60,562 nucleotides of DNA from an uncultured Oscillospiraceae bacterium (GCA_964367945.1 CAYIZZ010000001.1:4222-64783), one strand, 5' to 3'; shown: positions 1 through 60,562, counted from the stretch's first letter. A program made the numbers and translations. Notes: generated from the letters alone by a model not told the origin.

Positions 1-69
1 GCAGTGCAAGAAACAGCAGTGCAAGAAACAGCAGTGCAAGAAACAGCAGTGCAAGAAACAGCAGTGCAA
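1..69 (+). repeat. 15-bp tandem repeat, in frame: gcagtgcaagaaaca x4 perfect, plus a diverged fifth unit. It encodes (AVQET)n.
   Basis: Direct reading of bases 1-60 shows four identical 15-mers. The fifth unit diverges after gcagtgcaag. The array touches the window edge, so the true copy number is unknown. Confidence 0.9.
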
Positions 70-1164
70 GGTGATACTCCTAATAAGGATGAAAAATCAC
101 AGCAAAGTGTTAAGCTAGAGCTTAGCGAAGAACTGAAGCAAACTGCAAGTAAAGATAAAACGCCAAAACGTACACGGGTGGGTGTGCGAATTTTGGCGTG
201 TTTTTTTACGTTTATTTTTGTTTTACTTATTGGAGTGTTTGGAGCTACCACGGTTATTGCCTATGGCCCCAGCCCCACGGCGCGTGATCTTTTGGTCACT
301 TCAGTTTTGGAGACCAGTGCACTTAAGTTTGTAGCACATATGTATTTTGACCAAGAGGAAATAGACACTATACTGGAAAATAACAGCGTAAAAGAGACAG
401 ATGCTGTTACCGACACAGATTTGATACAGTTTGAACAACAAGAGTCGGATGAGAATATTCAGCCGCTGGTGATTGAAACAGTAAACGGAAACACTTTTAC
501 AGGAAAAATGCTTATAGTGCAGGATCCATCCAGGGTATTTGTGGGCACATCTGCCGACGAATTTACAGGTCAAGATGGACAAACTGTTCAGGAGATTATA
601 AACCGACACGGTGGTGTGGGTGGCATGAATGCAGGTGGGTTTGCAGATATAGGCGGTGTCGGCAATGGTGGCACACCGCTGGGTATAGTTATCAGCCAAG
701 GTACACTTTTATGGGGCGATAGAGGCACTACATACGATGTCATCGGCATGGATAATGAAAACAAATTTGTGGTGGGTAGAATGACGGCTCAGGAAGCTTT
801 GGATAGAGGTATCAGGGATGCTGTCAGCTTTGGGCCGGTACTTATTGTAAACGGCGAGATGATGGAAATCACAGGACAAGGCGGTGGACTGAACCCACGC
901 ACGGCTATAGGCCAAAGGGCAGACGGGGCCATGCTTCTTTTGGTGTGTGATGGCCGACAAGCTAACAGTATCGGGGCCAGTATGAGTGATGTGGCCGAGG
1001 TTATGGCACAGTATGGTGCAGTTAATGCGGCAAACTTGGATGGAGGATCATCCACCATTATGTATTATGAGGATGAGCTTATAAACGTGTCGTCATCATT
1101 GTATGGGCCAAGAGATATACCCACTGCCATTGTTGTGGCGCCTGAAAACGCAGGAGGTGCCTAA
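1..1164 (+). CDS. Phosphodiester glycosidase (NAGPA/DUF2233-like) family protein, membrane-anchored. The 5' end runs off the window.
   Basis: Frame 1 is open from base 1. It reads AVQET repeats, a charged linker, one TM helix (ILACFFTFIFVLLIGVFGATTVIAY), then a C-terminal domain with RTAIGQRADG..LLLVCDGRQ..ANLDGGSSTIM, typical of this family. Confidence 0.8.
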   Translation, partial: AVQETAVQETAVQETAVQETAVQGDTPNKDEKSQQSVKLELSEELKQTASKDKTPKRTRVGVRILACFFTFIFVLLIGVFGATTVIAYGPSPTARDLLVTSVLETSALKFVAHMYFDQEEIDTILENNSVKETDAVTDTDLIQFEQQESDENIQPLVIETVNGNTFTGKMLIVQDPSRVFVGTSADEFTGQDGQTVQEIINRHGGVGGMNAGGFADIGGVGNGGTPLGIVISQGTLLWGDRGTTYDVIGMDNENKFVVGRMTAQEALDRGIRDAVSFGPVLIVNGEMMEITGQGGGLNPRTAIGQRADGAMLLLVCDGRQANSIGASMSDVAEVMAQYGAVNAANLDGGSSTIMYYEDELINVSSSLYGPRDIPTAIVVAPENAGGA

Positions 1165-1165
1165 A

Positions 1166-2281
1166 ATGCAAAAGATTAAAAGCTTACCCAAATTTTGGCG
1201 GATATATATTATTGTTGTGCTGGTGTTTTTGGTAGCCATCGCAGGAGGCCTTATCTATCTGTGGAACGCAATGGCAGAATATGAAAAAAGTACGCCTGAA
1301 TATGCTCTTGCGGCAGTGGATGCTGTTTTTGCGGCAGATCAATATGATCAACTTGCCGAAAATGCCAAAATAGAAAATAGCCTGTATGAATCAAACGATG
1401 TTCGTAGTGCTTTGCTGCAAGAAAGGTTGGATGCGGGACAGTTGCAAACAGCCAGAATGGCAGGCGAGGGAACAGCTACTCAGCATGTTTATCAAGTAAA
1501 AAATGAAGAAAATATCATTGGTAGTTTTAATCTTGTGTATAAAGATGAAGGAATGTTTGGATATTGGCAGATAGAAAACCCTCAAATTATTCCGGTGCTT
1601 TGGGGTGAGGTGACAGTACGCCTGCCGTCCACTTATCAGCTGATTATAAACGGTGTGCCGGCTGGTGAAGAACTTGTTTTGCAAACTGATGTAGCGTATG
1701 ACGAGCTTGAAAAGTTATCTGATGATGTAGCAAAACCCACTCAAACAGAATATAGTATCGCAAATTTATACGCACAACCTAGCATTTCGGTAATAGACGA
1801 GCTTGGCGGTGAAATGGATATATCTATTTTGGAAGAGGCACCGTGGACAGTGGCGTTTTCGCAAGAAGCTGAACAACAAACGCAGTATTATGCTGAGCCA
1901 CAGTTGCCACAGCCGACAGAGGACTTGGCCGGGCTACAAGCGATGGCTATTGCAGACGCTGAAAACTATTCGCGTTTTCTTTCAGATGACAACTCTTTCA
2001 CACAGCTTGCGGCCAGGCTTTTGCCGGGCAGTGGCATTTACAAAGAAATGAGTATGATGGAAACGATGTTCTACACTCCGCACACCAGCGTGAGCTTCAC
2101 TGATGAAAAAACAAACAATATCGTGCGGTATAGCGATGATATATTTGGAATCGATGTAGATTATTTATACACAGTGTTTCGTGGTCAACACCGCCCATAT
2201 CTTTTTGACACAAAGGTGACATTTATATATGTGCGCTGGGATGGTGGCTGGCGAATTGGTGATATTCAAATAAGAACTTAA
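1166..2281 (+). CDS. Hypothetical protein with an N-terminal membrane anchor
   Basis: The ATG at 1166 lies 7 nt after AGGAGG (1152-1157) and follows the upstream stop. It has an N-terminal TM segment (WRIYIIVVLVFLVAIAGGLIYLW). I recognise no family motif. Confidence 0.65.
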   Translation: MQKIKSLPKFWRIYIIVVLVFLVAIAGGLIYLWNAMAEYEKSTPEYALAAVDAVFAADQYDQLAENAKIENSLYESNDVRSALLQERLDAGQLQTARMAGEGTATQHVYQVKNEENIIGSFNLVYKDEGMFGYWQIENPQIIPVLWGEVTVRLPSTYQLIINGVPAGEELVLQTDVAYDELEKLSDDVAKPTQTEYSIANLYAQPSISVIDELGGEMDISILEEAPWTVAFSQEAEQQTQYYAEPQLPQPTEDLAGLQAMAIADAENYSRFLSDDNSFTQLAARLLPGSGIYKEMSMMETMFYTPHTSVSFTDEKTNNIVRYSDDIFGIDVDYLYTVFRGQHRPYLFDTKVTFIYVRWDGGWRIGDIQIRT

Positions 2282-2301
2282 TGTAAAGTCAAGGAGTCTT
2301 T

Positions 2302-3678
2302 ATGCGTAAAAGTATTACGTTGGCTGTGATATTTTCGATTATATGTGTTGTGGTTTTGCTTTCACAAAACATTGTTTTTGCTAGTGATGTAACGGTGCAG
2401 TCAGAACAATCAGAGTATGTTTCTTTAGAAATAACAAACGATGCGGGCGCACAGATGTCATCTTTACAAGATGGAAACACATCATCGGGTGTTACGTTTT
2501 CACAAGGTGAGACAATTACTATATTGCCACAAACCTCGGCAGAAGCTATTTATATCACTTGGGATAGATACCCACAAAGTGGATATAGCATAAGCCAGAG
2601 TGGTGCGCAAATAGAGCAAAATAGCGGATTTTTCCAAGATTACACATTGATATCTGCCGAAGGTGGCACACCTGTTACCATTCAGATGAATAGTGAAGGA
2701 AAAGCTACGGAAATACGCATGATTAGCAGTGCAAATGAAGTGCCGGCAGATGTGCATGTATGGCAAAATCCAGCCGAGCGTGCCGACATATTGATATTAA
2801 CCACTCATGCTGACGACGAGCATTTGTTTTTTGGCGGTGTAATGCCCACTTATGTCGACAGGGGAGGCATTACCATCCAAGTGGCATATATGGTCAACCA
2901 CTCTACCGAACCATATCGTCAGCAAGAGCTTTTAAACGGGCTTTGGGAGGCCGGGGTACGTCATTATCCTATCATTCCGCAGTTTCCAGATATATTCAGT
3001 GATTCGCTGGAACATGCAAAAACTATATACAGTGAATCGGAAGTCACTGATTATGTGGTAGGTCTTTTGGAACAGTTTGAGCCAAAAGTGGTGGTGGGGC
3101 ACGACTTGAACGGTGAGTATGGACATGGCGCACATATGCTGTATGCCGAATGTTTACTAAAAGCAGTGGAAACAGCACAATTTCAGCCACAAAAAGTGTA
3201 TTTGCATTTGTATGCAGAAAACGAGATTGTGATGGATGTGGATACACCACTGGAACATTTTAATGCTCGCACAGCATTTGAGGTGGCAGAAGATGCATTT
3301 GCGCATCATCGTTCACAGCAAACATACTTTTCAGTAGAAAAAGACGGACCGTATGATTTGCGAAAGTTTGGCCTGGCGTTTAGTCTTACCCAGCCAGATA
3401 CCGGAAATGATATGATGGAAAATATCACAACATATGCGCAAGAAGAGCAAATTGCAGCTGAAGAAGAGGCCCAGCGATTAGCAGAAGAGCAGGAAGCCCA
3501 ACGTTTGGCAGAAGAGGCAAAAAAGGCCGAGGAAGAGGCAAAAGCCGCACAGGAGATGGAAGCACAGCAGAATGCAGAAAATACGCAAAATCTATATGTG
3601 CTTGTACTGTGTGTAGTTATTTTGGTTGCTTTAGTGACAATTATTTGTTTAGCCATTCGAATAAAGAGAAAAAAATAA
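2302..3678 (+). CDS. PIG-L/LmbE-family de-N-acetylase with an N-terminal signal/anchor, a C-terminal acidic coiled-coil repeat and a terminal TM helix
   Basis: It has the motif LILTTHADDEHLFFGG (HxDDE) and a later GHDLNGEYGHGAHM. The C-terminus reads EEEAQRLAEEQEAQRLAEEAKKAEEEAKAAQE, followed by LYVLVLCVVILVALVTIICLAI. An SD (AAGGAG) sits upstream. Confidence 0.8.
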   Translation: MRKSITLAVIFSIICVVVLLSQNIVFASDVTVQSEQSEYVSLEITNDAGAQMSSLQDGNTSSGVTFSQGETITILPQTSAEAIYITWDRYPQSGYSISQSGAQIEQNSGFFQDYTLISAEGGTPVTIQMNSEGKATEIRMISSANEVPADVHVWQNPAERADILILTTHADDEHLFFGGVMPTYVDRGGITIQVAYMVNHSTEPYRQQELLNGLWEAGVRHYPIIPQFPDIFSDSLEHAKTIYSESEVTDYVVGLLEQFEPKVVVGHDLNGEYGHGAHMLYAECLLKAVETAQFQPQKVYLHLYAENEIVMDVDTPLEHFNARTAFEVAEDAFAHHRSQQTYFSVEKDGPYDLRKFGLAFSLTQPDTGNDMMENITTYAQEEQIAAEEEAQRLAEEQEAQRLAEEAKKAEEEAKAAQEMEAQQNAENTQNLYVLVLCVVILVALVTIICLAIRIKRKK

Positions 3679-3753
3679 CAGTATAACATTGAATAAATAA
3701 AACGGAGTATCTTCACGTAAAGTGAATTTACTCCGTTTTCATTATACTATGAT

Positions 3754-5883
3754 TTATATGTTGTTGATTTTAGTCATATATTGCAAAAACACATCGGGAA
3801 GAAGGGGTCTTGAATAAAAATATCCCTGGAAAAATGTGATAGAATCACTCATTTCACGCAGTATCTCCACTTGCTGTAGTGTTTCTACACCCTCTACCAC
3901 AATGCATGTGGGTCTGTATGCATTACACATTTCAGTGATACATCGCAATGCTGTGGCTGTTTGTGGCATTGACACGATATTGTCAATAAGGCTTTTATCC
4001 ACTTTGATTTCATCGAACGCGATTTTTGAAAGTATAGATAAATTTGCGTATTCACGTCCGAAATCGTCCAATGATATTTTGAATCCATACGACTTTATGG
4101 CTTCTAAAATATCATTTAGATTATCCACAAGAATGTTGCTTATATGCTCGGTAAGTTCTATGGTAATCCATTTAGATTCAATATCATGCTTTTTACACAC
4201 ATCATAAATACGCTGCGCTATATGATATTCAAGGATGGTGACACGAGAAAAATTCACAGAAATAGGTATAAGTGGAATACCATCATCTTTCCATTTTTTT
4301 AGCTGAGCGCACACGCTGTCAAGAACATGGAAGTCTAAAAGATGTATGATACCGTCCGACTCATAAACAGGCAAAAATTTATCAGGAGGAATGAATCCAC
4401 CGTTTGGATCTTCTTTACGAACCAGTGCCTCTGCGCCCATCACTTTTTCGCCTGTAACAGATACCTTAGGCTGCAACATCACAAAAAAATCACCGGCGCT
4501 AATGGAAGCGTTTAGGTCTGCGGCAACAGTGGCGTGATATGTTTTTATATGGCTGTGGGAAGCGGTGTAGTACGTTTGTTTATCCACATACATCAGCTCG
4601 TCAGCATAGGCTATTTGCTGGTATATTTCGCTTGTGTCGGTACAAAATGCACTACCGATGGATAGTGTCAAATCGGTACGATTTTCAGACATCTGACGAA
4701 GCATGGAAAGCTTTTCTTCAAACTCACCTCGGTCAATATTTATCGCTAATATCACAAATTCATCCCCACCTGTACGAAACAGATTCTGAGAAAAAAATGT
4801 GCGCATCATTTCCACCGTTTTAAGGATAAGATTGTCACCGTATTCATGGCCATAAGTGTCGTTTACTTGCTTTAAGCCGTTGATATCAAGATATACAATC
4901 CCAACCGAATCCACTTTGTCAGTTATTAATTGATTGATAACTTGCGCATATTTACTGCGGTTATAAAGGCCGGTAAGTGTGTCTACAGACGCTATATATT
5001 CCAGCTCTTTACGAATGGTGTAGTCTTTTAAATCACTGGCGATAAACAACGATACAGAATGTAAAAATAAAGTTTCATCAATGTTTTTATTGATGTTTAC
5101 AACACCTAAAAAACCTAATACTCTGTCGGTCATCATTAAAGGTGATACCATCATGGAATGAATACCAGACAAATCCAAAGTGCGGTATATTTCTTGGTTG
5201 ATTTCAGGATGAATAGTAAAATTATCAATTAAGGTAACTTTATTGCGGGGTTCTTTTTTTTGCCAAAAAGAAAAAAGATTGCCCGGAATTTTGTTGTATT
5301 CTGCCGGCATAGGAATCTGGCCAACTTTTGCCCAGTCGTAAATTTTAGACAGAAAATCTTTGTTTTCTAAAGTCTCGTATATGAAAACTCTATCGGCGTC
5401 ATAAAAATCACCTATAGTATCTAAAAGGGTATTTATGGCGACGTTAGTGTCTTCGTTTGAAGATAAAATATTTACGCATCGCAATAAAGTTTCCTCAAGC
5501 AATAGGCGATGCTGCAAGTTTGATATTTGTTTTTTTGAGTCGGTGATATCAACACCAATTTGTAGTTTCAGTTGGCGACCATCTATATCAATCATGCGGT
5601 CTGTCATTTCAAAATGACGATCGACAACATTGTTATATATATCCCATGTGAAAAAATTATCTTTTTCCATATATTTATTTGGACAAAACTCACATACAAC
5701 ATCTTTATGGTGGATTAACTCATAGCATTTCTTACCCATATAATCTGTGGAGCTGATATTCCATAGCTTTTTAGCAATATCATTTACATATACTAGCTCA
5801 AAAGTGACAGGATCTACTATATATGCGATATTACGCATATTGGACATAGCTATATGGGCTAGTTCTTTTTCGAGATTATGCAT
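3754..5883 (-). CDS. Sensor diguanylate cyclase/phosphodiesterase (PAS-GAF-GGDEF-EAL)
   Basis: It carries the GGDEF motif (RTGGDEFVIL) and EAL-domain motifs (GAEALVR, SLDDFGREYANL, EIKVDKSLI). The N-terminal region has PAS-like and GAF-like character. Confidence 0.9.
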   Translation of the reverse strand: MHNLEKELAHIAMSNMRNIAYIVDPVTFELVYVNDIAKKLWNISSTDYMGKKCYELIHHKDVVCEFCPNKYMEKDNFFTWDIYNNVVDRHFEMTDRMIDIDGRQLKLQIGVDITDSKKQISNLQHRLLLEETLLRCVNILSSNEDTNVAINTLLDTIGDFYDADRVFIYETLENKDFLSKIYDWAKVGQIPMPAEYNKIPGNLFSFWQKKEPRNKVTLIDNFTIHPEINQEIYRTLDLSGIHSMMVSPLMMTDRVLGFLGVVNINKNIDETLFLHSVSLFIASDLKDYTIRKELEYIASVDTLTGLYNRSKYAQVINQLITDKVDSVGIVYLDINGLKQVNDTYGHEYGDNLILKTVEMMRTFFSQNLFRTGGDEFVILAINIDRGEFEEKLSMLRQMSENRTDLTLSIGSAFCTDTSEIYQQIAYADELMYVDKQTYYTASHSHIKTYHATVAADLNASISAGDFFVMLQPKVSVTGEKVMGAEALVRKEDPNGGFIPPDKFLPVYESDGIIHLLDFHVLDSVCAQLKKWKDDGIPLIPISVNFSRVTILEYHIAQRIYDVCKKHDIESKWITIELTEHISNILVDNLNDILEAIKSYGFKISLDDFGREYANLSILSKIAFDEIKVDKSLIDNIVSMPQTATALRCITEMCNAYRPTCIVVEGVETLQQVEILREMSDSITFFQGYFYSRPLLPDVFLQYMTKINNI

Positions 5884-6021
5884 ATGATCACCTAACGTTT
5901 AATAGTATTGTTTGAAATGTCGAAAAACGAAGAATATACCATGAAAATTTAGACATGATATATTATATTTTATATTATATTAAAAATCAAGACATATATG
6001 AAATTTTTTAATTCTAGCAAT

Positions 6022-6049
6022 AAAAAAACCTGCCGCTAACGGCAGGTTT
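6022..6049 (-). terminator. Rho-independent terminator downstream of the Dabb gene
   Basis: A 10-bp stem pairs aaacctgccg with cggcaggttt around a 4-nt loop. On the minus strand it is followed by a T7 run. Confidence 0.8.
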
Positions 6050-6077
6050 AAAATTTGATTTAGCACTTCAATGAAAA

Positions 6078-6377
6078 TCAGACATGATAATCAAAACAAA
6101 CACGATTTGTGAATACTTGGCCTACTAAATTTCCAACACGCTTATGCTCGGGATGATCACTGTATATTGCGAGGTCTTCTTCGTTTGCAAAGCTACTTTC
6201 TAATACAACAGCCCTTGTGCTGGTGGGGCAGGGATCGCATACAAGCAAGATATCAACAATTTGTGGTATGAAATTTTTCAAATTTTCAAGTTCTACTTTG
6301 ATTTTTTGAGCACCTGCTTTTTTCTCTTCTTCAGAAAGTCCTTCTTTGAAATCCCATCCTACAATGTGTTTTAGCAT
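6078..6377 (-). CDS. Dabb (stress-responsive alpha/beta barrel) family protein
   Basis: It is 99 aa, starts MLKHIVGWDFKEGLSEEEK, and has a C-terminal HPEHKRV. Size and pattern fit Dabb domain proteins. Confidence 0.75.
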   Translation of the reverse strand: MLKHIVGWDFKEGLSEEEKKAGAQKIKVELENLKNFIPQIVDILLVCDPCPTSTRAVVLESSFANEEDLAIYSDHPEHKRVGNLVGQVFTNRVCFDYHV

Positions 6378-6444
6378 ATGCCGTTCACTCCTTTATTTTT
6401 ATAAATATAAGAACATCAAAATTATGTTTTGTAAAACCTGTATT

Positions 6445-7647
6445 TTAGTTGCGTAGGCATCTGGCGGTAAGTGGTGAAGTGGATAGCAAGTCATATCCTG
6501 TTTTTGTCACCACAATATTTTGTTCGTTGCAGAAAGATCCAAGACCTTGTATTTTGAAGCCCGGTTCTACCGACAAGGTCATTCCGGCTTTCAAGATGTA
6601 ATCGCTTCCGATAGCTAGCTGAGGTTCTTCATGTACATCAAGGCCGATACCATGGCCGGTCCACCCGGCGCTATCATTAACATCAGCGAGGCCATGCTGT
6701 TCCATTACCAAATCACACGCTTTGCTAATTTCGCTTACAGATACGCCTTCACGTATTGACGAAAGTCCTGCTTCCATTGATTCAATGTTTATTTTTTCAT
6801 ATTCTTTTTGTTCTGGAGTCATTTCTATGACCACTGCTTGTCTGATGATATCAGCATAATATCCCTTGTAGCAGGGACCTCCATCTAGGTGTAAAATAGC
6901 ATGAGGCGTGTTTGAGATGATAGTATCGCTTGAGGGACAGTTCACCTGCATCATGCGTTCGAGGCCAAAACGTACTACCATGGACAAGATGTCTTCACAC
7001 TCGTTTTCCATTGCAAAAGCACCCATGACACACATCAGATCGCGCTCAGTGGTTTGTCCTAATACAACGCTGTCGAATGCAGCGTCAAACATACCTTCGG
7101 CAGCCACAACGGCTTTTCTGATATATTCGATTTCTGCATCACTTTTTATTGTGCGCATACTCCAGATTAGTTTTGAAGCATCAGACAAAGTTGCGCCGGC
7201 ATCACACAATCGTTGTTTTAGTGGCAGATAGTGCCCTGTTTGCAGATTGATACGAAAACCGGTGCCAAACTCCATGCCGATACACTTGTTTTGCACACCA
7301 AGCTTTGAAAAAGCATTAAATATAGCTTCTTCATATGTTTTAGGCGTACCTGGCATACCATAGGTGAACATATCGCTTTCTTCCACCCAGGTGGTGGCTC
7401 GCAAAGGACCAAGTGAACTTTTAGAACTTACAGTGGCTATTTTGCCATCGCAAGTGATTATCAAGACACCGGGTGTGGAGTATCCGCTGCTCCATACAAC
7501 CGATTGTAGTCCGGTAAAATAACGAAGGTTTTCTGCCGCTGTTAAGAATAAAGCATCAAAACCATTTTTTTCCATTAGTGTTAACAGTTTGTCAAGGCGT
7601 GCTTTATATTCATTGAGTGGAAAGTCAAGTGAAGCTGTTAATCGCAT
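6445..7647 (-). CDS. M24-family metallohydrolase (creatinase/prolidase fold), copy 1
   Basis: The pita-bread metal ligand pattern is present: HLDGGPCYKGYYADIIR, GHGIGLDVHEEP, SVEPG, NEQNIVVTKTGY. The N-terminal domain is creatinase/prolidase-like. Confidence 0.85.
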   Translation of the reverse strand: MRLTASLDFPLNEYKARLDKLLTLMEKNGFDALFLTAAENLRYFTGLQSVVWSSGYSTPGVLIITCDGKIATVSSKSSLGPLRATTWVEESDMFTYGMPGTPKTYEEAIFNAFSKLGVQNKCIGMEFGTGFRINLQTGHYLPLKQRLCDAGATLSDASKLIWSMRTIKSDAEIEYIRKAVVAAEGMFDAAFDSVVLGQTTERDLMCVMGAFAMENECEDILSMVVRFGLERMMQVNCPSSDTIISNTPHAILHLDGGPCYKGYYADIIRQAVVIEMTPEQKEYEKINIESMEAGLSSIREGVSVSEISKACDLVMEQHGLADVNDSAGWTGHGIGLDVHEEPQLAIGSDYILKAGMTLSVEPGFKIQGLGSFCNEQNIVVTKTGYDLLSTSPLTARCLRN

Positions 7648-7671
7648 GTTTTGAAGTATCCTTTCGGTGAA

Positions 7672-8874
7672 TTATAAAATAGTTATATCCGGCAAAAAGT
7701 CTGAAATCAGCTCATAGCCTGTTTTAGTCACCACGATATTTTCCTCGTGTGTAAAATGACCCAGAATATCATCGCCAATGGTAGGTTCTATGGCTAAAGT
7801 ATTTCCTTCTTGCAATATAATGTCGCAATCGGATGAAATGGTGGGTGGCTCGTGAATTTCAAGACCGATACCATGGCCGCTCCATCCTTTGGTGAGGTTA
7901 TTGTCGGCATAGCCACTTTTTTCCACAAAACGGTCTTGCATTTCCATTAGTTGAGAAACACTTACGCCGGGTTTGATGTTTTCAAGAGTATAATAAAGGG
8001 TTTCCTTGGCCATTTTATAAAAGTCTTCCTGACGAGGAGACAGCCCACCAACCACTGCCATTCGGATGGTATCAGAATAATACCCCTTAAAAATTGGGCC
8101 ACCATCAAACAATAGAATTTCACCTTTTGTATCGGTTATAATCTTATCAGAAGGCGGACAGTTTCCGGCATTATATCTGCCTTGTCCAAAGCAAACGATC
8201 ATGGGTTCCTGACGTTCTGCGCCTTGCCTGTATGCTTCGGCACAATAAACGGCATTAAGAGATTTTTCGGTGGTTTCGCCGAGTTTTATGCACGAGAGAG
8301 CTTTTTGATATGCTAATTTACTTATCATTGCACACTTTTTAAGCGCAGCTATTTCATTTTTGGATTTTACCGAGCGAATAGACCAAATGTTAGAGGTGAA
8401 ATCCACCATTGTAGTATCTTGTATGCCATTCATAACGGCTTGATATGTGTCTTGGTTAATATGAAGGCGCATGGTGGTACCAAGCTCCATGCCAAGGCGG
8501 CCACTTTTTGCGCCGAATTCTGTCAATGTTTGTATCAGTGCGTCTGTATGTGATGCAGGCCTTGCATTATCGGGAGTGCTTTTTCCGTAATACAACAGCT
8601 CATTTTCTGAAAGGCAAGAGGTGTATTTCATGGTTTCGTATGCGCTTCGTGAGCCAATAAGCCTTTTTTGGCCGTCGCTTTTCACTATCAGAGTTCCTGG
8701 TGTGGCTATTTTGCTTACCCATACTACCGATTGAAACCCACAAAAGTATCTTATGTTATATGGTGTGGTAAACATCACGACATCTACGCCGCATTTTTGC
8801 ATTTCTTTTTGTAAATGTTCGTGTCTACGTATATATTCTTCTGTTGGAAATTCCAACATGGGTGTTTGTCTCAT
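7672..8874 (-). CDS. M24-family metallohydrolase (creatinase/prolidase fold), copy 2, a tandem paralog
   Basis: It reads LFDGGPIFKGYYSDTIR, GHGIGLEIHEPP, AIEPT, HEENIVVTKTGY. I prefer the ATG at 8874 (AAAGGGG upstream) over the TTG at 8895 used by the ORF track. Confidence 0.8.
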   Translation of the reverse strand: MRQTPMLEFPTEEYIRRHEHLQKEMQKCGVDVVMFTTPYNIRYFCGFQSVVWVSKIATPGTLIVKSDGQKRLIGSRSAYETMKYTSCLSENELLYYGKSTPDNARPASHTDALIQTLTEFGAKSGRLGMELGTTMRLHINQDTYQAVMNGIQDTTMVDFTSNIWSIRSVKSKNEIAALKKCAMISKLAYQKALSCIKLGETTEKSLNAVYCAEAYRQGAERQEPMIVCFGQGRYNAGNCPPSDKIITDTKGEILLFDGGPIFKGYYSDTIRMAVVGGLSPRQEDFYKMAKETLYYTLENIKPGVSVSQLMEMQDRFVEKSGYADNNLTKGWSGHGIGLEIHEPPTISSDCDIILQEGNTLAIEPTIGDDILGHFTHEENIVVTKTGYELISDFLPDITIL

Positions 8875-8924
8875 GGTGAAAAATGCCCCTTTCAAAATAT
8901 AGCTATTTATATTGTATAGTCTTG

Positions 8925-8953
8925 AGTGTACTATGCAGTGATATTGTTGTCAA
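8925..8953 (-). promoter_or_regulatory. Candidate sigma-A promoter for the M24 operon
   Basis: The minus strand reads TTGACA, a 17-nt spacer, then TACACT. Confidence 0.4.
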
Positions 8954-9005
8954 TGAAAATTCATAATGAGTGTAGTACAAATATGCTAGCTAAAGAAACA
9001 AAGTA

Positions 9006-9034
9006 TTGACACAAAAGACAAAAATTGTGATAAT
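9006..9034 (+). promoter_or_regulatory. Candidate sigma-A promoter for the small Cys-rich ORF
   Basis: TTGACA (9006-9011), an exact 17-nt spacer, then GATAAT (9029-9034). Confidence 0.5.
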
Positions 9035-9091
9035 TATTGACAAATTTAAACAATAATGATATTGTTGATGCATACTAAGGAGGTATGAATT

Positions 9092-9241
9092 ATGATTAAT
9101 GAAAATTGCGTATGTGAAAATGTTACATGTCCAAGGCACGGCAATTGTGTTGAATGCCGTGCATTTCATGGATCTAGCAAAGAGTACCCAAAAACATCAT
9201 GTCAGAGGTTGAAAGAAGAACAGCAAGCCGAAAAAAGCTAA
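9092..9241 (+). CDS. Small cysteine-rich protein (49 aa) that is not in the supplied ORF track
   Basis: AAGGAGG (9078-9084) lies 7 nt before the ATG. The translation is MINENCVCENVTCPRHGNCVECRAFHGSSKEYPKTSCQRLKEEQQAEKS, with 6 Cys and 2 His. It is bracketed by a promoter-like site and a terminator. Confidence 0.7.
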   Translation: MINENCVCENVTCPRHGNCVECRAFHGSSKEYPKTSCQRLKEEQQAEKS

Positions 9242-9274
9242 GTTGTAAAGATGGTAGATAGTGTTTTACTTTAA

Positions 9275-9306
9275 TAAAAAAACAACCCAACAAGGGTTGT
9301 TTTTTG
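9275..9306. terminator. Bidirectional rho-independent terminator between convergent genes
   Basis: The stem pairs aacaaccc with gggttgtt. It is flanked by an A-run upstream and a T-run downstream. Confidence 0.8.
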
Positions 9307-9320
9307 TTGCGATAAAGGTA

Positions 9321-10502
9321 TTAGCTGATATTTGAATAGACTTTAATAATATCAGATTTTTCAAGAACACGAACAGTGCCAAGGGTGCGCTTGCCAAAAA
9401 ATGTGCTTTTTTCTGCCATATCTTCAATTTCCTCGGAGGTTGGACGGCGACTCAAAAGCTGGCTGTAGTTTATGGGTGAGCCAATGCTACTGAAAAATTC
9501 TTCCATAGCAGCTATACCTGCCATACCGTCAGAAAGTTCATTTCCGCTGTTTACAATACCCATAACACGATGAGCAAACCTTGCAAAACGATGAGGATTG
9601 GATTCGATGGCATATCGTGCCCAAGTGGCCCATACGGTAGAAAGACCGGCGCCATGTGCCACATCGAACATACCACTTAGCTCATGTTCCATTTGATGTG
9701 TAGACCAGTCACCGCCACCGCTACCACATCCGGTAAGGCTGTTGTGGGCAAGGCTGCCGGCCCACATCACACTTTCACGAGCAGGCATGTTTTGAGGGTC
9801 TTTAGATAAAATACGTGCGCTGTCCATCATGGATAAAAGTAAACCTTCGGCGATGCGGTCGGTGATATCCATATCTTCCATTGGGTGAAAATAACGTTCC
9901 ATGGTGTGCATCATGATATCCACAATACCGTTTACGGTTTCGCTGGTAGGTAAGCTCAAGGTCAGCTCGGGATTCATCAAAGTGAATTTGGCAAGGCACA
10001 GCTCTGAAGTGAAGCCACGCTTAAGGTTTCCGTTTTCGTTTGTGATAACAAGTCCGTTGCTCATCTCACTGCCGGCTGCAGGAAGGGTAAGAATACTGCC
10101 TACAGGTGTTGCGTTTTCAGGTACAGCAGTTCTTTCAAAGAAGTCCCAAACATTGCCATTGTAGCAAAGGCCAAGCGCAATGCATTTTGCCGAGTCTATC
10201 ACAGATCCGCCGCCGACTGCTAAAATAAAGTCCACGCCTTCTTTACGACAAAGCTCGATGCCTTCTTGAGCTTTGGAAAGCCTAGGATTTGGTACAGCTC
10301 CACCCAGTAGGGTATATCCAATGCCTTCAGCCTGGATATTATCGGTAACAGTTTTTAAAAAGCCTGATTTCACAAGGCGTTCAGAACCGTAATGTACTAA
10401 AACTTTTGTAGCACCGAAAGCTTTTAGCTGTTTTCCGGCTTGCAATTCGGCACCCTTTTCAAAAATCACTTTCGTAGGCGTGTAGTAAACAAACTCACTC
10501 AT
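9321..10502 (-). CDS. Iron-containing (group III) alcohol dehydrogenase, YqhD/butanol-dehydrogenase type, copy 1
   Basis: It has GGGSVIDSAK and the metal-binding His cluster (HTMERYFHP, HELSGMFDVAHGAG). SD GAGGAG precedes the ATG. Confidence 0.9.
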   Translation of the reverse strand: MSEFVYYTPTKVIFEKGAELQAGKQLKAFGATKVLVHYGSERLVKSGFLKTVTDNIQAEGIGYTLLGGAVPNPRLSKAQEGIELCRKEGVDFILAVGGGSVIDSAKCIALGLCYNGNVWDFFERTAVPENATPVGSILTLPAAGSEMSNGLVITNENGNLKRGFTSELCLAKFTLMNPELTLSLPTSETVNGIVDIMMHTMERYFHPMEDMDITDRIAEGLLLSMMDSARILSKDPQNMPARESVMWAGSLAHNSLTGCGSGGGDWSTHQMEHELSGMFDVAHGAGLSTVWATWARYAIESNPHRFARFAHRVMGIVNSGNELSDGMAGIAAMEEFFSSIGSPINYSQLLSRRPTSEEIEDMAEKSTFFGKRTLGTVRVLEKSDIIKVYSNIS

Positions 10503-10558
10503 GGCAAATTCTCCTCAATTTTTGAATTACATATTAATAATTTGTACATCTAGTTCAC

Positions 10559-10587
10559 ATTTTAGTAATAAAATGTCACAAAGTCAA
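10559..10587 (-). promoter_or_regulatory. Sigma-A promoter of adh copy 1
   Basis: The minus strand reads TTGACT (10587-10582), a 17-nt spacer, then TAAAAT (10564-10559). The same architecture is repeated upstream of the other two copies. Confidence 0.65.
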
Positions 10588-10640
10588 TACAATTATAGTG
10601 TTATTACTTTTAAATATAATGTTAAAAAGATAGTTTTCAG

Positions 10641-10685
10641 CAAACAAAATAATAGCACACCCACAATAAATGGTGAGTGTGCTAT
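10641..10685 (-). terminator. Terminator of adh copy 2
   Basis: The stem pairs atagcacacccac with gtgagtgtgctat. On the minus strand it is followed by ATTATTTTGTTTG. Confidence 0.65.
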
Positions 10686-10711
10686 GAAAGCATAATATGT
10701 AAATGGATATT

Positions 10712-11896
10712 TTATACGGGTATATTAGATAAAATTGTAGCGATATCGTTTTTTTCAAGTACACGAGCAGTGCCAAGGGTGCGCTTGCCAAAGAATGTGG
10801 CTTTTTCTGCCATTTCATTTACTTCTTCGGCGGATACACCGTGACCTAAAAGCTGGCTGTAGCTTATGGGAGAGCCTATGCTGTTGAAGAAATTTTCCAT
10901 AGCATCAATACCGGCCATGCCGTCAGAAAGCTCATCTCCGCTATCTGCGATGCCCATTACATGATGAGCAAATTTTGCAAAACGATGGGGGATAGAGTTA
11001 ATAGCATAGCGTGCCCAAGTAGCCCAAACAGTGGAAAGGCCGGCGCCATGGGATACATCAAACATACCGCTCAGTTCATGCTCAATGTTATGTGTGGCCC
11101 AGTCACCACCACCACTGCCACAGCCGGTAAGGTTGTTGTGGGCAAGGCTTCCGGCCCACATAACACTCTCGCGAGCAGCCATGTTTTGAGGATCTTTGTG
11201 TAAAATGCGTGCATTATCCATCATGGATAAAAGCAAACCTTCGGCGATACGGTCGGTGATATCCATATCTTTCAGTGGATGGAAATAACGCTCCATTGTA
11301 TGCATCATGATATCCACAATGCCGTTTATGGTTTCGTTAGCGGGCAGAGTAAGTGTTAAATCAGGATTCATTAGAGTGAATTTAGCAATACAAAACTCTG
11401 AGATGCAGCCGCGTTTAAGGTTTCCGTCTTCGTTTGTGATAACAAAGCTGTCGCTCATTTCGCTACCGGCCGCAGGTAAGGTGAGGATGCTAGCTACGGG
11501 AATTCCGCCTTCAGCCGTAGCAGTTTTTTCAAAGAAGTTCCAAACATCGCCATCATAGCAAAGGCCAAGTGCAATGCACTTTGATGAGTCTATTACAGAA
11601 CCGCCACCAACAGCTAAAATGAAGTCCACGCCTTCTTTGCGGCAAAGATCGATGCCTTCTTGAGCTTTTGAAAGTCTGGGGTTTGGAACTACGCCACCAA
11701 GCAAAACACAGTCAATGCCTTCAGCTTGGATAGTATCGGTAACAGTTTTTATAAATCCGGATTTCACTAAACGATCAGAACCGTAATGAACTAAAACTTT
11801 TGTAGCACCGAAAGCTTTTAGCTGTTTTCCGGCTTGTAGCTCGGCACCTTGTTCAAAAATAACTTTAGTCGGTGCATAGTAAACAAATTCACTCAT
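10712..11896 (-). CDS. Iron-containing alcohol dehydrogenase, YqhD/butanol-dehydrogenase type, copy 2
   Basis: It shows the same motifs as copy 1 and is collinear over its full length. I prefer the ATG at 11896, 8 nt after AAGGAG. The ORF track starts one codon earlier at a GTG. Confidence 0.9.
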   Translation of the reverse strand: MSEFVYYAPTKVIFEQGAELQAGKQLKAFGATKVLVHYGSDRLVKSGFIKTVTDTIQAEGIDCVLLGGVVPNPRLSKAQEGIDLCRKEGVDFILAVGGGSVIDSSKCIALGLCYDGDVWNFFEKTATAEGGIPVASILTLPAAGSEMSDSFVITNEDGNLKRGCISEFCIAKFTLMNPDLTLTLPANETINGIVDIMMHTMERYFHPLKDMDITDRIAEGLLLSMMDNARILHKDPQNMAARESVMWAGSLAHNNLTGCGSGGGDWATHNIEHELSGMFDVSHGAGLSTVWATWARYAINSIPHRFAKFAHHVMGIADSGDELSDGMAGIDAMENFFNSIGSPISYSQLLGHGVSAEEVNEMAEKATFFGKRTLGTARVLEKNDIATILSNIPV

Positions 11897-11953
11897 CACA
11901 TATTCTCCTTAAGTTTTTAATAATGTGGTTAATAATTTGTGCAACTAGTTCAT

Positions 11954-11982
11954 ATTTTAGTAATAAAATACAACAAAGTCAA
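11954..11982 (-). promoter_or_regulatory. Sigma-A promoter of adh copy 2
   Basis: The minus strand reads TTGACT (11982-11977), a 17-nt spacer, then TAAAAT (11959-11954). Confidence 0.65.
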
Positions 11983-12044
11983 TATAATTATAATATTATT
12001 ATTTTTAAATATAATACTGAAAAGATGATTTATTTACCAAATAG

Positions 12045-12081
12045 AAAAACAACACATCCACAATAAATCGTGAGTGTGTTG
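12045..12081 (-). terminator. Terminator of adh copy 3
   Basis: The stem pairs caacacatccac with gtgagtgtgttg. On the minus strand it is followed by T5. Confidence 0.7.
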
Positions 12082-12103
12082 TTTTAATGTAATATGTGAA
12101 GTA

Positions 12104-13285
12104 TTATTCTATGTTGGATAAAATTGTGGCAATGTCATTCTTTTCAAGCACACGTGCCGAACCAATTGTACGTGTGCCGAAATTTGTACATTTTTCAGCC
12201 ATCTCGTCAATTTCGTCAGATGTGACCTCACGACCTAAAAGCTCGGTATAGCTTGTAGGTGATCCGATGCTATTGAAGAAATCTTCCATTTCATCGATAC
12301 CGGCAAGTCCATCAGCTATCTGATCGCCGCTATCGACCACACCCATCACACGATGTGCAAACTTTGCAAACCTGTCTGGAATGCAGGGCAGGGCATACCG
12401 TGCCCAAGATGCCCAAACAGTGGAAAGACCAGCGCCATGTGCCACATCAAACATACCGCTAAGCTCGTGCTCGATATTGTGTGTAGACCAATCACCGCCA
12501 CCACTGCCACATCCGGTGAGCCCGTTGTGTGCAAGGCTTCCGGCCCACATAATGCTTTCACGTGCAGCTATATTTTTTGGATCGTTTTGCAATATGCGTG
12601 CGGTTTCCATGACAGAAATCAAAAGACCTTCTGCAATGCGGTCGGTGATATCTATCTCTTCCATTGGATGGAAATATCTTTCCATGGTGTGCATTAAAAT
12701 ATCCACGGCACCGTTTACGGTTTCGCTGGTGGGTAAAGTTAATGTTAGCTCGGCGTTTAGTAATGCAAACTTTGCTGCACAAAAATCTGCGCCGAGATCT
12801 CGCTTTAGGCCACCTTCTTCTTTTGTGATAACCATACCGGAGCTCATTTCACTGCCGGCAGCAGGTATGGTAAGGATACATCCCATAGGCATAGCGTCTT
12901 TAGGCTCACCTTTTCTTTCGAAAAAGTCCCAAACATCACCGTTGTAGCACAGGCCTACTGCAATAGCCTTTGCAGAGTCGATGACCGACCCACCACCCAC
13001 AGCCAAGATGAAATCCACACCTTCTTTGCGGGAAATGTCGATACCTTCATATACTTTAGAAAGTCTCGGATTTGGAACCACGCCGCCTAATAATGTAAAA
13101 CCGATGCCCTCAGCCGCAATTGCATCAGTAACGATTTTCATTAAGCCGGATTTTATAACCCTATCAGAACCGTAATGAACTAAAACCTTTGTAGCACCAA
13201 AAGATTTTAGCTGCCTTCCTACCTCAAACTCCGCATTGGTATTGAAAATCACTCTTGTGGGAGTGTAGTACACAAATTCACTCAT
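12104..13285 (-). CDS. Iron-containing alcohol dehydrogenase, YqhD/butanol-dehydrogenase type, copy 3
   Basis: It shows the same motifs (GGGSVIDSAK, HTMERYFHP, HELSGMFDVAHGAG). SD GGAGG precedes the ATG. Confidence 0.9.
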   Translation of the reverse strand: MSEFVYYTPTRVIFNTNAEFEVGRQLKSFGATKVLVHYGSDRVIKSGLMKIVTDAIAAEGIGFTLLGGVVPNPRLSKVYEGIDISRKEGVDFILAVGGGSVIDSAKAIAVGLCYNGDVWDFFERKGEPKDAMPMGCILTIPAAGSEMSSGMVITKEEGGLKRDLGADFCAAKFALLNAELTLTLPTSETVNGAVDILMHTMERYFHPMEEIDITDRIAEGLLISVMETARILQNDPKNIAARESIMWAGSLAHNGLTGCGSGGGDWSTHNIEHELSGMFDVAHGAGLSTVWASWARYALPCIPDRFAKFAHRVMGVVDSGDQIADGLAGIDEMEDFFNSIGSPTSYTELLGREVTSDEIDEMAEKCTNFGTRTIGSARVLEKNDIATILSNIE

Positions 13286-13335
13286 GATATCCTCCAGTTC
13301 AAATCATGCATTAAGAATACTTTACGATTGACTTC

Positions 13336-13364
13336 ATTTTAAAAGGGAATTATTGTAAAGTCAA
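13336..13364 (-). promoter_or_regulatory. Sigma-A promoter of adh copy 3
   Basis: The minus strand reads TTGACT (13364-13359), a 17-nt spacer, then TAAAAT (13341-13336). Confidence 0.6.
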
Positions 13365-13595
13365 TATGACATATTAACGAAGAAAATATGCAAAAAATGG
13401 ATTGGATGTGATATTTCACGATAAAGATAGTGAATATAATCTCTAAATAGTCATAATCAACATAAGATATATTTCAAAATAACGTTAAAACGATGAATAG
13501 CAACTTGCACAAAGTAATTTGGTGAAAAATTATTTGTTAAATAAAAAGTATAAACAAGTATAATTCACGTAATATTAAGAATTGAAATTAAAACG

Positions 13596-14492
13596 CTAAC
13601 TGTTTTTTGGTGGAGTACAGTTATAACGTTCACAAAGTAGATTTTGTACAAAAGGTGTATAATAATTACTCATTCCTTCATCTTTGTGAAGCTTTCGATA
13701 TTCACGTGGAGTGATTTCAACAAGCTTTAAAAAATCACGGTCAAAGCTGCGTGCATTTTTATAGCCACACCGCGAATAAATTTCGCTTATAGGTAAATTT
13801 GTTTGAATTAACATCCTACGTGAAGCATTGATGCGCATTAATGATATATATGTGTTGTAGCTTACACCCAGCTGTTTGTTGAAAAGGCGTGAAAGGTGAA
13901 ATTTTGATATGCCTAAAGTGTTGGCTACTTGTTCAATATTTTGATTGATATAGTGCATATTTCCGATGTGTATAAGGGCACGTTCTAAAGAACTTATATG
14001 CTTTTGAATGTTGGGCTGTGGCGGGGATTTCTCTAACTCTGTGGCAATATAAGACAAGACAAGGCTGATGTAGCCCACCAGTGCTACGCGGTTTTGTGAC
14101 GCAGTGGAATTTGCATATAGTGATTTCACAATATCATTAAGTGGCTGTGTGCTTTCAGAGTTTTGTAGTGAAAAGATGGAATAACCGCTATTTTCCACCG
14201 CTGCATGAAATTGCGGCACTTCATTTGGCATACAACCTATTACAAATGAAACGCTGTCAAAGCTAGACGTGTAGGCATGTATTACATCACTGCTAATAAA
14301 TAAGAGACTACCCTCTGTAACAACATAATTCTGCTGATGTGTGAAAACATGTACTACACCTTTTTGAACAAATATCAGCTCGTAACTTGGATGAGCATGT
14401 TCAAGGTAAGTGATATTTTTTATCATAGCATAGTTGATATTTGAATTGAAACACTCTGTCACGGGATGGTTTTGAGACTCTGGTACTTTCAT
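13596..14492 (-). CDS. AraC-family transcriptional regulator (cupin sensor domain plus a C-terminal double HTH)
   Basis: The C-terminus reads IEQVANTLGISKFHLSRLFNKQLGVSYNTYISLMRINASRRML..SEIYSRCGYKNARSFDRDFLKLVEITPREYRK, a typical AraC HTH pair. Confidence 0.9.
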   Translation of the reverse strand: MKVPESQNHPVTECFNSNINYAMIKNITYLEHAHPSYELIFVQKGVVHVFTHQQNYVVTEGSLLFISSDVIHAYTSSFDSVSFVIGCMPNEVPQFHAAVENSGYSIFSLQNSESTQPLNDIVKSLYANSTASQNRVALVGYISLVLSYIATELEKSPPQPNIQKHISSLERALIHIGNMHYINQNIEQVANTLGISKFHLSRLFNKQLGVSYNTYISLMRINASRRMLIQTNLPISEIYSRCGYKNARSFDRDFLKLVEITPREYRKLHKDEGMSNYYTPFVQNLLCERYNCTPPKNS

Positions 14493-14993
14493 GGATACAG
14501 CTCTCCCATTATGGTTTGATATATTTTTTTGGAAAATAGTTATGATAAATTGTGTAAAATAAGAAAGTTTGGTGAAATAGACAATAGCACTTTTTTTATT
14601 GTAACATATATTTTAGCACAGTAAAGCCTTAAATGGCAATATTTGTCCAATTTGAAAATTAAAAGTGTGCGCACTGCAAACACAAAATATGTGTATTAGT
14701 TATAAAATCGAGAAAAATCGAGAAAACCATGGAATTAATGATGTTTTGTAAGCACAAGTTTTGTCCTAGAGATGATTTATCTGTGGATTAGGTGAAAAAA
14801 ACTGCAAAACTGAATAAATAAAGATGATTTATGTATATTATCTGACATGTTGCACAAAAAATGTATAAAAGTAAACTTGACTAGCAATTAACAATTTATT
14901 AACATATCAAACATATCATATCCGCTTATAGCTGATAGTTATTAGTGGATTTGATAGTTACAAGGAGTTCGATAAATATTGAAAGAGGAGTGT

Positions 14994-16604
14994 ATGATGA
15001 TGAAAAAAGCACTAACTTGGTTGCTTGTTTTAGTACTAATGTTGTCTTTCGCAGCATGTGGTGATACTGAAACTGCAACAAGCGATCCTGCTGTTTCCGG
15101 CGCTGCCGAAGGCGATGCAACAGCAGAAGGCGTAGAGTACAAAGATACCTTGGTGGTAGGCACCTATGGTGACCAGGACAACCTAGACCCCCAAGTAAAC
15201 GTCAGCAATGACAAAATCTTGCGTCTTATGTATGATGGTCTTTTGACCTTCAATCAAGACGGCGAAGTTGAAGCCGCTTTGGCCGAAACATGGGAGCATA
15301 GCGAAGATTACCTTACATGGACTTTCAACCTTCGTCAAGATGTGAAATTTGCTAACGGCAAAGACTTCACAAGTGCAGACGTTGTAGCAACATTTGAGCG
15401 TCTTATGAACGAAGACCTGCGTTATAGCAGCAAGGTTGACTTCCTTTCCGGCGTTACCGCTATTGATGACTACACTGTAGAATTCACATGCGAATATCCT
15501 TATGCTATCACAGAGATGGTATTTGCAAGCCAGTACTCCTTCATTTTGGATGCTGACTACATTGCAGAGTTTGGCGCAGACATCGGCTTTGATGTAAGCA
15601 CTGTAAATGGTACCGGACCTTACACCATCACCACATGGGATCCCGAAGAGCAAATGATCTTTGCTGCTAACGAGCACTGGTGGGGTGGCGAAGTTGGCAC
15701 AGCCAACATCATTTACAAAGTTATCCCAGAAGCTGCTAGCCGTGCAATGGCTATCGAAACTGCTGAAGTGGATATCCTAGACCGTCCAAGCGTAGACGAC
15801 TTTGTTCGTTTGAGCGAGACAGAAGGTCTTGTAACTGTTTCTCAATTGGGCTATGGCCTACAAGGCTTCCAGTTCAATGTTTCTGAAGACTCCATGTGTG
15901 CAGACACACTGGTACGTCAAGCTATCAGCCACGCACTTGACCGTGAAACCGCTGTTCAAGCTCTTTATGGTGATATCGGCGAAGTTCCCACAACTGCACC
16001 TGTTACTCCTCTTGTAGAAGCTTACAAAGATTTCGGTGTGGTAGAGTATAATGTGGATCTTGCAAAAGAACTGCTTGCTGAAGCTGGCTATGCAGATGGT
16101 TTTGATCTTGACCTGATGACCTATGCCGGTTACAACAAAGGTGTAGAGCTTGCTGAAATCGTAAAAAGCCAATTGGCTGAAGTTGGCATCAATGTTACCA
16201 TCGAAACTGTTGATGCTGCTACCTTCAACGCTACCTTGAATGGCATCACTCCTGAAGAAATGAAATGGGATATGTTCATCATGGGTTACGGCGGACAATT
16301 GGATGCTGACAGCTGCTTGCGTCGTGTGTTCATGACTAGTGAAGACGGCCTGAACACTAACAACTATGGCTGGTACTCCAACGAGCGTGTAGACGAACTG
16401 CTTGTTGCAGCTGTATCCGAAATGGACGAAGAAGCTCGCGCTGAAATGTACCAAGAAATCATGGAAATCGTTTACATGGAAGATCCCGTAGCAGTATACT
16501 TCAATCTGCGTAGTAGCTTGTATGTAATGAGCGATAAAGTTGAAAACTTCAACATCAATGCTTTGCAAGTTGTTGAGTTTGAAGACATTAAAGTTCAAGC
16601 CTAA
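14994..16604 (+). CDS. ABC transporter substrate-binding lipoprotein, family 5 (peptide/opine/nickel type)
   Basis: It has a lipoprotein signal with a lipobox (LMLSFAAC). Its length and motifs fit DppA/OppA-like binding proteins. Three consecutive ATGs (14994, 14997, 15000) follow AGAGGAG, so the exact start is ambiguous. Confidence 0.85.
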   Translation: MMMKKALTWLLVLVLMLSFAACGDTETATSDPAVSGAAEGDATAEGVEYKDTLVVGTYGDQDNLDPQVNVSNDKILRLMYDGLLTFNQDGEVEAALAETWEHSEDYLTWTFNLRQDVKFANGKDFTSADVVATFERLMNEDLRYSSKVDFLSGVTAIDDYTVEFTCEYPYAITEMVFASQYSFILDADYIAEFGADIGFDVSTVNGTGPYTITTWDPEEQMIFAANEHWWGGEVGTANIIYKVIPEAASRAMAIETAEVDILDRPSVDDFVRLSETEGLVTVSQLGYGLQGFQFNVSEDSMCADTLVRQAISHALDRETAVQALYGDIGEVPTTAPVTPLVEAYKDFGVVEYNVDLAKELLAEAGYADGFDLDLMTYAGYNKGVELAEIVKSQLAEVGINVTIETVDAATFNATLNGITPEEMKWDMFIMGYGGQLDADSCLRRVFMTSEDGLNTNNYGWYSNERVDELLVAAVSEMDEEARAEMYQEIMEIVYMEDPVAVYFNLRSSLYVMSDKVENFNINALQVVEFEDIKVQA

Positions 16605-16655
16605 TCTTCTTGTCATTTAAAAGATAGATTAAGAACAAACTAGAATAAAATGTAT

Positions 16656-16683
16656 GGGCCAGACCACACACAGGTACTGGCCC
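16656..16683 (+). other. Stem-loop directly after the binding-protein gene, possibly an intra-operon attenuator or mRNA stabiliser
   Basis: The stem pairs gggccag with ctggccc around a 14-nt loop. No clean T-run follows, so it is not a strong terminator. Confidence 0.4.
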
Positions 16684-16705
16684 ATATATAAATTTGAGGG
16701 GTATT

Positions 16706-17626
16706 ATGCTTAAATATGTTGTCAAGAGAATTCTGCAAATGATCCCCATGTTATTCATCCTCACTATAGTGGTGTTTTTTATGGTACGTCTTATACCGGG
16801 TGATCCTGTTACAATGATGTTGGGACACGGCGCCGGTAAAGAAGCTATTGCAGCAGAAACAGCTCGTTTGGGCTTGGATAAACCACTATGGGAGCAATAT
16901 TTTATTTGGATGGGAAATTTGCTACAGGGCGATTTTGGAACTTCCATTTTCACCCACAAAAGTGTTTTGTATGAAATAGGTAGACGCTACCCCACTACAC
17001 TGAAATTGGCGGTGGGTGCCACAATTCTTTCTACTGTAGTAGGTGTGGGATTTGGCATGATTGCAGCGGTAAAACGTGGCAAATTATCTGATAATATTTT
17101 AATGGTTACTTCTCTTGTTTCTGTATCTACACCGTCGTTCTTTTTGGCTATGGTATTGATGCTTATATTCTGCTTGCAGTTGCGATGGTTCCCGGTAAGT
17201 GGGTTTGACACATGGAAACACATGGTTCTTCCCATCATCACACTGGGCACGCAGGAAGTAGGATATGTAACTCGAATAACGCGTTCGTCTATGCTGGATG
17301 TACTGGGTGAGGATTATATCCGAACTTCCCGTGCAAGGGGTGTGGCCGAGTGGGTTGTTATATGTTCACATTCACTAAAGAATGCTATCATACCAGTACT
17401 TACTGCTGTGGGTTTGCGTTTTGGTGCTCTTTTGGCAGGCGCTACTCTAGCCGAGACAGTGTTTTCCATCGCAGGACTTGGCCGTTTAACGGTAGATGCA
17501 GTATCTCAACGTGATTATCCGCTTATCCAAGGCTGTATTTTGATTCTAGCAGTTACATTTGTTGTGGTAAACACCATTGTGGATATCTTGTACACTGTAG
17601 CTGATCCACGAATTAAATTTAAATAG
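16706..17626 (+). CDS. ABC transporter permease (DppB/OppB type)
   Basis: It starts MLKYVVKRILQMIP, typical of DppB-like permeases, and has multiple TM segments. The ATG at 16706 follows GAGGGG. Confidence 0.9.
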   Translation: MLKYVVKRILQMIPMLFILTIVVFFMVRLIPGDPVTMMLGHGAGKEAIAAETARLGLDKPLWEQYFIWMGNLLQGDFGTSIFTHKSVLYEIGRRYPTTLKLAVGATILSTVVGVGFGMIAAVKRGKLSDNILMVTSLVSVSTPSFFLAMVLMLIFCLQLRWFPVSGFDTWKHMVLPIITLGTQEVGYVTRITRSSMLDVLGEDYIRTSRARGVAEWVVICSHSLKNAIIPVLTAVGLRFGALLAGATLAETVFSIAGLGRLTVDAVSQRDYPLIQGCILILAVTFVVVNTIVDILYTVADPRIKFK

Positions 17627-17638
17627 GAGGAAGCACCG

Positions 17639-18475
17639 ATGAAAAATAATGTATTACGGCGCTTTCTCAAGCGCAAAATTTCTGTAGTGGCTGCGTGTGT
17701 GCTTTTGTTTATCATTGCAATATGTGTTTTTGGACCGATGATAATAGACACCGATCCACTGGAACAAGACCTACTAAACGACTTTCAGTCGCCCAGTGCA
17801 GAACATTTGTTTGGTACCGACAACTTAGGTCGTGATATTTTTATCAGAATGCTGTATGGTGGTAGAAACTCGTTACTTATCAGTTTCCAAGGTGTTATTG
17901 TAGGTACATTTATAGGTGTTATGCTGGGTGTATGTGCAGGATATTTTGGTGGACTGGTAGATACACTTATTTCTCGGTTTATTGATATTTTGTTGGCATT
18001 TCCCGGTCTTTTACTTGCCATTGCAGTTGTGGCGGTTTTGGGTAGCGGCATGCAAAATACTGTAATAGCTATTTCGATATTTTCTGTGCCTTCGGTGGCG
18101 CGTATGGTGCGTGGTGAGGTACTTACCTTACGGGGTAATGAGTATATCGCAGCATGTAAGGTAATGGGCGCCAGTAATGCACGCATTATCTTTACTCATA
18201 TTGTACCGAATGCTGTTTCACAGATTATTGTAAATGTTACATTGCAACTGGGTACTGCGATTTTGATTGCATCTGCTCTGTCGTTTTTAGGACTGGGCGT
18301 ACAGCCGCCAAACCCAGAATGGGGCTCTATGCTAAGCCAAGCGCGTGAGGTGTTGCGTAGTTATCCTTTACAAGCAATTATTCCCGGCCTTGCCATAACC
18401 ATGGTGGTTATGAGCTTCAGCCTTGTGGGCGACGGTTTGCGCGATGCGCTTGACCCACGCCTTAAAAATGTGTAA
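17639..18475 (+). CDS. ABC transporter permease (DppC/OppC type)
   Basis: It has an N-terminal TM segment, then the conserved HLFGTDNLGRD motif and a binding-protein-dependent transport signature region. Confidence 0.9.
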   Translation: MKNNVLRRFLKRKISVVAACVLLFIIAICVFGPMIIDTDPLEQDLLNDFQSPSAEHLFGTDNLGRDIFIRMLYGGRNSLLISFQGVIVGTFIGVMLGVCAGYFGGLVDTLISRFIDILLAFPGLLLAIAVVAVLGSGMQNTVIAISIFSVPSVARMVRGEVLTLRGNEYIAACKVMGASNARIIFTHIVPNAVSQIIVNVTLQLGTAILIASALSFLGLGVQPPNPEWGSMLSQAREVLRSYPLQAIIPGLAITMVVMSFSLVGDGLRDALDPRLKNV

Positions 18476-18489
18476 GGGGGGCAGGGAAG

Positions 18490-19479
18490 ATGAGTGAAGT
18501 ATTACTGAGCGTTAAAAATTTAAAAACATATTTTTACACCGAAGAAGGGGTAATGCCTTCTGTAGATGGTGTAGATTTTGACCTACATGCAGGCGAAACA
18601 CTGGCTATTGTGGGCGAGTCCGGATGTGGTAAAAGTGTTACCAGCCTTTCCATCATGGGTCTTGTGCAGTGTCCTCCGGGTAAAATTGTTGACGGTGAGA
18701 TATTGTATCAAGGCGAAGATTTGCTGAAGAAAAACAAAAAAGAAATGCGTGCCATTCGTGGCAACGATATTTCAATGATTTTCCAAGAGCCTATGACCAG
18801 CTTGAACCCTGTGTTTACTGTGGGTAAGCAGATAATGGAGTCTTTCATTATTCATCAAAAGCTTAATAAAAAAGAAGCTAAAGAACGCAGCATAGATATG
18901 ATTCGGATGGTGGGGATCCCTTCACCTGAAAAAGTGGTGGATCAATATCCACATGAGCTTTCGGGTGGTATGCGTCAGCGTATCATGATAGCAATGGCGC
19001 TGGCATGTAGTCCTAAAATTCTGATAGCGGATGAGCCAACCACTGCTCTTGATGTTACTATTCAAGCGCAGATAATGAATCTTTTGCAGGAACTAAAGCA
19101 GAAAATAGGTGCCATAATCATCATTACTCATGATCTTGGTGTGGTGGCGCAGATTGCAAAGAATGCTATGGTTATGTATGCAGGGCAGGTGGTAGAATAC
19201 ACCTCGGTACAAAATATATATAAAAAGCCTTTACATCCGTATACTGTGGGTCTTTTGAAAAGTGTACCTAAGCTGAATGAAGATGTAGATAAGCTGTACA
19301 ACATCCAAGGAATGGTTCCAAGCCCTAACATGTATCCTAAAGGCTGCAGATTCTGCCCAAGGTGTGATGATGCAAAAGCTATATGCGAAAACAACCCGCC
19401 ACCACTGGTAGAAGTAAACGATGCTCACAAGGTGCGTTGCTGGAAATACGATGCAGAGGAGGGGAAGAATTTTGGATAA
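18490..19479 (+). CDS. ABC transporter ATP-binding protein (DppD/OppD type)
   Basis: It has Walker A GESGCGKS, signature LSGGMRQR and Walker [13 protein letters not shown], plus the C-terminal oligopeptide-type extension. Confidence 0.95.
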
Positions 19480-20452
19480 GCCTCTGTTGTCTTTAAATGA
19501 TTTAAAAGTATATTACGAAGTAAAGTCTAAAAATAGGCTGGGCACGGCGGTGTCCTATTCAAAAGCGGTAGACGGTATCACACTTGAAATACAAAAAGGT
19601 GAAGCTTTTGGTATTGTGGGTGAGTCCGGTTGTGGAAAAACCACTACAGGAAAGGCTATTGTACGCCTAAACGAGCCTACCGATGGCAATATCGAGTTTG
19701 AAGGTAAAGATATAAAAAGTTATGCCCGTCTTGAGCTGGCAAAACATATACAAATCATTTTCCAAGATCCATACTCTTCCCTAGATCCGCGCATGACGGT
19801 GGGTAAATGTATTGAAGAACCACTATTGGTGCACGGAATGAAGGACAAAAAAGAGAGATATGATCGTGCAGTTCAGCTTTTGGCAGATGTGGGATTGCGA
19901 GAGGATCAATACTCACGATTTCCACACGAGTTTTCCGGTGGTCAACGTCAACGTATCGGTGTGGCACGTGCTATTGCACTGAACCCTGATTTGGTGGTGT
20001 GTGACGAGCCGGTATCAGCGCTAGACGTGTCTATTCAGGCGCAAATACTGAATTTGATGCAGGATTTACAAAAAAAATATAACCTTACTTACATATTTAT
20101 CTCGCACAACCTTAGTGTGGTAAAACACTTGTGCGATAGAATTGCCGTTATGTATTTGGGGCATATTGTAGAGCTGTCCAATAAAAAAGATTTATTTGAC
20201 AACCCTAAACATCCGTATACTGAGGCGTTGTTATCGGCCATACCTATTGCCGATCCTGACATAAAAAGTATGACGGTAGAGTTGAGCGGTGATGTTCCTA
20301 GTCCTTTGAATCCACCGCCCGGATGTTGTTTTCATCAGCGGTGTCCGCATAGTTTTGAGCGCTGCAAAAAAGAACTACCACAACTTCATGAAATATCTCC
20401 GGGGCATACTGTGGCTTGCCATTTATGCGATCCCGCAGGTAAAGAAGGCTGA
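19451..20452 (+). CDS. ABC transporter ATP-binding protein (DppF/OppF type)
   Basis: It has Walker A GESGCGKT, signature FSGGQRQR and Walker [13 protein letters not shown]. The start is uncertain. The options are the ATG at 19451 or the TTG at 19472, which lies 8 nt after GGAGGGG. The track start at 19421 is unlikely. Confidence 0.85.
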
Positions 20453-20507
20453 AAAAGACATGTGTTGAAAGCATGTTGAAAATAAAACTTAATTTGGAGG
20501 AATAGCT

Positions 20508-21311
20508 ATGATTAAAGCTAATTTGGTACAAGAACTTGAAGTAAGCAGTTGGGAGCGCGTATCTTATGAGCCCAGCGAAGAGCTTAAAGCAGTAGAAGAA
20601 AAAATTGCACAAGATCCTGAAAACACAGCTCTGTGGGTGGAAAAAGGTCTGCTTTTTGCCGCAAGTTCTTTATATCGTGAAGCAGAAGAATGCTATGCAC
20701 ATGCTATTGCTATTGATCCTTTTGAAGGCATTTTGTATCGTCATCGTGCCCATCGTTTCCTTTCACAATGGCGCTTTGAAGACGCTTGCGCAGACTTCAC
20801 CATCGCTTCTCGCTTGATTCCGGAAAACTGGGATGTTTGGTATCATCTGGGATTGTCATATTTCTTGCTGGGTGACTATGTGAAAGCTTCAAAAGCATAC
20901 CAGCACTGCCTTGATATCTCTACAAAAGAGGATGAATTGATTGCTGTTTGCGATTGGTTTTATATGACAAAACTGCGTTTGGGTGATCGTGAAGGCGCAG
21001 AAAAACTGCTGCATAATATCCAAGAAGATTTTGATCCGGGCGATAATGGTGCATACTTCCGTCGTCTTTTGATGTATAAAGGTATTGTGAAACCGGAAGA
21101 AGTGCTACCGGAAGATCTTAGCACATTAGACGCACTTGATCTTGTCACCATGGGATTTGGCTTGTCAAACTACTATTTCTACAATGGCGAAGAAGCAAAA
21201 TCAAACGAAGTTATCGATATGATTTTGAAATCCGGCGACGAGCAAAACTGCTATGTAGCGTTTGGTTATTTGGCTGCAAAAGTAGATAAGAAAAACCGTA
21301 GCGCAAAATAA
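20508..21311 (+). CDS. TPR-like repeat protein of unknown function, paralog A
   Basis: It is an all-helical repeat protein (ALWVEKGLLFAASSLYREAEECYAHAIAIDP.., ENWDVWYHLGLSYFLLGDYVKASKAYQHC). It has no signal peptide. SD GGAGG is present. Confidence 0.7.
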   Translation: MIKANLVQELEVSSWERVSYEPSEELKAVEEKIAQDPENTALWVEKGLLFAASSLYREAEECYAHAIAIDPFEGILYRHRAHRFLSQWRFEDACADFTIASRLIPENWDVWYHLGLSYFLLGDYVKASKAYQHCLDISTKEDELIAVCDWFYMTKLRLGDREGAEKLLHNIQEDFDPGDNGAYFRRLLMYKGIVKPEEVLPEDLSTLDALDLVTMGFGLSNYYFYNGEEAKSNEVIDMILKSGDEQNCYVAFGYLAAKVDKKNRSAK

Positions 21312-21367
21312 GAAAATATAAGTAAGTGAATTGATACGACTCTAGCTTGCTTTATTATTTCGGCTAG

Positions 21368-21459
21368 CCCCCACATGTGAATTTAAACACTGCATATTAC
21401 AGTAAGCTTTGCGGCAAGTAATGTGGCCTTGGAATTTACAAGTGGGTGGCTACATTTTT
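21368..21459 (+). promoter_or_regulatory. Nested extended stem-loop followed by T5, lying between the two TPR-like paralogs (terminator/attenuator or processing site)
   Basis: The outer arms are cccccacatgtgaattt (21368-21384) and ggaatttacaagtgggtgg (21431-21449), imperfect. The inner arms are catattac (21393-21400) and gtaatgtg (21418-21425). TTTTT follows at 21455-21459. Confidence 0.4.
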
Positions 21460-21523
21460 AGCGTATAAAAATGAAAGATTTACCCAAAGTATTAAACGAT
21501 TACTCAAAAGGGAGGAAATATAC

Positions 21524-22321
21524 GTGAAAGCTACAAAAGAATATCAAATAGCTAACCAAACTCGTACACAGCTTGAACTGCCTGAAAAGGTGCAAAAAAT
21601 TGATGAATCCCTACAAAAAGATCCTAATGATGCAAAACTTTGGATGGAAAGAGGTCTTGCTTTATCGGAAGTAAGCCTGATGCGTGAAGCTGTAGAAGCT
21701 TATTCGCGCGCCATTGCTCTTGAGCCGTTTTGCGGAATACTATATCGTCACAGAGGCCACAGACACCTAAGCTGCTATGAGTTTGTAGAGGCTTCGGCAG
21801 ATTTTGAGATGGCAGCTCGCTTGATTCCGGAAAACTGGGATGTTTGGTATCACCTAGCTCTTTCATATTACCTGCAAGGTCTTTATGAAAAAGCATCTGC
21901 TGCATATGCACGCTGCAGAGCGCTAACAAAAGAAGATGATATAGACTCTTTGTGTGCTGTTAGTGACTGGTGGTGGCGTACATTGATGCGTCTTGGTGAA
22001 AAAGAAAAAGCCAAAGAGATGATAGCTACATTGCCAACAGACTTTGACCCGGATGTGGAAATATCAGGATATTCATGCATGTGTGCACTTTATCAAGGTC
22101 GCTTAAAGGCTGAAGATATGCTGCCTAATGGCGTGGATGCACCGGAAATCAAGCCTATTTCCATGGGATATGGTTTATCAAACTATTATTATCTAAACGG
22201 TGATATGGAAAAATCAAACAGCTTGGTAAAAGAAATAATTAGTGTTGGCGAGGCTGACTGGTGGTGCGCATTTGGATATTTGGCCGCAGGGGTAGACCAT
22301 CAAAAACGTAATCTAGATTAA
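21524..22321 (+). CDS. TPR-like repeat protein of unknown function, paralog B
   Basis: It is collinear with paralog A (KLWMERGLALSEVSLMREAVEAYSRAIALEP.., ENWDVWYHLALSYYLQGLYEKASAAYARC). I prefer the GTG at 21524, which lies 7 nt after AGGGAGG and gives an N-terminus matching paralog A. The track start at 21446 lacks an SD. Confidence 0.7.
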   Translation: MKATKEYQIANQTRTQLELPEKVQKIDESLQKDPNDAKLWMERGLALSEVSLMREAVEAYSRAIALEPFCGILYRHRGHRHLSCYEFVEASADFEMAARLIPENWDVWYHLALSYYLQGLYEKASAAYARCRALTKEDDIDSLCAVSDWWWRTLMRLGEKEKAKEMIATLPTDFDPDVEISGYSCMCALYQGRLKAEDMLPNGVDAPEIKPISMGYGLSNYYYLNGDMEKSNSLVKEIISVGEADWWCAFGYLAAGVDHQKRNLD

Positions 22322-22338
22322 AAAAAGGAGAAATTACC

Positions 22339-22704
22339 ATGTCAATTCAACGATATGATGTGAATAAGGGTAGTAGCCGCCTTGTGGTACACAATGGTGT
22401 GGCATATTTCACGGGACATGCTCGCCCAAACACTCCCACATTAAGAGAGCAAACAGCTGGCCTTTGCAAACGCTATGATGAGTTGTTTGAACAGTTTGGC
22501 CTGAAAAAAGAAAACATCATTATGATGAATGCATATTTGAAAGATATTAATGAAATAGCAGAGTTTGAAGAAGAGTGGAACAAATGGGTAGGGGAAGAGC
22601 ATGCACCGGCCGGAGTGGCTGTGGAAGCATCCCCGGTGCAGAACTCTGCACTTGGCGATAACATTCGCTTAGAGCTGGCCCTTATTGTGGCCACAGAAGA
22701 GTAA
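22339..22704 (+). CDS. RidA/YjgF/UK114-fold protein, paralog 1 (PAG in place of the catalytic PAR)
   Basis: It aligns by eye to RidA: LVVHNGVAYFTGH.., LREQT.., ..NAYLKDI..F.., APAGVAVEA.., LELALIVA. Confidence 0.75.
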   Translation: MSIQRYDVNKGSSRLVVHNGVAYFTGHARPNTPTLREQTAGLCKRYDELFEQFGLKKENIIMMNAYLKDINEIAEFEEEWNKWVGEEHAPAGVAVEASPVQNSALGDNIRLELALIVATEE

Positions 22705-22721
22705 AGAAAGGAGCATTTACT

Positions 22722-23084
22722 ATGGCTATTGAAAGATATGATATTAGTGGTGGTGGAAGCCGCCTTGTGATTCATAACGATGTGGCATATTTTACAGGTC
22801 ACGTCAGCCCGTTCACCAGTACACTGCGTGAGCAGACCATGGGTTTGTGCAAGCGATATGATGAGCTATTACCGCAGTTTGGCCTTAAAAAGGAAAATAT
22901 CCTTATGGCTAATATTTACCTGCAAAACATCGATGACTTGAAAGAGTTTGATGAAGTTTTTCACGAGTGGGTAGGCGCAGAAAATCCTCCGGCAGGAGTG
23001 GCTGTGCAAGCTCCACCTGAGTTTAAAACTGAGGATGGTAAGGACATCTTAGTAGAGCTGGCCTTGATTGTAGCACGTAAATAA
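22722..23084 (+). CDS. RidA/YjgF/UK114-fold protein, paralog 2
   Basis: It has the same architecture (LVIHNDVAYFTGH, LREQT, PPAGVAVQAPP, VELALIVA). SD AAGGAG is present. Confidence 0.75.
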   Translation: MAIERYDISGGGSRLVIHNDVAYFTGHVSPFTSTLREQTMGLCKRYDELLPQFGLKKENILMANIYLQNIDDLKEFDEVFHEWVGAENPPAGVAVQAPPEFKTEDGKDILVELALIVARK

Positions 23085-23112
23085 TTAAGGGGCAAAAGAA
23101 AGGAAGTTTAGA

Positions 23113-23466
23113 ATGGATATCAAACGATATGATAAACGTCCCGGTTGTAGCCGTCTTGTGATTCACAACAATGTGGCATATTTTACCGGTCACAGTGCCC
23201 GCGAGGAATTTATCACCATGAAAGAGCAAACTCGCGCAGTGTGCGAAAGATATGACGAATTATTTGCACAGTTTGGCCTGAAAAAAGAAAATATTATTAT
23301 GATGAACGCATACTTTAAAGATATTAACATGGTAAATGACTTTAAAGAAGTGTATAATGAATGGTTGAACGGTGAAGTAGCACCGGCAGGTGTGACAGTG
23401 CAAGCACCACCTATCGGAGAAAATAATTTACTTGAGTTGCAGTTTATTGTGGCAACAGATGACTAA
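23113..23466 (+). CDS. RidA/YjgF/UK114-fold protein, paralog 3
   Basis: It has the same architecture (LVIHNNVAYFTGH, MKEQT, APAGVTVQAPP, LELQFIVA). SD AAAGGAAG is present. Confidence 0.75.
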   Translation: MDIKRYDKRPGCSRLVIHNNVAYFTGHSAREEFITMKEQTRAVCERYDELFAQFGLKKENIIMMNAYFKDINMVNDFKEVYNEWLNGEVAPAGVTVQAPPIGENNLLELQFIVATDD

Positions 23467-23502
23467 AATAGTCCGTAAAAAATAAAAGCATTAATATAGA
23501 TA

Positions 23503-23548
23503 GCGGAATATTTGAGGTTGTATTTCAGGTATTTCGCTGTTTTATTTT
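23503..23548 (+). terminator. Rho-independent terminator after the Rid triplet
   Basis: A 13-bp stem with G-U pairs joins gcggaatatttga to tcaggtatttcgc. It is followed by tgttttatttt. Confidence 0.65.
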
Positions 23549-23571
23549 AAAAATAGCTTTAAATAGGAGGG

Positions 23572-24432
23572 ATGGGAATTTATTATTTAGTGGCATTAGC
23601 AGTAGGTGTTTTAACTTCTTTAATGATAACCGCAAATGGTGGCCTGACAGAGTTTGTAGGTCTTTACAGCTCAAGCATTATTGTTCATGTAGTGGGTCTT
23701 TTGATATTATCAGTTGTTATGATAATAAAAAAAGTGAACCCATTTAAGAATATCCAGCCGTGGTATTTATATCTTGGTGGGGTTTTAGGTGTGCTGGTAA
23801 CTGTTGGAACCAGCTATGCTTTCGAGCCTTTGGGTGTATCGGCAACATTGGCTTTAGGCCTTTTAGGTCAAAGTACTATGGGGCTACTTATAGATCAGTT
23901 TGGGATCTTTGGTATGCAGACATATAAGTTTAAAAAAATGCGACTGATACCATTTATCGTTATGATTTTGGGTGCAGTTTTTATGATAAGACAACTGAAT
24001 ATTGTTGCTATGATTTTATCGTTTTTGATTGGCTCAGCCCTTGTTGTTCAGCGTGTTATCAATGGCAGGCTGGCAAAAAATACAAACCTGATTATCAGTA
24101 CATCTTGCACATATATAGTTGGACTTTTAGGCTCTATCGTGGTGTTTTTTATTTTGGGTCGTAGCGAGCCGGTATGGACAGAACTTACAATGCCTACAAA
24201 TGTACTCTTGTATCTAGGTGGACTTATCGGAATATTTACAGTACTCTTGTCAACAGTGTGTGTCTCAAAAATGTCATCTTACGGGTTATCTATCCTGATT
24301 TTTATAGGGCAGGTTTTTTCAGGAGTGATTATAGATAGCGTTTTAATAGGCGAAGTTGCAATGATAAATATAATTGGTGGCATTATTGTTACAGTTGGCC
24401 TTTGTATTGACGCACTTGTAAATAAAAAATAA
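23572..24432 (+). CDS. DMT-superfamily membrane protein (duplicated YdcZ/DUF606-like, about 10 TM)
   Basis: It is highly hydrophobic and internally duplicated (ANGGLTEFVG.. and NGRLAKNT.. halves). SD AGGAGGG is present. Confidence 0.6.
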   Translation: MGIYYLVALAVGVLTSLMITANGGLTEFVGLYSSSIIVHVVGLLILSVVMIIKKVNPFKNIQPWYLYLGGVLGVLVTVGTSYAFEPLGVSATLALGLLGQSTMGLLIDQFGIFGMQTYKFKKMRLIPFIVMILGAVFMIRQLNIVAMILSFLIGSALVVQRVINGRLAKNTNLIISTSCTYIVGLLGSIVVFFILGRSEPVWTELTMPTNVLLYLGGLIGIFTVLLSTVCVSKMSSYGLSILIFIGQVFSGVIIDSVLIGEVAMINIIGGIIVTVGLCIDALVNKK

Positions 24433-24657
24433 GTGACATAAAGCAGATGAATTTAGTTTGTGTTGTAAAATTGCCGCAAATAGGTGCAAAAGAGTTATGC
24501 ACATACTAAATATAAAATATAGCATGTGTAAACATTTTCAGATTGTAAAACACATGCATATTCCAAGTGATAGTATGCTATATTAATTGAAGTTTAATAT
24601 GCTTTATTGTAAAATATTTACTATGATAAAAATTTTAAAAAGGATTAGTGGTAGAAT

Positions 24658-25758
24658 ATGAAAAAGACTTGTTGGGACAAACTTGGAGAGATATCAATGC
24701 TTGGTTTTGGGGCTATGCGCTTGCCACATAATGGTGATGTGATAGACCAAGAACAAACAAACGAAATGGTGGCATATGCCCTAAAAAATGGGATAAATTA
24801 TTTTGATACAGCGCATGTTTATAACGATGGTGACAGTGAGCGTGCACTGGCGAAAGCTCTTGAAAATGTAGATAGAAGTAGCTACTATTTAGCTGATAAA
24901 ATGCCACTTTGGTCTGCCGAAAACCCGGAATACCTTGAGAAGACATTTGCCGAGAGTCTGGAGCGCTTAAACACTGATTATATTGATTTTTATCTTGTGC
25001 ACTCTGTTGCAGACAATTTGATGGACAAGATAAAAAATCTTAAGGTGGTAGATTTTATTGCACAAAAGAAACGTGAAGGAAAGATAAAGCATATAGGCTT
25101 TTCAATTCATGACAAAATAGATTGCTTGCTAGAAATGCTGGAGCTGTATGACTGGGAGTTTGCTCAAATTCAGTACAACTATCTGGATATTGATGGAGAG
25201 CCGGGTGATGCCGGATATAAAGAACTACTAAAAAGAGAAATTCCTATACTTATCATGGAGCCACTGAAAGGTGGAATTTTAACTGATTTGCCGGAAAGTA
25301 TTACACAACCATACAATGAGTTTTCAGGTAGTAATGCTTCATTCTCGTTCCGTTGGCTGTGTGAGAAAGAGGGTATTGCGTGTATTTTGTCCGGCATGAG
25401 TAACATGGAGCAGTTAAAGGAAAACATAGATATATTTAATAATATGAAGCAGCTTTCAGCACAAGAGCATGAAGCTATAGTAAAAGTGAGTGAAAACCTG
25501 AAAAGAAATCAAAAAGTACCATGTACAGGTTGTGCTTATTGCATGCCATGTCCTGTGGGTATAAACATACCTGAATCATTCAAGGCGTGGAACACAATAA
25601 GCTTACAGAAACCTAGCGATAACTGGGTTTCCGGCGCATATATTGATTATGATAAGGTAGCTTCATGTGTAGAGTGTGGCGCATGTGTTTCACATTGTCC
25701 GCAACATATCGAGATTCCACAAATGTTGCAAAAATTGGTACAAGAAAATAATGCATAA
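24658..25758 (+). CDS. Aldo/keto reductase with a C-terminal 4Fe-4S ferredoxin-type domain
   Basis: The N-terminus is AKR-like (LGFGAMRLP.., INYFDTAHVYNDGDSERALAKAL). Two Cys clusters follow: CTGCAYCMPCP and CVECGACVSHCP. Confidence 0.85.
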   Translation: MKKTCWDKLGEISMLGFGAMRLPHNGDVIDQEQTNEMVAYALKNGINYFDTAHVYNDGDSERALAKALENVDRSSYYLADKMPLWSAENPEYLEKTFAESLERLNTDYIDFYLVHSVADNLMDKIKNLKVVDFIAQKKREGKIKHIGFSIHDKIDCLLEMLELYDWEFAQIQYNYLDIDGEPGDAGYKELLKREIPILIMEPLKGGILTDLPESITQPYNEFSGSNASFSFRWLCEKEGIACILSGMSNMEQLKENIDIFNNMKQLSAQEHEAIVKVSENLKRNQKVPCTGCAYCMPCPVGINIPESFKAWNTISLQKPSDNWVSGAYIDYDKVASCVECGACVSHCPQHIEIPQMLQKLVQENNA

Positions 25759-25798
25759 TTAAATGTAGTAGTTATATTTATGTGAGGGGAGTGCGGCA

Positions 25799-27541
25799 AT
25801 GAAAAAGGTGATGAACAAAACGGAAAATGTGGTGCGTGAGATGTGTAGCGGCATTGTGCTGGCGCATAGCGAGCTAAGCTTGGACGCAAAGCATATGGTG
25901 ATTGCAAAAAAAGAGCTGAACCACAAAAAAGTTAGCCTTATCAGCGGCGGAGGTAGCGGACACGAGCCTGCACATGCAGGGTTTGTGGGTGAAGGGCTTT
26001 TAGATGCAGCTGTTTGCGGTGATGTGTTTGCCTCGCCCTCACAAATTCAAGTGTATAAGGCTATTACTGAAACAAAAAGCGAAAAAGGCACCTTGCTTAT
26101 TATTAAAAACTATAGTGGCGATATCATGAACTTCCAAAATGCCGCAGCCATGGCAAAGGAAGATGGTATTGAGGTAGATACCGTCAAGGTGGATGATGAT
26201 ATTGCGGTGCAAGATAGCCTTTATACTGTGGGTAGGCGTGGTGTTGCAGGCACTGTGTTGGTTCACAAGCTAGCAGGTGCTGCAGCGCAGCAAGGGTGTA
26301 GCTTGTCAGAGGTAAAGAAGGTGGCTGAAAAAACTATTGCCAATGTAAAAAGCATAGGTTTTGCACTGACATCATGTACTGTGCCAGCAAAAGGTGCGCC
26401 TACATTTTCTCTTGATGAAGATGAAATGGAGTACGGTGTTGGTATCCATGGTGAGCCCGGCATAAAAAGAGAAAAAATGGAAGATGCTCATACATTGGCA
26501 AAACGCATGACAGATGCGCTGTGTGCTGAGCTTTGTCTTGAAAAAGGCAGCGAGATAGCAGTATTGGTGAATGGCTTTGGCGCAACACCTTTGATGGAAT
26601 TATATCTGATGAATAAAGATATAACACAGCAGTTGGATGCGCGAGGCATTACAATACACCGCTGTTTTGTGGGCAATTATATGACTAGTATCGATATGGC
26701 GGGTGCGTCTCTTTCTTTTTTGAAGCTGGATGAAGAGCTGAAAGGATATTTGAATGCACCGTGTAAAGCGCCGGCGTTACAGATAGATGGTCCGGTATCG
26801 GCGGTACAGTATGAAGACTATTTTGCCAAAGATGTAACCGAAGATGATGTATCGTATGAAGTTCAAACACCGAAAACAGTACTTGAAAATGAAGTGGAGC
26901 TTTCACATATCATGTATATGGTGGATGTGATGAGTGCTTCTGCCATACGCAACGAAGTACCGTTTTGTGAGATGGACGCTCATGCAGGTGATGGTGATTT
27001 TGGCATGAGTATAGCCAAAGGTTTTCGCAGGCTGAAAGTTGAATGGAGTTCTATTGTAGGCGTGGAAAATCTTGACATAAGCGGGTTTTTAGATGCGTGC
27101 TCTTTGGTGATAATGGAGCATTGTGGCGGAGCATCCGGACCTATTTGGGGTGCGGCTTTCCGTGCAGCGGCCAAAAACACAGCTGGCAAAAACACGCTTT
27201 CAGCCGCAGACTTTGCAGACATGCTTCAAGCGGCGGTGAAAGGTATACAAACCATAGGTGAGAGATCGTTTGGTAGAGGTGCAATGGTGGGTGACAAGAC
27301 TTTGATTGATGCCATAGTACCTTGTGCCGATGCATGGAGTGAAAACGCAAAAAGCGAAATGTCTTTGAAAGAGTGCTTTGCAGAAGGTGCTAAAGCTGCT
27401 GTGTGTGGAGCTGAAAAAACAAAAGAGATTGTGGCACGTATGGGTAGGGCAGGCGCTTTGGGTGAGCGTAGCTTGGGCTATCCTGACGCTGGGGCATATG
27501 GGTTGGGCGTTATATTTACAGATATTGCCAACTCCATGTAG
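25799..27541 (+). CDS. Dihydroxyacetone (glycerone) kinase, fused DhaK-DhaL (ATP-dependent Dak type)
   Basis: The Dak1 motif is SGGGSGHEPAHAGFVGEGLLDAAVCGDVFASPS. The Dak2 motif is DAHAGDGDFG. The single polypeptide is 580 aa. Confidence 0.9.
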   Translation: MKKVMNKTENVVREMCSGIVLAHSELSLDAKHMVIAKKELNHKKVSLISGGGSGHEPAHAGFVGEGLLDAAVCGDVFASPSQIQVYKAITETKSEKGTLLIIKNYSGDIMNFQNAAAMAKEDGIEVDTVKVDDDIAVQDSLYTVGRRGVAGTVLVHKLAGAAAQQGCSLSEVKKVAEKTIANVKSIGFALTSCTVPAKGAPTFSLDEDEMEYGVGIHGEPGIKREKMEDAHTLAKRMTDALCAELCLEKGSEIAVLVNGFGATPLMELYLMNKDITQQLDARGITIHRCFVGNYMTSIDMAGASLSFLKLDEELKGYLNAPCKAPALQIDGPVSAVQYEDYFAKDVTEDDVSYEVQTPKTVLENEVELSHIMYMVDVMSASAIRNEVPFCEMDAHAGDGDFGMSIAKGFRRLKVEWSSIVGVENLDISGFLDACSLVIMEHCGGASGPIWGAAFRAAAKNTAGKNTLSAADFADMLQAAVKGIQTIGERSFGRGAMVGDKTLIDAIVPCADAWSENAKSEMSLKECFAEGAKAAVCGAEKTKEIVARMGRAGALGERSLGYPDAGAYGLGVIFTDIANSM

Positions 27542-27582
27542 GCTTACGGTGACGATAAACCGCATATTACTTCGTTAAATTC

Positions 27583-27635
27583 AAAACACTCGCAAGGTTG
27601 TATACATAAAGTATGCGCTTTGCAGTGTTTTTTTG
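27583..27635 (+). terminator. Terminator after the dihydroxyacetone kinase gene
   Basis: The arms aaaacactcgcaag and ctttgcagtgtttt form an imperfect stem with a long loop. A T7 run follows. Confidence 0.6.
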
Positions 27636-27710
27636 CTTGAAGATGAGAGATCAATATGATATAATCTCAAGACATGTGAATAAGGTATGAAAGGGTGTGT
27701 GTGGGAATAT

Positions 27711-29234
27711 ATGTGGACAAGAAAAGAGATTGTAAAAACAGCAAAGTCACAAGTTAAGGCGAACTACGGGCGCTGTATCAGTGTTGCGTTTATATTGTTG
27801 GTGCTAATTGGTGGAATTACTTTTCCGCGTTTTTCACAAGTTGAAGCTGTGCTTGAAGAACCACATTATCGTGATACAACAAACACACAAATCGTGAACG
27901 AAATAGCACAAAATATATTCGCACAAAACAATGCTTTAACAGATGTTGCGAGTAATATAAACACAGGTACCTCGGGTGCTTTGTCTTCCTTAATAAATAA
28001 TGCCACAGCTTCCGGCTCGTTTATTTTTGGGATATTAAATGCCTTCAATCAGCTATTGTTCCAAGATAGTATAGTGCCGGGTATTATTATTGCTATCGGT
28101 GCCGGCATAACGTTTTTATATTTTGTGTTTGGCAAAAATATATTACAGGTGGGTAAATACAGGTTTTTTCTTGAAAATAGATATTATCAAAAAACCATGG
28201 TGAGTCGTATATTATACATATATGAAATAGGACGCACACGTCGTGTGGCGCGTGTGATGCTTTTACGTGATGTGTATACTGTGCTATGGTTTTTCACCAT
28301 AGTTGGTGGGTTTATCAAGCTGTATTCTTATCGCATGGTGCCGTTTATTATTGCTGAAAACCCAAACCTTAGCGCAAAAGAAGCTATTGATATGTCACGC
28401 CGTATGATGTATGGCCAAAAATGGCGCTGTTTTCTTTTGGATATGAGCTTTATCGGATGGGGAGCATTGTCTTATCTGACATTTTCTGTGGCCAAGGTGC
28501 TATATGTTGACCCATATTACACTGCTGTAAATGCAGAACTTTATATGCATCTGCGTGAGCAAATGATGGATGAAGACAAAGAGGTAGACAATGTATTTAC
28601 CGACAGACTTTTAGTGCCTTTATATGTGATGAACGACGAATATCCTTTATCTGAGTTTGCCCTGCAACCACTGATTTCGCGCAACTGGATTCGAACTGAT
28701 TATCATCGTACTTATCGTTTAGAGGAAATTGTGTTTTTGTTTTTAGCGTTTGCTTTTGTCGGGTATGCGTGGGAAGTTTTATACTACCTTGTGAAAGAAG
28801 GTATGTTTATTAACCGAGGTACTTTATATGGTCCTTGGCTACCCATTTACGGGTGTGGTGGTGTTGGTGCGCTATTGATATTAAAGCGGTTTGTGGATAA
28901 GCCCGTTCGCTTGTTCTTTTTATCCATTGTAGTATGCGGCACACTGGAATACACAACAGCGTGGTTCCTAGAAACATTTTTACAAACAAAATGGTGGGAT
29001 TATACAGGATATTTCCTGAATTTGCATGGACGAATTTGCCTTGAAGGGCTGTTAGTGTTTGGTGTGGGATGTATGGCGGGTATATACCTTTTGGCTCCGA
29101 TACTAAGCATGAAGTTTGATAAGCTGCCCAAAAAACTACGAAGAATTGTGCTGGTGATTATCAGTTGTGCGTTTATAGCTGATGCGGTTTATTCAGTGTT
29201 TTCGCCAAATATGGCTGCAGGTACCATTGTGTAG
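27711..29234 (+). CDS. Polytopic membrane protein: an N-terminal DUF975-like region fused to a C-terminal domain annotated in other genomes as putative ABC-transporter type IV
   Basis: The MWTRKEIVKTAK.. start is typical of DUF975 proteins, so I prefer the ATG at 27711. The C-terminal part (YLVKEGMFINRGTLYGPWLPIYGCGGV) matches that second family as I recall it. Confidence 0.6.
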   Translation: MWTRKEIVKTAKSQVKANYGRCISVAFILLVLIGGITFPRFSQVEAVLEEPHYRDTTNTQIVNEIAQNIFAQNNALTDVASNINTGTSGALSSLINNATASGSFIFGILNAFNQLLFQDSIVPGIIIAIGAGITFLYFVFGKNILQVGKYRFFLENRYYQKTMVSRILYIYEIGRTRRVARVMLLRDVYTVLWFFTIVGGFIKLYSYRMVPFIIAENPNLSAKEAIDMSRRMMYGQKWRCFLLDMSFIGWGALSYLTFSVAKVLYVDPYYTAVNAELYMHLREQMMDEDKEVDNVFTDRLLVPLYVMNDEYPLSEFALQPLISRNWIRTDYHRTYRLEEIVFLFLAFAFVGYAWEVLYYLVKEGMFINRGTLYGPWLPIYGCGGVGALLILKRFVDKPVRLFFLSIVVCGTLEYTTAWFLETFLQTKWWDYTGYFLNLHGRICLEGLLVFGVGCMAGIYLLAPILSMKFDKLPKKLRRIVLVIISCAFIADAVYSVFSPNMAAGTIV

Positions 29235-29251
29235 TCATTTGGCATTATTTT

Positions 29252-29312
29252 AAAAACAAAAAACCGACATTCACTTGCCGATTGTTAACGGTGTGGTGTC
29301 GGTGATTTATTA
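29252..29312. terminator. Bidirectional terminator region between convergent genes
   Basis: The stem core pairs accgaca with tgtcggt. An A-rich run lies upstream and a T-rich run downstream. Confidence 0.5.
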
Positions 29313-29324
29313 TTTATTTAAGAT

Positions 29325-29744
29325 TTATCCAAGATTTATGGCTATATCGCTAAGCGTGTGCAAGTCATCCGTCTCGGAGGTTTGTGAAAAAGTGAAAGTC
29401 ACGTAAAACATGTCGTTTTCAAAAGATGTCCACTTATAGCGCTGAATGGTGGGCTCGTGATAATCGATGGGTGTACCGTCTGTATTGTGCATATAGTCTT
29501 TCACGATGTCAGAATAGGTGAAGCCAGCTAAATTCTCTTTGTTCATTGACTTTAGGCTATCAAATGCGGTGCTAAGCTGAGCCTGTGTCAAAAGTGAGGG
29601 TGTGGCAGGTGCGCTTACATCACCTTCGTTTGTGCTTGCATTTATATAAAAAGAACAAGCAGTCAAAAACAGAGCTAGAAAGGCTACGGCGAATAGTTTG
29701 GTTTTTATGATAGGCACCTCCTTTGATTTTGTATATTTATGCAC
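29325..29744 (-). CDS. Small lipoprotein of unknown function
   Basis: It has a signal peptide with a lipobox (FLALFLTAC). The start is uncertain. The track uses the GTG at 29744, but the only strong SD (AAAGGAGG, 29724-29717) lies inside that ORF. Confidence 0.6.
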   Translation of the reverse strand: MHKYTKSKEVPIIKTKLFAVAFLALFLTACSFYINASTNEGDVSAPATPSLLTQAQLSTAFDSLKSMNKENLAGFTYSDIVKDYMHNTDGTPIDYHEPTIQRYKWTSFENDMFYVTFTFSQTSETDDLHTLSDIAINLG

Positions 29745-29966
29745 ATGAATAAATGTCTACTATGACATGTTTAGGGTGAAATATCAAATACATATGAATT
29801 ATATCATAAAAATGGTGTGATATAAAGTTGCAAAATTGATACAGATTTTCAATAAATATCAAGTATTATTTAATATGTATAAGTGGATGATTTGGCGTAA
29901 TATGTAGATATATTATAATTTTGAGGATTTAATTGAAATAAGGATACACTAAAAAGGAGATATATT

Positions 29967-31604
29967 TTGATTGAGACGATATTGATGATTTTGTTTGGGT
30001 TTGCGTTTCTTGGTCAAAACTATATGTTTTTTCAGTTGATTGGAAAAGTTGTTCCAATTAAAGTCAGTACCTTTGCTTTAGTTTTGACCGGAATTGTAAA
30101 CTGTGTTGCTGTCATAATAATGATGACTTACATCGAAAACAGTACAGTGATTATGTATTTGATAATCACGCTGATATATATTATAGAGATGTATTTTATG
30201 TATGATGCAAAAGTGATGAGTGTGGTATCTTATTCAATTACACTGCCAATTCATCTTATGGCCTTGCGTGGAATATCTATTTCTATATTTGCAATGATGT
30301 TTGGCCATAGTATTTATGAAGTGGCCACAACTGATGCCATGATGTGGAGCACGTTAATAATGGCATCTATATTTTCCATGGGATTTATGGCGGCATTGTT
30401 TAAGCTTATTCCTGACAAGTACTTTAAAATGATAGACCAAGAAACAAACCGTATGATGCTATTTTGTATTTTAGCGGTTGTAACAGTGTTGCAATTAATT
30501 ATAAACGGGTCGATGTATGACTCTAATATAAATATCGCCACTCTAACATGGCAACAGATATTTACCAATGTTTCATGGATGACTGTTTTGTATACCGGTG
30601 TGTTTATGCTTATTGGGTTTGAGGTATTAGATGCGCGCAGAGAAAAGCTGCAGGACACACTTTTGCGAGAAAGTCTATATAAAAACATGCTGCTGGTTCG
30701 GTCTGAGCTTACCATAGAAGTAAACTGTACCAATGATAAAATTGCAAGTTTGACATATAGAGGTAAAGAGAAAAATAGATTTGCCGGCGCAGACTACTCC
30801 ACGTTTTTGTATAGAGTGGTGGAAGAATATATACATGAAGAAGATAAAAGACAGCTGTATGCAAATGTGGAATCTTCCAGTATTATGCGTGCGTATAAAA
30901 ATGGTAAAAAAGATTTGACGGTAGAATATCGCATGAAGCAAAGTGATGATACATACAGGTGGTTTGCGGCACGTGTCAATAGCGAGTATGTGGATGAAGA
31001 TGATATTATTAGGGCGCTTATTATCAACAGCGATATTCAAGAAGAAAAAGAAAAAGAAGCTATATTGACATATGAGGCCGAGCGTGATCCACTGGTGGGT
31101 GCATACAACAAAAAAGTGTCAGAACAGCTGGTGGAAGAGCATCTGCAAGGTGGCGGCGTAGGCACACTTTGGATTATTGATATAGACAACTTTAAAAACA
31201 TTAATGATAATTTTGGGCACTTGTATGGCGATAGGGTTTTGTGTGATATATATGACGAGCTTAGCCAGCTGTTCCGTGACAAGGATATTATAGGCAGGGT
31301 AGGTGGCGATGAGTTCATGGTGTTTATGAAAGATACCATCCGAGAAAGCGCTGTGATAGCTAAAGCGCAGCAGGCCTGTTATGCTATAGAAAAAGTGTAC
31401 ACAAAAGAAGGCTTGCCGGATACCGGCATATCTGCAAGTATCGGTATTGCTATTGCCCCGCAACATGCAAAAGTATATACAAGATTGTTTGAAGTGGCAG
31501 ATATTGCGTTATATGCTACCAAAGGAAATGGCAAAAACGGGTTCACTATATACAGTAAAGACTACGCAGATGCAAAGCAGAACGTTGATCTTTCCGGGCG
31601 CTGA
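29967..31604 (+). CDS. Membrane-bound sensor diguanylate cyclase (multi-TM N-terminus, PAS-like region, GGDEF)
   Basis: A TTG start lies 7 nt after AAGGAG. It has about 6 N-terminal TM helices and the GGDEF domain motifs NFGHLYGD and RVGGDEFMVF. Confidence 0.85.
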   Translation: MIETILMILFGFAFLGQNYMFFQLIGKVVPIKVSTFALVLTGIVNCVAVIIMMTYIENSTVIMYLIITLIYIIEMYFMYDAKVMSVVSYSITLPIHLMALRGISISIFAMMFGHSIYEVATTDAMMWSTLIMASIFSMGFMAALFKLIPDKYFKMIDQETNRMMLFCILAVVTVLQLIINGSMYDSNINIATLTWQQIFTNVSWMTVLYTGVFMLIGFEVLDARREKLQDTLLRESLYKNMLLVRSELTIEVNCTNDKIASLTYRGKEKNRFAGADYSTFLYRVVEEYIHEEDKRQLYANVESSSIMRAYKNGKKDLTVEYRMKQSDDTYRWFAARVNSEYVDEDDIIRALIINSDIQEEKEKEAILTYEAERDPLVGAYNKKVSEQLVEEHLQGGGVGTLWIIDIDNFKNINDNFGHLYGDRVLCDIYDELSQLFRDKDIIGRVGGDEFMVFMKDTIRESAVIAKAQQACYAIEKVYTKEGLPDTGISASIGIAIAPQHAKVYTRLFEVADIALYATKGNGKNGFTIYSKDYADAKQNVDLSGR

Positions 31605-31633
31605 TATATAATTTAACATATTATAAAAAATGA

Positions 31634-31665
31634 AAATGACACTATTGATTTTAATAGTGTCATTT
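31634..31665. terminator. Bidirectional terminator
   Basis: A perfect 13-bp stem pairs aaatgacactatt with aatagtgtcattt around a 6-nt loop. It lies between convergent genes. Confidence 0.8.
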
Positions 31666-31680
31666 CTGTTGATACATAGT

Positions 31681-31875
31681 TTATTTAGGTCTATGCTTGA
31701 ATGCTAGTACCCAACTGATACAGGTTAATAAAACATACATAATATAAATTGAATAGGTAACTGAATTGCTCCAAGGGAATGAAGACTCAGGATGGTTGAA
31801 TGCATAAAATATAAATGCAATCCCAATTATGGTAAACAAACACCCAATCAATAAATATTTTTTGTGGTTTGACAT
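31681..31875 (-). CDS. Small two-TM membrane protein (64 aa)
   Basis: It has two hydrophobic helices (YLLIGCLFTIIGIAFIFYAF, IYIMYVLLTCISWVLAF). I recognise no family. Confidence 0.5.
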   Translation of the reverse strand: MSNHKKYLLIGCLFTIIGIAFIFYAFNHPESSFPWSNSVTYSIYIMYVLLTCISWVLAFKHRPK

Positions 31876-32006
31876 ATAGTTATCCTTTTATATATAACGA
31901 ACAGTAAAAAGCCACAGCTATTAACTATTTGTCTAAGTTGTTGTTTTTGATATATTCAATCGATGCATTTTTTGTTTAGGTAGGTGATGTCGCATCTGAA
32001 AACAAG

Positions 32007-33341
32007 TTATTCTGCGCCGAGTGCCGCCATGGTGAGGTAGTTATAAGGCTTGTTGAAATGAGGCAAGAAGAAGATATCTAAAAGCTTTAGTTTATCGATG
32101 CTTACACCTTCTTGTATGGCCAAAGAAAACATATGAATACCCATGGAAACATCGTGGTATGAGGCTATTTGTGCGCCCAGCACTCGCCGTGATCCTTTAT
32201 CGTATACAATGCGAATAGATACCTCATCATTTTCACGGATAAACTCAGGCCTTTGGTTATCTGTCACATCGCTTGCCGCAGCATCAAACCCTTTGGTCAA
32301 AGCCTGACACAATGTCATGCCTGTGGAAACCATGTTGTATCCGTATATGGATATTCCGTTGGAGCCTTGCACACCAACCGAAGCCAGGGCAGTGCCGAGG
32401 GCGTTGTGTGCCGCCACTATTCCTGATCGAACAGCATTGGTGGCAAGAGCTATATATTCAGTGTTTTTTGAAGCATTGTCATACACGCAAGCACAATCGC
32501 CAATGGCATACACGTCGGGAATGCTTGTTTCTTGATTAAGATTCACACGATAAGCACCGTTTGGTAAAGTGTCGATTTTGTCTCTTCCAAGAGCAGTGTT
32601 TGGTACAAAGCCTATGGCTAGCACTACCATGTCAGCGTCTATTTCCTTTTTGTCGGTGATTACTTTTTTCACACAGGTGTCGCCTTCCATGCGAATCACA
32701 CGCTGGTTAAACTCCATCTTTACGCCGTTTTTTTCAAGTACATGGTGCATTTTATCGGTGAATTCAGCATCGTAATATCTGCTGAGGCAATCATCAGCAA
32801 TATCAATAAGTGTTGTGTTTTTGCCACATCGGCAAAACGCCTCGGCAAGCTCTACACCGATATATCCCGCACCCACAATTGCCACGTTTTTGATGTCTGG
32901 TTGATCGTGCAGCTTTTCTATTACCTCTTCAGCGTGCTGATAAAGCTTCACATACTGCACATTTTCAAGGTTTGCACCGGGAATATCAGGTATAATTGGC
33001 CAAGAACCTGTAGCTAAAACCAGCTTGTCATAGCTTTCTTTTATCTCTTCACCGTTTTTATTTTTGGCAATAACATAGCGGCTGTCGAAATCTATGCTAT
33101 CCACTTCAGTTTCGGTGTGTACGGTAGCACCTTTTTGTTGGAGCATTTCTTTGGAAGAATAAAAAAGCCCTGACGGTCCATCGATCTGCCCACCTATCCA
33201 CAACGCCATGCCACATCCCAAAAAACTTATGTTATTGTTTTTGTCAAATGTAGTTACTTCACAATCTTTATAATTGTCAAGTATGGTGTTTATACAGGCG
33301 GTTCCAGCATGATTTGTGCCTACCACAACAATTTTCTTCAT
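32007..33341 (-). CDS. NADH oxidase / FAD-dependent pyridine nucleotide-disulfide oxidoreductase (CoA-disulfide reductase / Nox / Npx clade)
   Basis: It has an N-terminal FAD fold ([13 protein letters not shown]), a redox-active single-Cys motif ([14 protein letters not shown]) and a second dinucleotide fold ([15 protein letters not shown]). Confidence 0.85.
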
Positions 33342-33443
33342 AACAATACTCCTTTTTTATCACTGTTTTGTAATTATATCAAGCAAAAAGTGCATAATCT
33401 AGCTGTTATTGTCAGTGCGGTATAGTAAATGATTTAAAAATGT

Positions 33444-34049
33444 TTACAGTGAGCCTTTGGTGGAAAGCACACCTAAAATACGTTCGTCATACATTGTGGC
33501 AGCATCAAGTGATTTTGCAAAACTTTTAATGGTTGCCTCGGCTAAATGGTGGTTATTTTTTCCAAATAAGTGTTTTATGTGTAGATTCATACCACTGTTT
33601 ATTGCTAAAGACTCTAAAAAGTGACAGAATACTTCTGTTTCAAGCTCGCCGATGCGTTCTTTTGAAAACTCAAGGTCAGACACAAAAAATCCGCGTCCGG
33701 AAAGATCCACAGCACAAAGCATCAAAACATCGTCTAAAGGATATGCCACGCTACCACTGCGGCGAATACCGACTTTGTCGCCCAAAGCAGACTTTATAGC
33801 CTCGCCCAGTGCAATACCCACATCTTCAACGGTGTGGTGGCTGTCTATATGTAAGTCACCTTTGCAGGAAAGCTTTAGGTCAAAAAGACCATGGCATGCA
33901 AAAGTCGTAAGCATGTGATCAAAAAAGCCTATACCTGTGCTGATATCAGTGATACCGCTACCATCGATATTAAGCGTAAGACTGATGGAAGTTTCTTTGG
34001 TGGTACGATTTATAGTGGCAGTTCTGATTTTGCTTGTGACGTCTTGCAT
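33444..34049 (-). CDS. hisB: Imidazoleglycerol-phosphate dehydratase
   Basis: It reads RTTKETSISLTLNIDG.., GIGFFDHMLTTFACHG.., DSHHTVEDVGIALG.., classic IGPD motifs. Confidence 0.9.
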   Translation of the reverse strand: MQDVTSKIRTATINRTTKETSISLTLNIDGSGITDISTGIGFFDHMLTTFACHGLFDLKLSCKGDLHIDSHHTVEDVGIALGEAIKSALGDKVGIRRSGSVAYPLDDVLMLCAVDLSGRGFFVSDLEFSKERIGELETEVFCHFLESLAINSGMNLHIKHLFGKNNHHLAEATIKSFAKSLDAATMYDERILGVLSTKGSL

Positions 34050-34260
34050 AATAATACCCTCCTATATGCCGAATATAAGTTTTATTTTATCATATATTAT
34101 TTACTCTTACAACACAGTATTCAAGCTAATGTATTTAAAAAAAATAAAAAGAGGTTTATGAAACAAATTCATTGATAAAAATAATAAAACATGATAAAAT
34201 ATCATAGGAAAATATGGATGCTAAAAAAGAAAATTAGGCTGGGGAAAGGTAGGATGTAAG

Positions 34261-35241
34261 ATGTTTGCAAAAATGATAGAGCTGCTTAAATCAAATGAGG
34301 TACGCCTGGTATTTCCAGAGGGTGAAGATCAGCGTATACAGAGTGCTGTGGTGCGCTTACAATCAGAAAAATTGATGAAACCGATTGTTTTAGGAAACAA
34401 AGAAAGAATTGAAGAAAGCTCCAAAAAAAATGGTATCAACATGGAAGGCATCGAGATAATCGATCCTGAGACATATGATAGATTTGAAGATATGGTTGCC
34501 CTTATGGTAGAGCTTCGCAAAGGAAAAATGAGCGAAGAAGAATGTCAAGCTAGCCTTAAAAAAACAAACTATTTTGGTACTATGCTGGTGAAAATGGGAT
34601 TGGCCGAAGGACTTTTGGGTGGCGCAACGTATTCTACTGCAGATACTGTTCGTCCTGCTTTGCAAATAGTGAAAACAAAACCCGGATGTAAGATTGTATC
34701 AAGTTGCTTTATAATGAATCGCATGGGTATAAATGGCGACCAACGCATTGTGATGGCAGACTGCGCCATTAACATGTATCCTAACGAAGACGAAATTGTT
34801 GATATCACACTGGAGACTGCTAAAACAGCTCGTTTGTTTGAGATAGAGCCCAAAGTTGCTTTGCTATCTTACAGCACTAAAGGCTCCGGCAAAGGCGAGT
34901 CACCTGAAAAAATGAAAAACGCTACAGAGCGTTTGCAAAAGATGAATTTGGACTTTCCGGTGGATGGCGAGTTCCAGTTTGATGCAGCAGTATCGCCCGA
35001 GGTTGGCCAGCTGAAGTCACCGGGAAGTGAAGTGGCAGGGTATGCCAATACATTTATATTCCCTGACATCAATGCCGGAAACATTGGATATAAGATAGCA
35101 CAACGTCTTGGTGGATTCGAGGCTCTTGGTCCTATTTTGATGGGCCTAAACGCTCCCATTAACGATTTGTCTCGTGGCACAAATGCCGAAGAAGTGTATA
35201 AAATGGCTATCATTACCGCCGCTACAGCGTTGGCAAAATAA
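34261..35241 (+). CDS. pta: Phosphate acetyltransferase (short, about 330-aa type)
   Basis: It is the PTA_PTB domain only, with conserved blocks: LVFPEGEDQRI, GGATYSTADTVRPALQI, ADCAINMYPN, SYSTKGSG, TFIFPDINAGNIGYKIAQRLGG. Confidence 0.9.
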   Translation: MFAKMIELLKSNEVRLVFPEGEDQRIQSAVVRLQSEKLMKPIVLGNKERIEESSKKNGINMEGIEIIDPETYDRFEDMVALMVELRKGKMSEEECQASLKKTNYFGTMLVKMGLAEGLLGGATYSTADTVRPALQIVKTKPGCKIVSSCFIMNRMGINGDQRIVMADCAINMYPNEDEIVDITLETAKTARLFEIEPKVALLSYSTKGSGKGESPEKMKNATERLQKMNLDFPVDGEFQFDAAVSPEVGQLKSPGSEVAGYANTFIFPDINAGNIGYKIAQRLGGFEALGPILMGLNAPINDLSRGTNAEEVYKMAIITAATALAK

Positions 35242-35301
35242 TAAATTAGGCATGTGAAATGTTTTGTTTATTCAATTTATGTAAGATGAGTTAAATTTCA
35301 C

Positions 35302-35330
35302 TTGCAAATAATTTCAAAATAATATATAAT
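35302..35330 (+). promoter_or_regulatory. Sigma-A promoter upstream of the SRP RNA
   Basis: TTGCAA (35302-35307), a 17-nt spacer, then a consensus TATAAT (35325-35330). Confidence 0.65.
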
Positions 35331-35347
35331 ATTTTAGTATTACACAT

Positions 35348-35512
35348 GCGGGCAGGGCGGGAAGTGCGCTGCTTTGCATACGGAAGGTGGGTCCTGTGCA
35401 ATGGGTCGCCGTGAACCATGTCAGGCGGGGAACCGAGCAGCATTAAGCGGATGCACCTGTGTGCCGCAGTAAACCTGCCTTTCGTATGCAAAGCAGCGCC
35501 ACCACTGTCCGC
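35348..35512 (+). ncRNA. ffs: Signal recognition particle RNA (scRNA / 4.5S homolog); ends approximate
   Basis: The conserved domain IV reads GTCAGGCGGGGAACCGAGCAGC. A long closing helix joins gcgctgctttgcatacggaagg (5') to cctttcgtatgcaaagcagcgc (3'). A T5 run follows. The position upstream of dnaX matches Firmicutes. Confidence 0.85.
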
Positions 35513-35551
35513 TTTTTGTAAGCTATATGCTAAACAAAAGGGGTGAGGCTT

Positions 35552-37234
35552 TTGCATCGTGCGCTTTATAGAAAATGGAGGCCGCAAACTTTTGGTGATG
35601 TGGTAGGCCAAAAAGCTATCACCACCGCCCTTTTAAATCAAATTACAGCCGAGAAAATAGGCCATGCTTATCTTTTTACCGGCACAAGAGGAACAGGAAA
35701 AACCAGCTGTGCTAAGATATTTGCCATGGCGGTGAACTGTGAGGATCCAAACGGAGCCGAGCCGTGCGGTGTGTGTGAGGTGTGTAGCGGCCTTTTAAAT
35801 GGTAGCATTTTAGATGTGGCCGAAATAGACGCTGCCTCGAACAACGGTGTGGACGATGTACGAGACTTGCGTGAAGAGACTATATACAGGCCCACGCGTG
35901 CAAAATATAGGGTTTATATCATAGATGAGGTACACATGCTGTCTACTGCAGCGTTTAATGCACTTTTGAAAACGCTGGAAGAACCCCCACAGCACGTTAT
36001 TTTTATCTTAGCAACTACTGAAATTCATAAAGTTCCGGCCACCATTCTTTCGCGGTGTCAGCGGTTTGACTTTATGCGGATTGCGCCCGGAGATATAGCA
36101 CAAAGGCTTTTGTATATATCCGAAAAAGAGGATATAGACCTAAAAGAAGATGCAGCAGATTTGCTTGCAAGACTTTCCGATGGTGCTATGAGAGACGCTC
36201 TTAGTCTTTTAGACACTTGTGCAGGAGCAGGGGAAGCCATCGACACAAACACGGTGCGTAAAATGGCCGGAATTTGTGATAAAGATTATCTATTTAAGCT
36301 TTCAAATGCTACTAAAAATTCCGACACAACACAAATTTTGACGCTGATAGGCGAACTCCACACTCATTCGGTGGATGCACGCAGATTGTGCGAAGAAATG
36401 GTGTTTCACTATAGAAACCTGCTTTTGGCAAAGGCGGACGCAGGCGGTCGATTGCTTGACAGAGTGCCTACAGAAGAAAAAGCACAATATATAGAAGAGT
36501 CTGCCGTATATGATGAAAAAGAGCTTATCGGTGCATTACAGCGTCTGGCTACTGCTATTGATAAAATGGCGCGCTCGCCTGAGCCACGACTAGAGCTGGA
36601 ACTGGCACTTTTTGACATTACTGCGGATAAGAAATCAACTCAAACTACACAAAATACAGCGGTGCCGCAACCGCAAGTAGTCGCGGCGCAAAAGCCACTG
36701 AGCCGGCAAGATGTACCCGTAGAATCTGTGGAGTCTGTACCCTTTGATGTTGACGAACCGGCGATATCTGAGCAAACAGCAGCGCCGTTTGATGGTGGCG
36801 AGTCTGTGGTCGAAGCGGTGCAAGTAGTAAATAAAGTAGCTGAAGAATTACCGCCAGCTGAAGAACTACCGCCGTTACCTGTAGCAGTGCCGATTGCCGA
36901 GCTGCCAGATGGTATACAGCCGTTTGCATATTGGCAACAAGTGCTGGAAAAAATGCCGAGCACAGATCGTCTGTTAAGCTCATACATGTCAGGCTCAAAG
37001 GCGTATACTGATGGTATTCGTGTTTTAATAGATGGCGGGCAGATGTTCTTAGCATATATTCGTGCCAATCACAACGCACGCGAGACTATTAAAACAGTGA
37101 TAGAAAGTGTGTGTGGCAAGAGATATGGGATAGGCCCTTACGAGGGCGGAGCCGTTGAAGAAATCAAGCAAATAACAGCTAAAGATACCCTTGTGGAATG
37201 GGAAAAAAAAGGGGTAACTGTGACAACTGAGTAA
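35552..37234 (+). CDS. dnaX: DNA polymerase III subunit gamma/tau
   Basis: It reads ALYRKWRPQTFGDVVGQ, Walker A GTRGTGKTS, a Zn module CGVCEVC and VYIIDEVHML. I prefer the TTG at 35552 (after AAAGGGGTGAGG) over the GTG at 35543. Confidence 0.95.
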   Translation: MHRALYRKWRPQTFGDVVGQKAITTALLNQITAEKIGHAYLFTGTRGTGKTSCAKIFAMAVNCEDPNGAEPCGVCEVCSGLLNGSILDVAEIDAASNNGVDDVRDLREETIYRPTRAKYRVYIIDEVHMLSTAAFNALLKTLEEPPQHVIFILATTEIHKVPATILSRCQRFDFMRIAPGDIAQRLLYISEKEDIDLKEDAADLLARLSDGAMRDALSLLDTCAGAGEAIDTNTVRKMAGICDKDYLFKLSNATKNSDTTQILTLIGELHTHSVDARRLCEEMVFHYRNLLLAKADAGGRLLDRVPTEEKAQYIEESAVYDEKELIGALQRLATAIDKMARSPEPRLELELALFDITADKKSTQTTQNTAVPQPQVVAAQKPLSRQDVPVESVESVPFDVDEPAISEQTAAPFDGGESVVEAVQVVNKVAEELPPAEELPPLPVAVPIAELPDGIQPFAYWQQVLEKMPSTDRLLSSYMSGSKAYTDGIRVLIDGGQMFLAYIRANHNARETIKTVIESVCGKRYGIGPYEGGAVEEIKQITAKDTLVEWEKKGVTVTTE

Positions 37235-37268
37235 AATAAACTACAGATAAAAACTGGAGGAAAATTAA

Positions 37269-37613
37269 ATGAAAGCAAGACTACCGGACGGATATGGCAA
37301 GCAAAACGTGAACAAATTGATGCAGCAGGCCCAGCAGATGCAAGATTCTATTGCAACAAAACAAGCAGAACTTGAGGAAACAGAGTTTCCGGTGAAGGCT
37401 GCAGGTGGTATGCTGGAAATAACAATGAGGGGCGACTATAACGTAACAGCGGTGAAAATCAACCCTGATGCGGTGGATCCTGACGACATTGAAATGTTGG
37501 AGGATCTTGTGGCAGCCGCAGTGAACGAAGCTGTGCGCACAGTAAAAGAAAACACAGAAGCTGAGATGGGTAAAATATCTGCAGCGTTCCCGGGTCTTGC
37601 CGGAATGATGTAG
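37269..37613 (+). CDS. ybaB: Nucleoid-associated protein YbaB/EbfC
   Basis: It is 114 aa with NKLMQQAQQMQ..L, and sits in the conserved position between dnaX and recR. Confidence 0.9.
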   Translation: MKARLPDGYGKQNVNKLMQQAQQMQDSIATKQAELEETEFPVKAAGGMLEITMRGDYNVTAVKINPDAVDPDDIEMLEDLVAAAVNEAVRTVKENTEAEMGKISAAFPGLAGMM

Positions 37614-37693
37614 TTTTCACCACACTCGGGATGTAAAGTGATGTACCATTACACCTTGTGATGTTTAAAAAAGATGGATGAAGAGGGAAGAAA

Positions 37694-38293
37694 ATGGCAA
37701 TTGTTGCAGCGCCGCTGGATACGCTGGCAGAGCAGTTTGCGCGGCTGAATGGTGTTGGCCGAAAAAGTGCCATGCGCATGGCGTATCAGGTGCTTGCGAT
37801 GGATAAAACCGAAGCTGAAGCGTTTTCTAAGGCTATTTTGGATGCACATGAGAAAATTCATCGTTGCAATGTGTGCCAAAACTTTACCGAGTTGGATATA
37901 TGTGATATATGCGGTAGCCCTGCACGGGATGACTCTATCATTTGTGTGGTAGAAAGTCCTAGGGATGTGTCGGCGTTTGAGCAAACACGGGAGTATAAAG
38001 GTAAATATCATGTGTTGCATGGGTTGATTTCGCCGGCGCAAGGTGTGGGTGCTGATCAACTTTGTGTGAAAGAATTACTTGCACGCTTAAAAGATGACTT
38101 GGTACAAGAGGTTATCATGGCCACAAATCCCACGGTTGAAGGCGAGGCTACTGCTTTGTATCTAGCTAGGCTGATAAAACCACTGGGCATCTCAACCACG
38201 AGATTAGCGTATGGAATTCCGGTGGGTAGCAGTCTTGAGTATGTGGATAATGTGACACTATATAAAGCACTTTCAGGCAGGGCAGAACTGTAG
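37694..38293 (+). CDS. recR: Recombination protein RecR
   Basis: It has the HhH region (LARLNGVGRKSAMRMAY), a C4 zinc finger (CNVCQNFTELDICDIC) and a Toprim domain (ICVVESPRDV). Confidence 0.95.
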   Translation: MAIVAAPLDTLAEQFARLNGVGRKSAMRMAYQVLAMDKTEAEAFSKAILDAHEKIHRCNVCQNFTELDICDICGSPARDDSIICVVESPRDVSAFEQTREYKGKYHVLHGLISPAQGVGADQLCVKELLARLKDDLVQEVIMATNPTVEGEATALYLARLIKPLGISTTRLAYGIPVGSSLEYVDNVTLYKALSGRAEL

Positions 38294-38383
38294 TGTGTAT
38301 TAAGCACAAATTGACTTTTTTTGGCAATTGTGATAGAATATTATACGTTGCAATAACAAAAACATTAAAAAGGGGGCAGGCGA

Positions 38384-38836
38384 ATGGCTGCAATCAAGAG
38401 TGTGGCGGCCAACCGTAAAGCCCGCCATGAGTACTATGTGATGGAAAGCATCGAGGCCGGTATCGAGCTTGTGGGTACCGAGGTGAAAAGTATCCGTCTT
38501 GGCAAGGTGAACTTGAAAGAATCGTGGGTGGATATCAAAGAAGGACAAGCATATGTAGTGGGAATGAATATATCGCCGTATGAAAAAGGTAATATATTTA
38601 ACCGAGATCCCGAGCGGACAAGAAAACTGCTTTTACATAAACGTGAAATTCGTAAACTTCAGCAAGATATAAAGATAAAGGGGCTTACTTTGATTCCTTT
38701 GTCGATGTATTTTAAAAATTCAAATGTCAAGCTGGAAATAGGTGTGTGTAAAGGTAAAAAACTTTACGACAAACGTGCGACTTCGGCCGAGAGGGATGCG
38801 AAACGTACTATGGATAGAGCGATGAAAACACGATAG
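38384..38836 (+). CDS. smpB: SsrA-binding protein SmpB
   Basis: It reads NRKARHEYYV.E..EAGIEL.GTEVKS.R and a C-terminal basic tail. tmRNA lies directly downstream. Confidence 0.95.
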   Translation: MAAIKSVAANRKARHEYYVMESIEAGIELVGTEVKSIRLGKVNLKESWVDIKEGQAYVVGMNISPYEKGNIFNRDPERTRKLLLHKREIRKLQQDIKIKGLTLIPLSMYFKNSNVKLEIGVCKGKKLYDKRATSAERDAKRTMDRAMKTR

Positions 38837-38878
38837 TATGATGATATAGGCAAAGCATGGCTTTGTGTATATAGATAT

Positions 38879-39246
38879 GGGGATGTAAAGGTTTCGACAG
38901 GGATAATGAAGCAATAGCAGCGGGTAGTGGTGGGGCCACACTAAAAACGCCTCAACAAAATAGTTAACAACACAGTTAATTTCCGCAGCAACCGTATGGT
39001 TGCTGTTGCCGCCTAATATAGGCCGGCCGTCCGACTTGCCCTACCGTGAGGTGAGACCCGGGCGTCATTGAAACGGTAAATGTGAACAGTCCTAAGCTTT
39101 GCAGGCTGTCATAAATTAATGAAGCTACCAATGCCTCGGCCTGATTATCGGCTTGTTGCAAAGGGAATGTTGTAGATAATCTGCACCCGGAGATACTCTT
39201 GTGGACTTGTTTTTGGACACGGGTTCGATTCCCGTCATCTCCACCA
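38879..39246 (+). ncRNA. ssrA: Transfer-messenger RNA (tmRNA)
   Basis: The 5' end is GGGGATGTAAAGGTTTCGACAGGG. The 3' tRNA-like end is GGACACGGGTTCGATTCCCGTCATCTCCACCA. The internal tag frame ends ..AACCGTATGGTTGCTGTTGCCGCCTAA (..NRMVAVAA stop, TAA at 39014-39016). Confidence 0.95.
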
Positions 39247-39319
39247 AAGTAGTATTATACAAACTTTTATATTTAAAAAATGGCTTTGCTATAACAGTTT
39301 TGCTATAATACAAACAAGA

Positions 39320-39356
39320 AAAGGACAGTTTTTACACTGTCCTTTTTATTTTTTAT
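39320..39356 (+). terminator. Terminator of ssrA
   Basis: A perfect 10-bp stem pairs aaaggacagt with actgtccttt. A T-rich run follows. Confidence 0.85.
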
Positions 39357-39502
39357 TCGGATTATATTTTGAGCGTGGTTAGTGTTAAACCATGCTATAC
39401 CATTAATGATACCCACAGGGTGTTTAATTTATATAAGGGTACCATAATAATTACAACATAATTACTATAGCAATCTTATAGTATTAGTTTTTTAGTAAAT
39501 GT

Positions 39503-40177
39503 TTATTCTGATTTTGGGGTTTCTCGGACATGTTGAAAATTAAATGTTGTGTCATTATCAGGTATAAAATCTATTGCATTATCGCCTTGGCTAATTCGGC
39601 CAGCGTTTAATAAATTTATTACTTGATTAGTGCTTATTTCTCCTCTATATCCCATTTCAGAGGGTAGTTTATGTGTGTGTTTAAACAAGTTGTCAATGGC
39701 AATACCCAAATCATCAAGGTATGTTTCTATACTTATGTATCTATTTGGCATACCCATTTTTTCTTGTTTTAGCCTATAATCATTAATTATATGTTGTTTA
39801 CCTTTATCTTTGCTATAAATTTGATGAAGTGCCTCCATTGTTCTAAAATTACCCTTGTTTTCAATTAAAAAATTTTTTAGCGCGTGGTCGGGCATTGCAT
39901 TACCTAACATCTTGCATTTCAAAAGAAAGTCTGTATCTATATTCTCATCATTAAAATGTGTAATAGCTGCCTGTACGAACTCAGTAGCTATATCATAATA
40001 ACCTTGCATGATAGAGTTATATTCGCTTGATAGAGCGTTTACAGTGCGATTTTTGTAGTCTTGGCTATAATCTTTGTTTGTGAGTACTTTTTCTGTCTTT
40101 GATCTGAATATTTTGGTTTCCTCTTGTTGCTTTGATAGTAGATCCGCTAATTCCGAAAATAATGGCTTTTTATACAT
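39503..40177 (-). CDS. Hypothetical protein (224 aa, predicted all-helical), island cargo
   Basis: The ATG lies 9 nt after GGAGG. It overlaps the stop of the upstream gene by 8 nt (ATGTATAA). I recognise no motif. Confidence 0.65.
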   Translation of the reverse strand: MYKKPLFSELADLLSKQQEETKIFRSKTEKVLTNKDYSQDYKNRTVNALSSEYNSIMQGYYDIATEFVQAAITHFNDENIDTDFLLKCKMLGNAMPDHALKNFLIENKGNFRTMEALHQIYSKDKGKQHIINDYRLKQEKMGMPNRYISIETYLDDLGIAIDNLFKHTHKLPSEMGYRGEISTNQVINLLNAGRISQGDNAIDFIPDNDTTFNFQHVRETPKSE

Positions 40178-40469
40178 TGAAATATTCCTCCTGCAAGTTT
40201 TTTTGAAGTTCTTCTAACATTTTCAATGTGCTATTAGAGCGGTTTTTTTCTTGTTTGATAAAACGATGTAATTCCAATTCATTTTTTGCGATATAGAGAC
40301 CGAATGGAGCGGTTGCACTGCCTATTATTGGGTATCCTTCCAATCGTAATGTAGTTACAAGCTGATTTACTGCGCGTTTATCAAGGTTCAATAATCTTGA
40401 TATTTCCGTTGATGTTTTAGCACCTTCGTGCCCTACAGATAGAACTGATAATAATTTTTTTTGCAACAT
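40170..40469 (-). CDS. Small winged-helix / HTH DNA-binding protein (99 aa)
   Basis: I prefer the ATG at 40469, 7 nt after AGAGG. AKTSTEISRLLNLDKRAVNQLVTTLRLEGYPI looks like a wHTH recognition unit. Confidence 0.6.
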   Translation of the reverse strand: MLQKKLLSVLSVGHEGAKTSTEISRLLNLDKRAVNQLVTTLRLEGYPIIGSATAPFGLYIAKNELELHRFIKQEKNRSNSTLKMLEELQKNLQEEYFNV

Positions 40470-40514
40470 TATCATACCTCTTTTATAAGTTATTGTATTT
40501 TGGCTGTATGCTTT

Positions 40515-40642
40515 CACATACAAGATGGTAGTAAATCTTGTATGTTTTTACATATAAGATGGCTGATATTAAAAACTGCCTTATATGTTTTTGTATATAC
40601 TTCTTCGTATTCACGTGCAATGTGCCTTATATGTTTTTGCAT
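40515..40642. repeat. Iteron/operator-like repeat array
   Basis: There are three direct copies of CTT(G/A)TATGTTTTT(A/G)(C/T)A, at 40537-40552, 40580-40595 and 40626-40641. There are two inverted half-sites: ACATACAAGATGG at 40516-40528 and ACATATAAGATGG at 40550-40562. ACATACAAGAT (40517-40527) pairs perfectly with ATCTTGTATGT (40535-40545). Confidence 0.8.
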
Positions 40643-40668
40643 ACAGGATTATAAAGTTTACCATATAC

Positions 40669-41139
40669 TCATACTTTTTTATTTTGCACGCTATGGGATT
40701 TTGACAAGGGATAGTTCATTTCATTAGGCAGGATTTCAAATTCTTGGGTATTGTATTTCTGCCATTTTGAGCTAAACTTATAAATGTTTTTGGTTCTGGT
40801 TGTTTTTCCACTTTCGAGGCAAATAATAAATCCGTGTGATATTAGTGAGGTTACATCTTTATAAAATCTATTTTCTGAACCCCTGGCATACAATTTATAA
40901 ATGTTTTGCCATAATGCACGGTTGAAATAAAACTTTGTAATGTCTTCTTTGTCAACCGCTCTCTTGCCTGATTGTCCGTAATATTGTAATTTCATATACA
41001 GATACAAGTTTTGCTGTTTTGTGGATAAATCTTGCCATGCCTCACTCAAAATCATGCTCATATATATATTAGACGAAACATCGTTTGTAGTTCCTGTGCT
41101 TTCAAAACTTTTCTTTTGATATGCTTTCTTTTTAGACAA
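40669..41139 (-). CDS. Hypothetical protein (about 156 aa), possibly a DNA-binding or replication-type protein
   Basis: The ORF lies directly upstream of the repeat array. I prefer the TTG at 41139, 8 nt after AGGAG. The GTG at 41145 abuts the SD. I recognise no confident family. Confidence 0.55.
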   Translation of the reverse strand: MSKKKAYQKKSFESTGTTNDVSSNIYMSMILSEAWQDLSTKQQNLYLYMKLQYYGQSGKRAVDKEDITKFYFNRALWQNIYKLYARGSENRFYKDVTSLISHGFIICLESGKTTRTKNIYKFSSKWQKYNTQEFEILPNEMNYPLSKSHSVQNKKV

Positions 41140-41343
41140 AATCACCTCTCCTTAATCTAAAATATACTATTTGTATAACACATCCCCGTGAAACGCGTTT
41201 AAATAGCATTTAACGCGGTTTTAGACTACTTGAAGTATAATCACTATACTGGGGTATAAAACGTAATATAGCGGTGATAAAGGCGGTATATGGCTACCCT
41301 TGTGTTTTTGTATCATAGATTTACTCCTAAACTTAGCTAATGT

Positions 41344-41478
41344 TCACGCTACTGCCTCTCTTTCATATTCTTTTAAAAATGCGTGGTATTCTTCTTGGTG
41401 TGTAGCAATGTACTCTGCTATATATGGCTGAATTTCAATAGCAAAGGCTTTAGCTTGGCTTTTTGAAATTTCAATCAT
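41344..41478 (-). CDS. Small ORF (44 aa), translationally coupled, not in the ORF track
   Basis: Its start forms an ATGA overlap with the stop of the upstream HTH gene, and AAAGGAGG lies 7 nt before the ATG. The translation is MIEISKSQAKAFAIEIQPYIAEYIATHQEEYHAFLKEYEREAVA. Confidence 0.5.
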   Translation of the reverse strand: MIEISKSQAKAFAIEIQPYIAEYIATHQEEYHAFLKEYEREAVA

Positions 41479-41660
41479 ATACAAGCCTCCTTTGAAACAA
41501 GCCTATCAATAGCAGATAATATTTGCTCTTTTCTTTCGCTTGTTAGTTCTTCCCTTATCCATTTACAAAAAGTATACTCTGAAATACCTAACTCGCTTGC
41601 TATTTCATAATGTCGCAATCTGTTATCTTTAATCTTTAATCTGATTTCTATATTTGCCAT
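41475..41660 (-). CDS. Small HTH transcriptional regulator (61 aa)
   Basis: The ATG at 41660 lies 8 nt after GGAGG. RHYEIASELGISEYTFCKWIRE is an HTH. It is transcribed divergently from the recombinase operon. Confidence 0.65.
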   Translation of the reverse strand: MANIEIRLKIKDNRLRHYEIASELGISEYTFCKWIREELTSERKEQILSAIDRLVSKEACI

Positions 41661-41680
41661 AATAGCAACCTCCATAATTA

Positions 41681-41710
41681 TTAATTAAGGTTGTCGACTT
41701 CCTTAATTAA
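41681..41710. promoter_or_regulatory. Near-perfect 30-bp palindrome (candidate operator) in the divergent control region
   Basis: The sequence is TTAATTAAGG-ttGTCGACtt-CCTTAATTAA. It has perfect 10-bp arms around a central GTCGAC. Confidence 0.7.
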
Positions 41711-41731
41711 ATGATACAACAAAAATAGTAC

Positions 41732-41760
41732 TTGTTTTTATAAAGTTTATGCGTTATAAT
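41732..41760 (+). promoter_or_regulatory. Candidate promoter of the recombinase operon
   Basis: TTGTTT (41732-41737), a 17-nt spacer, then a consensus TATAAT (41755-41760). Confidence 0.55.
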
Positions 41761-41801
41761 TTAAATTGAAAGTATTAAACTTTTACGAGAGGGTGAATAA
41801 T

Positions 41802-42815
41802 ATGGCTATTAGCCAAAAAAAAGCTACAATAAAAGGCAATAAAGTTGTTTTTGAGGATATTGATGTATTCCAATATAAGATAGATTTTTATAATAACACT
41901 GGAGATATTTGCTTATATAAATTAGATAAAAAATCTAATTTACTAAATGATTTTACAAGTTGTAGTGATACAATAAAAATTGACATTGAAAATCATTTTA
42001 ATGCTCTTTTAGATATTGTTTCAGAGTATTACTTTATGTTAGAGGAAAAGGAGGAGAAAAGCGAAATTATAAATAAGTTTAATTCTTTCGCTACATTATT
42101 TATAAATGAAATTGGGGAAAAACAACGAGGACTAAATATTGATTTATGTCAAGAATTTTCAATTATTATTTCAATATTAAATGACTATAATGATTTATCA
42201 CTATACGAGTATGAAAAGTTAATTGCATTTAATCATTTTAATATTAATTACGAAAGAGAGCCCTTTGTTGATTATGAACAGTATGAGCCTAATTGGGCTG
42301 TAAAAGAATATACCAATGATATTGAGTATGCAAATTTATGCTATGAAGATAGTAAGGTGTTTTTAAATGATAATTCCGATATTTTTATTAATGTAGATAG
42401 ATACACCTGTACATCTATATCTGAAATGATTTTAGCTTTCTTACATTATTTTAAATTAAACAAATACAAGTTGGCTTTTTGCAAACACTGTGAAAAAGTA
42501 TTTTTTACAAAAACATTAAAGAAGAATTATTGTGATAGAAATAGTCCATTAAAAGGTTACGAGGATAAGGATTGTTATAAGGCACGTAAAACAGCATGGA
42601 ATGCTTTATTAAAAAGAAAAACCACTTTGGATGCAAGATTGAAAAATCACACTAAATATAGAGAAGAATTTGATTTTGATGAAAAATTGGGCAAATACGA
42701 GAGCAATATAAGCGACAATCCTACGCCTAAAAATTTACAAGCATATTATGATTTTCTTTATTATGACTGTGAAACTATATACAAAAAATACGAAAGGGTG
42801 AATAAATATAAATGA
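41802..42815 (+). CDS. Hypothetical protein with a C-terminal Cys cluster (zinc-ribbon-like), coupled to the recombinase
   Basis: The ATG at 41802 lies 8 nt after GAGGG. It reads CKHCEKVFF..(13)..YCDRN..(11)..DCYKARK. Its stop overlaps the recombinase start (ATGA at 42812-42815). Confidence 0.65.
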   Translation: MAISQKKATIKGNKVVFEDIDVFQYKIDFYNNTGDICLYKLDKKSNLLNDFTSCSDTIKIDIENHFNALLDIVSEYYFMLEEKEEKSEIINKFNSFATLFINEIGEKQRGLNIDLCQEFSIIISILNDYNDLSLYEYEKLIAFNHFNINYEREPFVDYEQYEPNWAVKEYTNDIEYANLCYEDSKVFLNDNSDIFINVDRYTCTSISEMILAFLHYFKLNKYKLAFCKHCEKVFFTKTLKKNYCDRNSPLKGYEDKDCYKARKTAWNALLKRKTTLDARLKNHTKYREEFDFDEKLGKYESNISDNPTPKNLQAYYDFLYYDCETIYKKYERVNKYK

Positions 42816-44374
42816 ATGTTGTAATATACGCAAGGTTTTCAAGTCATAGCCAAAATGAGCAATCTATCGAGGGTCAATTAAAGACTTGTTATGATTTTGC
42901 ACAAAAACAAGGTTATGTTATTTTAGATGAATATATCGACCGTGCTTTAAGTGGTACTACCGACAACCGCCCACAATTCTTGAAAATGATTGATGATAGC
43001 AATAAAAAGCACTTTGAGGGTGTTTTAGTATATCAGCTTGATAGGTTTGCACGTAATCGCTACGATAGTGCTACATATAAGGCGAAATTAAAGAAAAATG
43101 GTGTCCGTGTATTATCTGCAAGGGAAAATATAACTGATGACGCAAGCGGTATTTTAGTAGAGGGCTTGCTTGAAAGTATGGCTGAATATTATTCCGTTGA
43201 ATTATCACAAAAGATGAGGCGAGGAATGGACTTGAATGCCGAAAAATGCCTTTGTACTGGTGGGGGACGTGCCTTAGGGTTTAAGATTGTAGATAGACAT
43301 TTTTTTATTGATGAAGACACTGCGCCAATAGTGCAAGAAATTTTTCGAAAGTATGCAAGCGGTCAAACAGTAACAGAAATATGTGAAAGCTTAAATGCGA
43401 GAGGTTTGAAAACTTCTACGGGCTCAAAATTTAATAAAAACTCACTTAGAATAATGCTTAAAAACAAACGCTATATAGGTATATATACTTACAAAGGTAA
43501 CGAGACTCCTGGTGGAATGCCACGTATAATTGATGATGAACTGTTTTATAAAGTACAAGATATTATGAGTAAAAATAAAAAAGCTCCTGCAAGAGCAAGA
43601 GCTAAATGTGATTATTTACTTACAACAAAGTTGTTTTGCGGTCATTGTAAAGAAATGATGATAGGTATTAGCGGAACATCGCAATCTGCTGGTAAAATAC
43701 ATAATTACTATATATGTAAGAGTGCAAGGCAAAAATTATGTAATAAAAAAATGGTGCGTAAAAAATATATAGAGGATATTGTTATCGAGCATTGTCGGAA
43801 TATACTTACTAAAGAAAATATACAGAAAATAGCTATCGAAGTAGTGGCGTTGTGTGAACGTGAACAAGATAACACTAATTTCAATAGGTTGCAAAAACTT
43901 ATGAAAGAAAATATGCGTAAACATAATAATTTAATGTCTGCTATTATGGAATGCGATATGGAAAGTGTTCGTAAGTCGCTATATGTACAAGTACCTATTA
44001 TAGAAGAAGATAAGAAAGAGCTCGAAAGACAAATAGCTCTTGAAAAAGCTGGACAAGTACACCTCACAGTATCAGAAATAAAGTTTTTCTTAAAACAATT
44101 ACAAAAGGGCGATATAAACGACATACAATACCGTAAAACTTTAATAAACATTTTTGTGAATAGTATCTTCTTATATGACGATAAGATAACTATTATATTT
44201 AATTCGGGCAATAAGCCAGTTACCGTCAATAGTGATTTGCTTTCAAAGTTAGAGTCGGAAAATGACAAGGGAGAAAAGTTTGTTTATAACACACTCACCC
44301 CCACCAATAGCACAAAATCCGAACCACTTCTTTACGATGGGAGAAGTGTTCGGATTCTTGCTTTACCTGAATGA
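42812..44374 (+). CDS. Large serine recombinase (resolvase/invertase catalytic domain, recombinase domain, zinc-ribbon, coiled coil)
   Basis: The N-terminus is VVIYARFSSHSQNEQSIEGQ..YIDRALSGTTDNRPQF..LVYQLDRFARN, with the catalytic Ser in the ARFSS motif. The zinc-ribbon reads CGHC..(23)..CKSARQKLC. Length is 520 aa. Confidence 0.9.
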   Translation: MNVVIYARFSSHSQNEQSIEGQLKTCYDFAQKQGYVILDEYIDRALSGTTDNRPQFLKMIDDSNKKHFEGVLVYQLDRFARNRYDSATYKAKLKKNGVRVLSARENITDDASGILVEGLLESMAEYYSVELSQKMRRGMDLNAEKCLCTGGGRALGFKIVDRHFFIDEDTAPIVQEIFRKYASGQTVTEICESLNARGLKTSTGSKFNKNSLRIMLKNKRYIGIYTYKGNETPGGMPRIIDDELFYKVQDIMSKNKKAPARARAKCDYLLTTKLFCGHCKEMMIGISGTSQSAGKIHNYYICKSARQKLCNKKMVRKKYIEDIVIEHCRNILTKENIQKIAIEVVALCEREQDNTNFNRLQKLMKENMRKHNNLMSAIMECDMESVRKSLYVQVPIIEEDKKELERQIALEKAGQVHLTVSEIKFFLKQLQKGDINDIQYRKTLINIFVNSIFLYDDKITIIFNSGNKPVTVNSDLLSKLESENDKGEKFVYNTLTPTNSTKSEPLLYDGRSVRILALPE

Positions 44375-44377
44375 AGT

Positions 44378-44420
44378 ATAAGTAAATATCCACCGGCTTA
44401 GCCGGTGGATATTTACTTAT
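44378..44420. repeat. Perfect 20-bp-stem palindrome directly after the recombinase stop (terminator and/or recombination-related site)
   Basis: The sequence is ataagtaaatatccaccggc-tta-gccggtggatatttacttat. Its 26-nt core recurs at 58675-58698. Confidence 0.85.
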
Positions 44421-44434
44421 TGTCAAATTTTTAA

Positions 44435-44466
44435 AATAGTATAGCAACTTTCGTTACTATACTATT
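44435..44466. repeat. Second perfect hairpin at the right edge of the island
   Basis: The sequence is aatagtatag-caactttcgtta-ctatactatt. It shares tatagcaa..ctt with the left edge (39466-39477). Confidence 0.7.
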
Positions 44467-44538
44467 AAAGCCTAATTTTTTATAGTCATATTACTGTGTG
44501 AAAAAATCTTTTGATGTTTTAAATTCACGGAAAGATTT

Positions 44539-45108
44539 TCACAACAACTCAGGGTGATTTTTTATATAATATACAATCATATGTAAAAAAATCAAATGCA
44601 TATCTTCTATTTGCTCGTAAGATTCTAATCGAGCAATTAAGTTCGCGTCAGCAAAATCTTTGACTTTTCCACCCTCAAAGCCCGACAAGGAAACGATACG
44701 TGCATTTTTTGTTTTTGCATATTCGCAAGCTTTTATTAGATCAGGCGAGTTTCCGCTTGCGCTTATAGATATAAGCACATCTTCGTCATTCATCAAGTTG
44801 ATCAATTGTTGCCTGAAGATTTGGTCAAAAGCAAAATCGTTTCCCAGCGCGGTCATTTTTTCTATATTATCGCAAACAGATATAATACGGAATCTTCTTT
44901 TTCCTTCTTGCAGCACGGCGTTTTTGCCAAAATCGCAAACAAAATGGTTTGCCGATGCGGCGCTGCCACCGTTACCCATGATGAAAACTTGCTTATCGTT
45001 TTTATATGCTTCCACCAGCGTGTTAATAACTTTTTCAAATTCGCCCGCATCAATTTTATCCAAAGAATCTTTTATCGTGTTGCTGTAATTAGTTAGGTAA
45101 GTGTTCAT
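44539..45108 (-). CDS. SIS-domain sugar-phosphate isomerase, GmhA (phosphoheptose isomerase)-like
   Basis: It is 189 aa and reads VFIMGNGGSAASANHFVCDFGK.. and LISISASGNSPDLIKA.., a GmhA/DiaA-type SIS pattern. Confidence 0.75.
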   Translation of the reverse strand: MNTYLTNYSNTIKDSLDKIDAGEFEKVINTLVEAYKNDKQVFIMGNGGSAASANHFVCDFGKNAVLQEGKRRFRIISVCDNIEKMTALGNDFAFDQIFRQQLINLMNDEDVLISISASGNSPDLIKACEYAKTKNARIVSLSGFEGGKVKDFADANLIARLESYEQIEDMHLIFLHMIVYYIKNHPELL

Positions 45109-45126
45109 AAGTTTACTATTTCCTTT

Positions 45127-46071
45127 TTATATAATTTTTTTGCCTTTAAAAGCCAGTGCGGCCGCGCCTATTAAAGCGGCGTCATATCCAAGTTGAGTTT
45201 GTGAAATTTCAATATTCTTGTTTGCATTTTTGTAAATTCTTTTTTCTGTTTCTTCTTTTAACGACTTTTCAAATAAAACAAAATCGTTAGAAACACCACC
45301 GCCTATAACCACTTTTTGCGGGTTAAGAATGTTAATAGTATTTGCTATTGCTTTGCCTAGATATTTACCGGTCAATTGATATGTTTTTGTTGCGATTTCA
45401 TCGTTTGATTTTGCTAGATTTGCAATAGATAATGCCGTGGGAGGATTTTCATCGATTAAGTTTTTGCCACCAAGTTTTAAATAATTTTTTGCAATGGCGG
45501 GCCCAGCGGCATGAACTTCTAAACATCCAAAAGATCCGCATTTACATAAGTTGCCTGTTTCTTCTTCCACAACCATGTGCCCAATTTCGCCGGCATTTCC
45601 GGCAGAGCCGTAATATACATCGTTGTTTAAAAAAACTGCTCCACCGACTCCGTTTGATACAGTCATCCAAAAAAAATCAGAACATTCTTTGCAAGCGCCG
45701 TAATGTTTTTCGGCTATCGCACAAGCGTTGGTGTCGTTATCTATAAAAAACGGAATGTTGAAGTTTTCTTCGAATATTTTTGCGACAGGCCAGTTTTTAA
45801 TCCCGGAAAAACTAGCCTCGAGCCAGATGCCGCTTTTAGGATCGGCAAGTCCGGGAATGGTGGCGCCGCCTATACTTGGAACAAATTCACCGTTGTTTTC
45901 AAGTAATGCATTTGCAGCGCCGGTGATATCTGTTATCATTTGCTCTTTTGTTTGCTCTGACCATGAATGCTTTGTTTTGCATAAAACTTCACCGTTTTTA
46001 TTCACCAGGCCAACAACAAATTTGGAGCCTCCAATATCAATCGCCAATGCAATAGGATTGTTTTTATCCAA
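45127..46071 (-). CDS. ROK-family sugar kinase
   Basis: It has an N-terminal ATPase motif (LAIDIGGSKF), the ROK Cys motif (CKCGSFGCLE) and GNAGEIGH. A TTG start lies 8 nt after AAAGGAG and immediately follows the upstream stop. Confidence 0.85.
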   Translation of the reverse strand: MDKNNPIALAIDIGGSKFVVGLVNKNGEVLCKTKHSWSEQTKEQMITDITGAANALLENNGEFVPSIGGATIPGLADPKSGIWLEASFSGIKNWPVAKIFEENFNIPFFIDNDTNACAIAEKHYGACKECSDFFWMTVSNGVGGAVFLNNDVYYGSAGNAGEIGHMVVEEETGNLCKCGSFGCLEVHAAGPAIAKNYLKLGGKNLIDENPPTALSIANLAKSNDEIATKTYQLTGKYLGKAIANTINILNPQKVVIGGGVSNDFVLFEKSLKEETEKRIYKNANKNIEISQTQLGYDAALIGAAALAFKGKKII

Positions 46072-47112
46072 TTAGGTTGCTCCTTTATTGTAGTAATCTT
46101 CATACCTTTGTAGTATTTGCTTTCGTGAAGCTGTGCCGGTAGTGCCAATAACTTGAATGGTTATCGATGATGCTAAATTACCGACAAACGCGGCTTCTTC
46201 GGCGGTAGCGCCGGCGCAAAGTGTGGAAACAATGCCTGCGGTGCAAGCGTCTCCAGCACCAACGATATCTATTTCACCTGTTTGAGGGATGGTTTCAACA
46301 AGTTTTACGTTACCATCGTTTGTCATTGCAAGAACGCCCTTCTCGCCACAAGTGACAAAAACTTTTTTACTTGTCTTTTCAGATAACTTCACAGTATTTT
46401 GCTTTACTGTTTCCATATCTTGTTTTTCACCTGAGGTATCACCACAAATTTTCATTACTTCTAGGTCGTTACATTTGATAATCATATTTTCAAACTTGTT
46501 TATGAATGCACGAGAATCTGCATAAATTATCAAGTCGCTATATTTCAGCGAAATTTCCGTCAAAGCTTGCCGCACACGTGGCGTCAAAACACCATATCCT
46601 TCATCCACAAGCTGGTCTAATGCAATAATAGCCTTTACATTTTCGGCAACTTTCCATAAGCTTTCTATTACAAAATCCTCAAGTTCTGCAGGTGTTTTAC
46701 TTGTGTTTTTGAAATCCAGACGGTTTGTTTCTGTTTCTTTTCCATCTTGCCTGAACATCGGTTTTGTATATGTGGGTGTCATAACTTTGGTGCTTTTCAT
46801 AAGATAATCTGTGTTTACATTTTTACTGTTTAGGTCTTTTACAAGCTCAAAGCCTTCTCCATCGTCGCCAACAAAACCAATAGCATACAGCTCGCCTATC
46901 TCGAGTGTAGCCAAGTTTGCAAGCACTGTACCTGCGGCGCCGGCAAATATTCGTTTGCTGACAACTTGATATGCGGTAAGTCCGGTTTCAATGGATATTT
47001 CATCCAGGTCCCTGTCTACGGTCAGCCACTTATCAAGAAAAAAGTCGCCCACAACAGCAATTTTCTCACTGGGAAATTTATTCAAAATTTCTTCAAGCCT
47101 TGAAAAGTTCAT
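46072..47112 (-). CDS. PfkB-family carbohydrate kinase resembling the RfaE/HldE domain-I (heptose-7-phosphate kinase) type
   Basis: The N-terminus reads KIAVVGDFFLDKWLTVDR..ISIETGL..AGAAGTVLANLATL. The C-terminus reads DIVGAGDACTAG (PfkB anion hole). It overlaps the upstream gene by 1 nt (TAATG). Confidence 0.75.
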   Translation of the reverse strand: MNFSRLEEILNKFPSEKIAVVGDFFLDKWLTVDRDLDEISIETGLTAYQVVSKRIFAGAAGTVLANLATLEIGELYAIGFVGDDGEGFELVKDLNSKNVNTDYLMKSTKVMTPTYTKPMFRQDGKETETNRLDFKNTSKTPAELEDFVIESLWKVAENVKAIIALDQLVDEGYGVLTPRVRQALTEISLKYSDLIIYADSRAFINKFENMIIKCNDLEVMKICGDTSGEKQDMETVKQNTVKLSEKTSKKVFVTCGEKGVLAMTNDGNVKLVETIPQTGEIDIVGAGDACTAGIVSTLCAGATAEEAAFVGNLASSITIQVIGTTGTASRKQILQRYEDYYNKGAT

Positions 47113-48101
47113 TAAACTTCACCATCCGTTCTTTGCAATAGTTTTTTTGATAATGCACTTAATGTGTCGCGGTGTTTGCCTTGAACATAGTAGCCTTCGC
47201 CGCCATCGGCAACAGTTCGGGCCATGATGGTTTTCCAGGGTCTGAAATAGTATCGTGCATCTGTTTTCTTTGGCTCTTCGTTTATATCAAGTCCCTCAAG
47301 CGGCAATAAGTCAAACACAGTTGTTGTGAATTTTGTGATTTTCTCATTGTTTTGGTGTGCCACATTTCTTGCCATGGATAAAGCTTTTAGATACACCTCA
47401 GGCCCTATAACGGCAGAACCGAAGTTCAAAAACACGCCGTTTTCCAGGTTTTGAATACTTTTTGCATAGATTAAAAAGTCTGTGTAAGATGTCTGGCCTA
47501 TGGCCGCACCGTCACAATTGGGTTGTTCGTGCACAATATCACAGCCAATACCCACATGAACAGTGACAGGTACTTGGTTCTTATATCCCGCCGCAAGTAA
47601 ACTATATTTTGAAAACTTGAAATTATTATCTTCAATAAATTTGCCCGCAGACTCGCCAAAACCCAGCCCTTGTTTTGCGCCTTCAATAACAGCAGTGTTT
47701 AGCAGTCCGTCTTCTTGCCATAGGCCAAACTGACCCTCGCTGATATATTTTGCAACACTTTCGGTGGTGGCGCCTATTTCGGCAAACTCAAAATCATGTA
47801 TAGCGCCTGCTCCGTTTAAAGCAAAATGGGTTATATAGCCTTTCTCCATTAGCTTTATTAAATACGGAGCCATGCCGCTACGTAAAACATGTGCACCCAT
47901 CATCACTATAACGGCGGCGTTTTTTTCTCGGGCTTCAATTATTCTGTCGGCCAAAATATCGATTGTGGGATGAGAAAAATCACATGTGTCGTTTGACGGG
48001 TCTACCATTACGCTGATATCTAAATCGTGTATTCTGTCGCTGATAGGCAATAAGTTCAGCTTGCTTGTATCAAATTTTTCAAAAGGCAAAATAGTCTCCA
48101 A
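47112..48101 (-). CDS. Conserved hypothetical protein (329 aa), no family recognised
   Basis: It is a solid ORF inside a translationally coupled operon. Motifs such as MMGAHVLRSGMAPYLIKLMEKGYITHFALNGAGAIHDFE and VHVGIGCDIVHEQP suggest an enzyme, but I cannot name the family. Confidence 0.6.
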   Translation of the reverse strand: METILPFEKFDTSKLNLLPISDRIHDLDISVMVDPSNDTCDFSHPTIDILADRIIEAREKNAAVIVMMGAHVLRSGMAPYLIKLMEKGYITHFALNGAGAIHDFEFAEIGATTESVAKYISEGQFGLWQEDGLLNTAVIEGAKQGLGFGESAGKFIEDNNFKFSKYSLLAAGYKNQVPVTVHVGIGCDIVHEQPNCDGAAIGQTSYTDFLIYAKSIQNLENGVFLNFGSAVIGPEVYLKALSMARNVAHQNNEKITKFTTTVFDLLPLEGLDINEEPKKTDARYYFRPWKTIMARTVADGGEGYYVQGKHRDTLSALSKKLLQRTDGEV

Positions 48102-48147
48102 TCTGCCACTAAATAAATCATGTATTTGTGTGTGGCGCTTTATTTTT

Positions 48148-48978
48148 TTAGAATAAGTAGTCCATCAGTTCTTGAGTATTTGTAAAGTCGGGTATAATAA
48201 TATCCGCGCCGGAAGAAGTGAGCCTGTCTACCTTCCACTCATCAAATCCCCATCGGTTTTGCTCGTCAGTAGCAACACCACAGGCGAACCCATCAACAGA
48301 TTTGAGATTTTCTATTTCAACATATCCATCGCCGAAACCTAATAACTCACTTCCGCTTAAATTGTTATCTTTTATAATTTTATCTATTATCATCTTTTTT
48401 GAAAAAGTCTTATAATCTGTTTGCGCACCGTATATATGGTTCTTGAAATATTTTGTAACACCCAGAAGTTCTGCTTCTTGCTTCACATACACCTCGTCTG
48501 TGCCACTTGCAAGATACATTGTCACACCTTGTTCTTTGAGCGCATCAAGAAGCTCAATCGAGCCGGGCACCACGTGATCTTTGATATTTTCGCTACCACT
48601 TTCCAGACCTTTTATTCTATTTTTGATTTTTTCCGTTAGCCTTGCGTGATATTCATCTTTATAGTCTTGTGCTTCTAGCGGTGTTCCGCCAAGCTTTTCA
48701 ATTTCCTTTTGAAGCTGAAAGCATTGGTAAATTGTTTGCTTTCCGGTGTTCAAAAAAATAAAATCGGTTGCGAGTTTTTTTAGCTCTTTTTTTTCGATAT
48801 CTTTTCCTTTAGGTGTGTTTTGAAGCTCATCCGTAAAATAAGGTATCATTATTTTTTGCCAGCCCTCACGTATAAGGCTGATTGTACCATCAAAATCAAA
48901 TATAACATGCTTAAATTCGCCGGTTTTTGCATCTTTATTGGTTTTTATAATTTCCCACTTGAAATCTTCTTGCTTCAT
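48148..48978 (-). CDS. HAD-superfamily hydrolase/phosphatase
   Basis: Motif I is VIFDFDGTISLIREGW. Motif IV is GFGDGYVE. It is the first gene of the minus-strand operon. Confidence 0.8.
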   Translation of the reverse strand: MKQEDFKWEIIKTNKDAKTGEFKHVIFDFDGTISLIREGWQKIMIPYFTDELQNTPKGKDIEKKELKKLATDFIFLNTGKQTIYQCFQLQKEIEKLGGTPLEAQDYKDEYHARLTEKIKNRIKGLESGSENIKDHVVPGSIELLDALKEQGVTMYLASGTDEVYVKQEAELLGVTKYFKNHIYGAQTDYKTFSKKMIIDKIIKDNNLSGSELLGFGDGYVEIENLKSVDGFACGVATDEQNRWGFDEWKVDRLTSSGADIIIPDFTNTQELMDYLF

Positions 48979-49111
48979 TCGGTTACTCCTTATAGTTTGT
49001 GTTTGACAAATATACTGTTTTTAGTCATAATGTATTATAATACAATGAAATCAAAATTGCAAACTTTTTTCTAATTAAGAAATAAGTTTTTTGTTTTTAA
49101 TAAGGAGTGCT

Positions 49112-50281
49112 ATGGCTTCTCTTAGTTTAGTGAAAAAACAAAATACAGTGCGTATATTAAAAGCAATGCGGCTCAACCCCAAGTGCACAAAGCCGCTTTT
49201 ACAACAAAAGTGTGAGCTTACAGCTTCCACCGTACATGGCATAATCAGCCAGCTTGAAGAGAAAAAGGTTATACAATGTTACGGAAATTCCCATTCAAAT
49301 GGTGGAAGAAAGGCGTCAATATATAGAATAAATCCTGAATATAAATATATAATTAGTGTTTGCGTTAGAATGCATGTTATTAAAATTGAAATTTTGGACT
49401 TTAATTTTAAAATCATTCAGCAGAATACTGTCAATAATAATTTGAAAACACAATCAGTGGACTCAACAATAAAGAAAATAGTTAAACATTGTAATACTGC
49501 AATAAAAAAGTGTGAGGATTTGGGCAAAAATATATCAGGGGTAGGTGTGACAATTCCCGGCCCTGTTGACAGTGAAAAAGGTGTCGTTTTAAGTATTCCC
49601 GGGACAACGCAATGGGTTAATATTGACCTAAAAAAACACCTAGCCAGTAACATCGATGCTAATATCACTGTGGAAAAAGACTTGAATGCAGGGATGAAAT
49701 ATTTACTATATCATAGTGGGTTCGCGAAAAACAAGTCCACGGTATGCTTATCTGTGTGTGACGGTATTGCAGCTGGGATATTGATAGGAAACAGCATTTA
49801 TGCGGGGGTACACTCGTTAGCAGGAGAACTTGGCCACATATCAATGCCTTACGAGGGAAGGAAATGCCACTGCGGAAACACTGACTGCCTAGAGTTATAT
49901 GCTTCAGATGTAGGTGTTTTAAACTTATACAACGAAAAGCAAGCGCCTGAAAATAAACTTGATAATATCTTGCAGCTAATAGCAAAAGCACAAAGCGGTG
50001 ACGCAGTTGCAAATGAAATTTTTCGCAATGCAACTAAATTTTTAACACAAGCTATTTTCAATATTATTTTAACGTATGATCCTAATGAAATCTTAATTAG
50101 TTGTAGCTGGATATATTTGTTTGACACTATTTTTTTCGAGCAACTGGATAATCACGTGAAAAATAGTGTGTTTTCTGCTTACGGAGATATAAATATAAAC
50201 ATCATTAACATTGACAATTTTTACACGCTTGGCTCGGGCGCAATGGTGGCATTTAAAGAACTTGATTTTTCACTTGTATAA
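49112..50281 (+). CDS. ROK-family transcriptional regulator (N-terminal wHTH plus ROK sensor domain)
   Basis: The ATG at 49112 lies 4 nt after AAGGAG. It has a wHTH (NTVRILKAMRLNPKCTKPLLQQKCELTASTVHGIISQLEEKKVI) and ROK motifs (GELGH, CHCGNTDCLE). It is divergent from the sugar-phosphate operon. Confidence 0.85.
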   Translation: MASLSLVKKQNTVRILKAMRLNPKCTKPLLQQKCELTASTVHGIISQLEEKKVIQCYGNSHSNGGRKASIYRINPEYKYIISVCVRMHVIKIEILDFNFKIIQQNTVNNNLKTQSVDSTIKKIVKHCNTAIKKCEDLGKNISGVGVTIPGPVDSEKGVVLSIPGTTQWVNIDLKKHLASNIDANITVEKDLNAGMKYLLYHSGFAKNKSTVCLSVCDGIAAGILIGNSIYAGVHSLAGELGHISMPYEGRKCHCGNTDCLELYASDVGVLNLYNEKQAPENKLDNILQLIAKAQSGDAVANEIFRNATKFLTQAIFNIILTYDPNEILISCSWIYLFDTIFFEQLDNHVKNSVFSAYGDININIINIDNFYTLGSGAMVAFKELDFSLV

Positions 50282-50333
50282 TTAGCACAAACATATGATT
50301 CAAAAATATATTAATAATACGAGAGGTATTTAT

Positions 50334-51362
50334 ATGGCAAACAGTAAATGTGTAGGACAGATAGACGGCAAAGACATTCATTTGGTTACGTTGTGTGATG
50401 GGCATGGCTCGCAAGTAGAGCTGCTTTCATTTGGTGCGCTGATATACTCACTTTCAGTGCCTGACAAAAACGGTAAGCTGCTGGATGTGTGTTTGGGATA
50501 TGAGGATATAGAAAGCTACAAGCAAAATGACCCTTCTTTTGGAATCAGCGTAGGACGGTGTGCAGGACGTATTAAAAACGCAGAATTTTCCTTGCACGAT
50601 AAAGTGTGGACACTTTCAAAAAGCGATGGGCCAAACCATATTCACGGTGGTTTTTTGGGCTTTGGCAGAAGGGTGTGGGATGTGTCTGTACAAGATGAAA
50701 CGGTCACGTTTTCCATTAATTCACCACATGGAGAAGAGGGATATCCCGGCACGGTAAAGGCGTCGGTGTCGTATCGGTTTTCAGCGCCGGGCTGTCTGGA
50801 AATAAGCTATGAGGCGAAAACAGACATGGCAACGCCGATAAGTTTGACTAATCACAGCTATTTCAATCTTTGTGGTCATGACAGCGGAAAAATAAACGAG
50901 CAGTATGTGTCTGTGTGTGCCGACAGCTACACCAAAAGTGATGCAGAAAACATCACAACAGGCGAAATTTCCGCAGTGGAAGGTACACCATTAGACTTAC
51001 GCAAAGCGAAAAAACTCGGGCCAATGCTTGCGCATGAAGATTTGCAATCAACAAAAGGCATTGACCACAACTTTGTAATTTCAGAAAAAGAAGATAAGCC
51101 AATTGCCGGCCTATATAGCGAAATAAGCGGAATTTGCTTAGAAGTGTACACAAGCATGCCGGGCGTACAAGTGTACACAGCAGGATTCTTAAATACCACA
51201 GGCGGAAAAGGTGGTGCTTGCTATGGCATGCATGATGGCATTTGCTTTGAGACACAACACTATCCAAACGCCGTAAATCACCCACATTTTCCGTCGCCTA
51301 TACTACAGCCAAAAGATGTGTATTCGCACAAAACGTCATTTTGCTTTTCTGTAAAAGATTAA
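50334..51362 (+). CDS. Aldose 1-epimerase (mutarotase)
   Basis: It reads NHIHGG..GF..RVWDV, TNHSYFNL and ICFETQHYPNA. The ATG at 50334 follows GAGAGG. Confidence 0.85.
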   Translation: MANSKCVGQIDGKDIHLVTLCDGHGSQVELLSFGALIYSLSVPDKNGKLLDVCLGYEDIESYKQNDPSFGISVGRCAGRIKNAEFSLHDKVWTLSKSDGPNHIHGGFLGFGRRVWDVSVQDETVTFSINSPHGEEGYPGTVKASVSYRFSAPGCLEISYEAKTDMATPISLTNHSYFNLCGHDSGKINEQYVSVCADSYTKSDAENITTGEISAVEGTPLDLRKAKKLGPMLAHEDLQSTKGIDHNFVISEKEDKPIAGLYSEISGICLEVYTSMPGVQVYTAGFLNTTGGKGGACYGMHDGICFETQHYPNAVNHPHFPSPILQPKDVYSHKTSFCFSVKD

Positions 51363-51400
51363 AAGAGAGCTTCAAATAAGTACATTAGCCATAGATTTTT

Positions 51401-51432
51401 CAGGTTGCTGCCAAAGCAACCTGTTTTTATTT
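51401..51432 (+). terminator. Rho-independent terminator
   Basis: The stem pairs caggttgct with agcaacctg around a 5-nt loop. TTTTTATTT follows. Confidence 0.85.
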
Positions 51433-51591
51433 GTACGTATATGTATTTTGGGGTCGATTTTTACATGAACAAAATAATACATAATTTATACATAATGTTT
51501 GTGCATGTTGCATATTGAAAAGGATTACAGCATTTGCTAAACTATTAATCACCGACACTGAAAAGGATTACATAGCAAAAGGATTATATAA

Positions 51592-52602
51592 ATGGCGAAT
51601 ATTGAAGACGTAGCTAGAAAGGCAAATGTATCGGTCGCTACAGTATCAAGAGTGATGAATGGTAGCACATTGGTGGCAGAAGCTACGTCGATAAGAGTTA
51701 AGAAAGCGGTTCAAGAATTATCTTACGTACCAAACCAGCAAGCACGAAACCTGAGAAAAAATGTAAGCAGGACGATACTGGTATTACTACCGAATATAAC
51801 AAACCCTTATTATGCAAATGTTTTTTCGGGTATAAATGATAAGGCGCAAAAACTGGGATATAGTTTATATCTTTGCAGTACTGAAAACAGGGATGCGGAA
51901 GAGCTGATAAGTGACGCCATAGAAAACAGAAAAGCCGACGGGGCGATTTTGCTGTTTATAGGCTATGACGAGGATTGGCTACAAAAATACAGTCCGAACT
52001 TTCCTGTGGTGCAGTGTTGCGAATATTCAAAAGTCGAGGGTATTCCACGTGTTTCGGTAGACAACTACAAAGCAGGCAAAGAAGTAACAGAGTATTTTAT
52101 AACACTTGGTTACAGCAAAATAGGTATGATTTCAGCGAAAAACACGGCTGTTTCTACTATTCAGCGTATGAAGGGGTATAAAGAGGCGCTTGAAAGCAAC
52201 GGAATTGAGTTTAATGAAGACTATGTTGCTTATGCCGATGGTGATTACGACTATATAAGCAGTGTGACTGCAGCAAAGAAAGTGTTGATGAAAAAAGATA
52301 GGCCGGATGCATTGTTTTGCATAGGAGACTCTGTTGCGATGGCTGCGGTTGTTGCCGCTTCAGAGATAGGGCTATCTGTTCCGGACGATGTTTCTATAAT
52401 AGGGTTTGACGATATTGTTTACACAAAAATGATTCACCCGTATTTAACAACTGTTGTGCAGCCTTGCCGGAATTTGGGCAAGCGCTCAACAGAAATATTG
52501 GATAAGTTAATTAAAGGGGAAAAGCTAAAAAACGAGGCTGTTACACTACCTCATGGATTTGTAGTAAGGGAGTCCACGCGTCCTTACGAAAATAATAAAT
52601 GA
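51592..52602 (+). CDS. LacI-family transcriptional regulator
   Basis: The N-terminal HTH reads MANIEDVARKANVSVATVSRVMNGS. The C-terminus is a periplasmic-binding-protein-like sensor fold. Confidence 0.95.
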   Translation: MANIEDVARKANVSVATVSRVMNGSTLVAEATSIRVKKAVQELSYVPNQQARNLRKNVSRTILVLLPNITNPYYANVFSGINDKAQKLGYSLYLCSTENRDAEELISDAIENRKADGAILLFIGYDEDWLQKYSPNFPVVQCCEYSKVEGIPRVSVDNYKAGKEVTEYFITLGYSKIGMISAKNTAVSTIQRMKGYKEALESNGIEFNEDYVAYADGDYDYISSVTAAKKVLMKKDRPDALFCIGDSVAMAAVVAASEIGLSVPDDVSIIGFDDIVYTKMIHPYLTTVVQPCRNLGKRSTEILDKLIKGEKLKNEAVTLPHGFVVRESTRPYENNK

Positions 52603-52651
52603 TTTTTCAGCTAAAATGGCTGTAAAAATAAAAAAATTAGGAGAAGAAGAA

Positions 52652-53779
52652 ATGAAAAAGTATTTAGCACTTGTACTGGCACTTGTACTATTGGTTACAC
52701 TTTTGGCTGCCTGTGGTGGCAGCGAAGCTGAAGCACCTGCTGAGTCTGCAGCACCTGCATCATCCGCTGCACCTGCTGCTTCCGAGGCTGAAGAAGAGAC
52801 CGAAATGTCCGGCAGCTATAAAGTTGCATTAGTTGTACTTTCGGGTACACATGGTTTCACAGGCGAGTCCCTAAGACATGCTGAAATGCAAGCCGATGCC
52901 ATCATGGAAGAATACGACAATGTAGAAGTTGTTGTAAAGAATGCTGGCGAAGCTGCAGGCCAAATCACTGAGATTGAAAACCTAATTGCAGGTGGCGATC
53001 TTGATGCTATCATGTTGTGGCCTACAGAAGGCGAAGCATTGCGCTCTGCTGCACAAACAATTGTTGACGCAGGCATCCAACTGGTTGTTTATGATCGTTT
53101 GATCGAAGACTTTGATGGTCTTACCGGCCAAATGATGGGCGACAACGTTGCTATCGGTGAAGAGATGGGCGTTTATCTGAACGAGTACTTTGCAGATGCT
53201 GAAGAAGTAAACTACCTTCGTTTTGTGGGCGATAGCTCAACAGTTACCGGCCAACGTTCAGGCGGTATGGACGAAGTGATTGACGCAAAATTCATGCAAG
53301 AAAACGAAACTTTCGTTACCGACTGGTCATCTGAAAAAGCTCAAGAGCAAATGGAAGACTGGCTGAATGCTCAACCCAACGAAACCATCGAAGCTTTAGA
53401 CTTGATCGTTACACACGACGATGAAATCGTAGATGGCTTGATGAATGCACTTGATGCATATGCAGGCACTGCTGAACTAAACATTCAATTGATAACTTCA
53501 GTAGGCGGCCGTGAAAACACCATGGAAAAATTTGAAAACACCGAATTGGATGTTAAATTTGTAACATGGTTCTTCGCACCTTCCTTCATCCGTGAGTGCG
53601 TAGACTTTACAGTTGAAAGCGCAATGGGCGTTCCTTTCAGCGGAACAGCTGTTGAAGAAGACGGCATCTACCTGATTCCTTCTTTCTCCATCAGTAACGC
53701 AGGCGGCTCTGACTATGACTTTGATGCATACAGAGCAAGCGAAGCATATGAAGTTAGATACTCTATTGGCGACTTCTAA
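52652..53779 (+). CDS. Sugar ABC transporter substrate-binding lipoprotein (PBP type I, ribose/monosaccharide class)
   Basis: The ATG at 52652 follows AGGAG. The lipobox is LLAACGG. A low-complexity Ala/Ser/Glu linker is followed by the binding domain. Confidence 0.8.
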   Translation: MKKYLALVLALVLLVTLLAACGGSEAEAPAESAAPASSAAPAASEAEEETEMSGSYKVALVVLSGTHGFTGESLRHAEMQADAIMEEYDNVEVVVKNAGEAAGQITEIENLIAGGDLDAIMLWPTEGEALRSAAQTIVDAGIQLVVYDRLIEDFDGLTGQMMGDNVAIGEEMGVYLNEYFADAEEVNYLRFVGDSSTVTGQRSGGMDEVIDAKFMQENETFVTDWSSEKAQEQMEDWLNAQPNETIEALDLIVTHDDEIVDGLMNALDAYAGTAELNIQLITSVGGRENTMEKFENTELDVKFVTWFFAPSFIRECVDFTVESAMGVPFSGTAVEEDGIYLIPSFSISNAGGSDYDFDAYRASEAYEVRYSIGDF

Positions 53780-53806
53780 TATGTAGTTTTAAAGTTTTAC
53801 ATTGTA

Positions 53807-53847
53807 CAGACAGGGTCGGTAGATTGTCGCCGACCCTGTCTGATTTT
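53807..53847 (+). terminator. Strong stem-loop after the binding-protein gene (intra-operon terminator/attenuator)
   Basis: A perfect 13-bp stem pairs cagacagggtcgg with ccgaccctgtctg. ATTTT follows. Confidence 0.75.
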
Positions 53848-53933
53848 AAAAAACATTCAGATTAACCTAGAACAAATAGTAGACCATAAACGTAAAAGAT
53901 AAATAGCAAGTGATATGAAAGGAATCCACTGTC

Positions 53934-55433
53934 ATGCGCTTAGAGATGAAAAACATTGTGATGGAATTCGGCCCGGTTAGGGCGGTAGATAATGTTGATT
54001 TAACCATAAACCCCGGAGAAATAGTTGGGTTATTGGGTGAAAATGGAGCGGGAAAATCCACCCTTATGAATGTATTGGCCGGCGTTTACACACCCGTTTC
54101 CGGTAAGATTATAATTGACGGCAAGGAAGTTTCTATGCGCGGTGTTCGCACGGCAAGCCGAAATGGAATTCGCTTTATACATCAGGAATTGAACCTATGT
54201 AACGACTTGAAAGTTTTTGAAAATATGTTTTTAGGCGAAGAGATTTTGTCTGGAAAAACATTTTTAAATAAAGCTACTATGATTAATAAATGTGCAGAAG
54301 TTTTTGCCCGAATGAAAGTGGATATCGATCCTCTTAAAACAGTGAATGAGCTGCCTGCTGCTGAAAAACAACTTGTTGAAATAGGCAAAGCATTGTTGTT
54401 TCATTCCGAGCTGATTATTATGGACGAGCCGTCTACTTCGCTTTCAACTTCTGAAGTTGAAAATCTTTTTGAAATAATGCGCAATCTCAAAAAAGAGAAT
54501 GTTAGCTTTATTTATATTTCGCATAAAATGCCCGAGCTTTTTGAAATATGTGATATTTATTATGTTCTTTGTGACGGAAAGCTTGTTTCAAACGGAAAAT
54601 TCGCAGATGTTGGAGAAGACGAAATAACTGAAATGATGATTGGTCATAATCTTCAATCAGATGAGTTTGAAAATCACACTTACCACGCCACAGACGAGGT
54701 TTTTTTATCTGTAGAAAACCTGAAATGTGGTGAGTTGCAAGATTTGTCTTTTGATCTACATAAAGGAGAAATACTTGCAGTAACCGGTTTGCAAGGCTCA
54801 GGACGAGACGCCTTGGCAGATGCGCTATTTGGAGTAGAAGCATTTTCCGGCAAAATCACTATTAAAGGAACAAAGATGCCAAATACCGCAGGCGACAGCG
54901 CTGTTAGATTTTTCATGAAGCGCGGTGTTGGAATGGTTCCAAGGATGCGTCCGGAGCGAGGAATACATAACGACTTATCGGTTCAAGATAACTTGTCTAT
55001 GGGCTACTTAAACGCCAAGATGAAAAAACTATTTATAAGCTCAAAAGAAGAAAAAGAACGGTTTTTAAGGCAACAAAAAGCTATGAGTATTAAGGTTTCA
55101 GATATGCGAAACTTAATCACTTCACTTTCCGGTGGTAACCAGCAAAAGGTTATTTTAGGCAAGTGGCTGGAAACCGATGCAGATGTGCTTTTACTGGATA
55201 ATCCCACACAGGGTATTGATGTGGGTACAAAATTTGAGATATATCATTTGATTTTAAGGCTGGCTAAGGCCGGTAAAGCAATAATTATATTCAGCCCGGA
55301 ATACCAGGAAATTCGTAAAGTTGCAGACTCTTGCATTGTTCTTTATAAAGGGGAATGTAGCGCACGATTAGACAGAGAAAATCTTACTGAGAAAAATGTG
55401 ATGTATTATTCTACCGGAGCAAACTTGGGGTGA
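53934..55433 (+). CDS. Sugar ABC transporter ATP-binding protein (duplicated ATPase, RbsA/MglA type)
   Basis: The first Walker A is GENGAGKST. Two ABC domains sit in one 499-aa chain, with signature-like LSGGNQQK in the second half. Confidence 0.9.
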   Translation: MRLEMKNIVMEFGPVRAVDNVDLTINPGEIVGLLGENGAGKSTLMNVLAGVYTPVSGKIIIDGKEVSMRGVRTASRNGIRFIHQELNLCNDLKVFENMFLGEEILSGKTFLNKATMINKCAEVFARMKVDIDPLKTVNELPAAEKQLVEIGKALLFHSELIIMDEPSTSLSTSEVENLFEIMRNLKKENVSFIYISHKMPELFEICDIYYVLCDGKLVSNGKFADVGEDEITEMMIGHNLQSDEFENHTYHATDEVFLSVENLKCGELQDLSFDLHKGEILAVTGLQGSGRDALADALFGVEAFSGKITIKGTKMPNTAGDSAVRFFMKRGVGMVPRMRPERGIHNDLSVQDNLSMGYLNAKMKKLFISSKEEKERFLRQQKAMSIKVSDMRNLITSLSGGNQQKVILGKWLETDADVLLLDNPTQGIDVGTKFEIYHLILRLAKAGKAIIIFSPEYQEIRKVADSCIVLYKGECSARLDRENLTEKNVMYYSTGANLG

Positions 55434-55439
55434 TTAAAA

Positions 55440-56438
55440 ATGAAAAAAATAAACAACTTAAACGCTGATACTTTAAAACTATTTGGACGATCCCTAACAA
55501 GGGAATATAGCTTTGTTTTGTCATTTATATTTTTGGTTATTATCGGAGCAATCGTAAACCAAAACTTTTTTACTTGGAACAACTTATCTAATTTGTTCGT
55601 ACAAGGAAGCATGATAGGCCTTATCTCCATGGGCATGACGATGGTTATCGGTGCAGGACTTATCGATATTTCTGTTGGCTCGCAAGTAGCGCTTATCAGC
55701 GGATTTGGCATTTGGGTGCTGAACGCTTCCGGTAGCATATTTGTAATGCTACTATTTTGTGTTGCTTTTGGTGTATTTATGGGATTTATTAATGGCCTAC
55801 TTGTCACAAAAGGCGGAATGCCGGCAATGATTGCAACACTTGCCACAATGAGTGCCGCCCGTGCAATTGTCAACTACTACGGAGCAAGCGGTCCTTTCAC
55901 GGTAGACAAAGAATATTTCGACAGCTTCAGGCAGATAGCTGTGGGTGGTATCCAGCTTAGCGAAACAGTTACCATTCCATATCTAATGATTATCTTCATA
56001 GTTGCGGTTGTGATATTTGATGTTGTTATGAAACAAACAAAGCTGGGCAAGCATATTTTTGCAGTGGGTAGTAATGAAAAATCTGCACGCTTATCGGGTA
56101 TAAATATAGATGCAATAAAAACCTATACATTTATGATTACCGGTGCTATGTGCGGAATAGCGGCATTACTTTACGCTTCAAGAACAACTGCTGTAGCAGC
56201 AGCGTCGGCGGCGATAAGCTGGGAGATGGACGCCATTGCAGGTGTTGCAATCGGTGGCACATCAATGAGCGGCGGCCGTGGAAAAATACTGGGAACATTC
56301 TTAGGCGTGCTAATGTTCAGAATCATCAGCAATATTTTGACTGCCGCAGATGTTTCTTCTTACTTGAACGGTGCTATAACTGCTGCCATAATTGTTTTTG
56401 CAGTGCTTTTGCAAAACTTCCAAAACAGACGTCGCTAA
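55440..56438 (+). CDS. Sugar ABC transporter permease (RbsC/branched type)
   Basis: It has about 9-10 TM helices. The conserved block is GIDISVGS..; SARLSGINI and GGTSMSGGRG are typical of this permease family. Confidence 0.9.
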   Translation: MKKINNLNADTLKLFGRSLTREYSFVLSFIFLVIIGAIVNQNFFTWNNLSNLFVQGSMIGLISMGMTMVIGAGLIDISVGSQVALISGFGIWVLNASGSIFVMLLFCVAFGVFMGFINGLLVTKGGMPAMIATLATMSAARAIVNYYGASGPFTVDKEYFDSFRQIAVGGIQLSETVTIPYLMIIFIVAVVIFDVVMKQTKLGKHIFAVGSNEKSARLSGINIDAIKTYTFMITGAMCGIAALLYASRTTAVAAASAAISWEMDAIAGVAIGGTSMSGGRGKILGTFLGVLMFRIISNILTAADVSSYLNGAITAAIIVFAVLLQNFQNRRR

Positions 56439-56465
56439 TAAATTTGTTTTCATTGGAGATGAATT

Positions 56466-57515
56466 ATGATAAAAATAGGAATAATCGGATGCGGGAAAAT
56501 AACTGAAGTTAGGCATGCACCGGAATATAGCGAGAATCCAAATTGTGAGCTTGTTGGTTTTTTTGATGTTGACACCGAAAAATCCCAAGCATTTGCAAAG
56601 CAATATAATGGCAAGGCGTTTAGCAGCGTGGAAGAAATGCTGAAAAGCGATATTGATGCCGTCAGCGTTTGTGCTGCAAATCGATTTCATGCAGAGATAA
56701 GTATACAAGCGTTAAATGCCGGAAAACATGTTCTTTGCGAAAAGCCGATGGCAACCACCGAGAAAGATTGCTATGCCATGGTAGATGCGGCAGAAAAAAA
56801 CAATAAATTCCTGATGATAGGCCTAAACCAGAGAATGGCAAAAGCTCACGTTAAGGCAAAGGAAATATTGAATAGCGGCGAGATGGGAGAACTGCTGACA
56901 TTTGAGACACACTTCTCACATCCGGGCCCCGAAGGATGGACAGGCGTTGCAAACTCTTGGTTTTTTGATAAAAAGACAGCCCAGTTTGGTGTAATGGCAG
57001 ATTTGGGCGTTCATAAAACCGATTTGCTGTATTATCTTACAGACAAAAAGATTGTAAAAACGTCAGCTATTTTAAATACAGTTGATAAAAAATATCCCGA
57101 CGGAAAAATGATTGATGTTGACGATAATGCTATTGCCATATATACTTTAGAGAGTGGACCTGTTGGCACAATGCATGTAAGTTGGGTAAATCATGGTGCC
57201 GAGGACAATTCCACTAAGCTGTATTGCAAAAACGGAGTTATACGTATATATGACGACCCGAAATATTCACTGATTGTGGAGAAAAAAGACGGTGACGTGA
57301 TAAAATACAAACTGGATCAGCTGACATCAAACAAAGAGCAAACCACAGGCAGCCGCACGTCAACAGGAATAATTGATGCATTCATAGATTCGATTGTAAA
57401 CAATTGTCAGCCTGCTATCAGTGGAAACAGCGCGTTACATGCAATGCAGGTGATTTTTGCAAACCAAAAATCTGCCGAAAGCGGAAAAACCGAGATTGTA
57501 GAATTAAGAGGGTAA
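56466..57515 (+). CDS. Gfo/Idh/MocA-family NAD(P)-dependent oxidoreductase
   Basis: It has an N-terminal Rossmann motif (IKIGIIGCGKI) and the EKP catalytic motif (HVLCEKPMA). Confidence 0.9.
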   Translation: MIKIGIIGCGKITEVRHAPEYSENPNCELVGFFDVDTEKSQAFAKQYNGKAFSSVEEMLKSDIDAVSVCAANRFHAEISIQALNAGKHVLCEKPMATTEKDCYAMVDAAEKNNKFLMIGLNQRMAKAHVKAKEILNSGEMGELLTFETHFSHPGPEGWTGVANSWFFDKKTAQFGVMADLGVHKTDLLYYLTDKKIVKTSAILNTVDKKYPDGKMIDVDDNAIAIYTLESGPVGTMHVSWVNHGAEDNSTKLYCKNGVIRIYDDPKYSLIVEKKDGDVIKYKLDQLTSNKEQTTGSRTSTGIIDAFIDSIVNNCQPAISGNSALHAMQVIFANQKSAESGKTEIVELRG

Positions 57516-57520
57516 GATTT

Positions 57521-58507
57521 ATGAGACCTATTACGCTAACAACAGGCCAGTATGGAGATATTCCGTTTGACGAGCTTTGCAGTATAATGTCTGACATAGG
57601 ATATGACGGACTGGAGATTGCATGTCATGCGCATCTGGATGCAAAAAAGTATGTCAGTGATGAAAGTTATCGCGAAAGTATCAACGACACATTAAAAAAG
57701 AATAACCTTAAAGTGTGGGCTCTTGGGGCACATTTGGCAGGACAATGTGTTGGGGATAACTGGGATGAACGGCTTGACAATTTTGCTCCGTCTGAGCTGC
57801 ACGGAAAGCCTGAAGAAATAAGGGCGTGGGCTATTGAGGAAATGAAACAAGTAGCCTATGCCGCAAAACTGATGGGTGTAAGTGTTGTTACAGGTTTCAC
57901 AGGCTCGCCCATTTGGCCGTATTGGTATTCTTTTCCACAAACCGATAAAGCTATGGTAAACGGAGGTTTTGAAAAGATAAAGGAGCTTTGGACACCGATA
58001 TTTGATGTTTTCGATGAATGTGGTGTGAAGTTCGCCTTAGAGGTGCATCCTGCAGAAATTGCGTTTGACTACTACAGCACCCAAAAATTGTTGGAAGTAT
58101 TTGATCATCGTCCCACTTTGGGGGTAAACTTCGATCCTTCGCATTTATTATGGCAGGGTGTTAATCCTTGTATTTTCTTGAGAGACTTCGCCAGCCGCAT
58201 TTATCATGTTCACATGAAGGATGTCAAAATACGCAAAGATGGCAAGGCTGGAATTTTAGGCAGCCATATTGATTTTGGCGATTTGCGCAGAGCATGGAAT
58301 TTTGTTTCTCTTGGACACGGCGATGTGGACTTTGATGATATCATTAGAGAACTGAATGCAATGAAGTACACCGGACCGTTATCTGTTGAGTGGGAAGATT
58401 CAGGCATGGAAAGAATGTATGGTGCACGTGAGGCTTTTGAGTTCACAAAAAGAGTTAATTATGAGCCATCGAATATTGCGTTTGATTCAGCACTAAAATC
58501 TGATTAA
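57521..58507 (+). CDS. Sugar phosphate isomerase/epimerase-like TIM-barrel protein (xylose isomerase-like fold)
   Basis: The ATG at 57521 follows AAGAGGG and the upstream stop. The track start at 57404 would overlap the previous gene by 112 nt. It reads GYDGLEIA, FALEVHP, NFDPSHL and HVHMKD. Confidence 0.85.
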   Translation: MRPITLTTGQYGDIPFDELCSIMSDIGYDGLEIACHAHLDAKKYVSDESYRESINDTLKKNNLKVWALGAHLAGQCVGDNWDERLDNFAPSELHGKPEEIRAWAIEEMKQVAYAAKLMGVSVVTGFTGSPIWPYWYSFPQTDKAMVNGGFEKIKELWTPIFDVFDECGVKFALEVHPAEIAFDYYSTQKLLEVFDHRPTLGVNFDPSHLLWQGVNPCIFLRDFASRIYHVHMKDVKIRKDGKAGILGSHIDFGDLRRAWNFVSLGHGDVDFDDIIRELNAMKYTGPLSVEWEDSGMERMYGAREAFEFTKRVNYEPSNIAFDSALKSD

Positions 58508-58779
58508 CACAATGCTTGAAACTAGCTAGGCCTAAAACATTGTCCCATTTGCCTCAAATATGTACTACTTCAAGATGTACATTGAAAAGCGCTATGGGAT
58601 TTTTTGCAAAAATATATATCTACTGATAAGGGGAAGTTTGCCATTGTGCGAACTTCCTCTCATTGTGCAAACAATAAATATCCACCGGCTAAGCCGGTAG
58701 CTTTTCTTATGCGGGCGTAGACCTCTTATACTGGCAGCCCTCTTAGGGCTTTTTACGCTCTGGCACTTGCAAAAGATTG

Positions 58780-59253
58780 TTACTTGCTACCCATAAACGG
58801 GTCTGTGTATTCTTTCATGGTTAATTGGTCGTGAAGTTTATCTTCTTCTATCTGACCTTTGATATATTCTTCAATCTTCTTTGCATTTTTACCTGCCGTG
58901 TCCACATAGTATCCCCTGCACAAAAATGAGCGGGTTCCATACTTGTATTTTAAATTACCGTGCCTTTCATGTATCATCAGGCTACTTTTTCCTTTTAAAA
59001 ACCCTACAAAGCCTGATACACTTATTTTAGGCGGTATCTCTACGAGCATATGAATATGATCTTTGCACAGCTCTGCTTCTACTATTGCTACACCTTTCCA
59101 ATCGCAAAGTTGTCTTAATATTTTTCCTATGTTGTTTCGTATTTCTCTATACACTATTTTTCTACGATATTTCGGCGCAAATACTATATGGTATTTGCAA
59201 TTCCATTTCGTGTGCCCAAGGGGGCAGACCCTGCGATAAACTATTATTGTCAC
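58780..59253 (-). CDS. tnpA: IS200/IS605-family Y1 (HUH) transposase TnpA
   Basis: It reads HTKWNCKYHIVFAPKYRR, HUH in DHIHMLVEIPP, and the catalytic Tyr region YIKGQ. It has a GTG start. Confidence 0.9.
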   Translation of the reverse strand: MTIIVYRRVCPLGHTKWNCKYHIVFAPKYRRKIVYREIRNNIGKILRQLCDWKGVAIVEAELCKDHIHMLVEIPPKISVSGFVGFLKGKSSLMIHERHGNLKYKYGTRSFLCRGYYVDTAGKNAKKIEEYIKGQIEEDKLHDQLTMKEYTDPFMGSK

Positions 59254-59269
59254 TTCTCAATTCTGTGAC

Positions 59270-59329
59270 CTCCTTTTGATTTTGCTTGTGCAGCCCTCTG
59301 ACCGCACTTTTATTATAAATCAAAAGGAG
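59270..59329 (-). promoter_or_regulatory. 5'-UTR stem-loop that sequesters the tnpA Shine-Dalgarno
   Basis: A perfect 13-bp pairing joins AAATCAAAAGGAG (containing the SD, 59282-59270 on the minus strand) to CTCCTTTTGATTT (59329-59317 on the minus strand). Confidence 0.75.
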
Positions 59330-59385
59330 TTTTTTATCTTAATTTAGCTGAAAGCGTTGACCCCCACATAGTCGGTGGTTGTTTG

Positions 59386-59433
59386 CACAAAACAAAGACA
59401 TGGTATCACCGATTTTTGGTGATACCATGTCTT
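59386..59433 (-). terminator. Rho-independent terminator of the 59435-59608 gene
   Basis: A perfect 16-bp stem pairs aagacatggtatcacc with ggtgataccatgtctt. On the minus strand TTTGTTTTG follows. Confidence 0.85.
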
Positions 59434-59434
59434 G

Positions 59435-59608
59435 TTATGTTAAGGGGTAGTTTGCTTTTTCCATTTTTTGCCTTTTCCACTGTTCAAACTCTCGCTTGCC
59501 CTCGTCACTCTCGAAATATATTTGTATCTCCGGCAGGAGTACCCTTGCCAGACTTTCGAGCTCGTATTTTGGGATTTCGGATTTTTTTACCGCCTTTTGT
59601 TCGCCCAT
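59435..59608 (-). CDS. Small hypothetical protein (57 aa)
   Basis: I prefer the second ATG (59608), which is preceded by GAGAGGG. It begins MGEQKAVKKSEIPKYELESLARVLLPEIQ.. I cannot name a family with confidence. Confidence 0.5.
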   Translation of the reverse strand: MGEQKAVKKSEIPKYELESLARVLLPEIQIYFESDEGKREFEQWKRQKMEKANYPLT

Positions 59609-59946
59609 AAACCCTCTCGCTTTCATATTAAATTTTCAAGGTACTATGTACTTGCTACTTCCAGAAAGGCTGATTGCTCTTTTTATGGCTTTTAGTGTAG
59701 CTATACTACTGTGCTTATGTTAATGCTTGTAAGCCTTGCTATGCAGCCATCTAGTAGCTTCAACTTTTCTACTGTATTTTGTTTATAATAATAACATTTA
59801 ATAAACTATATTGTTATTATAGCGTGTCATGCTGTTCATTGCAAACAAATAAACAACAAATTATGTTTGACGATATATCAGTGAAAATCTAAACTAAAAT
59901 TGATGATTTTAAGAGTATTTTCGACTTCGACAATATTTTCCACTGA

Positions 59947-59975
59947 TTGACAAATTAGACCTATATGTTTATGAT
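59947..59975 (+). promoter_or_regulatory. Candidate sigma-A promoter for the XRE-like gene
   Basis: A consensus TTGACA (59947-59952), a 17-nt spacer, then TATGAT (59970-59975). Confidence 0.55.
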
Positions 59976-60009
59976 ATAAATATCTAATAAACACGAGGAG
60001 GTTTTCACC

Positions 60010-60562
60010 TTGATATATGATGAAAAACAATCACGCATCACAAAAAAACGCCTAATGCAGCTACGCAAAAAGAATAATTTGTCCTTTGAACAGCTCTCTA
60101 AAGCACTTTCGGAGCGTGGGACACATATCAGCCATACAAACCTCAAAAACTACGAAATCCTCGACCCTGAGCACCCTATTTACGCTCGTACACGCAGTAT
60201 GAGTATTGAGTATCTCGTGGGTTTTGCCGACTTCTATGACGTTTCTATTGAATATCTGCTTGGCATATCCAACTCCAAAAAGAATGAATACAGCGATATT
60301 TCCGAGCGGCTTGGTTTGTCTGATGATGCCATTGACAGACTTGTGCAATGCAAGGAGAGTTCAGAAGAAAACGGCGATATCAAGCCACCGTTTCAGCGTG
60401 ATACCGTTATTTTGAACAATTTTCTAACCAGTGACACATTTGACTATGTGATGGAGAAAATCAAGCTGAGCCTGTTTGCGGATTTTATGTACAAGTTGAG
60501 CCAAAACGCACAGCAGGAGTTTTTTCGTGAGCAGAACGCTACTGAGCTTGAAAAGTCACGAG
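60010..60562 (+). CDS. XRE-family HTH protein (phage/ICE repressor-like). The 3' end runs off the window and it is not in the ORF track.
   Basis: A TTG start lies 9 nt after AGGAGG. The frame is open to base 60562. The HTH reads LRKKNNLSFEQLSKALSERGTHISHTNLKNYE....MSIEYLVGFADFYDVSIEYLLG. Confidence 0.7.
   Translation, partial: MIYDEKQSRITKKRLMQLRKKNNLSFEQLSKALSERGTHISHTNLKNYEILDPEHPIYARTRSMSIEYLVGFADFYDVSIEYLLGISNSKKNEYSDISERLGLSDDAIDRLVQCKESSEENGDIKPPFQRDTVILNNFLTSDTFDYVMEKIKLSLFADFMYKLSQNAQQEFFREQNATELEKSR

Follow-up and report, generated by a model that had tools for sequence, protein, structure and literature searches.

Mosaic structure of a 21-kb locus in an uncultured Oscillospiraceae bacterium that carries a conserved operon type, putatively for peptide import and hydrolysis

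Importers of the Dpp, Opp and Gsi types, such as E. coli gsiABCD-iaaA and the B. subtilis dpp operon, have a five-gene architecture, and a peptidase gene adjoins the transporter genes. The ligands of family-5 SBPs can also be opines, nickel or sugars. The M24B prolidases and aminopeptidases P (PepQ, PepP) combine Creatinase_N and Peptidase_M24 domains with five metal ligands, and creatinase has lost the M24 metal ligands. Proteins of the Rid family form trimers. Here, we analyzed a window of 60,562 nucleotides from an uncultured Oscillospiraceae bacterium, in which a 21-kb block contains an operon that shares both the five genes and the adjoining peptidase with Dpp, Opp and Gsi systems. Unlike those systems, operons of this type always encode a specific TPR-like protein of the cytoplasm, in one to four copies, often encode a Rid trimer without the catalytic Arg, appear to be under AraC-type control, and switch peptidase family from lineage to lineage.

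The locus and its sibling

Pfam profile searches and ORF calls found every gene of the initial annotation at the coordinates it had given. The genes fall into two sets, modules A and B, as follows.

6078-6377, minus strand: Dabb protein (Pfam; module A)
6445-7647, minus strand: M24a, Creatinase_N and Peptidase_M24 (Pfam; module B)
7672-8895, minus strand: M24b, Creatinase_N and Peptidase_M24 (Pfam; module B)
9092-9241, plus strand: Cys-rich ORF, 49 aa (ORF call; module A)
9321-10502, minus strand: Fe-ADH1 (Pfam; module A)
10712-11899, minus strand: Fe-ADH2 (Pfam; module A)
12104-13285, minus strand: Fe-ADH3 (Pfam; module A)
13596-14492, minus strand: AraC-family regulator (PF02311, PF12833, PF00165; module B)
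14979-16604, plus strand: SBP_bac_5 with lipoprotein-type N terminus (Pfam; module B)
16694-17626 and 17639-18475, plus strand: two ABC permeases (Pfam; module B)
18490-19479 and 19421-20452, plus strand: two ABC ATPases with oligo_HPY domains (Pfam; module B)
20508-21311, plus strand: TPR1 (Pfam; module B)
21446-22321, plus strand: TPR2 (Pfam; module B)
22339-22704, 22722-23084 and 23113-23466, plus strand: Rid1, Rid2 and Rid3 (Pfam PF01042; module B)
23498-23542, plus strand: terminator-like hairpin followed by a T-run, closing the SBP-to-Rid3 operon
23572-24432, plus strand: DMT_YdcZ permease (Pfam)
24658-25758, plus strand: Aldo_ket_red with C-terminal 4Fe-4S dicluster domain, AKR-FeS (Pfam; module A)
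25799-27541, plus strand: fused Dak1-Dak2 (DhaK-DhaL), DAK (Pfam, NCBIfam; module A)

That the 21 kb forms one unit, as first annotated, is contradicted by a sibling contig (L169) with approximately 84% DNA identity to the window. L169 lacks exactly two segments: 6411-9034, which is the M24 pair, and 13548-24581, with AraC, all five ABC genes, two TPR genes, three Rid genes and DMT. What it retains is ordered GGDEF-EAL, Dabb, Cys-rich ORF, ADH, ADH, AKR-FeS, DAK and DUF975, with the same flanking genes as the block in the window. Its Dabb protein is 77% identical and adjoins the Cys-rich ORF (45 of 49 residues identical) with no M24 genes between, ADH1 and ADH3 have 94% orthologs, and an 88% ortholog of AKR-FeS adjoins a 94% ortholog of DAK. 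Thus, the block is not one unit, because L169 keeps the module A genes contiguous without importer, TPR, Rid or M24 genes. With moderate confidence, we conclude that the mosaic joins two functionally independent gene sets, an uncharacterized, putative peptide import and hydrolysis module (module B) and a resident one (module A). We note that the two contigs differ by two separate indels flanking the ADH block rather than by one simple insertion, without a clear mechanism. The DMT_YdcZ permease lies inside the 11-kb segment missing from L169 and is probably a passenger.

Module A consists of generic carbonyl reductases and a Dha-type kinase and is resident, with module B interleaved in this lineage. 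The Fe-ADHs are YqhD/Bdh-like, and each gene has its own TTGACT-17-TAAAAT promoter-like site. They score 227 to 237 bits against the YqhD equivalog model PRK15138 (cut-off 645) and can be placed only in the Fe-ADH family at large. DAK has Dak1 and Dak2 in one chain and scores 716 bits against PRK14479, above the cut-off of 492. The Cys-rich ORF matched no Pfam family. Positions 9006-9034 form a strong promoter-like site for it, and its ribosome-binding site reads AAGGAGG.

Four families do occur in tandem copies, as initially annotated, with identities of 39% (M24 pair), 72 to 82% (Fe-ADHs), 44% (TPR pair) and 55 to 63% (Rid1-3). To call them amplified, however, is misleading for TPR, Rid and M24: the positions of Rid1/Rid2/Rid3 and M24a/M24b are orthologously kept in other genomes, and a copy number of one to four is a trait of the whole TPR-like family. 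These three sets of paralogs are old and keep their positions, and they probably encode subunits of hetero-oligomers. By comparison with the sibling, the third ADH copy, ADH2, is the only lineage-specific paralog in the block.

Module B as a conserved operon type

Module B, comprising AraC, the five-gene family-5 ABC importer, TPR1/2, Rid1/2/3 and M24a/M24b, represents an operon type that is uncharacterized but widely conserved. Neighborhoods were counted in 56 non-Acidobacteriota species representatives carrying a TPR-like gene. In 44 of the 56, family-5 permeases lay within 10 kb of that gene and, with few exceptions, on the strand that carries it; an SBP was nearby in 39 and one or more amide hydrolases (M24, S9, M19, amidohydrolase or AstE-like) in 33. 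An Arg-less Rid was nearby in 24, in the form of three genes, of a single triple-Rid fusion or of a TPR fusion, and AraC, divergent at the same position, in 16. The same layout recurs in Provencibacterium, Oscillospiraceae, the Blautia-like "Ruminococcus sp. 5_1_39BFAA," Collinsella, Dielma, Anaerotruncus and Spirochaetales: AraC comes first, then the genes for the SBP, both permeases and both ATPases, and then TPR genes with Rid genes, M24 genes or both. The combination of TPR-like protein, PAG-type Rid and family-5 SBP singled out at the start proved to be conserved in many Clostridia and also outside them, frequently together with AraC and M24, and it indeed matches no described pathway.

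The importer has SBP_bac_5, two BPD_transp_1 permeases with OppC_N or BPD_transp_1_N extensions, and two ABC_tran ATPases with C-terminal oligo_HPY domains, all Pfam matches being above cut-offs. The solved structure nearest to the SBP is 5u4o, for which the molecule names shown include no ligand name, followed by the glutathione and dipeptide binders HbpA, GsiB and DppA. The best NCBIfam matches, NikA, GsiB and DppA, are all far below cut-offs.

The regulator combines an N-terminal cupin (AraC_binding) with a double HTH at the C terminus (HTH_18), is divergent from the importer operon, and is 32 to 43% identical to its closest positional counterparts elsewhere. The AraC/SBP intergenic region contains two copies of a direct repeat, RAGATGATTTAT, at 14769-14832 (plus strand), with starts 52 bp apart. 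The repeat is a candidate AraC operator and is not conserved in related loci. One further copy of the 12-mer repeated in the AraC/SBP promoter lies upstream of ADH2 and may reflect regulatory cross-talk of module B with module A.

Hydrolases, Rid-fold proteins and TPR-like proteins

Alignment to prolidase 3q6d and ligand mapping showed that M24a keeps all five metal ligands (D255, D266, H332, E361, E375), as does M24b (D264, D275, H341, E370, E384). In this and in domain composition both resemble PepQ and PepP, but they differ in being a conserved pair of 39%-identical paralogs that score far below every equivalog cut-off. M24a orthologs adjoin ABC/TPR/Rid genes in L007, L010, L013 and L014, the order of the M24b/M24a pair is kept in L013, and the two proteins probably form a heterodimer. 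Scores were 98 to 101 bits against NCBIfam PepQ (cut-off 630) and 52 to 89 bits against DoeA models (cut-offs 575 to 613). Assignment as creatinase or ectoine hydrolase is not supported, as the scores are below equivalog cut-offs and the metal ligands, lost in creatinase, are retained. In other copies of the operon, the hydrolase may be M24, S9 (Dpp5-like), M19, an amidohydrolase with Xaa-Pro dipeptidase as best match, or AstE-like. We note that the peptide reading draws on annotation at the family level and that no score comes near its NCBIfam equivalog cut-off.

Rid1, Rid2 and Rid3 match the YjgF/Rid fold (PF01042) with E-values of 1e-11 to 1e-14, and their nearest solved relatives are the Rid family proteins PSPTO_0102 and PA5083. 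All three have Gly, in the motif PAGV, at the position of the catalytic Arg of RidA, with "apaGvavea" in the query aligned to "apaRatvea" in PSPTO_0102. The substitution holds across the subfamily: all 34 members have P90 and A91, and no fewer than 90% have G92. Identity as imine/enamine deaminases was rejected, as Gly replaces the carboxylate-binding Arg (Arg105 in the usual RidA numbering). The module B proteins also differ from RidA/YjgF in occurring as three conserved paralogs, as a triple fusion in one chain, or fused to TPR. The order Rid1-Rid2-Rid3 is orthologously kept in L010, L013 and L017, L004 encodes a single 359-aa triple-Rid protein, and Rid1-Rid2-Rid3 probably form a heterotrimer.

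TPR1 (267 aa, cytoplasmic) and TPR2 (291 aa) have no signal peptide. Pfam TPR_1 and TPR_2 matches, an all-helical AF2 model with a pLDDT of 96 and the TPR proteins returned by Foldseek place them among TPR proteins, and NCBIfam gave weak, generic TPR matches only. The family is recognizable by the motifs YRHRxHR, WYHLGL, DWxYMT and AFGYxAA, for which solved structures yielded nothing beyond generic TPR matches. Conserved residues of TPR1 that mark the family are R78, H79, H82, Y112, H113, D149, W150, Y183, Y190 and F252; conserved residues sit on predicted helices 74-86, 108-120 and 141-157, and the register of the TPR repeats suggests that they face the concave groove. The best nondesigned fold match of the model is NlpI, with a TM score of 0.64 to 0.66 over approximately 260 residues. 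NlpI, which in E. coli serves the hydrolases Prc and MepS as a TPR adaptor, is similar in size and likewise associated with hydrolases, and one TPR-like relative (P0177) is fused to PDZ. Identity is 15 to 17%, however, and NlpI is a periplasmic lipoprotein, unlike the TPR-like protein.

Gene fusions tie the TPR-like domain to both Rid and hydrolases. TPR::Rid fusions include P0113, P0123 and a 388-aa gene product in L011, and a TPR2-type second copy is kept in L007, L010, L011 and L014, with a Rid-domain fusion in L007, L011 and L014. Three fusions join the domain to S9, and single ones join it to gamma-glutamyltranspeptidase, to penicillin amidase and to PDZ. In relatives that start with a signal peptide, the partners are S9 peptidases, gamma-glutamyltranspeptidase and penicillin acylase. 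The nonhydrolase partners SnoaL, PNPOx, Smr and His_Phos_1 count against the peptide reading.

Possible function of module B

Peptide-like import followed by M24 hydrolysis, as initially annotated, is still the best reading, and we infer that module B is an AraC-controlled importer of a small peptide or peptide-like amide that is hydrolyzed in the cytoplasm. The lipoprotein SBP would capture the substrate outside the cell for import by the ABC system, and the metal-dependent M24a/M24b pair would cut the amide bond in the cytoplasm; judged from sequence, an Xaa-Pro-type substrate is the leading guess. The TPR-like paralogs may bind the imported ligand or the partner hydrolase through the groove of conserved Arg, His, Tyr and Trp and would probably assemble on the Rid1-Rid2-Rid3 heterotrimer. 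Because the catalytic Arg is absent, the Rid trimer is likely a scaffold or ligand-binding unit rather than an imine deaminase. AraC might sense the substrate or product and activate the divergent operon. Tentatively, the Arg-less Rid trimer and TPR-like proteins could form a previously unrecognized cytoplasmic complex for ligand capture or processing that serves one class of Opp-type importer together with amide hydrolases. If so, such a complex has been kept from gut Clostridia and Coriobacteriia to Spirochaetes, the TPR-like domain would be a new and portable module that recognizes substrates, or even acts as a catalyst, in the catabolism of small amides, and the compound handled in the gut might be derived from diet or host.

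Cytoplasmic TPR proteins whose genes adjoin a transcription factor gene and the genes of a dedicated Opp-type importer also recall the RRNPP receptors (Rap, NprR, PlcR, Rgg). Module B might then be a peptide-sensing device, in which TPR-like proteins bind an Opp-imported signaling peptide and modulate AraC or other partners, and conserved residues on helices that would line a concave groove are consistent with this. We consider sensing very unlikely, however, as TPR1 and TPR2 lack an HTH, phosphatase or other effector domain, are approximately 267 aa with TPR-type Pfam and weak generic NCBIfam matches only, and belong to a family that has one to four paralogs per operon, peptidases and amidases as its consistent neighbors, and members with N-terminal signal peptides fused to hydrolases (P0199). 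The catabolic context might instead concern a nonpeptide zwitterionic amide or amidine, ectoine-like or an N-acyl-diamino-acid, opened by M24 enzymes that act like DoeA, with the aromatic-rich TPR groove binding the cationic group. DoeA ectoine hydrolase is indeed among the top M24 matches, AstE-like proteins with the DoeB deacetylase as best match co-occur with M24 in L042 and L053, and the TPR protein has invariant Tyr and Trp residues. This too seems improbable, because scores are 5 to 10 times below equivalog cut-offs, frequent partners are S9 Dpp5-like proteins, M19 dipeptidases and Xaa-Pro-dipeptidase-like amidohydrolases, and the SBPs closest among solved structures are binders of glutathione or dipeptides. 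Moreover, known ectoine uptake relies on transporter families other than family-5.

The peptide reading of module B leaves module A aside, whereas the initial annotation had the whole 21 kb degrade one Amadori- or opine-like conjugate by import, M24 hydrolysis, carbonyl or imine handling by Rid, ADH and AKR, and phosphorylation of a ketose or triose by DAK. The best NCBIfam matches of the ADHs and AKR are aldehyde and methylglyoxal reductases, and the 12-mer upstream of ADH2 could link the modules. Imine handling by Rid is unsupported, however, because the Arg required for imine hydrolysis is missing. Nor do ADH, AKR, DMT and Dabb appear to be pathway members, as the module elsewhere almost never carries them: near the TPR-like gene in the 56 species representatives, AKR and DMT were never found, ADH was found in 2, DAK in 3 and Dabb in 1. 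In metagenomes, no AKR-FeS homolog adjoined DAK, TPR or Rid, and the neighbors of the closest ADH homologs vary from locus to locus. The terminator-like hairpin 3' of Rid3, the separate ADH promoter-like sites and the contiguous module A set of L169 also argue against a single pathway, which we regard as unlikely. What is left of that idea is an observation in three distant species (L069, L080 and L084), where split DhaK/DhaL lies within the ABC-TPR operon: ABC, three TPR genes and SBP are directly followed by DhaK/DhaL and then by two amidohydrolases, all on the same strand.

Two modules in one 21-kb block

The 21-kb block is a mosaic of two independent modules. ORF listing and Pfam scans recovered every gene that the initial annotation had named, in the positions listed here.

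Genes of the locus (window coordinates, strand, product; ORF listing plus Pfam except where indicated)
6078-6377, minus, Dabb
6445-7647, minus, M24a
7672-8895, minus, M24b
9092-9241, plus, 49-aa Cys-rich ORF (ORF listing)
9321-10502, minus, Fe-ADH1
10712-11899, minus, Fe-ADH2
12104-13285, minus, Fe-ADH3
13596-14492, minus, AraC
14979-20452, plus, complete family-5 ABC importer
14979-16604, plus, SBP (importer member)
20508-21311, plus, TPR1
21446-22321, plus, TPR2
22339-23466, plus, Rid1-3, three Rid-fold proteins
23572-24432, plus, DMT_YdcZ
24658-25758, plus, aldo/keto reductase with 4Fe-4S dicluster domain (AKR-FeS)
25799-27541, plus, fused Dak1-Dak2 kinase (DAK)

The best homolog of ADH1, 94% identical, lies on contig L169 of a sibling assembly (GCA_964370165.1), and L169 is approximately 84% identical to the window in DNA. 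An exact look-up of the window ADH1 sequence returned no identical record. Two segments of the window are missing from L169: 6411-9034 (M24a and M24b), with 65 bp in its place, and 13548-24581 (AraC, the ABC genes, TPR1/2, Rid1-3, and DMT), with 127 bp in its place. Thus, Dabb, the Cys-rich ORF, the ADHs, AKR-FeS, and DAK (module A) persist together in the sibling without the importer set (module B). Moreover, the importer set is kept in dozens of species without the genes of module A. Sibling and window proteins are 77% identical for Dabb, 93.6% for ADH1, 94.7% for ADH3, 88% for AKR-FeS, and 94% for DAK. The sibling may have lost module B by two deletions, or the window may have gained it, and the junctions of the two segments show no sign of a mobile element. 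We note that the locus is bracketed by a GGDEF-EAL protein (3754-5883; 91% identical in the sibling) and a GGDEF protein (29967-31604), and that the sibling has both at the same positions. A 515-aa protein with DUF975 and ABC_trans_CmpB domains (27687-29234) is 92% identical in the sibling and had no NCBIfam match.

Predicted transcription signals agree with the division into two modules. A terminator-like hairpin lies 3' of Rid3 (23498-23542), a second follows Dabb, and each ADH has its own duplicated TTGACT-17-TAAAAT promoter-like site, which was also shown by repeat analysis. Within the locus, Rfam detected neither a riboswitch nor a leader RNA, and its sole matches in the window were tmRNA and SRP RNA, both elsewhere.

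Module A looks like a set of generic carbonyl reductases with a Dha-type kinase. The neighbors of ADH and AKR homologs differ between loci and point to no specific role for module A. AKR-FeS was ruled out as a member of a conserved module, as none of 80 metagenome loci (at most 48% identity) had DAK, TPR, Rid, ADH, or DMT nearby. A conserved pairing of ADH with the Cys-rich ORF was likewise ruled out, as the small ORFs beside ADH homologs in two other loci (L171 and L173) are unrelated sequences. The Cys-rich ORF encodes 49 aa with the pattern CxCx5CxxHGxCxxC and matched no Pfam family. It is preceded by a promoter-like site close to consensus (ORF and site together, 9006-9241) and an AAGGAGG ribosome-binding site. 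The ORF is identical to the sibling copy at 45/49 residues, while the DNA around it is only ~79 to 84% identical, and it likely encodes a genuine small protein.

The importer module in other genomes

A search with TPR1 found 1,646 relatives, among them a TPR::Rid fusion (P0113); most are from Clostridia MAGs. The neighborhoods of five relatives all carried family-5 ABC genes beside one to four TPR-like genes, usually with Rid, M24, S9, or amidohydrolase genes alongside and often with a divergent AraC. The TPR alignment was then scanned against one genome per GTDB species, which gave 76 loci, and window proteins were compared by tblastn. A conserved core, for which the initial annotation had proposed a neighborhood test, holds, both in these neighborhoods and in counts over the 56 non-Acidobacteriota loci.

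Loci with each feature at most 10 kb from a TPR-like gene
Opp-type permeases, 44/56
SBP, 39/56
At least one of five hydrolase families (S9, M24, M19, amidohydrolase, AstE-like), 33/56
Rid, 24/56
AraC, 16/56
S9, 15/56
M24, 12/56
M19, 8/56
Amidohydrolase, 5/56
AstE-like, 4/56
DAK, 3/56
ADH, 2/56
Dabb, 1/56
AKR-FeS, 0/56
DMT, 0/56

The closest locus, in a Provencibacterium MAG (L013; TPR 81% identical), reads AraC, SBP, permease, permease, ATPase, ATPase, TPR, Rid, Rid, Rid, M24b, M24a. The module is common among Clostridia of the human and animal gut, with carriers such as Blautia-like Ruminococcus sp. 5_1_39BFAA, Faecalibacterium-labelled MAGs, Anaerotruncus, Collinsella, and Dielma. Carriers available in culture include Anaerotruncus colihominis DSM 17241 (L043), Dielma fastidiosa JC13 (L031), and Collinsella provencensis (L024). 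A full-text literature search found no paper with this gene combination. We conclude that this is an operon of a known kind, peptide-type ABC uptake plus hydrolase, to which two uncharacterized and tightly linked accessory families are added. A Firmicutes-type AraC-ABC-TPR-Rid module also occurs in MAGs binned as Barnesiella intestinihominis (L016; TPR 76% identical) and a Methanomethylophilaceae archaeon (L038; 54%), probably as binning contamination rather than true distribution. In Acidobacteriota/Vicinamibacterales (L065 to L087), TPR-like homologs 35 to 38% identical lack ABC, Rid, or M24 neighbors, and a TonB-dependent receptor and a PEGA-domain protein are often close by.

The initial annotation had regarded the tandem paralogs as amplified, but recent amplification is not borne out. 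Within the window, paralogs are 39% (M24), 72 to 82% (ADH), 44% (TPR), and 55 to 63% (Rid) identical. L010, L013, and L017 contain a separate best ortholog for each of Rid1, Rid2, and Rid3, with order kept, and the M24b/M24a pair is also kept in related loci. The TPR, Rid, and M24 sets are old, and among the paralogs only ADH2 is an extra copy specific to this lineage. Fusions mirror the multigene sets: in L004-type loci the three Rid domains form one 359-aa protein (L004 8045-9124), and P0121 is an 817-aa tandem fusion of three complete TPR-like units. In L007, L011, and L014, the second TPR carries a fused single Rid domain. Rid proteins are trimers, and so the simplest reading of the three Rid genes would be a heterotrimer in association with the TPR proteins.

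Protein families of the module

The TPR-like protein is predicted to be an all-helical TPR solenoid (AF2 pLDDT, 96). Its best nondesigned Foldseek match is NlpI, a hydrolase adaptor (TM 0.64 to 0.66), and Foldseek and a PDB-sequence profile search gave NlpI and generic or designed TPRs but no enzyme fold. In an alignment of 146 paralogs and orthologs, 145 to 146 sequences share each of P71, Y112, W150, Y183, Y190, and F252, and R78, H79, H82, H113, and D149 are nearly invariant. Judging from the TPR repeat register, R78, H79, H82, Y112, and H113 would occupy groove-facing positions of successive first helices.

An HMM of the TPR-like family found 1,296 proteins at an E value of ≤1e-30 among 1.84 billion representatives. 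These 1,296 are cluster representatives and include some generic multi-TPR proteins; one cluster alone (P0102) has 1,876 members. The full-length domain, with the same motifs, is fused to S9 peptidases (P0220, P0253, and P0179). It is also fused to gamma-glutamyltranspeptidase (P0199, which has an N-terminal signal peptide), penicillin amidase (P0218), PDZ (P0177), and some nonhydrolase domains. Environmental homologs fused to other domains have a conserved SLLGKPL motif ahead of the TPR domain. A fusion to KduI/IolB (P0098) was discarded as a sugar-acid clue. P0098 and two other relatives outside the window, P0058 and P0082, have their first ~250 residues in common, and the latter two are the same gene with other aberrant C termini. 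The P0098 fusion thus probably arose as an artifact, through a frameshift or an assembly error.

Among solved structures, the Rid proteins are closest to PSPTO_0102 and PA5083, both of the Rid family. Gly takes the place of the catalytic Arg throughout the subfamily, and therefore these proteins should not be named imine deaminases; the imine-handling role initially ascribed to them does not stand. A search found at least 47 related proteins (for short proteins, the word index limits the matches), and no source gave any of them a specific functional name beyond generic Rid/RidA. In both M24a and M24b, all five metal ligands known from prolidase-type M24 enzymes are intact. The SBP is closest to an uncharacterized structure, 5u4o, and then to glutathione and dipeptide binders, and a full-text literature search found no paper on the 5u4o ligand.

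Proposed role of module B and a nearby island

We consider it reasonably probable that module B imports and hydrolyzes a small peptide or peptide-like amide. The importer would take up the compound, the M24 pair would hydrolyze it, and the TPR-like paralogs and Rid trimer would form an accessory complex that binds ligand or hydrolase, all under AraC control. Our leading guess for the substrate is an Xaa-Pro-type compound, because the M24 proteins share prolidase architecture, the S9 partners in other loci are Dpp5-like, the amidohydrolase partners match Xaa-Pro dipeptidase best, and Tyr and Trp are frequent among the conserved residues of the TPR proteins. Substrate identification would give function to one Opp-type importer subclass, to the TPR-like family, and to a Rid subfamily without imine-deaminase capacity. 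This module, common in gut Clostridia, carries two protein families without an assigned role.

The initial annotation had instead tentatively read the whole 21 kb as one catabolic pathway, in which the ADH, AKR, and Rid proteins handle carbonyl or imine intermediates and DAK phosphorylates the product. The conserved core and the idea of import plus M24 hydrolysis survive, but the single pathway is improbable given that the sibling keeps module A alone. Some support for it remains in L069, L080, and L084, where ABC-TPRx3-SBP is followed on the same strand by DhaK/DhaL and two amidohydrolases. Moreover, the 60-kb window has exactly three copies of the 12-mer RAGATGATTTAT, two as a direct repeat in the AraC/SBP intergenic region (14769-14780 and 14821-14832; starts 52 bp apart) and one upstream of ADH2 (12022-12033), the ADH copy missing from the sibling. 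The copy upstream of ADH2 may be a candidate AraC site recruited to that gene, or it may be chance, but conservation of the 12-mer was not found in the promoters of related loci. Tight clustering about one regulator is no evidence for a single pathway, as one sibling comparison split the block in two.

Elsewhere in the window, a low-GC island (~31% GC, 40 to 44 kb) that bears a large serine recombinase (42812-44374) comes after smpB (38384-38836) and tmRNA (38879-39246). We read the island as a probable mobile element inserted at ssrA.
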